Shown here: positions 1-64,000 of the stretch, one piece after another
Layout of the letters: each line of letters begins with the position of its first letter
How positions within the stretch are numbered: the stretch's first letter is position 1
From: Antedon mediterranea
Taxonomy: Eukaryota; Animalia; Echinodermata
Assembly (NCBI RefSeq): GCF_964355755.1
Contig: NC_092680.1
Coordinates: 5,518,001-5,582,000, forward strand
Length of the DNA: 64,000 nucleotides
Reading direction: 5' to 3'
The notes under the pieces: model-generated
The model's input: only the letters and a program-made list of their open reading frames with translations
Database searches by the model: none
What the model was told of the DNA's origin: nothing
Program-made: the position numbers and the translations under genes

Positions 1-629
1 TTACGTCATTAAAGATATCTAATAACAATGGAGGTGATCGATCCAATAGTATAGTGTATCTTACACTTATATTCTCATTGTATTGTAACACTTTTCATTC
101 ATTTATTAATTCATTTGATCAAAATCACATACAACAAGTAACAGGTTCATGAATAAAACAGCATTAAAAACAACATATAAAACAATAAAAATATATGCAA
201 TAATTAAGATTATACATTTTGGAAATGATATAAATAATTAAGATATTTAAAAACCGTATAAAACTATATGTTTACAATATTGAAATATTGGATGGAACAT
301 TTCCCTCTCCCAAAACAAAACATTTCAGAAATACTTCTTCTATAATCTTTTCCCTATTTAAAAAAAATTGACTGAAATGAAACCTTTTAAAAGATAGAAA
401 TAATAAAAAAAGAAATTGACTGTTTATTTTGGAAAGGAACTGAAGTCCCACTATGTAGGAGGTATATTAATTGTAGCATGAATTAGTACATAAAACAGTG
501 TCGACTATAACTTTTAATAACATCCGATATGCAGACCTAGAATTTTTGGAGGTACCTTAAGGCTTACTCTGACGTAAATCTTCAACTACCGATTACTACC
601 GCTGTGACCTTTTAATTTGTCGGTAAGCC

Positions 630-637
630 TATATAAA
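630..637 (+). promoter_or_regulatory. TATA box of A2M-like gene copy 1
   Basis: TATATAAA ~60 nt upstream of the ATG at 697, conserved in copy 2 (19636-19643). A CRE-like TGACGTAA lies at 570-577. Confidence 0.6.
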
Positions 638-789
638 GCCACCTCAGAAAGTCATCACCCGTTGATTGGTATACAGTACTTGGATCCCGGTCAAAGATGA
701 CTAGTTATCGCAAACTTATCTTTTTATTGTGCATTTTACACGGCTTCTTTGAGGTACATTCAAATAATGAGACTGAAGCTAGATCTGCA

Positions 790-1165
790 GACACTGACAC
801 GGCACCTAAAGACACTGAAGTAACACCTACATACACTGACCCAAAACCTACAGACACTGAAGCAACACCTACAGGCATTGATTTAACACTTACAGGCACT
901 GATTTAACACCTACAGGCACTGATTTAACACCTACAGAAATTAAAGCATCACCTACAGACACTTACTCAACACCTACAGACACTGAAACAACACCTACAG
1001 GCACTGAAGCAACACCTACATACACTGAAGCAACACCTACATACACTGAAGCAACACCTACAAACACTGAATCAACACCTACAGACAATGAAGGAACACC
1101 TACAGACAATGAAGGAACACCTACATATACTGAAGCAACATCTACAGGCACTGAATCAACAGGTA
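790..1165 (+). repeat. Coding 21-nt (7-aa, T[D/G/Y]TE[A/S]TP-like) tandem repeat forming a mucin-like stalk
   Basis: Repeated ACACCTACA(G/T)(A/G)CACTGAAGCA units in exon 1. The exon-1 ORF is 189 aa in copy 1 and 174 aa in copy 2. Confidence 0.9.
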
Positions 1166-4100
1166 CACATGATGAGGATGGTAAGACAAGTGATGTCAGT
1201 TCAAGTGATTATCCATACTCAAGTGATAAATCAAGCGAAGTTCAAAATGACGAACATACCGAGTAAGTAATCATTGTTTTAGTTTTGTATTTTAATTCCC
1301 AAGCACAGTCGTCGCAGGCATACAGTAGGCCTATTACATGAAAGAGTGCCTAATTAATATTGAAGGTAACCAATATATAAACCACAGAAAAGGTAATAGA
1401 TTAGTAATTTCATTTCGAATGCGGTTTTATTACCGACAAACATACTAAAGTTTTCATATACCCTGTATCTGGCATGATGATTAAATTGTTATACAACACA
1501 GACTTGCCAGGCCTATACATTATAGATATTGGTGTTTTCTATGATTTTTAGAGGATATCTTATAACTACATCGCAACTATGGATATCAGACAGTATAGAA
1601 ATTATATGCGTTGCGTATCTTAAAAACCTACAAACGTTGAAATCAGAGTAGAGAACACGTACAGTAATTGGTGGTATCCTAGATTTTCCATGTATCATTC
1701 ACAAACATTCCATAAAGGCGGAAGCGATTGTTTCGAAGTAAAGGTAAATGGAAACATATTCTTATTCTATATATTTCTTTATGTTTTTAAACGGATATAA
1801 AAATTGTGTACGCTTCATTACCAACACTAAGCAAGTGCTACGGCATGGCGATTTAGTAGTGGGGTGATGTTATACAGGAAGTAATCAAAGCACAGTGTAC
1901 ATAATTCCCACCTCCAAGCAGAACTCGTATACATCCATGCTCTTGAGGCTACTCATTAGGCTAATAGCCTGGCAAAAGATTTTGTTATTTAGTTTATTTG
2001 ATCATTGAATACTATGATAATGCTACTTATTAACTAAAATAATGTAGGTTCCTGAAATGTCAGCACGATACAGTTTGTCGGTGACATTGAGTGCACGTAT
2101 AACGACTGCTGACGCAGAGATTGAACGGCAGATGAAAATCCGCATCTATAGGGAACAAGAAGAAACATACATACAGACTGACAAACCAAAATACAGCGCT
2201 GGACAAGAAGGTAATGCGATAAATGATAAAGATTGATAATTTCAAATGTCACTGTACATAGGGTCCTACTAGTAATATTTTCCGAAAACAAACACATTAT
2301 TAATAATGTGTTTGTTCAACACACATTATAGACATGGTAATCCCATGGTTATTGTGTTGTTAAAGTAAATATGTAAAATAATTATAATTGATTAAAAATG
2401 AAAATGCTTCATCTATCGTCTGATGATGACCGTATTTATATCACCATTTGTAAAAAAAAAAAAAAGAAATACTGAAGTGTTACATGTTTCTCGTCATTTT
2501 CAGTTAAATTTCGAATGTTGTCTATCAAATCACCGTCATTAAAGGTTGTGAAGAACAATGTAAGTATAACAATAAATGTGATATCATTGCGCGAGTGGTT
2601 GATGCAATAGTTGTCTATGCAATATTTAATTGTGAAGCAGTATACCTATTATTTTCAAGACAAGGTCAGGGTTTAAATTAAATAAGTGGAGTAGAACTTT
2701 TAAGGGTATACATTCGAATCTCAATCAAGTGTCCACTTTGTCCAAAACATGTGTCCAAAAGGAGAGGTTCTATTTTGCAGTAGAATTTTCTTCAGAAAAC
2801 ATTTGACGATTAAAAACATTTTAAGTGTTAGGAACCGGCAAGGTTATAAAAAACGCCCAAATCCTCTACAACATCATGAATCTACAAATTTTCGGGTCAT
2901 AGTTAGTTACTTTTTATCAGATACCAACAATTCAGTAGATGTCTTACTGCATTTTTTGTGTTGAAGATACCAAGCATCTGGATTGAAGCTCCGAATGACA
3001 TTCGAGTTAGGCAGTGGGTAGATGTGAAAGCAGACGAGGGTCTTGTTGATCTACAGATGCTATTGTCTGATGAACCAATACTAGGGACGTGGACAATAAA
3101 AGCAATGGTTGCCGACAGAACAGTCACACAAACATTCGTTGTAGAGGAATACGGTAGGTCCATCAGTTGGAAACATACGTCTAAAGTAGACATTATTAAA
3201 TTTATCTGCCGATTCCATCAATCCAAATGACAAAGACCAAGCCAAGCAAAAAAGCTTGCCACACTCTACATATTGGAGAGGCGTCGTTATAAACCATTAC
3301 TTGAGTGAGACGAACATTTGAGTCTTTGTTGTTCCTTATGATTTATAAAAGAGTTTTTTTTTTTTCAGTTTTACCAAAGTTTGAAATTCTGATTGATACA
3401 CCCTCATCTATTTACGTCCGTGATGAAACTTTTAAAGTCAAAGTTTGCGGAATGTGAGTATAAACACGTTTTCTTTGGAATAATCATTAAAACAAAAGTT
3501 CTTTAAAACAAATTGTATTTATACTTTCTCAATATTTCTTTATAAAGTGTCATTACGGCACAAGAAGCCAATATCAAATGACTAATTTTCAAAATTCAAT
3601 AGTATACATACATATATGTACTGTATACTAAAATCACAATAATATAATATGTTTCAATATTTAAATGAGTCGATTCGGGATTCTTATTATTTACAGCACC
3701 AGCAGAATCTGACTCACTATAGATATAATTGTACTTTATGATTTTTTTTTTCTAATATCTTCAAATTTTAGAATTCGTCAATGAAGAAAATAATTAAATG
3801 TCATCTGGAGTATTTGGTATTACTGTCAAATTTTTATATTATGGGCCGTATTGTTAAATTATTAAATACTTATTATAGGTATACATACGGACAACCCGTC
3901 AGAGGATCTGTAAATTTTACCGTTTGTTTTAGACATTCACGTGACGATTGTAACCCAGAAACTACTGTAGTCAAATATGCTAAAGTAAGTAAAATCTTGC
4001 TCGAGTTATTTGTATACTCAATATAGACCGGAACATTAAATTAGCGCCCCCCCCCCCCCCCCTGTCGCTCTATGTACAGTTTCTGTAGGTAATTCATTTA

Positions 4101-4751
4101 TGATTTATTTTTAGGATACTGGTTCAGATGGATGTGGTGAATTTGATTTGACTTCAGAAGAACTTAAATGGGACAGACCTTATTACTATTATTATGAAAG
4201 ACAAAAATTATCTGTCAATGCAAATTTTACTGAAGCTGGAACCGGTATGTAATAATTATTACTCTGTAATTGGAACGTCTTTGTTGTTAATGAAACGCAT
4301 GTTAGATTATTAAAGTGATACATTAACGTTTTGTATACATTTTCAGACATAACTTTGACCAGTTCAACGCTGTCAACAACTATTAAAACAACAGCAGTAC
4401 AAATAGAGATAACAGGTATAAGCTATTACAAGCCCGGCATTGAATACAATGGAAAGGTAAAAGACAATTGAGAAAAATTGTTCACGCTCCATAAGGCCAA
4501 TTATATTAAAGCTGCGGTAAAGGCAGTTCAGGAAACTTGGTTAAATTTGATGTGTTGAACATCCACGCAATTGCTACTTAGAAGGTTAAAATAATATTTA
4601 ATATTTGTTATACTGTACCTATTTTGACCTAAAATAAAAATAGTGGAAATGTAGTTCAAGGATTCTAGCCAAAGTATGAACACATGTGTATTTATGTACA
4701 TAACATGAACTATACTATTCGATGCGTATTTTTTTTAAATACGCTATTTAA

Positions 4752-5075
4752 AGATGTATTGTCCCCTTAAAAAAATATTTAGAACACAATTTTTGTTGAA
4801 TATGCCATTTTAATATAACATAATAGTTATCCACTTTGACCAAAAATTGGATCGAAAAAAAAATGTATTTACCTGAAAAAAACTGTAATTTAAAGCAAAA
4901 TTTGTCAAATTGGCCAGCTAATGGATTTTTGTTTGAATTTAACCATTTATTTTGGCATTTTAGAAGTAAAAACATTTTTTGTTCACGTTTTTTTTAAAGG
5001 AAGTGATAACTTCATTAAAACTACAGAATAACACATTAAAAGTCTGATTTAATTAATCTTCATTGTTCATGTTTT
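4752..5075. mobile_element. Truncated copy of a TTAA-flanked MITE (family also at 61028-61307)
   Basis: Starts TTAA|AGATGTATTG and shares a long internal block (ATAGTTATCCACTTTGACCAAAA...ATGTATTTACCTGAAAAA) with 61028-61307. Also present in copy 2 from about 23678. Confidence 0.6.
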
Positions 5076-8000
5076 CTTTAAGTGTATTGGATGTTTCAAA
5101 TAGGCTATTTAAATAAGGATTTTAAACTTTGATATAGTACCGTATGGTTTCTATTTAATTCATTCCTTCATTCATCCTTTATTTAGCATTTAAAATCGAA
5201 ATACATTTAAAACAAAGGTAACAAAAACAAGGCGGGTGGACATCTAAGGAGGCAAGGATAAGCAGAAGCAATTAAAATCGCTGTAGCTCGCAGGCTTACT
5301 TATCCATCCTTAGACATCCAGTACATAAAGATAAATAAAATACACATTAATGATCCAAATATAAATAAATTCTAATTAAGTGACAATGTATTAAAACCGT
5401 TTAAGAATCAGTTCTCATTTTTTTTTTCAATTTTTGATTTTGAAAATATCCTATTTTGATTTCACAGGTCTTTATAAAGAATGTGGATGGAAGTCCAGCT
5501 AATGGTATTAATACAACAATACATATACAGGAAAAACGCGAATCTGACGTAATCCATGTATTCAACAGCTTCTCGAATAAAGGAGTTGTAACATTTAGTT
5601 TTGATGCGCCTATTGATACGGCTATTACTTCTCTGCTAATTACGGTAATTACAACCAGGAAAGAATGAAATTCCCTGTTATAACATCATTCGATGATATT
5701 AATTTTTATTCTTATTCATTATTAATTATTATTATCTGTCGCTATCGATATTCAACAATAGATATAAGATATCATTTTTGTAGCTTTTGTTTTAAATCTA
5801 TTATGATGTTTTGGAAAATAGCAGTTTGTCGTAGGGTTGGTGGAAAGAGATGTGTTACTTTATAACGTTATAACGTTGATTGTTATCTTGGTAATGCTCG
5901 CCTATGAACGCCTATCACCCTTTTTATTGGAGCACTACGTATATTCTAGGTAACAGCAGAAGGATATAAAACACAAACCTACGAAGATGTCTATGGGTAT
6001 TATAGAATTAGAAACAACCCATCTAATACAAAGACAATTTCTGCCTTCTATTCGCCTAGTGGAAGTTTCCTGAACATCAAGCCAGTGCCAAATGAAATCA
6101 ACTTTGGCGGTAGTCATACTTTTGATGTTGATTACACCATTCCGACTGGCGCTAACAAAACAATCAATGTTAAGTATATGGTAAGTGTTAATATAGTGTA
6201 CTAGTTACTGTAAAATGTATAAAGGTTCGTGGAATCCTTGTATGTACTTTAAAAACTGGCGGTAATAATCTCATTAATTTTAAAATGTATTCATTTTTCG
6301 ACAAATGTATTTGATAAATTTAAACTCTATACAATAATTAATGTTTATTGAATATAACTAGGTCATTGCTAGAGCTGCTGTAGCAACATTTGGCAGTTTA
6401 GAGGTGAAGATGCCTTCTTGTTCTCGTCAAGAGAAAAGATCTCTTCAGCTAATTTGGCCTACATACGATTATTTTATTTCCAGACCAGAAGATGAATCAG
6501 GTATATATATATATATTATGGATTTCAATATTTGCAGCAATAATGTTTTACTAAAGGGTTTGTATAGGTATTATATAGATTTACGTATGCAAAAAATGCG
6601 AAATCCAAAAATGGCTTTCATTTATTTTTTATTGTTTTTATCTTTTTCCTTCTGGCTTGAGAAACCTTGGTCTTTTTTTTTTTAAATATCCACACATTGG
6701 AAATCCAACTGCCATAGTGTTTTTTTAAAATATTTTTTAATCTGGGAATAAATCCTTTCTTTGTATGCCTTATAGATTATACTTTATATATTACTTTATG
6801 GAATTTGTAAATTATTTTTTTTGTTTATTGCTTAAAAAACAAAAAACAAATGGACCAGTCACAATATAGTTAATATGGCAGAATACAATACCACCAGAAT
6901 ACATACTTCATTTCTTCTGTTGCAGTGATAGGATTGAAACCATTGCCACCAACATGTCAATTCTCGTTTAAGTTACCTATTGATGTCAATTCTAAAATGT
7001 CACCAGACGCCAAACTTCTAATTTACTACGCTCGTGAGGATGGAGAAATTGTTGCCGATTCAATTAAATTTAAAGTTGTCAGAGGTCTATCTAATCAGGT
7101 ATTTTTGTCAGCTGAAACTGATCAGAATCCCGGTTGATCAAGAATTTTGAAATAATAAGAGTACCCAGGCTTAAAACAATTAATCTAATAATTATGTTTT
7201 TTTAATTGTTTTTAATGGTTTCCTCTCAAATCTATATAGGTAGGCAGGAGGGACAGCATGGGTATTTAGTATCCCATATATTTTATGGTTTTATATTTTT
7301 CATGATAATAAAAAATCTACGACGCGGTCACATTCATCTACAATACTATTATTATTGAAATTCACCATTTAAAGAACTTTTTGAAAAAATTGTAACATTC
7401 ATTACACAAATAGGTTAAATTACAATTTGAAGAAAATATGACAAGGCCTGGAGACAAAACAATACTTCGTGTTCAGTCATCATCAAATTCACTGTGTGCT
7501 ATTGGAATCGTAGATAAAAGTGTTGAACTCCTTGGAACAACTAACCAAATTACCAATGATAAGGTGAGTTTCTATGTTTTTGCTTTCATTAATGGATCCT
7601 GTTTCTTAATAGGAAACGTTTCTATCCTTCAGCTTTTATGCCTTTTAGTGGTTTCAATTAGGAATAATGCATTATAAGAACACGTTAATACGTTTATCGG
7701 ACAAAATAATCCACGGCTTTACATTTGCTCATAAAAAATAGATAGTTTGTTTTTAGTAAACCCTCACCCCCACTTTTTTAATTTTTATACAGAAAAATTC
7801 AGTTGCAAATTCTAAACTCTAGATGTTTACATTTATTCCACACAGGTATTCAATTCTTTAACAAACTATTCATATCAAAACTTTTACTACACTTCAAAAT
7901 GTACTCGTAGCTTATTCATAAATAAACGATCAGAAGGCACTCCTACTCCACCACCACCTCCGAAGAGAGGGCACTTTTATCAAACTATTTACGTCAAAAC

Positions 8001-8099
8001 GAAACATTTGGATAGTGCAACTGTTTTCTTGGTAAGTAAGATATATATTTTAAACTAGTACTGTACTAACTATGGCGAAGCAAGGCAAACAGAGCGTAA

Positions 8100-8440
8100 G
8101 GGACCATAGTGGTCATTTAAGAGAGATGGCCGTTTACCAGAGGTGGTCAATTATGAGGTCCCTTACAAGCTTGAGGTGTGGTACTTTAAAAGATGTGGTT
8201 CCTCACAAGAGGTAGTGGTCGGTTACGAGAGCTGGTCGATAATAATATAAGACGCGGTCTCTTACAAGAGGTGGTCGGTTATGTCGAGAAGCGGTCCCTT
8301 AAGAGAGAAGGTGGTCGTTTAAGAGAGGTGATCGTTACAAGAGGTGTTTGATTATGAGAAGCGGTCCCTTAGGAGAGGTGGTCGGTAATGAGGGTGTTTG
8401 CTTACGATGTATGTCGTTTTAGGGAGGTGGTCACTTTTTA
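8100..8440. repeat. GC-rich imperfect ~20-nt tandem repeat (GAGGTGGTCG..TTA..A), probably the interior of a DNA-transposon MITE; copy 1 only
   Basis: Many GAGGTGGTC variants; absent from the equivalent intron of copy 2. Confidence 0.55.
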
Positions 8441-8499
8441 TGTTACATTAGTGGTTAATGTTACATTAGTGGTTGATTTGTGTTACGTTAGTGGTTAAT

Positions 8500-8680
8500 G
8501 GGCGTGTAGCGCAGTGTGTTGGACGTTCGACTACTGATCGTGAGATCGAGGTATAAATGGGAACCTGGTTAGATCATTTGTGTTTGCATTATAGGAGTAT
8601 GTTTCCATATGTGTTTGATCCCAAAAAAATGACTAGGGTAATAATGTTTAGGCGCTTATAAATCCAGGATATTATTATTA
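8500..8680 (+). mobile_element. Degenerate tRNA-derived SINE remnant
   Basis: tRNA-like head GGGCGTGTAGCGCAGTG..., core GTATAAATGGGAACC and tail GGCGCTTATAAATCC...TATTATTATT. Copy 2 retains a different part (CCTTGGGCAAG...CTCTCTCCACCAAGGTGTATAAATGGG, ~27575-27790). Confidence 0.45.
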
Positions 8681-11493
8681 ATGTTACATTAGTGGTTTTG
8701 ATATTTACGTTATAGTGGGTGATACTTAGTAGTAAGCTCTCTAGTTGTACACCAATTTATGTACAGTTTTATGATAAATAAAAGTACTTGGTGTACTGTG
8801 TTCATCACTACTTTACTTAAATGTTGCACTGAGTATAATTATGCATACGACTCTACTTTATTTGTCACTGTTATTTTCAGAATGCTGGTGTTGCGTTTAC
8901 GACAAGTTTAGATGTGGAAACAAGACCTTGCTATGAAATCACAGGTAACTCAGTAGTAGTAAATCTTATGATGAAGACTAATGTGTTAGTTGTGTGGTTT
9001 TAACATTTGCTTATCACTTCAAAAATAATTTACAGTGGTGTATCTAGTAGTATTAGTATTAAAATGAATTAGTGGTATTAGGATAGTATCAAAACATGAG
9101 GCGGCGTTTAAATTATATTGTTATGGCGACATAGCGGGGCCTTTAGTAGAATAAAATAAAAACCAGTCCTTGTCATTAAATTTCTTAATTGGACTAATTA
9201 TATAATTGCCCCTATTTAGTCCCAAATGGGTTATTCTAATCTAAGCTTTGTTTTACCTGGTAAAACGTTTTCGACATTTCTGAAATTAAAATAAAATAAT
9301 AAAATTTTGATTTGAATAAATGTATAGACATTATGTTATTTTGTTTTTTGTTTGTTTTTTTGTTTGTTTGTACTAACGTTTTTCGTTAGGGTTACATTTT
9401 TAAAGAACTTGTGCTTATTTTGTATCCCATTTCATTATCATATTATTTGTATTATATTTGTATATGTTTTTATATTGATTATGGAACAAAAATGTCGCAT
9501 ATTGATAGAACACAACGTGGAAAGGGAAGATGAAGTACTAGAATACGTAGATCAAGAAAAAGAAATAGAAGAAAATCCAACAGACGAAGTCGAAGTCAAA
9601 AAAGAAGAACCTGCAGTCAACATAAGAACATACTTTCCAGAAACACTTTTGTGGCAAATTAAAAGAACTCGGTAAGAATTCGAAAGTGATTATTGTACAT
9701 ACACACATACATACATACATGTGGTAAGGATTCAATTTTTTAGATGGTCAGATATTGGTGTGTGTGCGTGTGTACGGATCTTTACCAAATTTAAACCACA
9801 GATAGATATGTGGTCACGGACGACTCAATTCAATTTTGTAGACATTCTGGACCAGGATCCCAATTTTGAACTGTTATTTTATTATTAAGTATAGGTAGTA
9901 CATCAAAACTAGGCTACAAGGCGGATCTTTATAACGATTTTTGATCCTGTATCTCTTGTTATTACTCTTGGCGGAGGTTGTATACCGGTAATGCATCTGT
10001 ATTCGTATTGGTTATTGAACATTTTTGTTTTCAACACTAATAATAAAAGCTGAAAATAAACTTCCTATGAATAAGGGGAAGCCAATGCCCAGATTCTGGA
10101 AGATGTTTGAGATGACCGATTCCTCTACATTTGTTAGGGAGATAGTTGTCGCCTCTCAGTTTTCGCGAGCAGGCCCCTTATTTGTATGTCAACATCATGA
10201 ATGCACGGTGCCTCAAAACGAATCGGCGACCTTCCACTCTCCTTTTTTGACAGCAAAATGAAATTACTTTTTCATATTACTTTATTTTAAACGAATATTA
10301 ATAATTGATATAGGTAAGAATAAGTACACCTTGACATAGTACTACTCTTGTCTAAGCATATAATTAGCACACCTCCATTTCAGAAATTCTGAATCCGTCT
10401 CTGTTTGATACAATTTTGATATGATTTGTATGCATAGGATAAATAGTTGAAACTTTTTTATCTTTTTAAACTTTAAAGTGAAGAAGATGGCATAGCTAAG
10501 TTTGATCTGAAAGTTCCTGATACGATCACCGATTGGAAAGCAAACGGATTCTGTATATCACCCGACAGCGACATTGGTATTGGAGAAACTACAACATTAC
10601 GTGCATTTAAACCGTTTTTCGTTTCTTTAACGCTTCCTTACTCGGTAATTCGCAACGAAAGTGTTCCATTGAAAGCCACGGTGTTTAACTACCTTGCTGA
10701 CCAATGTCTTATGGTAAGATATGATACATAATATGTATCTTACTTTTTAAATCAATTCGTATGTATATCAGTGTAAAATACAATATTTATAAACACGTGG
10801 TAATTACAACAAAATACTAACTTACACGTGATGTATGAGTACTTTAGTATGCTCTCGAAACTTCTCTGGCAAATATCTGTAATGAAAAGCATAATTTTAG
10901 CTCATTAACAAAAATGAGTATTGACTGATTTTTTTTATGGCATTTTTTTTTTTAGGTCAAACTTGAGCTCAAGGAAAGTAGTAACTTTACAACATTGGGT
11001 AATGACTTTACACGTAAAGTGTGCGTTTGTGGAGGTGGGTCAAAGACTGTCCATTACAGAATAGTACCACATTCACTTGGACATGTTCCCATGACAGGTA
11101 ATTTTCTTTTGTACACTACACCATTTCAAAAATTGCGCAAAACATGAAATCAATATGATACTATGAAATGGTTTAAATTATTGTAATGAAATATTGAACT
11201 AATTGTAATTAATTTACAATATAATATAAATTTATTTAAAAAATGTAATATATAATATTTTCTGCTATGGTTCATTAAAATGTAGTTTCTGCTGTAACCA
11301 AGGGTTTCAGTAAAGCACTTGGTCGTAGAATGTGTGACGGTGAACCTGATCGCCCAGACAAACAATACATTGGCTTGACCGATGGAGTACAGCGTGATGT
11401 GCTTGTTGAGGTAAGCGAAAACTAAACATACAAACAATTGCGTATAATAATTATATTATTATTGCAAAACAATTGGTGCATACTAGAATCGGC

Positions 11494-11620
11494 GTATAAC
11501 TGCACATACCCAACTACCCATACTATAAAGCGTGCTTACCACTAACTGCGCATACACCAACTGCGCATACCACTAACTGAGCATACCACTAACTGCGTAT
11601 TCCACTAACTGCGCATACCA
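11494..11620. repeat. 16-nt intronic minisatellite (CACTAACTGCGCATAC)
   Basis: Several imperfect tandem units; the same array is in copy 2 at ~30526-30655. Confidence 0.8.
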
Positions 11621-12513
11621 CATTGCATTTTCCTATCTCAATGTTTCTTTCTAACCTCCATTCATTACTCTATGTTATTGTATTTCAGTTTATTCTCATA
11701 TTACACACTGTACTAATATATCTAGCAATGAAACACATCCAATTCAAACTTATCTAGAAATTAAGACAGTTTGTGTTTTGGTTTTGTTTTTTGTTTGTTA
11801 GCCTGAAGGGATAGAAAAGGATGAAACGCAGTCATCAGTTATATGTTTAAGCAGCAATGAAGCGAACGAAAAAGCAAGCTATAAAGTAAACTTCCCTGAA
11901 AACATTGTACCTGGATCGGACAGAGTGAAATTACAATTAATTGGTAGGCCTATGTTTGCATGTGTTTGTAACAAAACGACGAGAACGATTAGGAATGAAA
12001 ATCCGACTTTTTCTGTGAAGGTCACATGAACCCAATATTGAACCTAAAACCTATAGAATAATAATAATAATAAACCCACAATACTCACATTTACTCAATT
12101 TTAATAATTACAATGCACACAATTTAGTATATTCTCATTCTACGTCATATCCGCCTATGTTCTTTTCAATATAATGTAAAGCGTTGGTGTAGGCCATACA
12201 TAAATTCATTATAATGTATTCAATTTGAAAATGCTCATACGTTTGCGTGATACATATATTTTTGTAGGAGATATAATGGGACCAGCTCTCAACAACATGA
12301 ATCATCTAATCCGGTTACCAACTGGTTGTGGAGAACAGAATATTGTAAAAATGGCGCCAAACGTTTACGTCTTAAAATACCTTATAAACACAGATCAAAT
12401 CGAGGCTCGGCTAAAACAAACGATAGTTAACAACATAAGAGCAGGTGAGTTAATTTCACAACCTACTATGTGTTTGTTTCCTAAATGAGATTTACAGCTA
12501 TTTGTATACAATT

Positions 12514-14741
12514 TTAAAATAAAGGTTAATATTGTTCTACAACACTCACTAATTTCAAATTTTCGTAATATTTTCGGAGAAACCATTCTCCGTCCTCAGC
12601 GGGTGTTGCCTGACTGACGACTGATTGACTCCCTCCTTCTGGACGTAGATGGCGTTCTACGTGGTGTTTCTTAGAAAGTTATCTGTTTAAATATATAAAT
12701 AGCCTCCCGTATTTTCCTGAGAATTAATTTGTCCTCTCGGCATAAAATCTTTACGTTAGATTTATCAATTTCGTAGCCTGTGGGTTTAAGGTGTTCAGCA
12801 ATGGCAGACTGAATGGAGGGGGTTATTGCAATATGTTCCCTCAAAGACATCTTTGTTTCGCCTATGTACACTTTGTCACTGCCTTTACAAGGAAGACGAT
12901 AAACTACTCCTGATTTATCCTCAATGGATACTTTGTCCCTAGGAAGGACAAGAATATGACGAAGTATCTGATGTGGTTTAAAGGCGGGTGGGGGTACCGT
13001 ATTGTCCACAAACCAGTTTAAGTTACTCGGATATACCTTTAACAAAAGGAATCACCACCAGGATTTTTCTAGTACTAGATGTAGAAAGATCTAGATTTGA
13101 ATTTTGAAGTGACTGGTCTTTCTTTACCGTGGCACGCTTAAAACTCCAATCTGCGTATCCACAGCGTTTTAATTTGTTTTTTATCTTTTGTGGTAGCCAC
13201 CACCTTTGTTCATCCTTCAATCTTTCCTAAATGTATTACAATTGTTGTATAATACTCTCATTTCATATAATATATAATACATTTCTATTAATACATGTTA
13301 TTTTCAATAAATCCATCATACTTAACATCTAATATTCAATTAACAATGTTTGTTTTTTTCTTCTGATTAGAACAATCAGTTGTATTCTTTTTGTAACATA
13401 TTATCATTATTTTTTTTGTATCTATCCTATTCTTATATATAATTTCTACTAGTACTGATTTCTTCTTTGTATACATATAATCTATTCTAACACATTCCCA
13501 TTCTCTTAGCATTTTTTTTCATTTTTTTATAGATATTTACAATCATAGTATACTATTACCGTTGCATTTGTTTCGATCAAACATATATTCAATTAACAAT
13601 GCATATTCTCTCTTTTAACTGTAAATTACTACTTACTAGCTATTTAAACTAACAAAATGTTAATATTGCTTTTTATTTTGAATAACAAATTATTTTCATT
13701 TACCATTGCTTTATATTTTAAATGAATTCACTTTTCAACTGAGTTTCTTTTGCCTTATTGTTACATAAAATTAATGTTGCATGAATTAGTGAATGAGTCA
13801 AAGATATATGATAAAAACCATAAAATATTTAACTACATAAAATGTCGTATATTATGTTACCAATCTTAGTACAAATATTGCACATTCCTTGCGATTAGTT
13901 CATTATGAAAGACATTAATAAGATTGTTTTTATGGTTACTGTGTTTAAATTTACATATTGAGAATTTATCAATAAAAATAACTTTATTTATATATTTATA
14001 ATTCATTCTTTGTGCGTAAAATCCAAACATAACATGTTCTAACTAACATTATTTATATCTGTGTCCCAGAGTCTCCTGTTTATGGGATGAACTGAGACGA
14101 AATATAATGATAAATATAGAGTTAACGTTTTAATGCCGATTTAACATGTTTAATGTATTGTCTTTTTTCAACTTGTTGTGTGACCACAGTATCAGCTCGA
14201 TCAAAAAGAGTCCTAATCACACTAAGTTTGTGCTCTAGTGGGTGATGGGAGTCAAAGGCCAGATATTGGTCAGTGTGAGTTGGTTTTCTTTACACACTGG
14301 CCTCTAACCTCCCATCGAATTGTCTTTTCACAAGCGTATCAAGAAAGGGCAACCGTCCGTCTTTTTCAAGATCGTTGGTGAACTTTATGTGTGGATTCTG
14401 GCTGTTAATATGTTCAGTAAATTCTTAAATTTTGGATCTGTCGATAATCACATAAGTGTCGTCCACATATTGAAACCACACTTTCGGACCACTTTTCACA
14501 GATTTTACAGCTTTAAGTTCAAAATCTTCGATATACATGTTCGCGATGATTGGACTAACAGGAGATCCCATAGCGCAACCATGATCTTTCAAAAGTCTAT
14601 GACTCTCTACTAGAAACACCAAGTAGGACGCCACCTACGTCCAGAAGTAAGGAGTCAATCAGTCGCTGAGGAAGCCAAACAATTAATTACGAAAATTTGA
14701 AATTAGTGAGTGTTGTAGAACAGTATTAACCTTTATTTTAA
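12514..14741 (-). mobile_element. Degenerate Penelope-like retroelement (RT + GIY-YIG endonuclease) with inverted terminal pseudo-LTRs, in the intron after the thioester exon
   Basis: Minus-strand fragments [60 protein letters not shown] and [20 protein letters not shown]. 12514-12670 is an imperfect inverted repeat of 14611-14741. Interrupted by ~0.9 kb of AT-rich DNA (~13230-14160). Confidence 0.85.
12564..12602 (-). ncRNA. Minimal hammerhead ribozyme-like motif in the Penelope pseudo-LTR
   Basis: Minus strand reads CCG-CUGAGGA-C-GGAGAA-UGGU-UUCUCC-GAAA-AUAU-UA-CG: CUGANGA core, stem II, GAAA, palindromic AUAU, UH. Stem I is only 2 bp. Confidence 0.5.
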
Positions 14742-17700
14742 TATTTTCCACCGACATTCTGCAGCCCAATCGAAACATTATCTTAAGCCACAAACTTAAT
14801 ACAATGTGACGATTTTCCAAGTATTCGAGAACCAGGATAAAGTATGTGAACTGTGTTGAGCAATGTGCTCTATTGATAAGATATGCTTCTCTGATTTAAT
14901 GGTGTATCTTATTGAATTGAAATGAGAGAGGTAGACAGAAAAGAATTACTTAAGGAATACTTTAATTTTAGGCTATCAACGAGAGCTGAATTATCGCAGA
15001 CAAGATGGATCATATAGTGCTTTTGGTCAATCCGACTACGACGGTAGTACCTGGTAAGTTGTTGGAGAGCTGATTGACACCTTTAAGTTACATAAAGATG
15101 TATACAAAAAAAAATAAACAAAAATATGTAAATGTGTTCTTCTATTACCACAATTATTGCATACATGCAAACAAATATTTTTAAAAATGAGGTAGAGTAA
15201 GTAGATAAAAATGTTGAGTTATCAATGTTTCTTCATTTGGATTTTTCTTTTAAAATAACAATAACCATTATATCTATAGGTTAACAGCGTTCGTATTAAG
15301 AACTTTTGCAGAATCTGATGAATTCATTGAAATAGATAGCAACCTAATGAGAGAGAGTCTGTCGTGGTTGATAAACCAACAAAACAAGAAAACAGGCTGC
15401 ATCATGTCAAGAGGAACTCTATTTAACAAGGCTATGAAGGTATGCCTAGGAGGCCTATTTGACTTACATAAACGAATAATATTAACATCATGCATCAGGG
15501 CAGCTAGTTACTCGGAATATTTGGTAGCATTTTGAACAACTTTAAGCATAGTGCATGTAATTCATGCTCAATGTAATGACATTGGCTTCAATATCTAGGC
15601 CTACTAAGGGCGAATGATATTCAGTATATCTCTCACTATTTCTCATTTATGCAAATATTCTTGTGGATTATCGATAGGGTGGTGTTTCAGATGAAATAAC
15701 GTTGACCGCATATACTTTGATAACAATGACTGAAGCTGTTGGCCAGAAGTTGGTAAATATTAGGTTTATTGTCTAAATAATTTATAAAAGAGCATAATCC
15801 AAAGCATTCAAATAGGTAATTTTCTATATTTTCTTACATTCTTATTTCTCAGAACAGCGGTATTGATCTGGCTAGCAAATGTCTTGTCAATCGATGGGAT
15901 GACGTTGATTCGGGTATTCGGAATGACTCTTATTCGGTTGCATTGCTGGCGTACGCATTCAAACTCTCTAAACACGTCCGTTACCAAGAAGTGCTTAGGC
16001 AATTAAATGAACTTGCAATTGAAGAAAGTAAGATTCAATATACCTTAAAGAAATAATCGATACAATTACTGCTTTGTCAATTTTAAAATAAATATAATAG
16101 TTAAATAATAACATTATTTTAATAGATGGATTAATACACTGGGAACGTCCTGAAGGTCTAAGACCTAAGAACACATGTTATTACTGCCGAGCATCTTCAG
16201 CGGAGGTAGAAATGACTGCTTACGCTCTTCTGGCGCTTGATTTAGAAGTTGGCGCCGACCTAATAGAAGCATTAAAGATCTCTAAATGGCTTATTAAACA
16301 ACAGAATGCCAATGGTGGATATTCGTCTACCCAGGTTTGTACAGCCATCACTTTATTGTTACTTAATTGTTTCGTACCATTGCTACAAATTAACTCGATA
16401 ACTTTCTTTTACAATGTATTTAATCTAACAGGACACAGTGATTGCGTTAAAAGCACTTTCATATTTTTCCGAGGCACTTTACACATGGGAAACTACCCAG
16501 ATGAGTATCACAGCGACCTCGTCGGCTGGAGGTGAAACTGAAACATTTGAATTAGACTCCTCTAATCGCCTGTTACTACAGAAAATGGACATAGAAAAAG
16601 CGCCAACAACGGTTGATATAGAGTCTTCCGGGACTGGGTGTGCTCTTATAAAGGTACTATACATATGTATATTATAAAAGAACAAACGAAAATAGAGAAA
16701 CTCTGAAAACAATCTAGTAGGAGTAAAATGAAAAGTGAAAATAAGTCACCTAGAAAGTTTCTAGAATTATAATATATATATAATATTATATATCCTAGGT
16801 TCAAACACTCTACAACATCTATGAAAAACCAGAAGTGGAAGTAGAACCATTCAGTATCAGTGTCGAATCAATCCCAGATGAAAAGCTGGGATGCCAGAAA
16901 CAGACTGTCCGAATTACCGTATCGTAAGTTATAATTTATAACAAAACAGTAACGGCAATCACATACACTGGATAAGAAAAAAATATTCGCTGCGTCAGGA
17001 TGCAGATAAAGCAATGATTATAAGGTTGATACACCTTGATACGCCACAAACAGCAAATACTACTGTAGCATAACCTAAAAGTAGATTTGGACACACAACA
17101 AGATAATGATTCTCTATAAAATGAAAATCTTTTTAATGTTGATATTTAATTCAATTAATTCAATTCCATTTATTTCTACACAATACACAATAACATACAG
17201 GATAATAAATACGATAAAGTAATCATGTGGGGGAGGGTCATATAAGTCAGAAAGACTTTAATTTGACCCACACCACGAATACGAAAAAGAAAAAAAATAC
17301 ATTAAACTAATAATAAATAAAAGAAAACAAAGCTACAATTTCTATTTAAACCACTTTTTCCAATCTTAACTGGTCTTATGAAATACGTTCATCATATCTT
17401 GAAAGTAGTAGTAGTAGTAGTATACTAATTTGAATTCGACAGGTACAATGGTGAAGACCAAGTATCCAGTATGTCGATTGTGGAGGTTAAGCTTGTTTCT
17501 GGATACTATGCGGATAAAGATTCACTTAAAAGTCATGACACACTTGGATTCAAAAGATATGAAGCTAATGGTAACATGCTCGAGTTTTATTTTGATGAGG
17601 TAATTCGTATTTAAATCTAATTAATATATTTTTTTTAAAACGTTGTGTACGTTTATCTATGCCATAAATTACTTAATAACGCACATATACCTTCTACACA

Positions 17701-18503
17701 TCTTCTGTATTATAGACTATTAGTTATTATTATTAGTTATAAAGACATCATAAAAGACATACAAATATATGAAATATGTTTTTGATTTGTAGACCTACTG
17801 AGTTACGTAGAAGAATTAAAATTCATATTAATTTGTTTCAATTTCAGTTCACCTCTGAACCATTAAGCTTTGAATTTGATGTGGTACAAGAAATAAAAGT
17901 AAAGAATTCTAAGCCTGGAATAGTAACCGTGTATGACTATTATGAAGCAGGTAGGATACCATTGTAGCAATATTGTATTAAAACAAATATTTATATACAT
18001 TCAACAAAAATGTATATTGTTGATCCATGTTATACATTCTTGTTATTCTCTCTGCTATTTTAATTTTAATTTCATCGTGTTTTGCCAATTGTTTTCTCTG
18101 TTTTAAGGTAACTAATCTATTTTAAAAAACATATTTGAAAAACATAAATAGTTTCCTTCCATACGATCTAATTTATTTATATGTTTCATATTCTGTTTTA
18201 ATGTTTGTGAGTTGTGCGGAGATTACATCTTAAAAACTAGCAACTTATCCTGCTTACTTACTACCATAGTAGGCAGAAATATAAAAATAAGAAAGATGCT
18301 GAATTTGATGTTGAGAAGAATGAGGAGAAAAAGAAGAAGATCGTGATGATATTGTCTATAAATTTAATAGTATTTTGTTTACTTTGTCTTTTTACAGAAT
18401 TGAAGTCTGTTAAATCCTACAAGTTTTGTCGGTAGTCACTTTACCACCAGTATATGAGAGATGCCACTAACCAGTAGATTAGTTAAAAACATAATAATTG
18501 ATC

Positions 18504-18509
18504 AATAAA
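18504..18509 (+). terminator. Polyadenylation signal of A2M-like copy 1
   Basis: AATAAA ~70 nt after the stop; conserved in copy 2 (37526-37531). Confidence 0.55.
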
Positions 18510-18780
18510 GTTTTCTATGATTAAATTTACAGTTAATCTTTGATGAGACTACTATCTTCATCTTTTTTTTAATATTGTTAATTGTAACCCTTCGACATAA
18601 TCGTAAAGTGGAAAATTATAGTTATAAAACAAAACGTTTCTAAACTAGTCCAGTTCCTTTTATGGTTGAACTTTTGAACAAAATTTAACTTATTTATTTT
18701 TGCTTGTATTTTTTTTACGTAACTGCTGTCTAACTTACTCGTATTTATATTTTGTTGATTGTGTCTATGGTTTAAATATT

Positions 18781-18915
18781 TTTAGTTGCGTGGACGCGAC
18801 TCTATAGTTCACTATGTCGGTCAGTCGGTCGGTCGGTCGGTCGATCAGTCTGTCTGTCTGTCGGTCCGGTATCACTATGCGTTTTAGCACGCGACTTATG
18901 GCTGTTGGCCTTGTT
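18781..18915 (+). mobile_element. Short Helentron-associated (HINE/DINE-1-like) element
   Basis: TTTAG start, (GTCG/GTCT)n microsatellite, sub-terminal inverted repeat AGTTGCGTG...CACGCGACT and end TGGCTGTTGGCCTTGTT. A longer copy lies in the opposite orientation at 47787-48595. Confidence 0.6.
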
Positions 18916-19635
18916 AATTGTGTGATACATATGCAATTCAGCCATGTGCTGCCATGTATGTACTTTTTATGTGAATTTTGAATAAATATACCAAGATGTG
19001 ATGTCTATTACGTCATTAAAGATATCTAATAACAATGGAGGTGATCGATCCAATAGTATAGTGTATCTTACACTTATATTCTCATTGTATTGTAACACTT
19101 TTCATTCATTTATTAATTCATTTGATCAAAATCACATACAACAAGTAACAGATTCATGAATAAAACAGCATTAAAAACAACATGTAAAACAATAAAAATA
19201 TATGCAATAATTAAGATTATACATTTTGGAAATGATATAAATAATTAAGATATTTAAAACCGTATAAAACTATATGTTTACAATATTGAAATATTGGATG
19301 GAACATTTCCCTCTCCCAAAACTAAAAATTTCAGAAATACTTCTTCTATAATCTTTTCCCTATTTAAAAAAAATTGACTGAAATGAAACCTTTTAAAAGA
19401 TAGAAATAATAAAAAAAGAAATTGACTGTTTATTTTGGAAAGGAACTGAAGTCCCACTATGTAGGAGGTATATTAATTGTAGCATGAATTAGTACATAAA
19501 ACAGTGTCGACTATAACTTTTAATAACATCCGATATGCAGACCTAGAATTTTTGGAGGTACCTTAAGCCTTACTCTGACGTAAATCTTCTACAACCGATT
19601 ACTAACGCTGTGACCTTTTAATTTGTCGGTAAGCC

Positions 19636-19643
19636 TATATAAA
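19636..19643 (+). promoter_or_regulatory. TATA box of A2M-like gene copy 2
   Basis: TATATAAA upstream of ATG 19703. Confidence 0.6.
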
Positions 19644-19702
19644 GCCACCTCAGAAAGTCATCACCCGTTGATTGGTATACAGTACTTGGATCCCGGTCAA
19701 AG

Positions 19703-22700
19703 ATGACTAGTTATCGCAAACTTATCTTTTTATTGTGCATTTTACACGGCTTCTTTGAGGTACATTCAAATAATGAGACTGAAGCTAGATCTGCAGACAC
19801 TGACACGGCACCTAAAGACACTGAAGTAACACCTACATACACTGACCCAAAACCTACAGACACTGAAGCAACACCTACAGGCATTGATTTAACACTTATA
19901 GGCACTGATTTAACACCTACAGACATTAAAGCATCACCTACAGACACTTACTCAACACCTACAGACACTGAAACAACACCTACAGGCACTGAAGCAACAC
20001 CTACATACACTGAAGCATCACCTACGGACACTGGCCCAACATCTGCAGACACTGAAGCATCACCTACAGACAATGAAGGAACACCTACATACACTGAAGC
20101 AACATCTACAGGCACTGAATCAACAGGTACACATGAGGATGGTAATACAAGTGATGTCAGTTCAAGTGATTATCCATACTCAAGTGATAAATCAAGCGAA
20201 GTTCAAAATGACGAACATACCGAGTAAGTAATCATTGTTTTAGTTTTGTATTTTAATTCCCAAGCACAGTCGTCGCAGGCATACAGTAGGCCTATTACAT
20301 AAAGAGTGCCTAATTAATATTGAAGGTAACCGATATATAAACCACAGAAAAGGTAATAGATTAGTAATTTCATTTCGAATGCGGTTTATTACGGACAAGC
20401 ATACTAACGTTTTCATATACCCTGTATCTGGCATGATGATTAAATTGTTATACAACACAGACTTGCCAGGCCTATACATTATAGATATTGGTGTTTTCTA
20501 TGATTTTTAGAGGATATCTTATAACTACATCGCAACGATGGATATCAGACAGTATAGAAATTATATGCGTTGCGTATCTTAAAAAACCTACAAACGTTGA
20601 AATCAGAGTAGAGAACACGTACAGTAATTGGTGGTATCCAAGATTTTCCATGTATCATTCACAAACATTCCATGAAGGCGGAAGCGATTGTTTCGAAGTA
20701 AAGGTAAAAGGAAACATATTCTTATTCTATATATTTCTTTATGTTTTTAAACGGATATAAAAATTGTGTACGCTTCATTACCAACACTAAGCAAGTGCTA
20801 CGGCATGGCGATTTAGTAGTGGGGTGATGTTATACAGAAAGTAATCAAAGCACAGTGTACATAATTCCCACCTCCAAGCAGAACTCGTATACATCCATGC
20901 TCTTGAGGCTACTCATTAAGCTAATAGCCTGGCAAAAGATTTTGTTATTTAGTTTATTTGACCATTGAATACTATGATAATGCTACTTATTAACTAAAAT
21001 AATGTAGGTTCCTGAAATGTCAGCACGGTACAGGTTGTCGGTGACATTGAGTGCACTTATAACGACTGCTGACGCAGAGATTGAACGGCAGATGAAAATC
21101 CGCATCTATAGGGAACAAGTGGAAACATACATACAGACTGACAAACCAAAATACAGTGCTGGACAAGAAGGTAACATGCTAAATGTAACAAGATTGATAA
21201 TTTCAAATGTTACTGTACATAGGGTCCTACTAGTAATCCTTTCCGAAAACAAACACATTATTCAACACACATTAAGGACATGGTAATCCCATGGTTATTG
21301 TGTTGTTAAAGTAAATATGTAAAATATTTATAATTGAGTAAGAATGAAAATGCTTCATCTATCGTCTGATGATGACCGTATTGATATCACCATTTGTAAA
21401 GAAAAAAAATAGAAATACTGAAGTGTTACATGTTTCTCGTCATTTTCAGTTAAATTTCGAATGTTGTCTATCAAATCACTGTCATTAAAGGTTGTGAAGA
21501 ACAATGTAAGTATAAAATAAATGTGATATCATTGCACGAGTGGTTGATGCAATAGTTGTCTATGCAATATTTAATTGTGAAGTAGTATACCTATTATTTT
21601 CAAGACAAGGTCAGGGTTTATATTAAATAAGTGGAGTAGAACTTTTAAGGGTATACATTCGAATCTCAATCAAGTGTCCTCTTTGTCCAAAATATGTGTC
21701 CAAAAGGAGAGGTTCTATTTTGCAGTACACTTTTCTTCAGAAAACATATGACGATTAAAAACATTTTGAAGTGTTAGGAACCGGCAAGGTTATAAAAACG
21801 TCCAAATTCTCTACAACATCATAAATCTACAAATTTTCGGGCCATAGTTAGTTACTTTTTATCAGATACCAACAATTCAGTAGATGTCTTACTGCATATT
21901 TTGTGTTGAAGATACCAAGCATCTGGATTGAAGCTCCGAATGACATTCGAGTTAGGCAGTGGGTAGATGTGAAAGCAGACGAGGGTCTTGTTGATCTACA
22001 GATGCTATTGTCTGATGAACCAATACTAGGGACGTGGACAATAAAAGCAATGGTTGCCGACAGAACAGTCACACAAACATTCGTTGTAGAGGAATACGGT
22101 AGGTCCATCAGTTGGAAACATACGTCTAAATTAGACATTATTAAATTTATCTGCCGATTCCATCAATCCAAATGACAAAGACCAAGCCAAGCAAAAAAGC
22201 TTGCCACACTCTACATATTGGAGAGGCGTCGTTATAAACCATTACTTGAGTGAGACGAACATTTGAGTCTTTGTTGTTCCATATGATTTATAAAAGAGTT
22301 TTTTTTTCAGTTTTACCAAAGTTTGAAATTCTGTTTGATACACCTTCATCTATTTACGTCCGTGATGAAACTTTTAAAGTCAAAGTTTGCGGAATGTGAG
22401 TATAAACACGTTTTCTTTGGAATAATCATTAAAACAAAAGTTCTTAAAAAAAAAATTGTATTTATAATTTCTCAATATTTCTTCATAAAGTGTCATTACG
22501 GCACAAGAAGCCAATATCAAATGACTAATTTTCAACATTCAATAGTATACATACATATCATGTACTGTATACTAAAATCACAATAATATAATATGTTTCA
22601 ATATTTAAATGAGTCGATTCGGGATTCTTATTATTTACAGCACCAGCAAAATCAGACTCACTATAGATATAATTGTATTTTATGATTTTTTTTTTCTAAT

Positions 22701-25700
22701 ATCTTCAAATTTTATAATTCGTCAATGAAGAAAATAATTAAATGTCATCTGGAGCATTTGGTATTACTGTCAAATTTTCATATTATGGGCGTATTGTTAA
22801 ATTATTAAATACTTATTATAGGTATACATACGGACAACCCGTCAGAGGATCTGTTAATTTTACCGTTTGTTTTAAACATTCACATGACGATTGTAACCCA
22901 GAAACTACTGTAGTCAAATATGCTAAAGTAAGTAAAATCTTGCTCGAGTTATTTGTATACTCAATATAGACCGGAACATTAAATTAGCGCCCCCTCTGTC
23001 GCTCTATGTACAGTTTCTGTAGGTAATTCATTTATGATTTATTTTTAGGATACTGGTTCAGATGGATGTGGTGAATTTGATTTGACTTCAGAAGAACTTA
23101 AATGGGACAGAACTAATTATTACTATTATTATGAAAGACAACAATTATCTGTCAATGCAAAATTTACTGAAGCTGGAACCGGTATGTAATAACATTTTAT
23201 ATTACTCTGTAGTATTGGAACGTTTCTGTTGTTAAACAGCGTATGTTAAATTATTGATAAATTACCATTTTCAGACATCACTTTGACCAGCTCATCGCTG
23301 TCAACAACTATTAAAACAACGGCAGTACAAATAGAGATAACAGGTATAAGCTATTACAAGCCCGGCATTGAATACAATGGAAAGGTAAAAGACAATTGAG
23401 AAAAATTGTTCACGCTCCATAAGGCCAATTATATTAAAGCTGCGGTAAAGGCAGTTCAGGAAACTTGGTTAAATTTGATGTGTTGAACATCCACGCAATT
23501 TAACTGAAGGTTAAAATAATATTTAATATTTGTTATACTGTACCTATTTTGACCTAAAATAAAAATAGTGGAAATGTAGTTCAAGGATTCTAGCCAAAGT
23601 ATGAACACATATGTGTATTTATGTACATAACATGAACTATACTATTCGATGCGTATTTTTTTAAAAACGCTATTTAAAGATGTATTGTCCCCTTAAAAAA
23701 ATATTTAGAACACAATTTTTGTTGAATATGCCATTTTAATATAACATAATAGTTATCCACTTTGACCAAAAATTGGATCGAAAAAAAAATGTATTTACCT
23801 GAAAAAAAACTGTAATTTAAAGCAAAATTTGTCAAATTGGCCAGCTAATGGGTTTTTGGTTGAATTTAACCATTTATTTTGGCATTTTAGAAGTTAAAAC
23901 ATTTTTTGTTCACGTTTTTTTTTAAAGGAAGTGATAACTTCATTAAAACTACAGAATAACACATTAAAAGTCTGATTTAATTAATCTTCATTGTTCATGT
24001 TTTCTTTAAGTGTATTGGATGTTTCAAATAGGCTATTTAAATAAGGATTTTAAACTTTGATATAGTACCGTATGGTTTCTACTTTATTCATTCCTTCATT
24101 CATTCTTTATTTAGCATTTAAAATCGAAATACATTTAAAACAAAGGTAACAAAAACAAGGCAGGTGGACATCTAAGGAGGCAAGGATAAGCAGAAGCAAT
24201 TAAAATCGCTGTAGCTCGCAGGCTTGCTTATCCATCCTTAGACATCCAGTACATAAAGATAAATAAAATACACATTAATGATCCAAATATAAATAAATTC
24301 TAATTAAGTGACAATGTATTAAAACCGTTTAAGAATCAGTTTTCATTTTTTTTTTTTCAATTTTTGATTTTGAAAATATCCTATTTTGATTTCACAGGTC
24401 TTTATAAAGAATGTGGATGGAAGTCCAGCTAATGGTATTAATACAACAATACATATACAGGAAAAACGCGAATCTGACGTAATTCATGTATTCAACAGCT
24501 TCTCGAATAAAGGAGTTGTAACATTTAGTTTTGATGCGCCTATTGATACGGCTATTACTTCTCTGCTAATTACGGTAATTACAACCAGGAAAGAATGAAA
24601 TTCACTGTTATAACATCATTCGATGATATTAATTTTTATTCTTATTCATTATTAATTATTATTATCTGGCGCTATCGATATTCAAAAATAGATATAAGAT
24701 ATCATTTTTGTAGCTTTTGTTTTAAATCTATTATGATGTTTTGGAAAATAGCAGTTTGTCGTAGGGTTGGTGGAAAGATGTGTTACTTTATAACGTTATA
24801 ACGTTGATTGTTATCTTGGTAATGCTCGCCTATGAACGCCTATCACCCTTTTTATTGGAGCACTACGTATATTCTAGGTAACAGCAGAAGGATATAAAAC
24901 ACAAACCTACGAAGATGTCTATGGGTATTATAGAATTAGAAACAATCCATCTAATACAAAGAGAATCTCTGCCTTCTATTCGCCTAGTGGAAGTTTCCTG
25001 AACATCAAGCCAGTGCCAAATGAAATCAACTTTGGCGGTAATCATACTTTTGATGTTGATTACACCATTCCGACTGGCGCTAACAAAACAATCAATGTTA
25101 AGTATATGGTAAGTGTTAATATAGTGTACTAGTTACTGTAAAATGTATAAAGGTTCGTGGAATCCTTGTGTGTACTTTAAAAACTGGCGGTAATAATCTC
25201 ATTAATTTTAAAATGTATTCATTTTTTGACAAATGTATTTGATAAATTTAAACTCTATACAATAATTAATGTTTATTGAATATAACTAGGTCACTGCTAG
25301 AGCTGCTGTAGCAACATTTGGCAGTTTAGAGGTGAAGATGCCTTCTTGTTCTCGTCAAGAGAAAAGATCTCGTCAGCTAATTTGGCCTTCATACGATTAT
25401 TTTATTTCCAGACCAGAAGATGAATCAGGTATATATATATATATTATGGATTTCAATATTTGCAGCAATAATATTTCACTAAAGGGTTTGTAAAGGTATT
25501 ATATAGATTTACGTATGCAAAAAATGTGAAATCCAAAAATGGCTTTCATTTATTTTTTATTGTTTTTATCTTTTTCCTTCTGGCTTGAGAAACCTTGGTC
25601 TTTTTTAAAAAAATATCCACACATTGGAAATCCAACTGCCATAGTGTTTTTTTTAAATATTTTTTAATCTGGGAATAAATCCTTTCTTTGTATGCCTTAT

Positions 25701-28667
25701 AGATTATACTTTATATATTACTTTATGGAATTTGTAAATTATTTTTTTTGTTTATTGCTTAAAAAACAAAAAACAAATGGACCAGTCGCAATATAGTTAA
25801 TATGGCAGAATACAATACCACCAGAATACATACTTCATTTCTTCTGTTGCAGTGATAGGATTGAAACCATTGCCACCAACATGTCAATTCTCGTTTAAGT
25901 TACCTATTGATGTCAATTCTAAAATGTCACCAGACGCCAAACTTCTAATTTACTACGCTCGTGAGGATAGAGAAATTGTTGCCGATTCAATTAAATTTAA
26001 AGTTGTCAGAGGTCTATCTAATCAGGTATTTTTTGTCAGCTGAAACTGATCAGAATCCCGGTTGATCAAGAATTTTGAAATAATAAGAGTACCCAGGCTT
26101 AAAACAATTAATCTAATAATTATGTTTTTTAAATTTTTTTAATGGTTTCCTCTCAAATCTATACAGGTAGGCAGGAGGGACAGCATGGGTATTTAGTATC
26201 CCATATATCTTATGGTTTTGTATTTTTCATGATAATAAAAAATCTACGACGCGGTCACATTCATCTACAATACTATTTTTATTGAAATTCACCATTTAAA
26301 GAACTTTTTGAAATAATTGTAACATTCATTACACAAATAGGTTAAATTACAATTTGAAGAAAATATGACAAGGCCTGGAGACAAAACAATACTTCGTGTT
26401 CAGTCATCATCAAATTCACTGTGTGCTATTGGAATCGTAGATAAAAGTGTTGAACTCCTTGGAACAACTAACCAAATTACCAATGATAAGGTGAGTTTCT
26501 ATGTTATTGCTTACATTAATGGATCATGTTTCTTAATAGGAAACAATTCTATCCTTCAGCCTTTAAGCATTTTAGTGGCTTCAACTAGGAATAATGCATT
26601 ATAAGAACACGTTAATACGTTTATCGGACAAAATAATCCACGGCTTTATATTTGCTCATAAAAAATAGATAGTTTGTTTTTAGTAAACCCACACCCCCAC
26701 TTTTTTTATTCAGAAAAATTCAGTTGCAAATTCTAAACTCTAGATGTTTACATTTATTCCACACAGGTATTCAATTCTTTAACAACCTATTCATATCAAA
26801 ACTTTGACTACACTTCAAAATGTACTCGTAGCTTATTCATAAATAAACGACCAGAAGACATTCCTCCTCCACCACCACCTCCGAACAGAGGGCGCTTCTA
26901 TCAAAAGACTTACGTCAAAACGAAACATTTGGATAGTGCAACTGTTTTCTTGGTAAGTAGATATATATTTTTAAACTAGTACTGTACTAACTAGCTCTCT
27001 GTACAAACAGAGAGCCACACAGCAATACGCGGTTTTCAAATAGTTTTAGCTACAAATTATATAATTATACAAGAATACAAACGGCTTTTCCGAATGGTCT
27101 GTATCACCCTCTAACGGAACAAGCAACCATTAATGTAACATTAAAGCGTGGTTCCCACTAGCGACGCAACGCAAGGACGTAACGCAACGCAAGTGAATTG
27201 ACCAATAACAAGCGATGGCTTATTCGCTTGTGATTGCTAACTGTCTATAACTTCGCTGGTCATTGGTTAAAACGCTTGCGTTGCGTTTACGTCCTTGCGT
27301 TACGTTCTAGTGGGAACCACGCTTAACTACTAATGTAACATTAACTACTAACGTAACCAAATTTAACCACTAAGTAACAACAGAAGAAAATGTTAAGAAA
27401 TCATCTTAGACTTTAACAACTCTTTGTCATATTTTTTATTTTGAAAGTTGGAAATCTAAAATTGTTTGTTCATCAGCTCTCTTTAACTGGATAAATAATG
27501 GTTTTATTATTATCAAATTAATCGTTTGCCTGCTTTAATATTAAGCTTCAATGTTTTATGTCTCTCGCTTGTATCCTTGGGCAAGATACTTTACATACGT
27601 TTGCCTCTCTCCACCAAGGTGTATAAATGGGAACCTGGTTACATCAAGACACAACTTTGTGTCTGCAATATGGGAGTATGTATCTATATACGTGTTTGAT
27701 AAAAAAAAAATATTGTTAATAATGTTTAGCGGCTCTTCAGCGGCCTCTTTCACAACATTAGGCGCTATATATATCCAGGATATTATTATTTATATTAATG
27801 TTACATTAGTGATTTTGATTGTTACGTTAGTGAGTGATACTGAGAAGTAAACTCTCTAGTTGTATACCAATGTATGTACAGTTTTATGATAAAATAACAG
27901 TAATTGCTGTACTGTGTTCATTTAACCATGTTACTTAAATGTTGCACCTCTATTTTATTTGTCACTGTTATTTTCAGAATGCTGGTGTTGCTTTTACGAC
28001 AAGTTTAGATGTGGAAACAAGACCCTGCTATGAAATCACAGGTAACGCAGTAGTAGTGGTTCTTATGATGAAGGCTAGTGTGGTTTTAACACTTGCTTAT
28101 CACTTCAAAAATAATGTACTAACAGTGGTGAATCTAGTAGTATTAGTATTAAAATGAATTAGTGGTAGTAGGATAGTATCAAAGCATGAGGCGGCCTTTA
28201 AATTATATTATTATGGCGACATGGCGAGGCCTTTAGTAGAATAAAATAAAAACCAGTCCTTTTGATCGAAAACACTATAGAAATGGAATGTCGTTAAATT
28301 TCTTAATTGGACTATTCATTAAATTGTCCCTATTTGGCCCAAATGGGGTATTCTAATTTAAAAGCTTTGTTTTACCTCACTTTTTCAAAATTTCTGATGT
28401 ACAGAACACCACATGGAAAGATTATGGATGGATTATCAAGTGGACATTTTAGTAGAAGGTGAAGCTGAAGCAAAACAGATAGCAGCAAATCCAACAGACG
28501 AAGTCGAAGTCAAAAAAGAAGAACCTGCAGTCAACATAAGAACATACTTTCCAGAAACACTTTTGTGGAAAATTAAAAGAACTCGGTAAGAATTCGAAAG
28601 TGATTAATGTACATACACACATACATACATGTGGTAAGGATTCAATTTTTTAGATGGTCAGATATTG

Positions 28668-28699
<32 letters not shown>

Positions 28700-31600
28700 G
28701 TCTCTCTCTTGACAAGATAACGTCAAAACTCAACGGATCTTTACCAAATTTAAATCACAGATAGATATGTGGTCACGGACGACTCAATTCAATTTTGGAG
28801 ACATTCTGGACCAGGATCCCAATTTTGAACTGTTATTTTATTATTAAGTATAGGTAGTACATCAAAACTAGGCTACAAGGCGGATCTTTATAACGATTTT
28901 TGATCCAGTATCTCTTGTTATTACTCTTGGCGGAGGTTGTATACCGGTAATGCATCTGTATTCGTATTGGTTATTGAACATTTTTGTTTTCAACACTAAT
29001 AATAAAAGCTGAAAATAAACTTCCTATGAATAAGGGGAAGCCAATGCCCAGATTCTGGAAGATGTTTGAGATGACCGATTCCTCTACATTTGTTAAGGAG
29101 ATAGTTGTCGCCTCTCAGTTTCGCGAGCAGGCCCCTTATTTGTATGTCAACATCATGAATGCACGGTGCCTCAAAACGAATCGGCGACCTTCCACTCTCC
29201 TTTTTTGACAGCAAAATGAAATTGAGACTTTTTTATATTACTTTATTTTAAACGAATATTAATAATTGATATAGGTAAGAATAAGTACACCTTGACATAG
29301 TACTACTCTTGTCTAAGCATATAATTAGCACACCTCCATTTCAGAAATTCTGAATCCGTCTCTCTGTTTGATACAATTTCGATATGATTTGTATGCATAG
29401 GATAAATAGTTGAAATTTTTTTTATCTTTTTAAACTTTAAAGTGAAGAAGATGGCGTAGCCAAGTTTGATCTGAAAGTTCCTGATACGATCACCGATTGG
29501 AAAGCAAACGGATTCTGTATATCACCCGACAGTGACATTGGTATTGGAGAAACTACAACATTACGTGCATTTAAACCGTTTTTCGTTTCTTTAACGCTTC
29601 CTTACTCGGTAATTCGCAACGAAAGTGTTCCATTGAAAGTAACGGTGTTTAACTACCTTGCTGACCAATGTCTTATGGTAAGATATGATACATAATATGT
29701 ATCTTACTTTTTAAATCAATTCGTATGTATATCAGTGTAAAATACAATATTTATAAACACGTGGTAATTACAACAAAATACTAACTTACACGTGATGGAG
29801 TACTTTAGTATGCTCTTGAAACTTCTCTGGAAAATACCTGTAATGAAAAGCATAATTTTAGCTCATTAACAAAAATTATTTGCATGCAATGGTTTTTAAA
29901 TTTTTTTTTCGCCTGGTTTTTGTGAAATCTTTTGACATTATACACGAGTATTGACTGATTTTTTTTATGGCATTTTATATTTTTTTTAGGTCAAACTTGA
30001 GCTCAAAGAAAGTAGTAACTTTACAACATTGGGTAATGACTTTAAACGTAAAGTGTGCGTTTGTGGAGGTGGGTCAAAGACTGTCCAGTACAGAATAGTA
30101 CCACATACACTTGGAAATGTTCTCATGACAGGTAATTTTCTTTTGTACACTACACCATTTCAAAAATTGCGCAAAACATGAAATAAATATGATACTATGA
30201 AATGGTTTAAATTATTGTAATGAAATATTGAACTAATTGTAATTAATTTACAATATAATATAAATTTATTTAAAAAATGTAATATATAATATTTTCTGCT
30301 ATGGTTCATTAAAATGTAGTTTCTGCTGTAACCAAGGGTTTCAGTAAAGCACTTGGTCGTAGAATGTGTGACGGTGAACCTGATCGCCCAGACAAACAAT
30401 ACATTGGCTTGACCGATGGAGTACAGCGTGATTTGCTTGTTGAGGTAAGCGAAAACTAAACATACAAACAATTGCGTATAATAATTATATTATTATTGCA
30501 CAACAATTGGTGCATACTAGAATCGGCGTATAACTGCACATACCCAACTACCCATACCATAAAGCGTGCTTACCACTAACTGCGCATACACCAACTGCGC
30601 ATACCACTAACTGAGCATACCACTAACTGCGTATTCCACTAACTGCGCATACCACATTGCATTTTCCTATCTCAATGTTTCTTTCTAACCTCCATTCATT
30701 ACTCTATGTTATTGTATTTCAGTTTATTCTCATATTACACACTGTACTAATATATCTAGCAATGAAACACATCCAATTCAAACTTATCTAGAAATTAAGA
30801 CAGTTTGTGTTTTGGTTTTGTTTTTTGTTTGTTAGCCTGAAGGGATAGAAAAGGATGAAACGCAGTCATCAGTTATATGTTTAAGCAGCAATGAAGCGAA
30901 CGAAAAAGCAAGCTATAAAGTAAACTTCCCTGAAAACATTGTACCTGGATCGGACAGAGTGAAATTACAATTAATTGGTAGGCCTATGTTTGCATGTGTT
31001 TGTAACAAAACGACGAGAACGATTAGGAATGAAAATCCGACTTTTTCTGTGAAGGTCACATGAACCCAATATTGAACCTAAAACCTATAGAATAATAATA
31101 ATAATAAACCCACAATACTCACATTTACTCAATTTTAATAATTACAATGCACACAATTTAGTATATTCTCATTCTACGTCATATCCGCCTATGTTCTTTT
31201 CAATATAATGTAAAGCGTTGGTGTAGGCCATACATAAATTCATTATAATGTATTCAATTTGAAAATGCTCATACGTTTGCGTGATACATATATTTTTGTA
31301 GGAGATATAATGGGACCAGCTCTCAACAACATGAATCATCTAATCCGGTTACCAACTGGTTGTGGAGAACAGAATATTGTAAAAATGGCGCCAAACGTTT
31401 ACGTCTTAAAATACCTTATAAACACAGATCAAATCGAGGCTCGGTTAAAACAAACGATAGTTAACAACATAAGAGCAGGTGAGTTAATTGTTTCACATCC
31501 TACTATGTGTTTGTTTCCTAAATGAGATTTACAGCTATTTGTATACAATTTTAAAATAAAGGTTAATATTGTTCTACAACACTCACTAATTTCAAATTTT

Positions 31601-34600
31601 CGTAATATTTTTGGAGAAACCATTCTCCGTCCTCAGCGGGTGTTGCCTGACTGACGACTGATTGACTCCCTCCTTCTGGACGTAGATGGCGTTCTACGTG
31701 GTGTTTCTTTGAAAGTTATCTGTTTAAATATATAAATAGCTTCCCGTATTTTCCTGAGAATTAATTTGTCCTCTCGGCATAAAATCTTTACGTTAGATTT
31801 ATCAAGTTCGTAGCCTGTGGGTTTAAGGTGTTCAGCAATGGCAGACTGAATGGAGGGGGTTATTGCAATATGTTCCCTCAAAGACATCTTTGTTTCGCCT
31901 ATGTACACTTTGTCACTGCCTTTACAAGGAAGACGATAAACTACTCCTGATTTATCCTCAATGGATACTTTGTCCCTAGGAGGGACAAGAATATGACGAA
32001 GTATCTGATGTGGTTTAAAGGCGGGTGGGGGTACCGTATTGTCCACAAACCCGTTTAAGTTGCTCGGATATACCTTTAACAAAAGGAATCACCACCAGGA
32101 TTTTTCTAGTACTAGATGTAGAAAGATCTAGATTTGAATTCCGAAGTGACTGGTCTTTCTTTACCGTGGCACGCTTAAAACTCCAATCTGCGTATCCACA
32201 GCGTTTTAATTTGTTTTTTATCTTTTGTGGTAGCCACCACCTTTGTTCATCATTCAATCTTTCCTAAATGTATTACAATTGTTGTATAATACTCTCATTT
32301 CATATAATATATAATACATTTCTATTAATACATGTTATTTTCAATAAATCCATCATACTTAACATCTAATATTCAATTAACAATGTTTGTTTTTTTCTTC
32401 TGATTAGAACAATCAGTTGTATTCTTTTTGTAACATATAAATCATTATTTTTTTTTTGTATCTATCCTATTCTTATATAATTTCTACTAGTACTGATTTC
32501 TTCTTTGTATACATATAATCTATTCTAACACATTCCCATTCTCTTAGCATTTTTTTTCATTTTTTTTTATAGATATTTACAATCATAGTATACTATTACC
32601 GTTGCATTTGTTTCGATCAAACATATATTCAATTAACAATGCATATTCTCTCTTTTAACTGTAAATTACTACTTACTAGCTATTTAAACTAACAAAATGT
32701 TAATATTGCTTTTTATTTTGAATAACAAATTATTTTCATTTACCATTGCTTTATATTTTAAATGAATTCACTTTTCAACTGAGTTTCTTTTGCCTTATTG
32801 TTACATAAAATTAATGTTGCATGAATTAGTGAATGAGTCAAAGATATATGATAAAAACCATAAAATATTTAACTACATAAAATGTCGTATATTATGTTAC
32901 CAATCTTAGTACAAATATTGCACATTCCTTGTGATTAGTTCATTATGAAAGACATTAATAAGATTGTTTTTATGGTTACTGTGTTTAAATTTACATATTG
33001 AGAATTTATCAATAAAAATAATTTTATTTATATATTTATAATTCATTCTTTGTGCGTAAAATCCAAACATAACATGTTCTAACTAACATTATTTATATCT
33101 GTGTCCCAGAGTCTCCTGTTTATGGGATGAACTGAGACGAAATATAATGATAAATATAGAGTTAACGTTTTAATGCCGATTTAACATGTTTAATGTATTG
33201 TCTTTTTTCAACTTGTTGTGTGACCACAGTATCAGCTCGATCAAAAAGAGTCCTAATCACACTAAGTTTGTGCTCTAGTGGGTGATGGGAGTCAAAGGCC
33301 AGATATTGGTCAGTGTGAGTTGGTTTTCTTTACACACTGGCCTCTAACCTCCCATCGAATTGTCTTTTCACAAGCGTATCAAGAAAGGGCAACCGTCCGT
33401 CTTTTTCAGGATCGTTGGTGAACTTTATGTGTGGATTCTGGATGTTAATATGTTCAGTAAATTCTTAAATTTTGGATCTGTCGATAATCACATAAGTGTC
33501 GTCCACATATTGAAACCACACTTTCGGACCACTTTTCGCAGATTTTACAGCTTTAAGTTCAAAATCTTCGATATACATGTTCGCGATGATTGGACTAACA
33601 GGAGATCCCATAGCGCAACCATGATCTTTCAAAAGTCTATGACTCTCTACTAGAAACACCAAGTAGGACGCCACCTACGTCCAGAAGTAGGGAGTCAATC
33701 AGTCGCTGAGGAAGCCAAAAAATTAATTACGAAAATTTGAAATTAGTGAGTGTTGTAGAACAGTATTAACCTTTATTTTAATATTTTCCACCGACATTCT
33801 GCAGCCCAATCGAAACATTATCTTAAGCCACAAACTTAATACAATGTGACGATTTTCCAAGTATTCGAGAACCAGGATAAAGTATGTGAACTGTGTTGAG
33901 CAATGTGCTCTATTGATAAGATATGCTTCTCTGATTTAATGGTGTATCTTATTGAATTGAAATGAGAGAGGTAGACAGAAAAGAATTACTTAAGGAATAC
34001 TTTAATTTTAGGCTATCAACGAGAGCTGAATTATCGCAGACAAGATGGATCATATAGTGCTTTTGGTCAATCCGACTACGACGGTAGTACCTGGTAAGTT
34101 GTTGGAGAGCTGATTGACACCTTTAAGTTACATAAAGATGTATACACAAAAAAATAAACAAAAATATGTAAATGTGTTCTTCTATTACCACAATTATTGC
34201 ATACATGCAAACAAATATTTTTAAAAATGAGGTAGAGTAAGTAGATAAAAATGTTGAGTTATCAATGTTTCTTCATTTGGATTTTTCTTTTAAAATAACA
34301 ATAATCATTATATCTATAGGTTAACAGCGTTCGTATTAAGAACGTTTGCAGAATCTGATGAATTCATTAAAATAGATAGCAACCTAATGAGAGAGAGTCT
34401 TTCGTGGTTGATAAACCAACAAAACAAGAAAACAGGCTGCATCATGTCAAGAGGAACTCTATTTAACAAGGCTATGAAGGTATGCCTAGGAGGCCTATTT
34501 GACTTACATAAAACGAATATTATTAACATCATGCATCAGCTAGTTGCTCAGAATATTGGGTAGCATTTTGAACAACTTTAAGCATAGCGCATGTAATTCA

Positions 34601-37455
34601 TGCTCTATGTAATGACATTGGCTTCAATATCTAGGCCTACTAAGGGCGAATGATATTCAGTATATTTCTTACTATTTCTCATTTATGCAAATATTCTTGT
34701 GGATTATCGATAGGGTGGTGTTTCAGATGAAATAACGTTGACCGCATATACTTTGATAACAATGACTGAAGCTGTTGGCCAGAAGTTGGTAAATATTAAG
34801 TTTATTGTCTAAATAATTTATAAAAGAGCATAATCCAAAGCATTCAAATAGGTAATTTTCTATATTTTCTTACATTCTTATTTCTCAGAACGGAGGTATT
34901 GATCTGGCTAGCAAATGTCTTGTCAATCGATGGGATGACGTTGATTCGGGTATTCGGAATGACTCTTATTCGGTTGCATTGCTGGCGTACGCATTCAAAC
35001 TCTCTAAACACGTCCGTTACCAAGAAGTGCTTAGGCAATTAAATGAACTTGCAATTGAAGAAAGTAAGATTCAATATACCTTAAAGAAATAATCGATACA
35101 ATTACTGCTTTGTCAATTTTAAAATAAATATAATAGTTAAATAATAACATTATTTTAATAGATGGATTAATACACTGGGAACGTCCTGAAGGTCTAAAAC
35201 CTAAGAACACATGTTATTACTGCCGAGCATCTTCAGCGGAGGTAGAAATGACTGCTTACGCTCTTCTGGCGCTTGATTTAGAAGTTGGCGCCGACCTAAT
35301 AGAAGCGTTAAAGATCTCTAAATGGCTGATTAAACAACAGAATGCCAATGGTGGATATTCGTCTACCCAGGTTTGTACAGCCATCACTTTATTGTTACTT
35401 AATTGTTTCGTACCATTGCTACAAATTAACTCGATAACTTTCTTTTACAATGTATTTAATCTAACAGGACACAGTGATTGCGTTAAAAGCACTTTCATAT
35501 TTTTCCGAGGCACTTTACACATGGGAAACTACCCAGATGAGTATCACAGCGACCTCGTCGGCTGGAGGTGAAACTGAAACGTTTGAATTAGACTCCTCTA
35601 ATCGCCTGTTACTTCAGAGAATGGACATAGAAAAAGCACCAACAACGGTTGATATAGAGTATTCCGGGACTGGGTGTGCTCTTATACAGGTATAAGTCTA
35701 AATATATATTGTAAAAGAACAAACCGAAATTGAGAAACTCTGAACATTCTAGAAGTAAAATAAAAAGTGAAAATAAGTCACCTAGAAAGTTTCTAGAATT
35801 ATAGTATATATATAATATTATATATCCTAGGTTCAAACACTCTACAACATCTATGAAAAACCAGAAGTGGAAGTAGAACCATTCAGTATCAGTGTCGAAT
35901 CAATCCCAGATGAAAAGCTGGGATGCCAAAAACAGACTGTCCGAATTACCGTATCGTAAGTTATAATTTATAACAAAACAGTAACGGCAATCACATACAC
36001 TGGATAAGAAAAAAATATTCGCTGCGTCAGGATGCAGATAAAGCAATGATTATAAGGTTGATACACCTTGATACGCCACAAACAGCAAATACTACTGTAG
36101 CATAACCTAAAAGTAAATTTAGACACACAACAAGATAATGATTCTCTATAAAATGAACATTTTTTTAATCTTGATATTTAATTCAATTCAATTCCATTTA
36201 TTTCTACACAATACACAATAACATACAGGATAATAAATACGATAAAGTAATCATGTGGGGGAGGGTCATATAAGTCAGAAAGACTTTAAATTTGACCCAC
36301 ACCACGAATACGAAAAAGAAAAAAAATACGTTAAACTAATAATAAATAAAAGAAAACAAAGCTACAATTTCTATTTAAACCACTTTTTCCAATCTTAACT
36401 GGTCTTATGAAATACGTTCATCATATCTTGAAAGTAGTAGTAGTAGTAGTATACTAATTTGAATTCGACAGGTACAATGGTGAAGACCAAGTATCCAGTA
36501 TGTCGATTGTGGAGGTTAAGCTTGTTTCTGGATACTATGCGGATAAAGATTCACTTAAAAGTCATGACACACTTGGATTCAAAAGATATGAAGCTAATGG
36601 TAACATGCTCGAGTTTTATTTTGATGAGGTAATTCGTATTTAAATCTAATTAATATATATTGTTTTAAACGTTGTGTACGTTTATCTATGCCATAAATTA
36701 CTTAATAACGCACATATACCTTCTACACATCTTCTGTATTATAGACTATTAGTTATTATTATTATTTATAAAGACAGCATAAAAGACATACATACATATA
36801 TGTTTTTAATTTGTAGACCTACTGAGTTACGTAGAAGAATTAACATTCATATTTGTTTCAATTTCAGTTCACCTCTGAGCCATTAAGCTTTGAATTTGAT
36901 GTGCTACAAGATATAAAAGTAAAGAATTCTAAGCCTGGAATAGTAACCGTGTATGACTATTATGAAGCAGGTAGGATACCATTGTAGCAATATTGTACTC
37001 CAAAAAAATATTTATATACATTTAACAAACATTTATATTGTTGATCCATGTTATGCATTCTTGTTATTCTCTCTGCTATTTTAACTTACTTTAATTTTAT
37101 CGTGTTTCACCTATTGTTTTCTCTGTTTTAAGGTGACTAATCTATTTTGAAAACATATTTAAAAACCGTAAATAATCTCCTTCCATACGATTTAATTTAT
37201 TTATATGTTTCATATTCTGTTTTGATGTGTGTGAGTTGTGCGGAGATTAGGCCTACATTTTAAAAACTGATCCTGCTTACTTACCATAGTAGGCGGAAAT
37301 ATAAAAATAGAAAAAGATGCTGAATTTGATGTTGAGAAAAATGAGGAAAAAAGAAGAAGATCGTGATGATATTGTCTATAAATTTAATGCTATTTTGTTT
37401 ACTTTGTCTTTTTACAGAATTGAAGTCTGTCAAATCTTACAAGTTTTGTGGGTAG
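19703..37455 (+). CDS. Alpha-2-macroglobulin-like thioester-containing protein, copy 2 (32 coding exons, apparently intact)
   Basis: Same exon layout as copy 1, shifted by ~19.0 kb: 19703-20223, 20511-20703, 21008-21170, linker 26767-26952, 27978-28041, bait 28405-28585, thioester 31302-31478 (GCGEQ 31358-31372), last exon 37418-37455 ([12 protein letters not shown]). Signal peptide [22 protein letters not shown]. No frameshift found in the exons I checked. No C345C domain or GPI/TM tail. Confidence 0.9.
27145..27323. mobile_element. Palindromic MITE (PIF/Harbinger-like, TAA target duplication); copy 2 only
   Basis: TAA|AGCGTGGTTCCCACTAG...CTAGTGGGAACCACGCT|TAA, with an internal inverted repeat ACGCAAGGACGTAA/TTACGTCCTTGCGT. 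A related copy lies at 54571-54711. Confidence 0.75.
31551..33781 (-). mobile_element. Penelope-like retroelement, duplicate in A2M copy 2
   Basis: Same RT (YVDD), GIY-YIG and inverted pseudo-LTR layout as 12514-14741. The hammerhead GAAA is mutated to AAAA here. Confidence 0.85.
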
Positions 37456-38052
37456 TCACTTTACCACCAGTATATGAAAGATGCTACTATAACCAGTAGA
37501 TTAGTTAAAAACATAATAATTGATCAATAAAGTTTTCTAAGATTAACTTTACAGTTATTCTTTGATGAGACTACTATCTTCATCTTTTCTTTAATATTAT
37601 TAATTGTACTACTAAAAAATTTACAATTCATTAAAAATTACTCTAAAATATTCAAATTGCATTTTACAAGTTTCTATTGACTATAGTAACTATTAATAAT
37701 CTGTTAAATAAATATTTCCTGAAAATTATGTTCAAGTACCTGTTATTTGACTCAATTAACATTTATAATAGGTCTACAAATAATGGTGCTGTGGAATTTG
37801 TTAAAAGCTATTTATAGGTAGACATGACATGCTAAATTAAATATTTTGGATCAATTACTGCAAAGCATAAGACAAGATGTTTTGAGTAGAACTTAAACTG
37901 AATACCGATTGACGTTAAGTAAACATTATTTAGAACGAAGAACTCATGCGATCAAAAGAAAACCATCGAAGAATAAGCAACAGACAGTTATTATATTTTC
38001 TATAATTTCTTGTTTTATTACATTAAATATCATTTTGACGAATTAAAGCAAT

Positions 38053-39430
38053 ATGGTCTATTTTTACGTTGTTCGATGTTGGTTAATGTTGATATACTAC
38101 AGTTCGTTTGTTAATACTCAGATGCCTACAATACATCCTATTGAAATTCAAGTGTGGGTTGGAGATAAGGCTACTTTTGAATGTACCACTAGTGTGACAC
38201 CTTCTGAGATGAAATGGTTGTGGTTTAAGACGTATATGGGCAGAACTTCATTTCTAGTGATTGAGGAAGAAGTTATCGATTTCAGATATGAATTTAAAAT
38301 TGACGATGATAGAAGGAAGAGTACACTAACAATATTAAATATCACAGTTGAGGATGGTAACGAGCAATATTACTGTGTGAATATGGAACAAAATCGATAA
38401 ATGCAACACTCTTAGTTCTTATAGGAACTAAGTTAGACATAAAATATCCAGAGTGTAAATCTGATAACAGTACAGTAAATACAGAGAAAACACTTACACT
38501 TCAGCCTGTTTTCCTGTCGACGTTATTCGACGCTATCGTTAACAATTATCGGCGATCTTCAACTTCCGATGACAACAAATCTTATCTAGCTGGGTTGAAA
38601 CATTTGCTGACTGCTGAAGACGAGACGTCAATATTCACACGTAGAGAAGGTATAGCAGCAACTGTTAACCAAAGTTGTTCCATAACGCTCACCATTCCAC
38701 CAACGGTCACTATCATTATAACCCTGACATCCTTTGCTGTTATGGACCCGTTAGAATTTACATGTAAAGTGATGAGTCCGTGGAATGTTACGACATATAT
38801 CTGAAAGTACGATAATAAACCGATTGATCTGACAAGTAAAAAATTCAAACTCAACAGTGACAACACTGAGTTAACTATATCAAATTTACAATCAGAAGAT
38901 GAAGACAATATAGTAGAATGTACATCGATGTCATTTGGATTGAGTGGTAGAGATTTGGTAATAATTTCAATGTATGATTCGAATGAGAAGCAGGAAAATA
39001 GTACACTTTTAATAATGTTTGTAGTGGTTGGATCTGTAGTTTTGACACTGTTGGTATGATTTTCTATCTTCATACTCTTCCAAAATCAGAGACAAAGACG
39101 ACAAAAAGATTATCGAAAACAAGAAGAAATTCTGACAATAAAAACCAGTCTAATACAAATGGGAATTAGCGCGATGCCCTCTAAACAGTATGTCATTGTC
39201 AGAGAATATTTCTCACGAAACTAGTGTTTTCAATTTTCATACCTGAACTAACCTCTTCAAGACATTCTTGTGAAAGGCATACCGATATAACTGATAGAAA
39301 TGAGACTGAAGGAAGAAATAGCTCCGAAACATCGTCATTGGAAAACAATGAAAGCAATGGTAAAGTTAATAAGACTAAAATCGGACACGAATTAATGAAT
39401 ATTCTATATTTGGTATTAAACAATATATAA
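38053..39430 (+). pseudogene. IgSF receptor 1 (long-tail class), pseudogene
   Basis: Leader and V domain open (FEC...WFK...STLTILNITVEDG..YYC). Frameshift at ~38375, D2 partly replaced by unrelated sequence (~38500-38578), stops at ~38802 and ~39057. D3 and TM are homologous to the 43051/55680/58574 genes. Confidence 0.8.
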
Positions 39431-39874
39431 ATTATTTACACACCAGGTATCGTTTGAAGTTATACGGTATGTAGCATAAATTATATGTTAGTATTTCGAA
39501 ATTTTAAATTTAAGCAATTAAATGAAGAAAGGGAAGTTCTATTAAACTTTTCTAATCGTTCCTATTTATTCCTCGACATTTCTTGGGATTTTTAAGCAAT
39601 GCTTTAGTTATATATAGATAGAAAATCCAAATTAAAAGAAAAAATTACTTTTTATTAAATTGTTAGAATCTACATTAATATTTACAACATGTCTACAATA
39701 ATGGTGGTAGGAAAGATTTTTATAGGTGACCCGTAGATGTTTTGAAAAAGAAATTCAATTCAATACCGGTACTGTTGTTAACGGTAAGTAAATATTATTT
39801 ACACACATTGAATACAATGTGCCATTGCGTGTCATACACAACAAAACATAGATTGAAATACAGTATAATAATAG

Positions 39875-39942
39875 ACGCGTTTAACCGAGACCAACAGACA
39901 ACCATCGATAACACTAATCAATCGTTTCAGTTTCTGTGAATC
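39875..39942 (+). promoter_or_regulatory. Conserved upstream element of the IgSF genes (ACGCGTTTAACCGAGACCAACAGACAACCATCGA...CAGTTTCTGTGAATC)
   Basis: Recurs ~70-140 nt before the ATGs of several genes (48614, 55556, 57278) and as orphan copies (46421, 51793). A promoter or 5'UTR role is inferred. Confidence 0.5.
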
Positions 39943-40013
39943 ATAATACATTTGGATAAGATAACTTCTCGTTTTTTTTATATATTAAACATCATTTTTG
40001 AAATTAAAGCAAG

Positions 40014-41294
40014 ATGGTATATTTGTTTGTTATTCGGTGGTTGTTAATGTTGGTTTATTGCAGCTGGTTTGTTGATGCTCGTACCACTATACATCCTACT
40101 GAAATCCACGCGTTGGTTGGAGATAATGCTACAATTGAATGCAGTACTAGTAGAACGCCGTCAGATACGACGATATGGTGGTGGTTTAAAACATTTAGTC
40201 ACTCAACTATACAAATAGCGATTGAGGAAACATTTGTCGATGTCAGATATGAATTAAACATTGATGACGATAGAAGGAAGAGTACACTGACAATATTAAA
40301 TGTTACAGTGGAGCATGGTCACGTTCAATATTATTGTCAATATGGAACTGTGTCAACAATGAATGCTACACTAATTATTACAGGAACAAAATTAGATTTA
40401 CAATATCCAGAATGTCAATCTGATAACAGTGTCGCCAATACAGAGAAAAAAATTACACTAACATGCAGTGCAATTGGTGGCGATCCAAGACCATTATTAC
40501 AGTGGTATACAGATGGCGAAAGGGTTACAGAACAAATTCAAAGTTATTGCGACTGTGATGGTATATCTTATATTTCTATGTTGACGCATGTGCTGATTGC
40601 TAAATATGAGTCGGCAATATTTACATGTAAAGCAGAAGGTATAGCAGCAACTGTTGACCAAAGTTGTTCCATAACACCAGCAATTCCACCAACGGTCATT
40701 ATCATTGCAAACACAACCACTTTTGCAGATGGCGACTCTTTAGAATTCACATGTACGGTAATGACCCCTTGGAACATTACAAATTATATTTGGACGATTG
40801 ATAACCAGTTACTCACTTTGAGTAGATTCAGGTATAGAATGAAAAACGACGGAAGTGTTCTTACAATATTTGATCTAGATCAAACTCATTACAACATCAG
40901 ATGTAACGTAACCACTGCATCTGGATTACTTGGTAGTGACGATGTTGAAATTACCTATGTAGGCCTAGATGAAATGGATAATGATTCAAACAATTTAACA
41001 CTGACTCTATGTCTTTCACTTGGTATGTTTTTAGTTGGATTTATCATGGGTAGTCTGGTTACATTTCGGAAAAACCTGAAATTTTTCTGTGTGAATGAAC
41101 CTCAGTCTGAATCAAAACCACCTGCTGAAAATACTCATCTAAGCTTAAGTTCTTCTGTTGATAAACCTTACTATCAGGAAACAATCATTTCGTCTGAACA
41201 GATTGTTTGCTCCGAAACTGATTATTCAGAACTAACTCCAACGACTCCTTCAATATACAGCGAATTAAACGAACTGAAGGTGCAGAAGAAGTGA
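40014..41294 (+). CDS. IgSF receptor 2: signal peptide, V, C2, C2/I, TM, short tail with ITAM (426 aa, single coding exon)
   Basis: Uninterrupted ORF with three Cys/Trp Ig cores, TM LTLTLCLSLGMFLVGFIMGSLVTF and tail ETDYSELTPTTPSIYSEL. Confidence 0.9.
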   Translation: MVYLFVIRWLLMLVYCSWFVDARTTIHPTEIHALVGDNATIECSTSRTPSDTTIWWWFKTFSHSTIQIAIEETFVDVRYELNIDDDRRKSTLTILNVTVEHGHVQYYCQYGTVSTMNATLIITGTKLDLQYPECQSDNSVANTEKKITLTCSAIGGDPRPLLQWYTDGERVTEQIQSYCDCDGISYISMLTHVLIAKYESAIFTCKAEGIAATVDQSCSITPAIPPTVIIIANTTTFADGDSLEFTCTVMTPWNITNYIWTIDNQLLTLSRFRYRMKNDGSVLTIFDLDQTHYNIRCNVTTASGLLGSDDVEITYVGLDEMDNDSNNLTLTLCLSLGMFLVGFIMGSLVTFRKNLKFFCVNEPQSESKPPAENTHLSLSSSVDKPYYQETIISSEQIVCSETDYSELTPTTPSIYSELNELKVQKK

Positions 41295-41369
41295 ATATAC
41301 GATTGTCATAAAAGTTGTTCTTTATACAGGAACACTCGTTGGAGTTTATGTTATTATTTGTAAATATAT

Positions 41370-42263
41370 CAAAAGGCGGAAATATAAAAATAAGATGCTG
41401 AGATTGATTTTGAAGAGAAAAAGAAGAAATACTAATAGATCAAAAAACTTTATTATCGGTATCTTTAATGGTTGGTAAGTTGCCTTTTCCTTGCACGTTT
41501 AGGAACCCGGCCTTGTTTTTTTGGTGTTTGTGACTTTTCTTACAGTACTTCTTTATATTTATATATTTTTTGCTTTTTAAAATGAATTGTAAATATCCAA
41601 TCTTATATTTTTTTATATATTGTTTGCAATAAAGATGAATATGAATGAATATGAATGAATAATGTTTCGTCTTTTTTTAGAGAATTTAAGTCTTTATGAT
41701 ATCTGAAATGAAAGTTGCTAGGAACCAACATACTGTAGTTATTAGTGTTATTAAACTAATCTAACAATTGTTCAAATTTTCTATAATTCATCAATTTATA
41801 AAAAATCATTTCAAAATGTGTTGTTTCAATTCAATTTATTAATGATCTGTTGAGATGAAATAATTAGTAAAAATGCTTTATGAAAAGTATGCTGAAGTAC
41901 GTTTTGTTATTGTTATTAGAGTCACATTAATATTTATAATAGGTCTAAGAATAATGGTACTAGTGATATTTTAAAGATATTTATAGGTGAAGTTTAGTTA
42001 ACATAGTCATGCTAAATTAAATTAATTGGATCAAATCGCGAAGCATAAAGATATTTTAATAACGATTGACGGTAAGCAAATATAATTGAGGACTACATGC
42101 CATGTGATCAAAAGAAAACCAACGAGCAATAACCAAACGACAGTTGTATTAGTTTAAATGAATTATTCTTTATTTTAGATCAGACAAGTTATCGTTTTAT
42201 TTTACATTAAAATTTATTTTGACAAAGTAAAGGAATATGGTATATTTTTACGTTGTTACGTAG
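41370..42263 (+). pseudogene. Degenerate paralog of 37290-38075: A2M 3' end, IgSF upstream region and abortive leader codons
   Basis: AGGCGGAAATATAAAAATA...GATGCTGA, GTCTTTTT..AGAATT.AAGTCT, ATGAAAG.TGCTA and GATCAAAAGAAAACCA all match 37290-38050 in order. Ends ATGGTATATTTTTACGTTGTTACGTAG at 42237-42263. Confidence 0.6.
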
Positions 42264-43050
42264 TTCCTAATTTTATTCTTGATACAAATTAGTGTTTTTT
42301 TAATAATTTGTCAGAGTGAAGTGCGCTTTTACTATACTTACTCCTCCCATGCGAATTAGTATACAAACACATAATAAGGCAGAAAAAGGGTAATTCTAGT
42401 AATAATAATAAATAAATAAATAAATAAATTATTTATATCTGAAAGTGGCCTATATTTGCAGTAAACTTGTTACGTTCTCTTATGGATCTATTTTTTTTAA
42501 ATACTAACATTTCACAACATAATAATACTTATTAAAATCCAAATATGTTTAATTTTTTTTTAAAAATTTGAGACCAAAGTTACTATCTATTTCGCCATAG
42601 TTAATGTAGGCTTCATGCGTACGATGCGCCCTCTGTCAAAGTATTTATAAAGCTATAATTAAATGTATTCCTATGAGATGTTCAAATACTACTGTCCTGG
42701 TATTACTATAGTTATTGTTCAACATTTTAATAATTCTACACAAATAACAGTGCTATGGGATATTGTTAAAGCAATTTATATATGAAGCTAGTTGACATCA
42801 GTCATGCTAAATTAAAGGTTTTGGATAAATTATACGAAGCATAATGGTGTTTTGAAAATAAACTAAACTCAATACCCTTGTTAACAGTAAGTAAATATTA
42901 TTAGGACCCACAGTTAATAAAATGTGCCAGGCGCAACAAAACACGTCGTTGCTATTGTGAATCACACATTCGTTAATTAGATAGATATATACATACATTA
43001 TATCTAGATTCTTCTTTTCACTAAACATTATTTTGAGGAAGTAAAGCAAG

Positions 43051-44530
43051 ATGGTTCATGTGTACGTTTTTCAATGGTTGTTAATGCTGGCTTATTGCAG
43101 CTCATTTGTTAATGCTTTTACAACTATACATCCTACTGAAATCAAAGTGTAGGTTGGAGATAGTGGTACTTTTGAGTGTAACACAACTGCCACGTTACCT
43201 TCAGACAAGAAATGGATGTGGTTTAAGACGTATAGCTACCGCACGATACTCTTAGTGACTGAGGGACAAGAGTTTAACGATGCCAGATACGCATTAAACG
43301 TTGACGACGATAGAAAAAAGAGTACACTGACAATATTAAATATTACAGTGGAGGATGATCAATATAAATATTACTGTCAATTGGGATCTGATGTATCAGC
43401 AATAAATGCCACACTCATAGTTATTTCAGGAACTAAGCTAGAAATACAATTTCCTCTGTCTCAATATAATAACAGTATAGCGAATACTAATAAAACAATT
43501 ACACTGACATGCAGTGCAATTAGTGGTGATCCAAGACCACTATTACAATGGTACAGAAACGGTAAAAAGCTCACAGAACCGGTTCAATACCAAAGTTATG
43601 TCAATGAAATGCATTATATTGCTGTGTTGGAGCATTTGTTGACTGCTGAAGATGAGACAGCAATATTTACATGTAAAGCAGAGGGTGTTGCAGCAACTGT
43701 CAATCAAAGTTGTTCCATAAAACCAGCAATTCCACCGACGGTAACTATCATTACAAACACAACAACTGTTGCTGTTGGGGACTCATTAGAATTTACATGT
43801 AAAGTGATGAGTCCGTGGAATATTACCACTTATATCTGGAAGTATGATGATCAACCGATTGATTTGACAAGTAAAACGTTCAAACTCAACAGTGACAGAA
43901 CTGAATTAACTATTTCAAATTTACAATCAGCAGATGCTGAGAAAGTAGTAAAATGCATAGCGAATACGTTATCTGGATTGAGTGGTAGTGATTCTGTAAT
44001 AATTTCAATATATGATTCGAATAAGCAGGAAAATAGAACACTTTTAATAATATTGGTAGTAGCTGGAGCTGTAGTGTTTATAGTTTTGGTATGTATTGCG
44101 ATTTTCATATTATGTCAAAATCAAAACCGGCAAAAAGAAAACCGGATGAAAAAAGAAAATTCAGCCGACTACGCTATCGTTTTTAAAACAAATGACAACA
44201 TGCGTGGTGTACCTCAAAACAATCTAAATATTACGGAAGATATTTCTGGTAAAACTGGTGATATAGTTCCCGAACTAACAACTTATTCACATGAGAATCG
44301 TATAACTGCTAAAAATGAGACTGAAGGAACATATAGTTTCGAAACGTATGGACATTCATCAGACCATGATGGAAATACGACAAACGAAGATGGTATTGAT
44401 GCTTTGTATGCACAACCGGTAAAACCTAGAAAATCGGATATTCGTTGTAGGCCTACCACCAGATTTTAAAGAATTATATGCAAAACCAATGAAGGAAACA
44501 AAAGGAAAAGTTAACATACTTTTACATTAA
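43051..44530 (+). pseudogene. IgSF receptor 3 (long-tail class), premature stop at the start of the V domain and a tail frameshift
   Basis: ATG 43051 with leader MVHVYVFQWLLMLAYCSSFVNA. TAG at 43150-43152 where paralogs have TGG or TTG. Open V-C2-C2-TM runs to 44469 with ALYAQP; a shifted frame continues DFKELYAKP to TAA at 44528-44530. Confidence 0.8.
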
Positions 44531-44934
44531 AGGGAACCACTCGGTATAAAATGTGTATCCACATTGAAAATCTCACTAGTTTTATAATGATTTGCACAAT
44601 TGAAAGCTAATGCCTATTTGGTATTAAACAATATAATTAATTTAAACCTGGAAGTGTGAAATCTTATGGAATATGGAAAAGAAAGTATATTTATAGTTGT
44701 ATATGTTTAGCCTGTAACTATTTAATTGGTCAAACAAGCAAATTAAATTGCATTATTAAATATACGCAGGGGTAAATGTATCTATTTTATTGTATAATTG
44801 CAATAGCTGGCTGCTCCCAAAGTTGTTATGAAAAAAATTGATACCTGTCATAGGTCCCAAGAACTATTATTAATGTGAAATATCCGAAAAAGATTAGCAA
44901 TAATAAGTTATATTTGGTAACAAATACTAAACCT

Positions 44935-45240
44935 TTATCTGAGAATGTAAATAAACTTAGGTGGTCTATGCATGGAGTTGTTATTAGATAACAACTCCCT
45001 GGTCTATGCTTGGCCATATACTTAGAATGAGTGAAGATACTCCTGCTTTTTCAGCATTGGTGTTTGGTATAGTACACTCTAATCCAATACAAGGGCGAAT
45101 TGGAAAACATCAAACCAATCTGTTAAGTACACTTAGAAATGATTTATTTATCAGAAATGTTAAGATAAATAATTTAAACGACCTAATTAATTTGCGTGAG
45201 ATTGCCAGCAACAGAAATAAGTGGCTTTTGTTATTTTGAA
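44935..45240 (+). mobile_element. 3' fragment of a non-LTR retrotransposon ORF2 (RTE-like)
   Basis: WSMLGHILRM...GRIGK...LREIASNRNKW resembles the C-terminal region of RTE-type ORF2. Confidence 0.55.
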
Positions 45241-45837
45241 TCTTTATTTTTACGTTATTTTATATTTTGTGTTGTTGTAGGATGCATGCATATAAGAACG
45301 TATCAGATTTTGTAAATCCACAGTGCGTAGGTTTTTTACATTTTTTGGAATAAAGTTACCTATATATATAAATGTATTTATAAAGTGTAAGCAAAATGCA
45401 TTTGTAAACAACTGTAATACACCAACTATTATTAGTAGTTATAATGTATATGTTTCAGATCACTTGATCATCTGGCCGCATATAGATAACCAGTAGGCCT
45501 AGAAATTAATCGTTTAATTGATCACCTGTCAATTAGTTCATAGATCAAGTTATAGCATACAAATATAATTAATTTGGCCTCATATCACGTGGTGCGACAT
45601 TATTAAATTCACTCTACTTCAGACTTACAAAAAACCTTCTCTTTATAATTATATGCAAATCCAAATAATCAATTCTAAATTGGATCAATTATTAAAAAGC
45701 ATAACAAAAAATGTTCCGAAAAGAAACTCAATACCGTTGTTAATATTAATACTTCTTTCTTGGAGATCCAAGAAACATTTATTATATATGGCCTTTGGCC
45801 CAAATAATATACAATGTAATACAATATTAAATAAATA

Positions 45838-46330
45838 TCAGTTGAGTGCGTTTAGAAATTCTGTTCTACGTTTAAATGAAAAGAATAAATATTTTCCAAG
45901 TTTAACAATAAGATCAGTATTTGTGGCAGACATAAGATAAATATATTTTAATTTAGTTGGGTTGTTTGTATAAAAGGAAAACATATATTTAGTTCTAATA
46001 TCTGAATAAAATGGACAAACTAAAGTGAAATGATATTCATCTTCAATTGATTGTAAAGCACATAATTTGCATAATCTTTCATTTCTATTTATACAATTCC
46101 ATCTTCCTTTTTCAATTTCTAATTCTAAAATTCCTAGTCGTATCTTAGTCATAATTTGTCTATGTTTGTAATTTGTTACTTTTGTTAGATATTCTTCAAT
46201 TCCAAACTTATATTTAACGTGCTTGTAATATTGGAGCTTAGAGTGTAGCCTAGTATCTTCGTAGAATTTCTGTCGTTCAATGTCTGTAAGCCTTTGTTTA
46301 AAATTTGAAATAAAAGTATATATATTATTA
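45838..46330 (-). mobile_element. 3' fragment of a non-LTR retrotransposon ORF2 (C-terminal cysteine-rich motif)
   Basis: LEIEKGRW...RLCKLC...IEDEYHFTLVCPFYSDIR, a typical LINE C-terminal CCHC-like motif. Confidence 0.7.
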
Positions 46331-47786
46331 ACCTGTTATGCAAGTAGTGTAAAGTAAACATTATATAACCCACAGTGAATAAAATATCAAAACAAAACAA
46401 AACATGAATTAATTATAACAGGCGCGTTTAACCGATACCAACAGACAATCATCGAAGAAACACTAATCAATCGTTTCAGTTTCTGTGAATCATAAATAGA
46501 TCAGATAAGTTCTCCTTTTTCTGATATGTTATTATGTCTGTTATTATTTATTTATTTTATGTAAATTGATAACATTATCATGATATCCGTAATTTTTTTT
46601 TTTTGAAAACTAGTACAGTACAGTTATTTAATAACGGTATAGCAGTCACTATTTTATTTTGTATTAAATGATTCTATCGGTTAATTAATGTATCGGTTAA
46701 AAATAGTGGACTTTAAAAAAAAATATGTTCCGCCATAGCACTACATCTGATTTCCAACAGAGATGATGATTGATTGATCAATACATGTGTTACAGTAATG
46801 TTAGCTTTAACTTAACTGATTTTTTTTTATTGTTTAGGAACATTATTTTGATAGTAATAATAATGGTATTCTTATATAGCGCTTAATACAATATTTCTAA
46901 GTGCTTATCACACACATATGATGGCCAGTGTGCTTGGTGTATAAATATATTGAAGCTTTACACATAAACTTGAGATTGATCTGTTTGGTTTTATAAAAGA
47001 TCTATTTTTTTTTAAATACTAATATTCAACAAAATAATAATATGTAATAAAAGACATTAGAAGAGAAATATTATGTATTTCTTTTGTTTAAATTTAAGAC
47101 CAACATTAATATAATAACTACCATACTTGTTGGCCTCGTTAATTTAGGCTTCATGCGCCCTCTACCAAGGTATTCATAAAGCTATAATTTGTGTTTGTGA
47201 GAATAGTAACTTCATGAAAGACATGTTCAAATACTATTTTCTGGTAGCGATATTTCTTATCGTACATGAATTGGAGACCCTTCATGGAAAGTCACAAAAT
47301 AAACATAAATATTCATTAGTCACATTCATAAGCTATGGCGTAAGAGCTAATGCAAACGATTTCCGTTGAAACTATGGACTTTGCATGCCGATGTATGGGG
47401 TTCGAATCTTCTTTTTACTTTATAGTGAGAGAGATTATTCAGAGGGTTAGGTTAAATTATATTTGGAAGTAGTTCAGGTATCTTACACATAAAGAATTTT
47501 TCATTGTTCACTTATGACGAAACATTATATATATTTTTATTGGAGCTAATATTATTTATTTATATATTATTAAATTATTATTATATTTGGTTCTACACAA
47601 GTATTAGTGCTATGGGATTTTTTGACAGCAATTTATAGGTGAAACTTAGTTGACATAACATGCTAATATAAAGGTTTTGGATCAACTATACGAAGCATAA
47701 AGGAAACAAGATGTTTTTGAAAAGAAATTAAACTCATTACCATTGTTAACGTTATGTAAATATTGCCATTGCGTGTCATGTACAAC

Positions 47787-48595
47787 AACAAGGCCAACAG
47801 CCATTAAGTCGCGTGCTACAATGCATAGTGATACCGGACCGACAGACAAACAGACCGACAGACAGACAGACCGACAGACAGACGGACCGACCGACATAGT
47901 AAATTATACTGACCGAAATTACTGAACATGTTTAAAAATGTTGAAATGTTTAAAAACATTTATATTTTTTTAATTTACACGTGCGTAGCCTGTAACTTTT
48001 GACGTGCTCGTATAACGTAATTTCGAGTTGAAAAGTAAGTCAAGAAAACAGAAATCGGGCAAAATGAGTGCGCAATAACATTTAACGCGCAGTGCGCGCG
48101 CAAAAATCTGCGCACTGATGGCAATTTTGTAAACGCTTAAAATTGCCTGAAACGTACTCTTATTTCATCGAAAATAAATTTTGAAAATTTTAAGCGCGCG
48201 TACGCATGCGTTACATGCGCTACGCACGTAATTGTATTGCCATATGATGATTTATGCCCTGAAATTTATGAGTACCAAATTTTATTTAATTGTGATTCAT
48301 GGTTGTTAAGATATGATTACAAACGTGATTTCGTTAAATCGTGCGTAGACTGCGTAATTTTTTATTGCGCACCGTGAAAACATAACCACATCGATTCCTG
48401 GCCATAAGGAACATTCTGTGAAAAATTGACTTAGCTAGATTAAACTGATATCAAGATAAGGTCATAAAGCGATAAAACGCATAGTGATACCGGACCGACA
48501 GACAGACAGACCGACAGACAGACCGACAGACAGACCGACAGACAGACCGACCGACCGACATAGTGAACTATAGAGTCGCTTCCACGCGACTAAAA
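47787..48595 (-). mobile_element. Helentron-associated (HINE/DINE-1-like) element inserted in the upstream region of IgSF receptor 4
   Basis: Two (GACA/GACC)n blocks. Termini are the reverse complement of 18781-18915. It splits the conserved upstream sequence GTCAT.CAC/AAC|AAAA..AATTGAAATA. Confidence 0.7.
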
Positions 48596-48754
48596 ACGAA
48601 TTGAAATATAACACACGCGCTTAACCGAGACCAACAGACAACCATCGATAACACTAACCAATCGCTCCAGTTTCTGTGAATCAGGAATACATTTAAATCA
48701 GATAAGTTCTCGTATTTCTGATAGTAAACATCATTTTTGGAAAGTAAAGCAATT

Positions 48755-50018
48755 ATGGTATACTCTTACGTTGTTTGATGTTGGTTAATGTTGATTTATT
48801 ACAGTTTGTTTGTTAATACTCAAATGCCTACAATATATCCTACTGAAATCCACTTGTTGGTTGGAGATAAGGCTACCTTTGAATGCAGTATTAGTTCGCC
48901 GTCAGAGATGAGATGGCAGTGGTTTAAAACATTCAGAAGCGTTATAGTTTTAGCGCATGAGGGAGAGATTTCCAATTCCAGATATGAATTCAACATTGAC
49001 AACGATAGAAAGAAGAGTACACTAACAATATTAAATAGCACAGTGGAAGATAGTCAATTTAAATATTACTGTCAACAGGGATCGGTATCGATGAATGTCA
49101 CACTCATCGTTATCATAGGAACAAAGTTAGATTCAAAATATCCAGCGTGTCAATCTGAAAACAGTATTGTCAATACGGATAAAACACTTACAATGACATG
49201 CAGTGCAAATGGTGGCGATCCAATACCAGTATTACAAAATGGTACAGAAACGGTAAAAAGGTTACAGAACAGGATCAAAGTTCTGAAAATGAATTATCTT
49301 ATTTTGCTGTTTTAAGCCGTGTGTTGACTGTTGATGATGAGACGGCAAAATACACATGTAGAGCAGAAGGAGTAGCAGCAACTGTTAACCAAAGCTGTTC
49401 CATAACACCAGCAATTCCACCAACGGTTATAATCATTACAGCATATTTTGCTGTTGGCGAATCTTTAGAATTCACGTGTAAGGTAATGACCCCTTGGAAC
49501 ATCACAAATTATATTTGGACGATTGATAACCAGTTAGTCACTTTGAATAGATTTAGGTATAGCATGAACAACGACGGGAGTGTTCTGACAATACTTTATT
49601 TAGATCAAACTCATTACAACATCAGATGTAACGTAACTACTGCATCTGGATTAGTTGGTAGTGACGATGTTGAAATTAACTATGTAGACCTAGATGAAAT
49701 TGATGATGATGCAAACAATTTAACACTAGCTCTATGTCTTTCAGTTGCTACGTTTTCTGTTGGATTTATCATGGGTATTCTGGTTACATTTTGGAAAACC
49801 TTTAAATCTTTTTGTGTAAATAAACCTCAGCCTGAATCAAACAACCAGCTGAAAATACAAATCTAGGCTTAAGTTCTTCTGTTGATAAACCTTACTATCA
49901 GGAGACAATTATTTCGTCTGAACAGATTGTTTCCTCAGAAACTGATTATTCAGAACTAACTCCAACGACTCCTTCAATATACAGCGAATTAAACGAACCG
50001 AAGGTGCAGAAGAAGTGA
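48755..50018 (+). pseudogene. IgSF receptor 4 (ITAM class), pseudogene
   Basis: CGA>TGA at 48776-48778 in the leader, +2 frameshift at ~49236, -1 frameshift at ~49840. ITAM-coding DNA is intact at 49938-49991. Confidence 0.8.
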
Positions 50019-51199
50019 ATAGACGATACTATAAGATTCATCTCTGGAATGTGTATTCTTTATACTGGAATGCTCTAATAGTTTTATTCTATTATTTATA
50101 CGTTATCATACCAAACTCACAGTTCAGGTTTGGACTATTTAACTGGTTTTATTGTTCTTGTTTTGATTTTCTGATCGTTGACTTTGTACATTTTGATGAG
50201 TAAGTTGTTATATATATTTTAATCTTATGTATTTATATTTGAGTCTTTAATGCCTCCTGTAATTGGCAACATCGCTGTTGGATGTATGCGAAATAAAATA
50301 AAATAAAAGAAAATAAAAATGTTTTGATTATGTTTAAAAAACTTTAAGTAGAGAAATTTTATATTATTATTTTTACATAATTATATGCTTTGACAATTTT
50401 ACATGTACATTTTTTTTTTTTTTAATATTTAACATGAACATTGCCTGTATTGTGCAAAAACTAATCGTAGGACATGATAACGTTTTACAGTTTAGAGGCA
50501 CGATTATTTTTATTAACGACGCATGCATGCACGTTCATAAACAGATTTTAGAATAAGCGCTGTAATATGAACATTTTTTTTTACGCTGCTACGTCCCATG
50601 AGGACGACTCATTCATAAGCTAAAGCAAGCAGCAGTTATAGTATCTAAGGTCGACAGTTTTGCTAAAATATAAACTCGACTATAATTTATAGATTTCAGC
50701 TGCTGGACCCAAAAAACGCCTGTGAAAGGAGTCTATGAGGGCTCATGGTTGAACGATTTTGCATTTTCGCCATTTGACTGGTTGACGCGAATCAAGTCAT
50801 GTTGTCTCTAGAGAGGGTATTTAGTTGCATGCCAAACAGTTTGAGGTCACATCAAAGATTTTATGTAGTTGAAGGCTTAACCTCACTGGGTCACACACAT
50901 TTTTAAATGGGCATGTGAATCATAATCAAAGAACTATCTTTGATTTGTGTGTATTTTTGCGATTAAGGGACATCTTTTTGATAATTAATCATAAATATAT
51001 CTGAAGAAAGAACAATGATTAATTTTAAAATGTCGAGCTGCGTTTTATGTCATGACGGAGTCATAGAGTATGGACCTACTTTTTTATATACTAATATTCT
51101 ACAACATAATAATACGTAAAAAAAATACATTGGAAAAGAAATATTTATTTGTAATTTGAGACCAAAATACCTATCACTCAATACTTTTCGGCATTGTTG

Positions 51200-51625
51200 T
51201 ATGCGGTCAGATCCGCCAATATGGTGGTGGTTTAAAATATTCAATGAACTGGCTACACAAATAGCGACTGAGGAAGGATTTATCGATGTCAGATATAGAA
51301 GAAAGAGTACACAATATTAAATATTACAGCAGAGGATGATCAATCGCAACATTACTGTCAATATGGATCTGTATCAATGCATGCCAAACTCATCGTTACC
51401 ACATGAACAAAGTTATAGACACAAAATATCCAGAGTGTCAATCTGATAACAGCGTAGTGAATAGAAAGAAAATACTTTACACTAACATGCAGTGCAAGTG
51501 GTAGCGATCCAAGGCCATTATTACGATGGTACAGAAACGGTAAAAAAGTTACAGGATCAATATCAAAGTTCAGAAAATGAATTATTTTATTTTGATGTTT
51601 TGAGCCGTTTGTTGACTGCTGATAA
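51200..51625 (+). pseudogene. IgSF receptor fragment (partial V and D2)
   Basis: WWWFKIFNELATQIATEEGFIDVRY, HYCQYGS, YPECQSDNS and a GDPRPLL.WYRNG-like sequence, with several indels and no leader or TM. Confidence 0.75.
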
Positions 51626-52150
51626 TATGTATACACTAATGGTTCTATTGATGATGCGCTTAGTTGACATGTTTTGAAAAAGAAATTCAATTCAATACCG
51701 TAGTTAACGGTAAGTAAATTTACACAATTGAATAAAATGTGCCATTGCGTGTCATACACAACAAAAATGGATTGAAATACAGTATAATAATAGACGCGTT
51801 TAACCGAGACCAACAGACAACCATCGATAACACTAATCAATCGTTTCAGTTTCTGTGAATCATAAATACATTTGGATCAGATAAGTTCTCGTAACCAACA
51901 TACTGTATTGTTTCAATCAATTTATTAAGGATCTGTTGAGATGAAATAATAATTAAATGTATTGGATCAAATCGCGAAGCATAACAATATTTTGAAAAAG
52001 ATTGTCGGTAAGCAAATATTATTGAGGACTACATGACATGTGAAGAACCAACGACAGTTGTATTTGTTTATATTTCTTATTATCTATTTTAGATCAGACA
52101 CTTTATCGTTTTATTTTACATTAAAATTAATTTTGAAAAAATAACGGAAT

Positions 52151-53425
52151 ATGTTATATGATTACGTTCTTCGATGGGGCTTAGTGTTGATGTATTACAA
52201 TTTGTTAGTTGATGGTCTTACCACAATACATCCTACTGAAATGCAAGTGTTGGTGGGAGATAATGCTACCTTTGAATGCAGCACTAGTGGTATTCGAGAT
52301 ACGACGAGATGGTGGTGGTTTAAAACATCCAGTCACGATATTACATTAATAGCAAATGAGGAAGGATATTTCGATGTCAGATATAAATTAAATATTGACG
52401 TTGATAGAAGGAAAAGTACACTGACAATATTAAATATCACAGTTGAGGATGGCAAAGCTCAATATTACTGTCAACAGGGATCGGTATCAATGAATGCCAC
52501 ACTCATCGTTATCACAGGAACAAAGTTAGACACAACATATCCAGAATGTCAATCTGATAACAGTGTCGTCAATACAAAGAAAACACTTACACTGACATGC
52601 AGTGCAAGTGGTGGCAATCCAAGGCCATTATTACAATGGTACAGAAACGGTACAAAGGTTACAGAACAGGATCAAAATCAAAATTCGGAAAATGAATTAT
52701 CATATTCTGCTGTTTTGAGCCGCTTGTTGACTGTTGATGATGAGACGGCAATATTTACATGTAAAGCAGAAGGTATAGCAGCAACTGTCAACCAAAGTTG
52801 TTCCATAAAACCAGCAATTCCACCAACGGTCATTATCATTGCAAACACAACATATTTTGCAGATGGCGACTCTTTAGATTTCACGTGTAAGGTAATGACC
52901 CCTTGGAACATTACACATTTTATTTGGATGATTGATAACCAGTTAGTCACTTTGAGCACATCCAGTAAAAACGACGGGAGTGTCCTTACAATATTTGATC
53001 TCGATCAAACTTATAACATTATTAGATGTAACGTAACCACTGCATCTGGATTAGTTGGTAATGACGATGTTGAAATTAACTATGTAGGCCTAGATAAAAT
53101 GGATGATGACTCAACAGCTACCAATTTAACACTGGCTCTATGTCTTTCAGTTGCTACGTTTTTAGTTGGATTTATCATTGGTAGTCTGGTAACATTTCGG
53201 AAAACCCGTAAATCTCACTGTGTAAATGAACCTCAGCCTGAATCAAAACAACCTGCTGAAAATACAAATCTAGGCTTAAGTTCTTCTGTTGATAAACCTT
53301 ATTATCATGAGACAATCATTTCGTCTGAACAGATTGTTTCCTCGGAAACTGATTATTCAGAACTAACTCCAACGACTCCTTCAATATACAGCGAATTAAA
53401 TGAACCGAAGGTGCAGAAGAAGTGA
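52151..53425 (+). CDS. IgSF receptor 5: signal peptide, V, C2, C2/I, TM, ITAM tail (424 aa, single coding exon)
   Basis: Uninterrupted ORF with TM LTLALCLSVATFLVGFIIGSLVTF and ETDYSELTPTTPSIYSEL at 53345-53398. Confidence 0.9.
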   Translation: MLYDYVLRWGLVLMYYNLLVDGLTTIHPTEMQVLVGDNATFECSTSGIRDTTRWWWFKTSSHDITLIANEEGYFDVRYKLNIDVDRRKSTLTILNITVEDGKAQYYCQQGSVSMNATLIVITGTKLDTTYPECQSDNSVVNTKKTLTLTCSASGGNPRPLLQWYRNGTKVTEQDQNQNSENELSYSAVLSRLLTVDDETAIFTCKAEGIAATVNQSCSIKPAIPPTVIIIANTTYFADGDSLDFTCKVMTPWNITHFIWMIDNQLVTLSTSSKNDGSVLTIFDLDQTYNIIRCNVTTASGLVGNDDVEINYVGLDKMDDDSTATNLTLALCLSVATFLVGFIIGSLVTFRKTRKSHCVNEPQPESKQPAENTNLGLSSSVDKPYYHETIISSEQIVSSETDYSELTPTTPSIYSELNEPKVQKK

Positions 53426-54570
53426 ATAGACGATACTATAAGATTTTCATAAGATTCATCTCTGGAATGTGTATTTTTTATACAGGAAGGCTAGTTTTTA
53501 ACTAATTTTGTTTGTGCACATGACACCAAATTCACAATTTAGGTTTTGACTTAAAAACTTTTAGTAGAGAAACCTTATTAATTATATGCTTTGAATATTA
53601 CATGTACAGTTTTTATAATTTTAAAATATTTAACATGAAAATTGCTTGTATTGTGCAAAACCTCATCGTAGGACATCAAAACGTTTTACAGTTTAGAGGT
53701 ACGATTATTATTAAGCATGTACGTTCATAAAGGATTATGGAATAAGCTCCGTAATGTGATCATTGTTTTGCATTATGTAAATTTGGTGGCATTTAAACAA
53801 GTACAGTACAGTATACCAGTCACTATTTTTTTTTTGTATTAAATGATTGTATCGATTAATTAATTAATGTATCGGTTAAAAGTAGTGGACTTTTTTTCTA
53901 ATAAATTGAGTCGGAATAATATTATTCTATGATGATGATGATGGATGCTATATTATTGTTTTAAATGTAATATATTGAATCCTGGCATAATAATGTATGT
54001 ATTTATTTTACGTGTGATTTATCCGTTTGGTTTCAAATTGCTCGTGTTATGATGACCTCTTATTTGACATGTACATATGCAAGTTGTCACTTTCTAATGC
54101 GCATCCTAGATTAATATTCACACAGCACACATTCACATAGCGTCTTTTATTTTCGTAAAGTCTTAACACAATAAAGTTTCATATCCAGTATTGCTTTTTT
54201 TTAAATTTTTTAGCTTACATTATTTCAAAGTGAAGACATTTTTTTTTAATTTGACAGCACTTTTATCAGGGAAGAGTGCGCTTTTATTATACTTACTCCT
54301 CCAATGCAAATTAGTATATAACCACATAATATTTAGGCGAAAAAATAACTGCTAGTAACAATAAGTTATATAGCGTACATATCCACTGCTCAAGGTGTTG
54401 GCTTGTATTTGCAAAATGCATTACACTTGTACGTTCTTGCTAGAAACTCTATCAAAACCTCTTATGGATCATTTTTTAAATATTTATAATACGTAATAAA
54501 ATCCATTTCTTTTGTTTACAATTTCAGACCAAAATTACTATCACTACAATACATTTCGGCATTGTTTATT

Positions 54571-54711
54571 AAAGCTTGGTTCCCACGCGGACATAACGCA
54601 ACGTAAGCAATCTAACCAATCACCAGTGATGGATTATCCGAACTGTCGCTTATGATTGGTCAACTTGTGATTGGTCAACCTTGCGTTGCGTTCTAGTGGG
54701 AACGAAGCTTT
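54571..54711. mobile_element. Palindromic MITE related to 27145-27323
   Basis: AAGCTTGGTTCCCAC...GTGGGAACGAAGCTT termini with ACGCAACG/CGTTGCGT inside. Confidence 0.65.
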
Positions 54712-54897
54712 ATGATTTGTACGTACGGTGCGCCCTCTACATAGGTATAGGGCTAGATGTGTTCCTATGAGAATAGTAACGTCATAAAAAACATGTTCAA
54801 ATACTACTGCCCTGGTATAGCTATCGCTATATTGTAATGGTTCTAAACAAATAATAGTGCTATTGGATTTTTTAGAGTAATTTATAGGCGAAACTTA

Positions 54898-55400
54898 AGG
54901 CCTTTTCACACAGAACTTCGGCAATATTGCGGTAAGCAAGCCGGCGTTATTGCCGGTCTAAACCCATTCACACAGAAGGTAATTATTACTAACTAGGGCC
55001 TAGGCTTACGTACGTTACAGCAAGTTAAATAATCTTTGGACCAACATCTGTTATGTTTTTATTATTATTGGCCGTATTTTTCCAGTGTATTATTTACAAA
55101 CTAACCTAAAAATATATATATATAATGGATATAATCTAATAATTTGGCCTAAAGTAATTGCCACAGTCTTTCTCAATCAAGGAAAATGTCCCGAATTTAT
55201 CCTTGCTTCACTGCTTAAGCAGGTGTTATATCGTGGACTCTTTCACACAGATCAGGCTTACGACCGTGACGGTAATATTACCGCAATTTTACTAGGTCCA
55301 GAGGCGGTCTAACGGAAGCCGGCATTAAGGGGTTTTTACCCTTTCACACATAAGCCGGCGTTCGCGAATTACCGCAATATTACCGTCTTACAAAGGGGCT
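54898..55400. mobile_element. MITE-like insertion upstream of IgSF receptor 6
   Basis: Inverted repeat CGGCAATATTGCGGTAA (54919-54935) and TTACCGCAATATTACCG (55369-55385), repeated TTCACACA. It interrupts GAAACTTA|GTTGACATAAC, which is intact at 47641. Confidence 0.55.
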
Positions 55401-55679
55401 ATAATTTAGTTGACATAACCGAAACAATATGTTTTTGAAAAGAAATTTAACTCAATACCTTTGTTAACGTTATGTAAATATTATTTATGACCCACATTGA
55501 ATGAAATGTGCCACTGCGTGTCATACACAAAAAAACATAAATTGAAATATAACACACGCGTTTAACCGAGACCAAAATACAACCATCGAACAATCGTTTT
55601 AGTTTCTGTGAATAAGGAATTCATTTAGATCAGATAAGCTCGCAATAAACATCATTTTGACGAAGTAAAGCGCAGTAAG

Positions 55680-57206
55680 ATGGTATACTCTTACCTTGTT
55701 CGATGTTGGTTAATGTTGATTTATTACAGTTCCTTTGTTAATACTCAGATGAAACCTACAATACATCCTACTGAAATTCAAGTGTTGGTGGGAGATAATG
55801 CTATTTTTGAATGCAGTACTAGTAGTACACCGTCAGATGAGAAGTGGTGGTGGTGGTTTAAAGTATTTAGTCACTCTACTATAACAATAGCGAATGAACA
55901 AGGGTTTAGTAATACCAAATATGAGTTAAACATTGATGACGACAGAAAGAAGAGTACACTGACAATATTAAATATTACAGAGGAGGATGGTGAGGTTCAA
56001 TATTACTGTCAATATGGAATTATATCAACGAATGCCACACTCATTGCTATCACAGGAACAAAATTAGACTCAAAGTATCCTCAGTGCCAATCTGATAACA
56101 GTGTAGTCAATACTAATAGCAATCTTACCCTGACATGCAGTGCAAGCGGTGGCAATCCTAGACCAGAATTACAATGGTACAAAAACGGTAACAAGGTTAC
56201 AGAACAAGATAACGTTCCGAGCTCTCTCGATGAATCTTATTCTGTTGAAGAGTTGACTTATTTATTAACTTCTGAAGATGAAAGGGCTATATTTACCTGC
56301 AATGCAGAGGGTGTAGCAGCAACTGTCAATCAAAATTGTTCCATAACGCTCACAATTCCACCGACGGTCACTATCATTACAAACACCACATCCTTTGCTG
56401 TTGGAGACTCATTAGAACTTACATGTACCGTAATGAGCCCGTGGAATATAACTTTATATACATGGAATTATGGTGATCAGCCAGTTAAGCAAAGTACAAA
56501 GTTCAAACTAAACAGTGACAATACTGAATTAACTATATTAAATTTACAATCAGAAGATGATGAGAAAGAAGTAGAATGTACAGCTGTGACGTCATCTGGA
56601 TTGACTGGTAATGATTCTGTAATAATTACAATATATGATTCGAAGGAGGAGGAGGAGAAGAAAAATAGCACACTGTTAATAATACTGATAGTAGCTGGAG
56701 CTGTAGTTTTGATACTATTAGTATGTCTTGCGATGTGCATACTATGTCAAAATCGAAAACGGAAAGGGCGAAGAGAAAATCGAAATAAAAACGTAACTTC
56801 AAGCTACTATGATAATGTGCTAACGGAACAAGCAACTTCCATTCATTCGTATGAAAGGCGTATAGATATAACTGCTAGAGATGAGAATGAAGGAACAGTG
56901 AGCTACGTAAATACTTTAGACACTTTTGGAAGTAGGCCTAGTGGTACGTTCGTTGGCTTTGATAAAGACCAGGAGGGAACTGCGACAAATGAAGATGATA
57001 TTGATGCTTTGTATGCACAACCGGTAAAATCAAAAGCAAGCGTTGCAGGCCTACCAACAGATTTTGGAGAATTATATGCAAAACCAATGAAAGGAATAAA
57101 AAGTGAAGTTAGTAACCCTAATGAGGAAGTAGAAGATTTTGGAGAACTTTACGCAAAACCAAATAAAAGCAAAACAGTTCATTTGAACACAATGACGAGG
57201 AAGTAA
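55680..57206 (+). CDS. IgSF receptor 6: signal peptide, V, C2, C2/I, TM, long tail with SYYDNV, VSYVNT, ALYAQP and 2x ELYAKP (508 aa, single coding exon)
   Basis: Uninterrupted ORF with TM LLIILIVAGAVVLILLVCLAMCILC followed by a basic cluster. The last residues appear frameshifted or truncated relative to receptor 7. Confidence 0.9.
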   Translation: MVYSYLVRCWLMLIYYSSFVNTQMKPTIHPTEIQVLVGDNAIFECSTSSTPSDEKWWWWFKVFSHSTITIANEQGFSNTKYELNIDDDRKKSTLTILNITEEDGEVQYYCQYGIISTNATLIAITGTKLDSKYPQCQSDNSVVNTNSNLTLTCSASGGNPRPELQWYKNGNKVTEQDNVPSSLDESYSVEELTYLLTSEDERAIFTCNAEGVAATVNQNCSITLTIPPTVTIITNTTSFAVGDSLELTCTVMSPWNITLYTWNYGDQPVKQSTKFKLNSDNTELTILNLQSEDDEKEVECTAVTSSGLTGNDSVIITIYDSKEEEEKKNSTLLIILIVAGAVVLILLVCLAMCILCQNRKRKGRRENRNKNVTSSYYDNVLTEQATSIHSYERRIDITARDENEGTVSYVNTLDTFGSRPSGTFVGFDKDQEGTATNEDDIDALYAQPVKSKASVAGLPTDFGELYAKPMKGIKSEVSNPNEEVEDFGELYAKPNKSKTVHLNTMTRK

Positions 57207-57398
57207 CCGAATGTAAATATTATTTATAACCCACATTGAATCAAATGTGCCATTGCGTGTCATGCACAACAAAACAGACGCGTTTAACCAAGACCAACAG
57301 ACAACCATCGAAGAAACTTTTCAGTTTCTGTGAATCAGGAATACAAATAACTTCTTGTTTTACTGATATAGAACATCATTTTGAAGAATTAAAGCAAT

Positions 57399-60354
57399 AT
57401 GGTATTTTCCTACGTTATTCGATGTTGGTTAAAATGAACCTGAAATGGATTTTCGATTTTCAAGAAATTCACACATGTTATTTAAATGTATCAAATTAAC
57501 ACAAACCCATACAAATAAAAACAAAATGTATAGTATTTTGAGTAAAAATGAAATTTTAAGATACCATGGTAAATTAGCGAAAATTACTCACGCCATTGCA
57601 ATATATTATTTCAACGGCCGTCGGAAGCCCCTATATTCACGACGTCACATATACACACGATGATATCGAGAGCGTGTATGCCGCCCGATAGTCAGTGAAT
57701 GATCGACGGCCTGGAAAGATACCCGAAGCGTTGACACTAATACTAATTTATTCAATATCTAATGTTGTTGAAATATAGGTCCCTAAAATGTACTTCGTTT
57801 GTTCTAAAACCCGAATTTAGAAGGCCTACCTCCCAAACCTTTACTAGGCCTAACTAGGCTAGGCCCCCAATCCAGCGGAGTCGATCCACTACCCACATCA
57901 TGCGGCGAGGCTCCGTTTCATGTGCATCCAAGGACCAAAGCGATATCAACAACTTGCTGCGCTCATTGTCAAGCCAAAGTAAAATATGAATAAAATTCGT
58001 TTTCGAACTGCCTGATTCGTGACAAATAAATTATCATCTCATATTACTAATTTAATTCTGCTAAACTAAAAACTAAAGAAACTAACTAACACATTTTAGC
58101 AGTATAAATTACGAACGATATACAAAATACACGAACGGAAAATATGGATACGCATCATTGCGCACGGAGCTGTATCCCGGACAACGTTGCCAGGCCAACT
58201 TCGGTATTGCCAGAAAAAAACCGTTGATTTTAAGATTTTAAATCGTCATTTACTTGATAAATAACCGTTTATACGGTAATAATTTTATCTAAAAAAATTC
58301 TAAATACGTTTCTGCAAATGCACAAGCATTTTTTAGAAAATACTCCATAGATTTCAAGAGTTATAGCCAAAAAACTGCAAATTGTCCATTGGAGGGATAG
58401 GAATATATTCGCAAAGTGACGTCACCCGCGAATTTTTTTGATTTTCAAATAGGGCTTTCCTCAAAAGGGCCAATTTATATTTTGTAACAATATACATTCT
58501 ATCAACACCTAATAGCCCCCAAAACATCATTCTAAAATGAAAAAAATCGAAAATCCATTTCAGGTCCATTTTAATGTTGATTTATTACAGTTCGTTTGTT
58601 ATTACTCAGATGCCTACAATATATCCTACTGAAATCAAATCGTGGGTTGGAGATAAAGCTACCTTTGAATGCAGCACTAGTGATATTTCTTTAAATATGA
58701 CAAAATTGAGGTGGTTTAAAACATTCAATCAAATGGCTACACAAATAGCGATTGATGAAGGATTTATAAATGTCAGATATGAATTAATCATTGATGGATA
58801 TAAGAGTACATTGACAATAATAAATATCACAGTAGAGGATGGTAAATTTCAATATTCCTGTGAATATGGTTCTGTATCATCAATGACTGCTATACTCATA
58901 ATCATTAATGGAACTAAGTTAGACTCAAGGTATCCTGAGTGTCAATCTGATAACAGTGTAGTCAATACCGAAAAAAAACTTAAAATGACATGCAGTGCAA
59001 GTGGTGGCGATCCAATGCCATTGTTAAAATGGTATAGAAACGGCAACAATGTTACAGAACAGGACCAATCTCAAAGTTCTGTAGATGACTTATCTTATTT
59101 TGCTGTGTTGAACCATTTGTTGACTGCTGATGATGAGTCTGCAATTTTTACCTGCAAAGCAGATGGTGTAGCAGCAACTGTTGACCAAAGTTGTTCCATA
59201 AAGTTAGAAATTCCACCGATGGTCACTATTATTACAAACACAACTTTTGTTGCTGGGAGCTCATTAGAATTCACCTGTAAAGTAATGACTCCGTGGAATA
59301 TTACCACTTACATATGGAAGTATGGTGATCAACTAGTTGTTCCTAGTACAAAGTTCAAACTAAACAGTGACAATACTGAATTAACTATATCAAATTTACA
59401 ATCAGAAGATGACAAGAAAGTAGTAGAATGTACAGCTATGACGTCATCTGGATTGAATGGTAATGATTCTGTAATAATTTCAATATATGATTCGAATGAT
59501 CCGAATGAGGAGCAGGAAAAAAGCACACTGTTAATAATACTGGTAGTAGCTGGAGCTGTAGTTTTGATACTGTTGGTATGTCTTGCGATGTGCATACTAT
59601 GTCAAAATCGAAAAAGGAAAGGGCAAACAGAAAATCGAAATCAAAACGTTACTTCAAGCTACTATGAGAATGTGCTAAACAAAAATGAAACTGGTGATTT
59701 GGAACTAGCAACTTCCATTCACTCGTATGAAAGGCGTATAGATATAACTGCTAGACATGAGAATGAAGGAACAGTGAGCTACGTAAATGCATCATCATTG
59801 GACACATTTAGAATCAGGCCTAGTGATACGTCTGTTGGCTTTGATAAAGACCAGGAGGGAAATTCGACACATGACGACGATATTGATGCTTTGTATGCAC
59901 AACCGGTAAAATCAAAAGCAAGCGTTGTAGGTCTACAAACAGATTTTGGAGAATTATATGCAAAACCAATGAAAGGAGTAAAAGTGAAGTTAGTAACCCT
60001 AACGAGGAAGTAGATGATTTTGGAGAACTTTACGCCAAACCAAACAAAAGCAAAAAAGTTCACGCGAAACACAATAACGGGGAAGTAACCGATTTTGGAG
60101 AGATTTATGCAAAACCAAATAAAGGTGGAAAAGATCACACAAAACACAATGATGATGAAGTACAGGATTTTGGGGAACTTTACGCAAAACCAAATAAAAG
60201 CAAATCAGTTCACACGAAACACAATAACGAGGAAGTAACCGATTTTGGAGAGCTTTATGCAAAACCAAATAAAGGTGGAAAGGGTCATATGCAACACAAT
60301 AATGACGAAGTACAGGATATGGGTGACCTATATGCAAAACCAATAAAACTTTAA
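57399..60354 (+). CDS. IgSF receptor 7 (long-tail class): leader split by a transposon, tail with a 1-nt frameshift before five more YAKP repeats
   Basis: Leader codons 57399-57431 (MVFSYVIRCWL), then the insertion, then ORF 58574-60013. The tail continues in another frame to TAA at 60352-60354. Confidence 0.7.
57433..58570. mobile_element. Non-autonomous DNA transposon with TTAA target duplication and 28-bp TIRs (Kolobok-like)
   Basis: TTAA (57429-57432)|AATGAACCTGAAATGGATTTTCGATTTT ... AAAATCGAAAATCCATTTCAGGTCCATT|TTAA (58571-58574), 1 mismatch. RR...YY termini fit Kolobok better than piggyBac. The empty site TGGTTAATG is seen in paralogs. Confidence 0.85.
59942..60354 (+). repeat. 75-nt (25-aa) coding tandem repeat, D(F/M)G(E/D)(L/I)YAKP
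   Basis: Unit starts at 59942, 60016, 60091, 60166, 60241 and 60316. The first interval is 74 nt, marking the 1-nt deletion. Alternating A/B units give a 150-nt higher-order period. Confidence 0.9.
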
Positions 60355-61027
60355 AAATAGAAATATATATTTATGCTTCCTTTTCAGATATATTTTAGTT
60401 GGTTGATTTTTTACATTTCTGTGATAAATTTTTTTAGTTTTATATAAAATATAAGCATGTGTAACAACATTGCTAAAAATCTCACTTGGTTCAAATTTTC
60501 AAATAAAACTCTTAATCTTATCATAAAAAATAGATATTACAGGTGTTTTGAAATGTACCGTATTATTCTAGTATTAAAAGTGTTTTTCGATAATTTTGGC
60601 CTAGAGGTTATAGGCCTAATTCTTTGTATATATCAGACGATACATAATTTAAACCTATCATCACAAATCATAAATTTATTCATTTAAGCGAGTGAAGAAG
60701 AAAGTTGTATTTACTTTGCATCAGCTTAAAATAATATTTGAATTTGTCAAATAACCTCAAGATAATGTAGGATATGCTAGACATATTTAGTTTATTAAGC
60801 ATTTATTAACGCAGGGGCATAGAGTGTACGACCATCACATTTCTATTATCGATTTATGTGTACACACAATATCATCATAAAAGTCTGATAGCCTACTGAA
60901 AGAAAGCTATAAATAGTCCATAACTTTTGTATATACGAAACTGAAACCTGTGAATTACAATTTTTTCAGTTCGATTCACTTGATTATCACTATACTTTAT
61001 TTAAGCTTGTAATCTATTACCTATTAA

Positions 61028-61307
61028 AGATGTATTGCCTCCTGAAAAAATAATTCGTAAACATTTGTTTGTTAAATATGCCATTTGAATGTCCCATAAT
61101 AGTTATCCACTTTGACCAAAAATTTGATTGAAAAAAATGTATTTACCTGAAAAACTGTAATTTAAAGCAAAACTTAAAAGAAATGGTCTGCCAGCCAATG
61201 AATTTTTGGTTTTTTTCTACTGAAGTGATTAACTTTATTAAAACTACAAAATAACCTATTAAAGGTCTCATTTAATTTTTCATGTTTTTGGGGGAAAATA
61301 TACATCT
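61028..61307. mobile_element. TTAA-flanked MITE (Kolobok-like)
   Basis: TTAA|AGATGTATT...ATATACATCT|TTAA; same family as the copy at 4752. Confidence 0.7.
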
Positions 61308-62188
61308 TTAATTAATTAGTTAAGATGAAAAATCAAATTATAGCACACATAAAATAAATGCATTATTGAATTCAGACTTACAACCAACCTCCATTGTAAT
61401 TATATTCAAATCCAAATAAAGGAAGAAGTTAATCATACAAGTAAAGTATCTGATTTGAGAAATTTATTTAAAAATCAAAATTTTACATAAAGGTTCTCGA
61501 CGGTTACTTGGATCTTTGATAGTGCACAACGTAATTGAAGTGTCTAATCAGGATCACATTATAAAAAGTCTTTCAAATATATTTAGGCATTATTATTAAT
61601 GATCAGGGGTTCACTTTGACTTATATAAACTATTATTCTTTTCATTATGTAAACGCAAACGGTGTCAGTTTAATAAATCATTATAACATTTACGTTACTT
61701 ACTGTTTTCTGTGTTGTTTTTGGTTACTTTTTGTACAATCTGAAAAATAATTGAATAGCAAGATTTAATTTTTAACACTGTGTTGTTGAATAATATAAAC
61801 TAGAACATCAAATATTGAAAACTTTGGCACAATCGAGACTCGAATTTGCTCGATATTAAGATGTACAATATACTGTTGATAATATTATTTATGTTGATTT
61901 TTATTGGTTAACAATACTCGGAAATTGACCTTTAAAAAATCGTCTGTACTTTAAACCTAAGTGACTAATTACCGGTAAGACAAGGAAGCTATACAAATTA
62001 GAAAAATGCACGTTTAGATGTTTCTACAAGCAAAACGGATACAATATAATCACAATAAATAACACTTGATAAATAAAATGTGGGAAAATGTTACAAATAT
62101 TTTACTACTAAGAAAACTGCGGCTAGAGGAATATTCTTGTAGCCGGTTACGACTTCGTACTGCTACAGTACTACACTCTTTATTGAAA

Positions 62189-64000
62189 ATGGAAAGATAT
62201 TGCTGGTGTGGGAAAATTAGATACTTGTTGCTTTGTATTCTCATACAATCTTGTTGCTTTTCTTTTGGATTCAGTAAAATTATAATACATCCAGCAGAAC
62301 AGCATGTTTTTGTCGGAGAAAATGCGATAGTTGAATGCAATAATCATCACGACGAGAAACAGTTTTGGAAATGGTATAGCGTGACCGAAAACAATCTCAA
62401 CGCCAAATTAATATGGAATGAACGTTCGAATGTTATTAAACAAAGTAGGTTTAACTTTGAAGTTTATGAGCAAAGGAAAAGTAGTTCCAGTAGACTGACG
62501 ATAATGGGTGTTACAGTTGCTGACCAGGCTAAATACATCTGTTCACATGGAACTTTTTTAGCAATTGCTAACATTTCAGTGACCATTGGTAAACGATTGG
62601 ACTCCAATTATCCAGAGTGCAAAACACACTTCTCAGAAGTCAACACAGAGAAAAAAGTACAGATGAATTGCACTGCAAATGGCGGCGAACCAAGACCAAC
62701 ATTAAAATGGTACAGAAACGGTGAAAAATTAAAAGAATTTGATAAATTTCTTCTTTCTAATGGGACTTGCACGAATAATGTTGAATATTTATTGACACCT
62801 AATGACGAAGGGGCTGTGTTCACATGTAGAGCAGAAGGCGTGGCAGCAGATGACAATCATAGTTGTTCCATTTCTTTAGAAACTCTTCCAACGGTCACCA
62901 TTATTGCAACTGAAACATCCTTCACTGTTGGTAACTCAATGGGGTTCACATGTATGGTAATGAGCCCGTGGACCGTCACAAGCTACAGGTGGACGTTTGA
63001 TAATCAGATGGTGCAGTTATCAAATCCAGAATTTAGACATGATATTAATAATAGTATGTTAGTTAAATTGAATTTACAAGAAGACGATGAAGCTAAAGAA
63101 ATTGAATGCATTGCGATGACGGCCTCTGGGTTAAATGCTAGCGATTCTGTGCAAATTTCACTTGCACATAAAAGTCGCAAAATTGTTTTAAAAGCGGTTG
63201 CAGGAATAGTAACTCTGTTATGGGCGTGTATTATCATATTGGTTATAATAAAGAGAAATCCAATTAAATCATTAGTTACTAATTGTAATGTATCTACAAG
63301 GGATAGGCATACTGTTATAAATGATGTATCATCACCGTCCAAAACAAGCAGCAACTCTATACATAACGATATAAAATCGCAATCAGAAGAGTCAAATAGT
63401 TTTCCTATTAGAAGAAATATTGAACAAGAAAGTGTTTCATTCGATACTAATGCTGACTCTTTCGACACTTATGGAAGTATTAGTAATTTACAAGATTTGG
63501 ATTCACAGGAACGCGAACATGTTTGTAACAAGCAAACCGTTACAGGAAGTGACGATGTTCTTGACTCTCACGATACGTATGTATCGATGTTAGCCCGACC
63601 TCATAAACCACATAGAAGAACTTATTTCGTTGATTTAAATTCAAAACCAATAAAAGAAACCCACGGAACACCATCAGTTAGTAAGTTAGTCCATTCTAGA
63701 ACTATATATGCAAAACCACTGAATATGACGCAACACCGACGTTCACGATCGTCTGGGACACTGGCCGATTTTAGATATCTTTATGCAAAACCAAATAAAA
63801 AAACTAAACGACACGATAAACCACACTTGTATAGAATACATGGTTATAAAGCTATCTATGCAACGCCTACTATACGTCCCAAATCAATACATCAATCACT
63901 CGAAGATATTTCAAAAGTAACTAAAAATGACTCGTATAAAAACCGGTTGGGATCAGTTGATAATTTGTACGCCCAGCTTAACAGTAATTCCTTAGGAATG
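62189..64000 (+). CDS. IgSF receptor 8, divergent member with a long Tyr-rich tail (3' end beyond the window)
   Basis: Translated by hand; absent from the ORF track because no stop falls in the window. Leader MERYCWCGKIRYLLLCILIQSCCFSFG, V (VEC..WKWY..RLTIMGVTVADQAKYIC), YPECK..NCTANGGEPRPTLKWYRNG..FTCRAEG, FTCMVMSPW, TM AVAGIVTLLWACIIILVII, tail DTYGSI, DTYVSM, TIYAKP, YLYAKP, AIYATP, NLYAQL. An in-frame upstream ATG at 62078 is possible. Confidence 0.85.
   Translation, partial: MERYCWCGKIRYLLLCILIQSCCFSFGFSKIIIHPAEQHVFVGENAIVECNNHHDEKQFWKWYSVTENNLNAKLIWNERSNVIKQSRFNFEVYEQRKSSSSRLTIMGVTVADQAKYICSHGTFLAIANISVTIGKRLDSNYPECKTHFSEVNTEKKVQMNCTANGGEPRPTLKWYRNGEKLKEFDKFLLSNGTCTNNVEYLLTPNDEGAVFTCRAEGVAADDNHSCSISLETLPTVTIIATETSFTVGNSMGFTCMVMSPWTVTSYRWTFDNQMVQLSNPEFRHDINNSMLVKLNLQEDDEAKEIECIAMTASGLNASDSVQISLAHKSRKIVLKAVAGIVTLLWACIIILVIIKRNPIKSLVTNCNVSTRDRHTVINDVSSPSKTSSNSIHNDIKSQSEESNSFPIRRNIEQESVSFDTNADSFDTYGSISNLQDLDSQEREHVCNKQTVTGSDDVLDSHDTYVSMLARPHKPHRRTYFVDLNSKPIKETHGTPSVSKLVHSRTIYAKPLNMTQHRRSRSSGTLADFRYLYAKPNKKTKRHDKPHLYRIHGYKAIYATPTIRPKSIHQSLEDISKVTKNDSYKNRLGSVDNLYAQLNSNSLGM

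Follow-up and report, generated by a model that had tools for sequence, protein, structure and literature searches.

Tandem V-C2-I immunoglobulin receptors with YxxP-repeat and ITAM tails in the crinoid Antedon mediterranea: a candidate non-self-sensing receptor set

Eight same-strand, single-exon genes, each laid out as signal peptide, V domain, C2 domain, I domain, transmembrane segment (TM) and tail, lie within 26 kb (38053..64000, + strand) of the Antedon mediterranea window analysed here (64,000 nucleotides of contig NC_092680.1, positions 5,518,001 to 5,582,000). They fall into two tail classes, one short with an ITAM and one long with YxxP motifs, and the genes are mosaics in which class identity switches near the start of domain 3. 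We give roughly even credence to the reading that the array is a non-self-sensing receptor set, whose variable V-C2 modules are common to the YxxP-repeat and ITAM tail classes.

Layout of the array and its two tail classes

The sequence-only reading had claimed at least eight same-strand genes or pseudogenes plus fragments in 26 kb. All eight starts (38053, 40014, 43051, 48755, 52151, 55680, 57399 and 62189) are real and on the + strand, the coding region is one uninterrupted exon in each copy, and fragments lie at about 42238 and at 51045-51626. The features are as follows.

38053..39400, + strand: long-tail-class pseudogene, 3' end approximate
40014..41294, + strand: intact single-exon V-C2-I-TM gene, 426 aa, with ITAM tail
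42238..42274, + strand: remnant of a leader and upstream unit, from blastn of upstream units
43051..44530, + strand: broken long-tail-class gene, tail motifs YAQP then YAKP
48755..50018, + strand: ITAM-class pseudogene, ITAM codons retained
51045..51626, + strand: scrambled V/C2 fragments, from tblastn
52151..53425, + strand: intact single-exon V-C2-I-TM gene, 424 aa (P0003), with ITAM tail ending YSELNEPKVQKK
55680..57206, + strand: open long-tail gene, 508 aa (P0001), with three YA[K/Q]P and two YxN motifs
57399..60354, + strand: long-tail gene, signal peptide split by an insertion, with seven YA[K/Q]P over two frames
57433..58570, no strand assigned: insertion of 1138 bp, flanked by TTAA on either side and ending in 28-bp inverted repeats
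62189..64000, + strand: divergent long-tail member whose frame stays open up to the window end, at least 603 aa

Frames are open in four of the eight copies: 40014, 52151, 55680, where the next duplication unit truncates the tail at about 57210, and 62189, which runs off the window and whose V domain is 24-33% identical to those of the other copies. The remaining four are broken. Copy 38053 is frameshifted near 38376 and has stop codons at 38802 and 39057. In 43051 a TAG interrupts the frame at 43150, and the tail is frameshifted near 44440. Copy 48755 has a TGA at 48776 and loses frame near 49237 and again near 49839. In 57399 the 1138-bp insertion divides the signal peptide, and the tail shifts frame near 59980. 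Homopolymer frameshifts, this last one for instance, could be assembly errors. The 57399 tail carries its last five YA[K/Q]P motifs at 25-aa spacing, and its product appears in the protein collection as 479 aa from the second ATG (P0002); the exact 40014 product was absent from the collection searched. The insertion at 57433-58570 is likely a non-autonomous DNA transposon. In having four of eight copies broken, the array resembles birth-and-death families.

The signal-V-C2-C2/I-TM-tail layout proposed earlier was borne out by Pfam in the six frames scanned, with matches to V-set (above the Pfam cut-off in four of the six), C2-set_2 and I-set/Ig_3. The canonical C-W-C pattern is present in all three Ig domains, no Fn3 match was obtained, and a PDB sequence search returned generic Ig matches only. 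A J-segment-like (VJ) reading of the GTKL that follows the V domain was dropped, as GTKL lies past strand G in the model.

Three short ITAM tails had been reported, and the motif holds in all three copies (40014, 48755 and 52151), of which only 40014 and 52151 are intact. It reads ETDYSEL-x7-YSEL, with 15 residues unchanged in all three and tyrosines 11 residues apart, and fits the ITAM definition given in the available text of 10.1101/2022.03.04.482883. The strict pattern arose in 0.001-0.002 of 3000 shuffles, and is thus beyond chance. By motif, the ITAM copies would be activating-type members. A search with the ITAM-class TM and tail (P0003, residues 285-424) retrieved only itself, one of 157 candidates in a word-limited set of lengths 233-742; within the searches run, the ITAM tail was found in this array alone.

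Long tails do carry the YAxP motifs that had been ascribed to the intact ones: YxxP repeats exceed chance in the three multi-copy long tails (P 0.012 or less), and the single YxxP of 43051 is not beyond chance (P 0.19). The repeated YA[K/Q]P motifs are conserved in Anneissia, and the SIHQSLEDI and YAKP blocks of the 62189 tail are common to Anneissia P0010. From its sequence, the dominant long-tail motif is a putative YxxP cluster of Crk/Cas type; clustered YXXP motifs in Gab1 and p130Cas are Crk/CRKL sites, according to the part of PMC2175135 available.

That the family is clustered and unnamed, as first suggested, agrees with our searches, in which close relatives were found in crinoids only, the non-crinoid matches retrieved and named were 27-29% identical, and no known adhesion gene emerged as a one-to-one orthologue. 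Word-based homolog searches missed members caught by exhaustive search, and their results do not bound the family. In the literature searched the family is undescribed, and no clustered ITAM-bearing Ig receptors were found in echinoderms; most subscription papers, including classic sea-urchin immune surveys, and supplements were outside its scope.

Ectodomain modules and their variation

When the three ITAM copies are set against four long-tail copies, none of the 607 ungapped columns in the signal peptide, V and C2 regions is class-diagnostic, as against 76 of 357 in domain 3, stalk and TM; any other three-versus-four split gives at most three such sites in the former region (62189 was excluded from the site counts and DNA trees, and 38053 from the protein trees). 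Synonymous divergence follows the same boundary. Between classes, dS is 0.35-0.97 in V and 1.1-1.8 in domain 3, while within classes it is 0.53-0.90 in V and 0.16-0.40 in domain 3. The domain-3 DNA tree separates the classes at 100/100, whereas the V and C2 trees do not. Similar ectodomains are therefore common to two tail classes in one cluster, as in paired receptors, and this mosaic pattern is stronger support for a paired design than the sequence-only reading had.

The contrast in diagnostic sites indicates that sensing modules have been exchanged between two signalling chassis. Grouping the ITAM copies as a clade was not rejected by AU tests on V (p 0.22), C2 (p 0.21) or V+C2 (p 0.14), so repeated exchange is not established against the alternative of a single ancient capture and later star-like divergence. 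Among the five array copies in the pairwise V comparison, which was made without 48755, cross-class identity is 57-76% aa, and the closest pair is itself cross-class (40014/55680, 76%). Across signal+V+C2, copies of different class are identical over no more than 33 nt in a row, and there is no recently homogenised pair.

The V domains are variable, as had been claimed. Variation is concentrated on the C-C'-C'' face and the BC loop, with 45% identity on the loop and front-face partition versus 73% elsewhere (48755 included). Whole-domain V dN/dS is 0.28-0.69, and values below 1 among array copies in V, C2 and domain 3 point to purifying selection in all domains. Positive selection was not detected by NG86, per domain or per structural partition; an eight-codon C'-D stretch reaches a non-significant dN/dS of 1.2 (bootstrap 0.64).

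None of the matching runs found in the sequencing-run search is on record as RNA. Run X5 from a second sample is nevertheless an RNA run, as 6 of its 14 listed joints are GT..AG joints across introns of the neighbouring TEP gene. It holds pieces of 52151 (52157-52566), 55680 (55950-56339) and 57399 (58627-58966), each with 0 differences, from which these three genes are likely expressed, with the reservation that single-exon genes in an RNA run are indistinguishable from DNA carry-over and that X5 was found using this stretch. Copy 40014 is covered with variant letters; the 62189 V domain has no cover and 38053 little, which is not evidence of silence. Two near-whole V domains (52151 and 57399) are letter-identical in the second sample, which argues against extreme allelic polymorphism, although such contigs show the presence of an allele and not its absence. 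In DNA runs X6 and X8, from a second organism, homologous pieces, including the 52151 3' flank, are 3-13% different.

Proposed role and alternative explanations

By analogy, the most likely form of a non-self-sensing set is a CEACAM1/CEACAM3-like design, in which YxxP adhesion or scaffold receptors are accompanied by ITAM counter-receptors. The long-tail type would be ancestral and the ITAM class likely younger, since long tails are present in two crinoid genera and ITAM tails were found nowhere but in this array. Once phosphorylated by kinases of Src/Abl type, the YxxP cluster would attract adaptors of Crk type, or else RasGAP, and so promote adhesion and cytoskeletal change, and unequal crossing-over or conversion within the single exon may have placed the same V-C2 pool on the ITAM chassis. 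With its 11-residue tyrosine spacing, the ITAM is predicted to bind the tandem SH2 domains of Syk/Shark, and ligand binding could then set off an activation of Syk type, for instance engulfment. The available part of PMC11593052 reports transcripts of Syk and HTK16 in a sea star. The receptors probably recognise non-self surfaces, microbial or other, and the ITAM copies may be counter-receptors against microbes that exploit the long-tail receptors, much as CEACAM3 is for CEACAM1. We infer an immune role, and the family probably evolved apart from vertebrate paired receptors.

From the earlier claim of an independent paired-receptor system, the ITAM class and the ectodomain modules on two tails stand, and an inhibitory long tail is unsupported. 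An independent paired system with intra-exon exchange of V-C2 sensors between a Syk-activating ITAM chassis and a Crk/RasGAP-type YxxP chassis, the latter as opposing arm in place of the ITIM, with copy-variable haplotypes and a KIR/CEACAM-like germline repertoire in coelomocytes, is a tentative possibility.

It is doubtful that the array is a set of classical paired receptors, with long tails that inhibit (through SHP at SYY[D/E]NV or at the FTYSSI with which relatives end, or through RasGAP or Csk at YxxP) and an ITAM that activates. The V-C2 pool common to both tail classes is consistent with such pairing, as are a C-terminal DFTYSSIA identical in three (P0015, P0019, P0010) of the six non-window crinoid relatives whose C-termini were compared, the binding of p120RasGAP to paired pTyr sites in paxillin and p190RhoGAP (PMC2173105, in the part available), and a three-Ig receptor of a sea urchin, distant at 25-27% identity (P0155), that combines a single YAKP with three matches to the ITIM (P 0.003). 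Within the array, however, the SxYxxV matches cited as ITIM consensus are present once each in two of four readable long tails but at chance level (P 0.21 in 55680, 0.28 in 57399); as SYY[D/E]NV they double as YxN motifs, and they are absent from 43051 and from the part of 62189 in the window. Window tails hold no ITSM, the array long tails end without DFTYSSIA (the end of 62189 lies beyond the window), and just one of six other crinoid long tails (P0004, P0005, P0007, P0010, P0015, P0019) has an ITIM match. The ITAM tails hold a match of their own to the ITIM consensus (SIYSEL). With the proposed ITIM no better than chance, opposing signalling is unsupported.

An unlikely alternative holds that the genes form a CADM/nectin/Kirre-type recognition or adhesion code, in which V domains bind each other, homo- or heterophilically, in nerve, epithelium or regenerating tissue, and YxxP and ITAM tails steer actin or self-cell clearance, without an antimicrobial role. 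The V-C2-I layout would suit this code, and so would the automatic names of relatives ('cell adhesion molecule 2-like', 'nephrin-like', 'kin of IRRE-like'), the Atlas structure rows (mostly CADM clusters, TM 0.33-0.38), Necl-4 at Foldseek ranks 3-4 with a fold match almost as good as that of SIRP, the purifying selection in all domains and the V domains identical in the second sample. Against these stand identity below 20% to any solved adhesion molecule (Foldseek), the lack of a CADM or nectin C-terminal motif, and a lineage-specific array with half of its copies broken, unlike conserved adhesion genes.

The suggestion that this is a candidate allorecognition family is disfavoured, and an Alr-like complex, whose hyperpolymorphic homophilic V domains would settle self and non-self between individuals, is very improbable. 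Clustered V-domain genes with ITAMs do give a similar layout, and there are weak hints of structural polymorphism: an X5 contig joins the upstream units of 40014 and 52151 (39796 to 51718, depth 7.4), and run X1 gives depth 148-162 with 0 differences in its 48.6-54.9 kb pieces and depth 234-240 with 7-11 differences in those at 60-64 kb. The joint, however, falls within a repeat of 92% identity, where the assembler may have formed a chimera, two near-whole V domains show 0 differences in the second sample, and the array has canonical cysteines and no FnIII-like domain. Feather stars are also solitary. A decaying, near-neutral tandem expansion, in which just divergent 62189-type genes matter, would account for the four broken copies, the shortened fifth, the fragments and the insertion, but is highly improbable given dN/dS below 1 in V, C2 and domain 3, an ITAM unchanged in three of three copies, pieces in an RNA run and the homologues in X6 and X8.

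Comparison with known receptor systems

The array is not SIRP, Siglec, CADM/nectin or Alr. SIRPs have a V-C1-C1 ectodomain and an ITIM tail or a charged TM residue with DAP12. The array resembles them in its three Ig domains, V first, and in its best Foldseek matches, the SIRP-alpha and SIRP-gamma ectodomains (2wng, 4i2x), but identity is 17-18%, domain 2 favours C2-set_2 over C1-set (42.6 versus 24.2 bits in 52151), the ITAM is intrinsic and the TM segments have no charged residue for DAP12. Siglecs and CD22 need an Arg on the V-domain F strand, which in the array reads QYYCQ or QYSCE, without Arg. CADM/Necl proteins and nectins, with C-terminal PDZ/afadin and protein 4.1 motifs, are like the array in V-C2-C2/I-TM layout and automatic database names, whereas the array has no protein 4.1, afadin or PDZ motif, bears long tyrosine-repeat or ITAM tails, and is lineage-specific with pseudogenes.

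Hydractinia Alr, as described in the available part of 10.1101/2022.03.04.482883, is likewise an invertebrate cluster of V-domain single-pass proteins with ITAMs in several tails; its V/I-set and FnIII-like domains, without paired cysteines in domains 2-3, differ from the V-C2-I domains with canonical cysteines of the array, where no hyperpolymorphism was seen (two V domains, one other sample). The Botryllus fester co-receptors (FcoR), in the accessible text of PMC12582321, are an Ig family with tyrosine motifs, motif swapping and haplotype copy-number variation in an invertebrate deuterostome. Their motifs are ITIM and hemITAM, exchanged through alleles and splicing, and they pair with FF genes, whereas the array has a complete ITAM with two tyrosines, and its swapping takes the form of a genomic mosaic. 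Oyster CgIgIT2 is an invertebrate Ig receptor with a classic ITAM and reported microbe binding but has five Ig domains, and no paired array is described for it in the part of PMC11999971 available.

The closest design is that of CEACAM1/CEACAM3, a tandem cluster in which a V-type ligand domain is common to long-tail and ITAM receptors, the ligand-binding part recombines, and, in Xenopus, variation falls on the CC'C''FG face (PMC5112662, available part). The array differs in its YxxP-repeat tail, with no significant ITIM/ITSM partner, in single-exon genes of one orientation with the switch inside the exon, and in having no recent near-identical pairs, while the Xenopus CEACAM pairs in that text have near-identical N exons; no sequence relationship to CEACAM was found. 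Clustered ITAM-bearing Ig receptors are known from vertebrates, from Hydractinia and, in hemITAM form, from Botryllus. A crinoid example would close the echinoderm gap among deuterostomes and would support old tyrosine-motif signalling with reinvented receptors. It would add two testable twists, a YxxP-repeat tail instead of an ITIM tail and module exchange within single-exon genes, and the short, intronless, easily cloned genes allow the tails to be tested directly in reporter cells.

Array layout and neighbouring features

The array lies in AT-rich animal DNA (window GC content 28-37%). The eight receptor genes picked out by the sequence-only reading are borne out at their coordinates, all on the + strand and each with its coding region in one exon. 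Pfam matches and an AlphaFold model of P0003, the 52151 product (mean pLDDT 70.9, alignment of 8 sequences), give the domain order signal peptide, V, C2, I-type domain (domain 3), single transmembrane (TM) helix and disordered tail. Genes are named by start coordinate; three have a short ITAM tail (40014, 48755, 52151) and the others a long tail. Frames are open in four of the eight genes, and the remainder (38053, 43051, 48755, 57399) are broken in the assembly sequence.

Features of the array
40014, + strand, open frame, ITAM class
52151, + strand, open frame, ITAM class
55680, + strand, open frame, long tail cut at ~57210, the start of the next upstream unit
62189, + strand, frame open as far as the window end
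57433-58570, 1138-bp TTAA-flanked insertion with 28-bp inverted ends, within the signal peptide of 57399
39737-39972, 42848-42929, 46352-46531, 47696-47788, 48599-48760, 51669-51901, 55401-55680, 57204-57400, upstream unit

The body of 57399 downstream of the TTAA element is present in RNA run X5; its annotated product starts at a second ATG and has a weak signal peptide. The upstream unit, conserved and non-coding, precedes most copies and also occurs at orphan positions; it has a GTAAGT donor-like site, marks the duplication unit and may contain a 5' UTR intron. On the - strand, a 165-aa frame at 45838-46335 has no Pfam match and resembles the C-terminus of a LINE reverse transcriptase.

The array is immediately preceded by a 19-kb tandem duplication (1-18586 and 19008-37608, main blocks 96-98% identical) of a thioester-containing A2M/TEP gene with TED and A2M_recep domains and one GCGEQ per copy (12324 and 31358), which could be either genuine or a haplotype left uncollapsed in the assembly. 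The head of each copy (637-1266; 19643-20227) has a signal-peptide-like start and then a Thr/Pro-rich mucin-like repeat, differing in repeat number between copies; these heads have no Pfam match, and the segment is possibly an unusual first TEP exon.

Mosaic structure and V-domain variation

Among seven related copies, DNA identity within and between classes is alike across signal peptide, V and C2, and diverges near residue 240 of the 55680 product, to 0.8-0.9 within and 0.4-0.55 between classes thereafter. Upstream of domain 3, none of 607 ungapped columns is class-diagnostic; from domain 3 through the stalk to the TM, 76 of 357 are. Between classes, synonymous distance is 0.35-0.97 in V, less than the 1.1-1.8 of domain 3, a pattern that a single capture event is enough to explain. 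Within classes the order is the opposite, with 0.53-0.90 in V and 0.16-0.40 in domain 3, which suggests further V-C2 reshuffling among copies. Two results weaken a strong mosaic claim. AU tests left an ITAM clade unrejected in both V and C2 (p 0.14-0.22), and stretches identical across classes are never longer than 33 nt, so the array lacks a freshly converted pair, unlike Xenopus CEACAMs (PMC5112662).

V identity in the seven copies is 45% in the partition of BC loop, C-C'-C'' and FG versus 73% elsewhere, with dN/dS of 0.69 and 0.31, respectively; only an 8-codon C'-D stretch exceeds 1 (1.2, not significant). The pattern fits a binding face that has diversified or come under relaxed constraint, and is no proof of positive selection. 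Nearly neutral decay of the tandem expansion is very improbable.

Signalling tails and crinoid relatives

Short tails end in ETDYSEL-TPTTPSI-YSEL-NEPKVQKK or close to that, an ending like those of DAP12 and FcR-gamma. The ITAM is found in 0.001-0.002 of 3000 tail shuffles and satisfies the definition of Huene et al. (10.1101/2022.03.04.482883). The ITAM-class TM (41070-41140, 53140-53200) has a GxxxG motif (GFIMG/GFIIG) that may favour dimer formation; the long-tail TM has none. In the long tails, YA[K/Q]P recurs at a typical spacing of 21-26 residues (three in 55680, seven over two frames in 57399, two in 62189), and four crinoid relatives have 2-4 each. YxxP is a consensus for p120RasGAP binding. 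Gab1 and p130Cas bind Crk/CRKL through YXXP motifs arranged in clusters (PMC2175135), and p120RasGAP can likewise bind paired pTyr sites (PMC2173105).

Opposing signalling by the two classes, as first proposed, is not established: the ITIM-like SxYxxV of 55680 and 57399 is present, but it arises in 21-28% of shuffles and doubles as YxN, and ITAM tails match the ITIM pattern too. A truly inhibitory long tail is unlikely in our view. The most promising pointer to an inhibitory site is the C-terminus DFTYSSIA, identical in relatives P0010, P0015 and P0019 across two crinoid genera, a candidate SH2 or PDZ motif.

The best 150 matches of an exhaustive search were mostly long multi-Ig proteins (23-33% identity), from which 12 shorter candidates were retrieved and 10 named. 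Matches at 34-50% identity were crinoid without exception, from Antedon (P0005, P0015, P0019) and Anneissia (P0004, P0007/8, P0010, P0014, P0030, P0036), labelled uncharacterised, CADM2-like, nephrin-like, NCAM2-like or peroxidasin homolog. A non-immune adhesion code, which such labels might bring to mind, is improbable. Of these relatives, none of the eight with scanned tails has an ITAM. The six array V domains cluster (88/98) apart from these relatives and 62189, which makes the array a local expansion; because 62189 and Anneissia P0010 have tail blocks in common, the YAKP tail appears to be the older type.

The account we favour, at about even odds, is the following. An old crinoid YxxP-tail receptor, with an adhesion or scaffold role, would have expanded in tandem and yielded ITAM-tailed chimeras; these would draw on one V-C2 pool with it for sensing, and would activate Syk/Shark. 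A sea star is reported to have both Syk and HTK16 (PMC11593052).

Two distant three-Ig proteins form a second echinoderm group, possibly akin to the array. P0152 (Antedon) has one ITAM-pattern match (P 0.03), and P0155 (Diadema, a sea urchin) has one YAKP as well as three ITIM matches (P 0.003). They share ~25% identity with the array and 37% with each other.

Expression, variation and known systems

Nine sequencing runs contain part of 52100-57300, and four were compared with the window. X5, from a second sample, is RNA: of the 14 joints listed, six span introns with GT..AG ends in the adjacent TEP gene, which is spliced there. Its pieces 52157-52566, 55950-56339 and 58627-58966 show 0 differences, and 40014 is covered, with variant letters. 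Expression of array genes is likely but not proved, since they are intronless, X5 also includes pieces of non-coding upstream sequence, and the depth of contigs gives no ranking of genes. Two V domains are identical in X5, which in this one sample argues against Alr-like hyperpolymorphism. Allorecognition is very unlikely; the tests run support neither the allorecognition parallel nor the inhibitory arm of the sequence-only reading.

One X5 contig links 39796 to 51718 within a 92%-identical upstream repeat; the joint may come from a haplotype with a deletion, from a further copy or from a chimera made by the assembler. In X1, possibly the assembly's own sample, eight pieces are listed: five, at 48.6-54.9 kb, match without a difference at depth 148-162, and three, at 60-64 kb, carry 7-11 differences at depth 234-240. 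The joint and the depth contrast are two weak hints of structural variation. In DNA runs of a second organism, homologous pieces that differ by 3-13% occur along the array.

Foldseek ranked SIRP-alpha, SIRP-gamma, Necl-4 and CD22 highest (15-18% identity) and structure Atlas matches were generic Ig clusters, neither giving a family assignment; tests of membership placed the array in none of the named families considered. Sea-urchin genome surveys reportedly mention V-domain Ig gene clusters. A literature search, mostly of papers outside subscription and with most matches judged from their listing, returned no description of the array family or of ITAM-bearing Ig receptors in echinoderms. An ITAM Ig receptor is known from oyster (PMC11999971). 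The overall design is already known from vertebrates, Hydractinia and Botryllus (PMC12582321 for the last), and the system proposed here would work like CEACAM1/CEACAM3.
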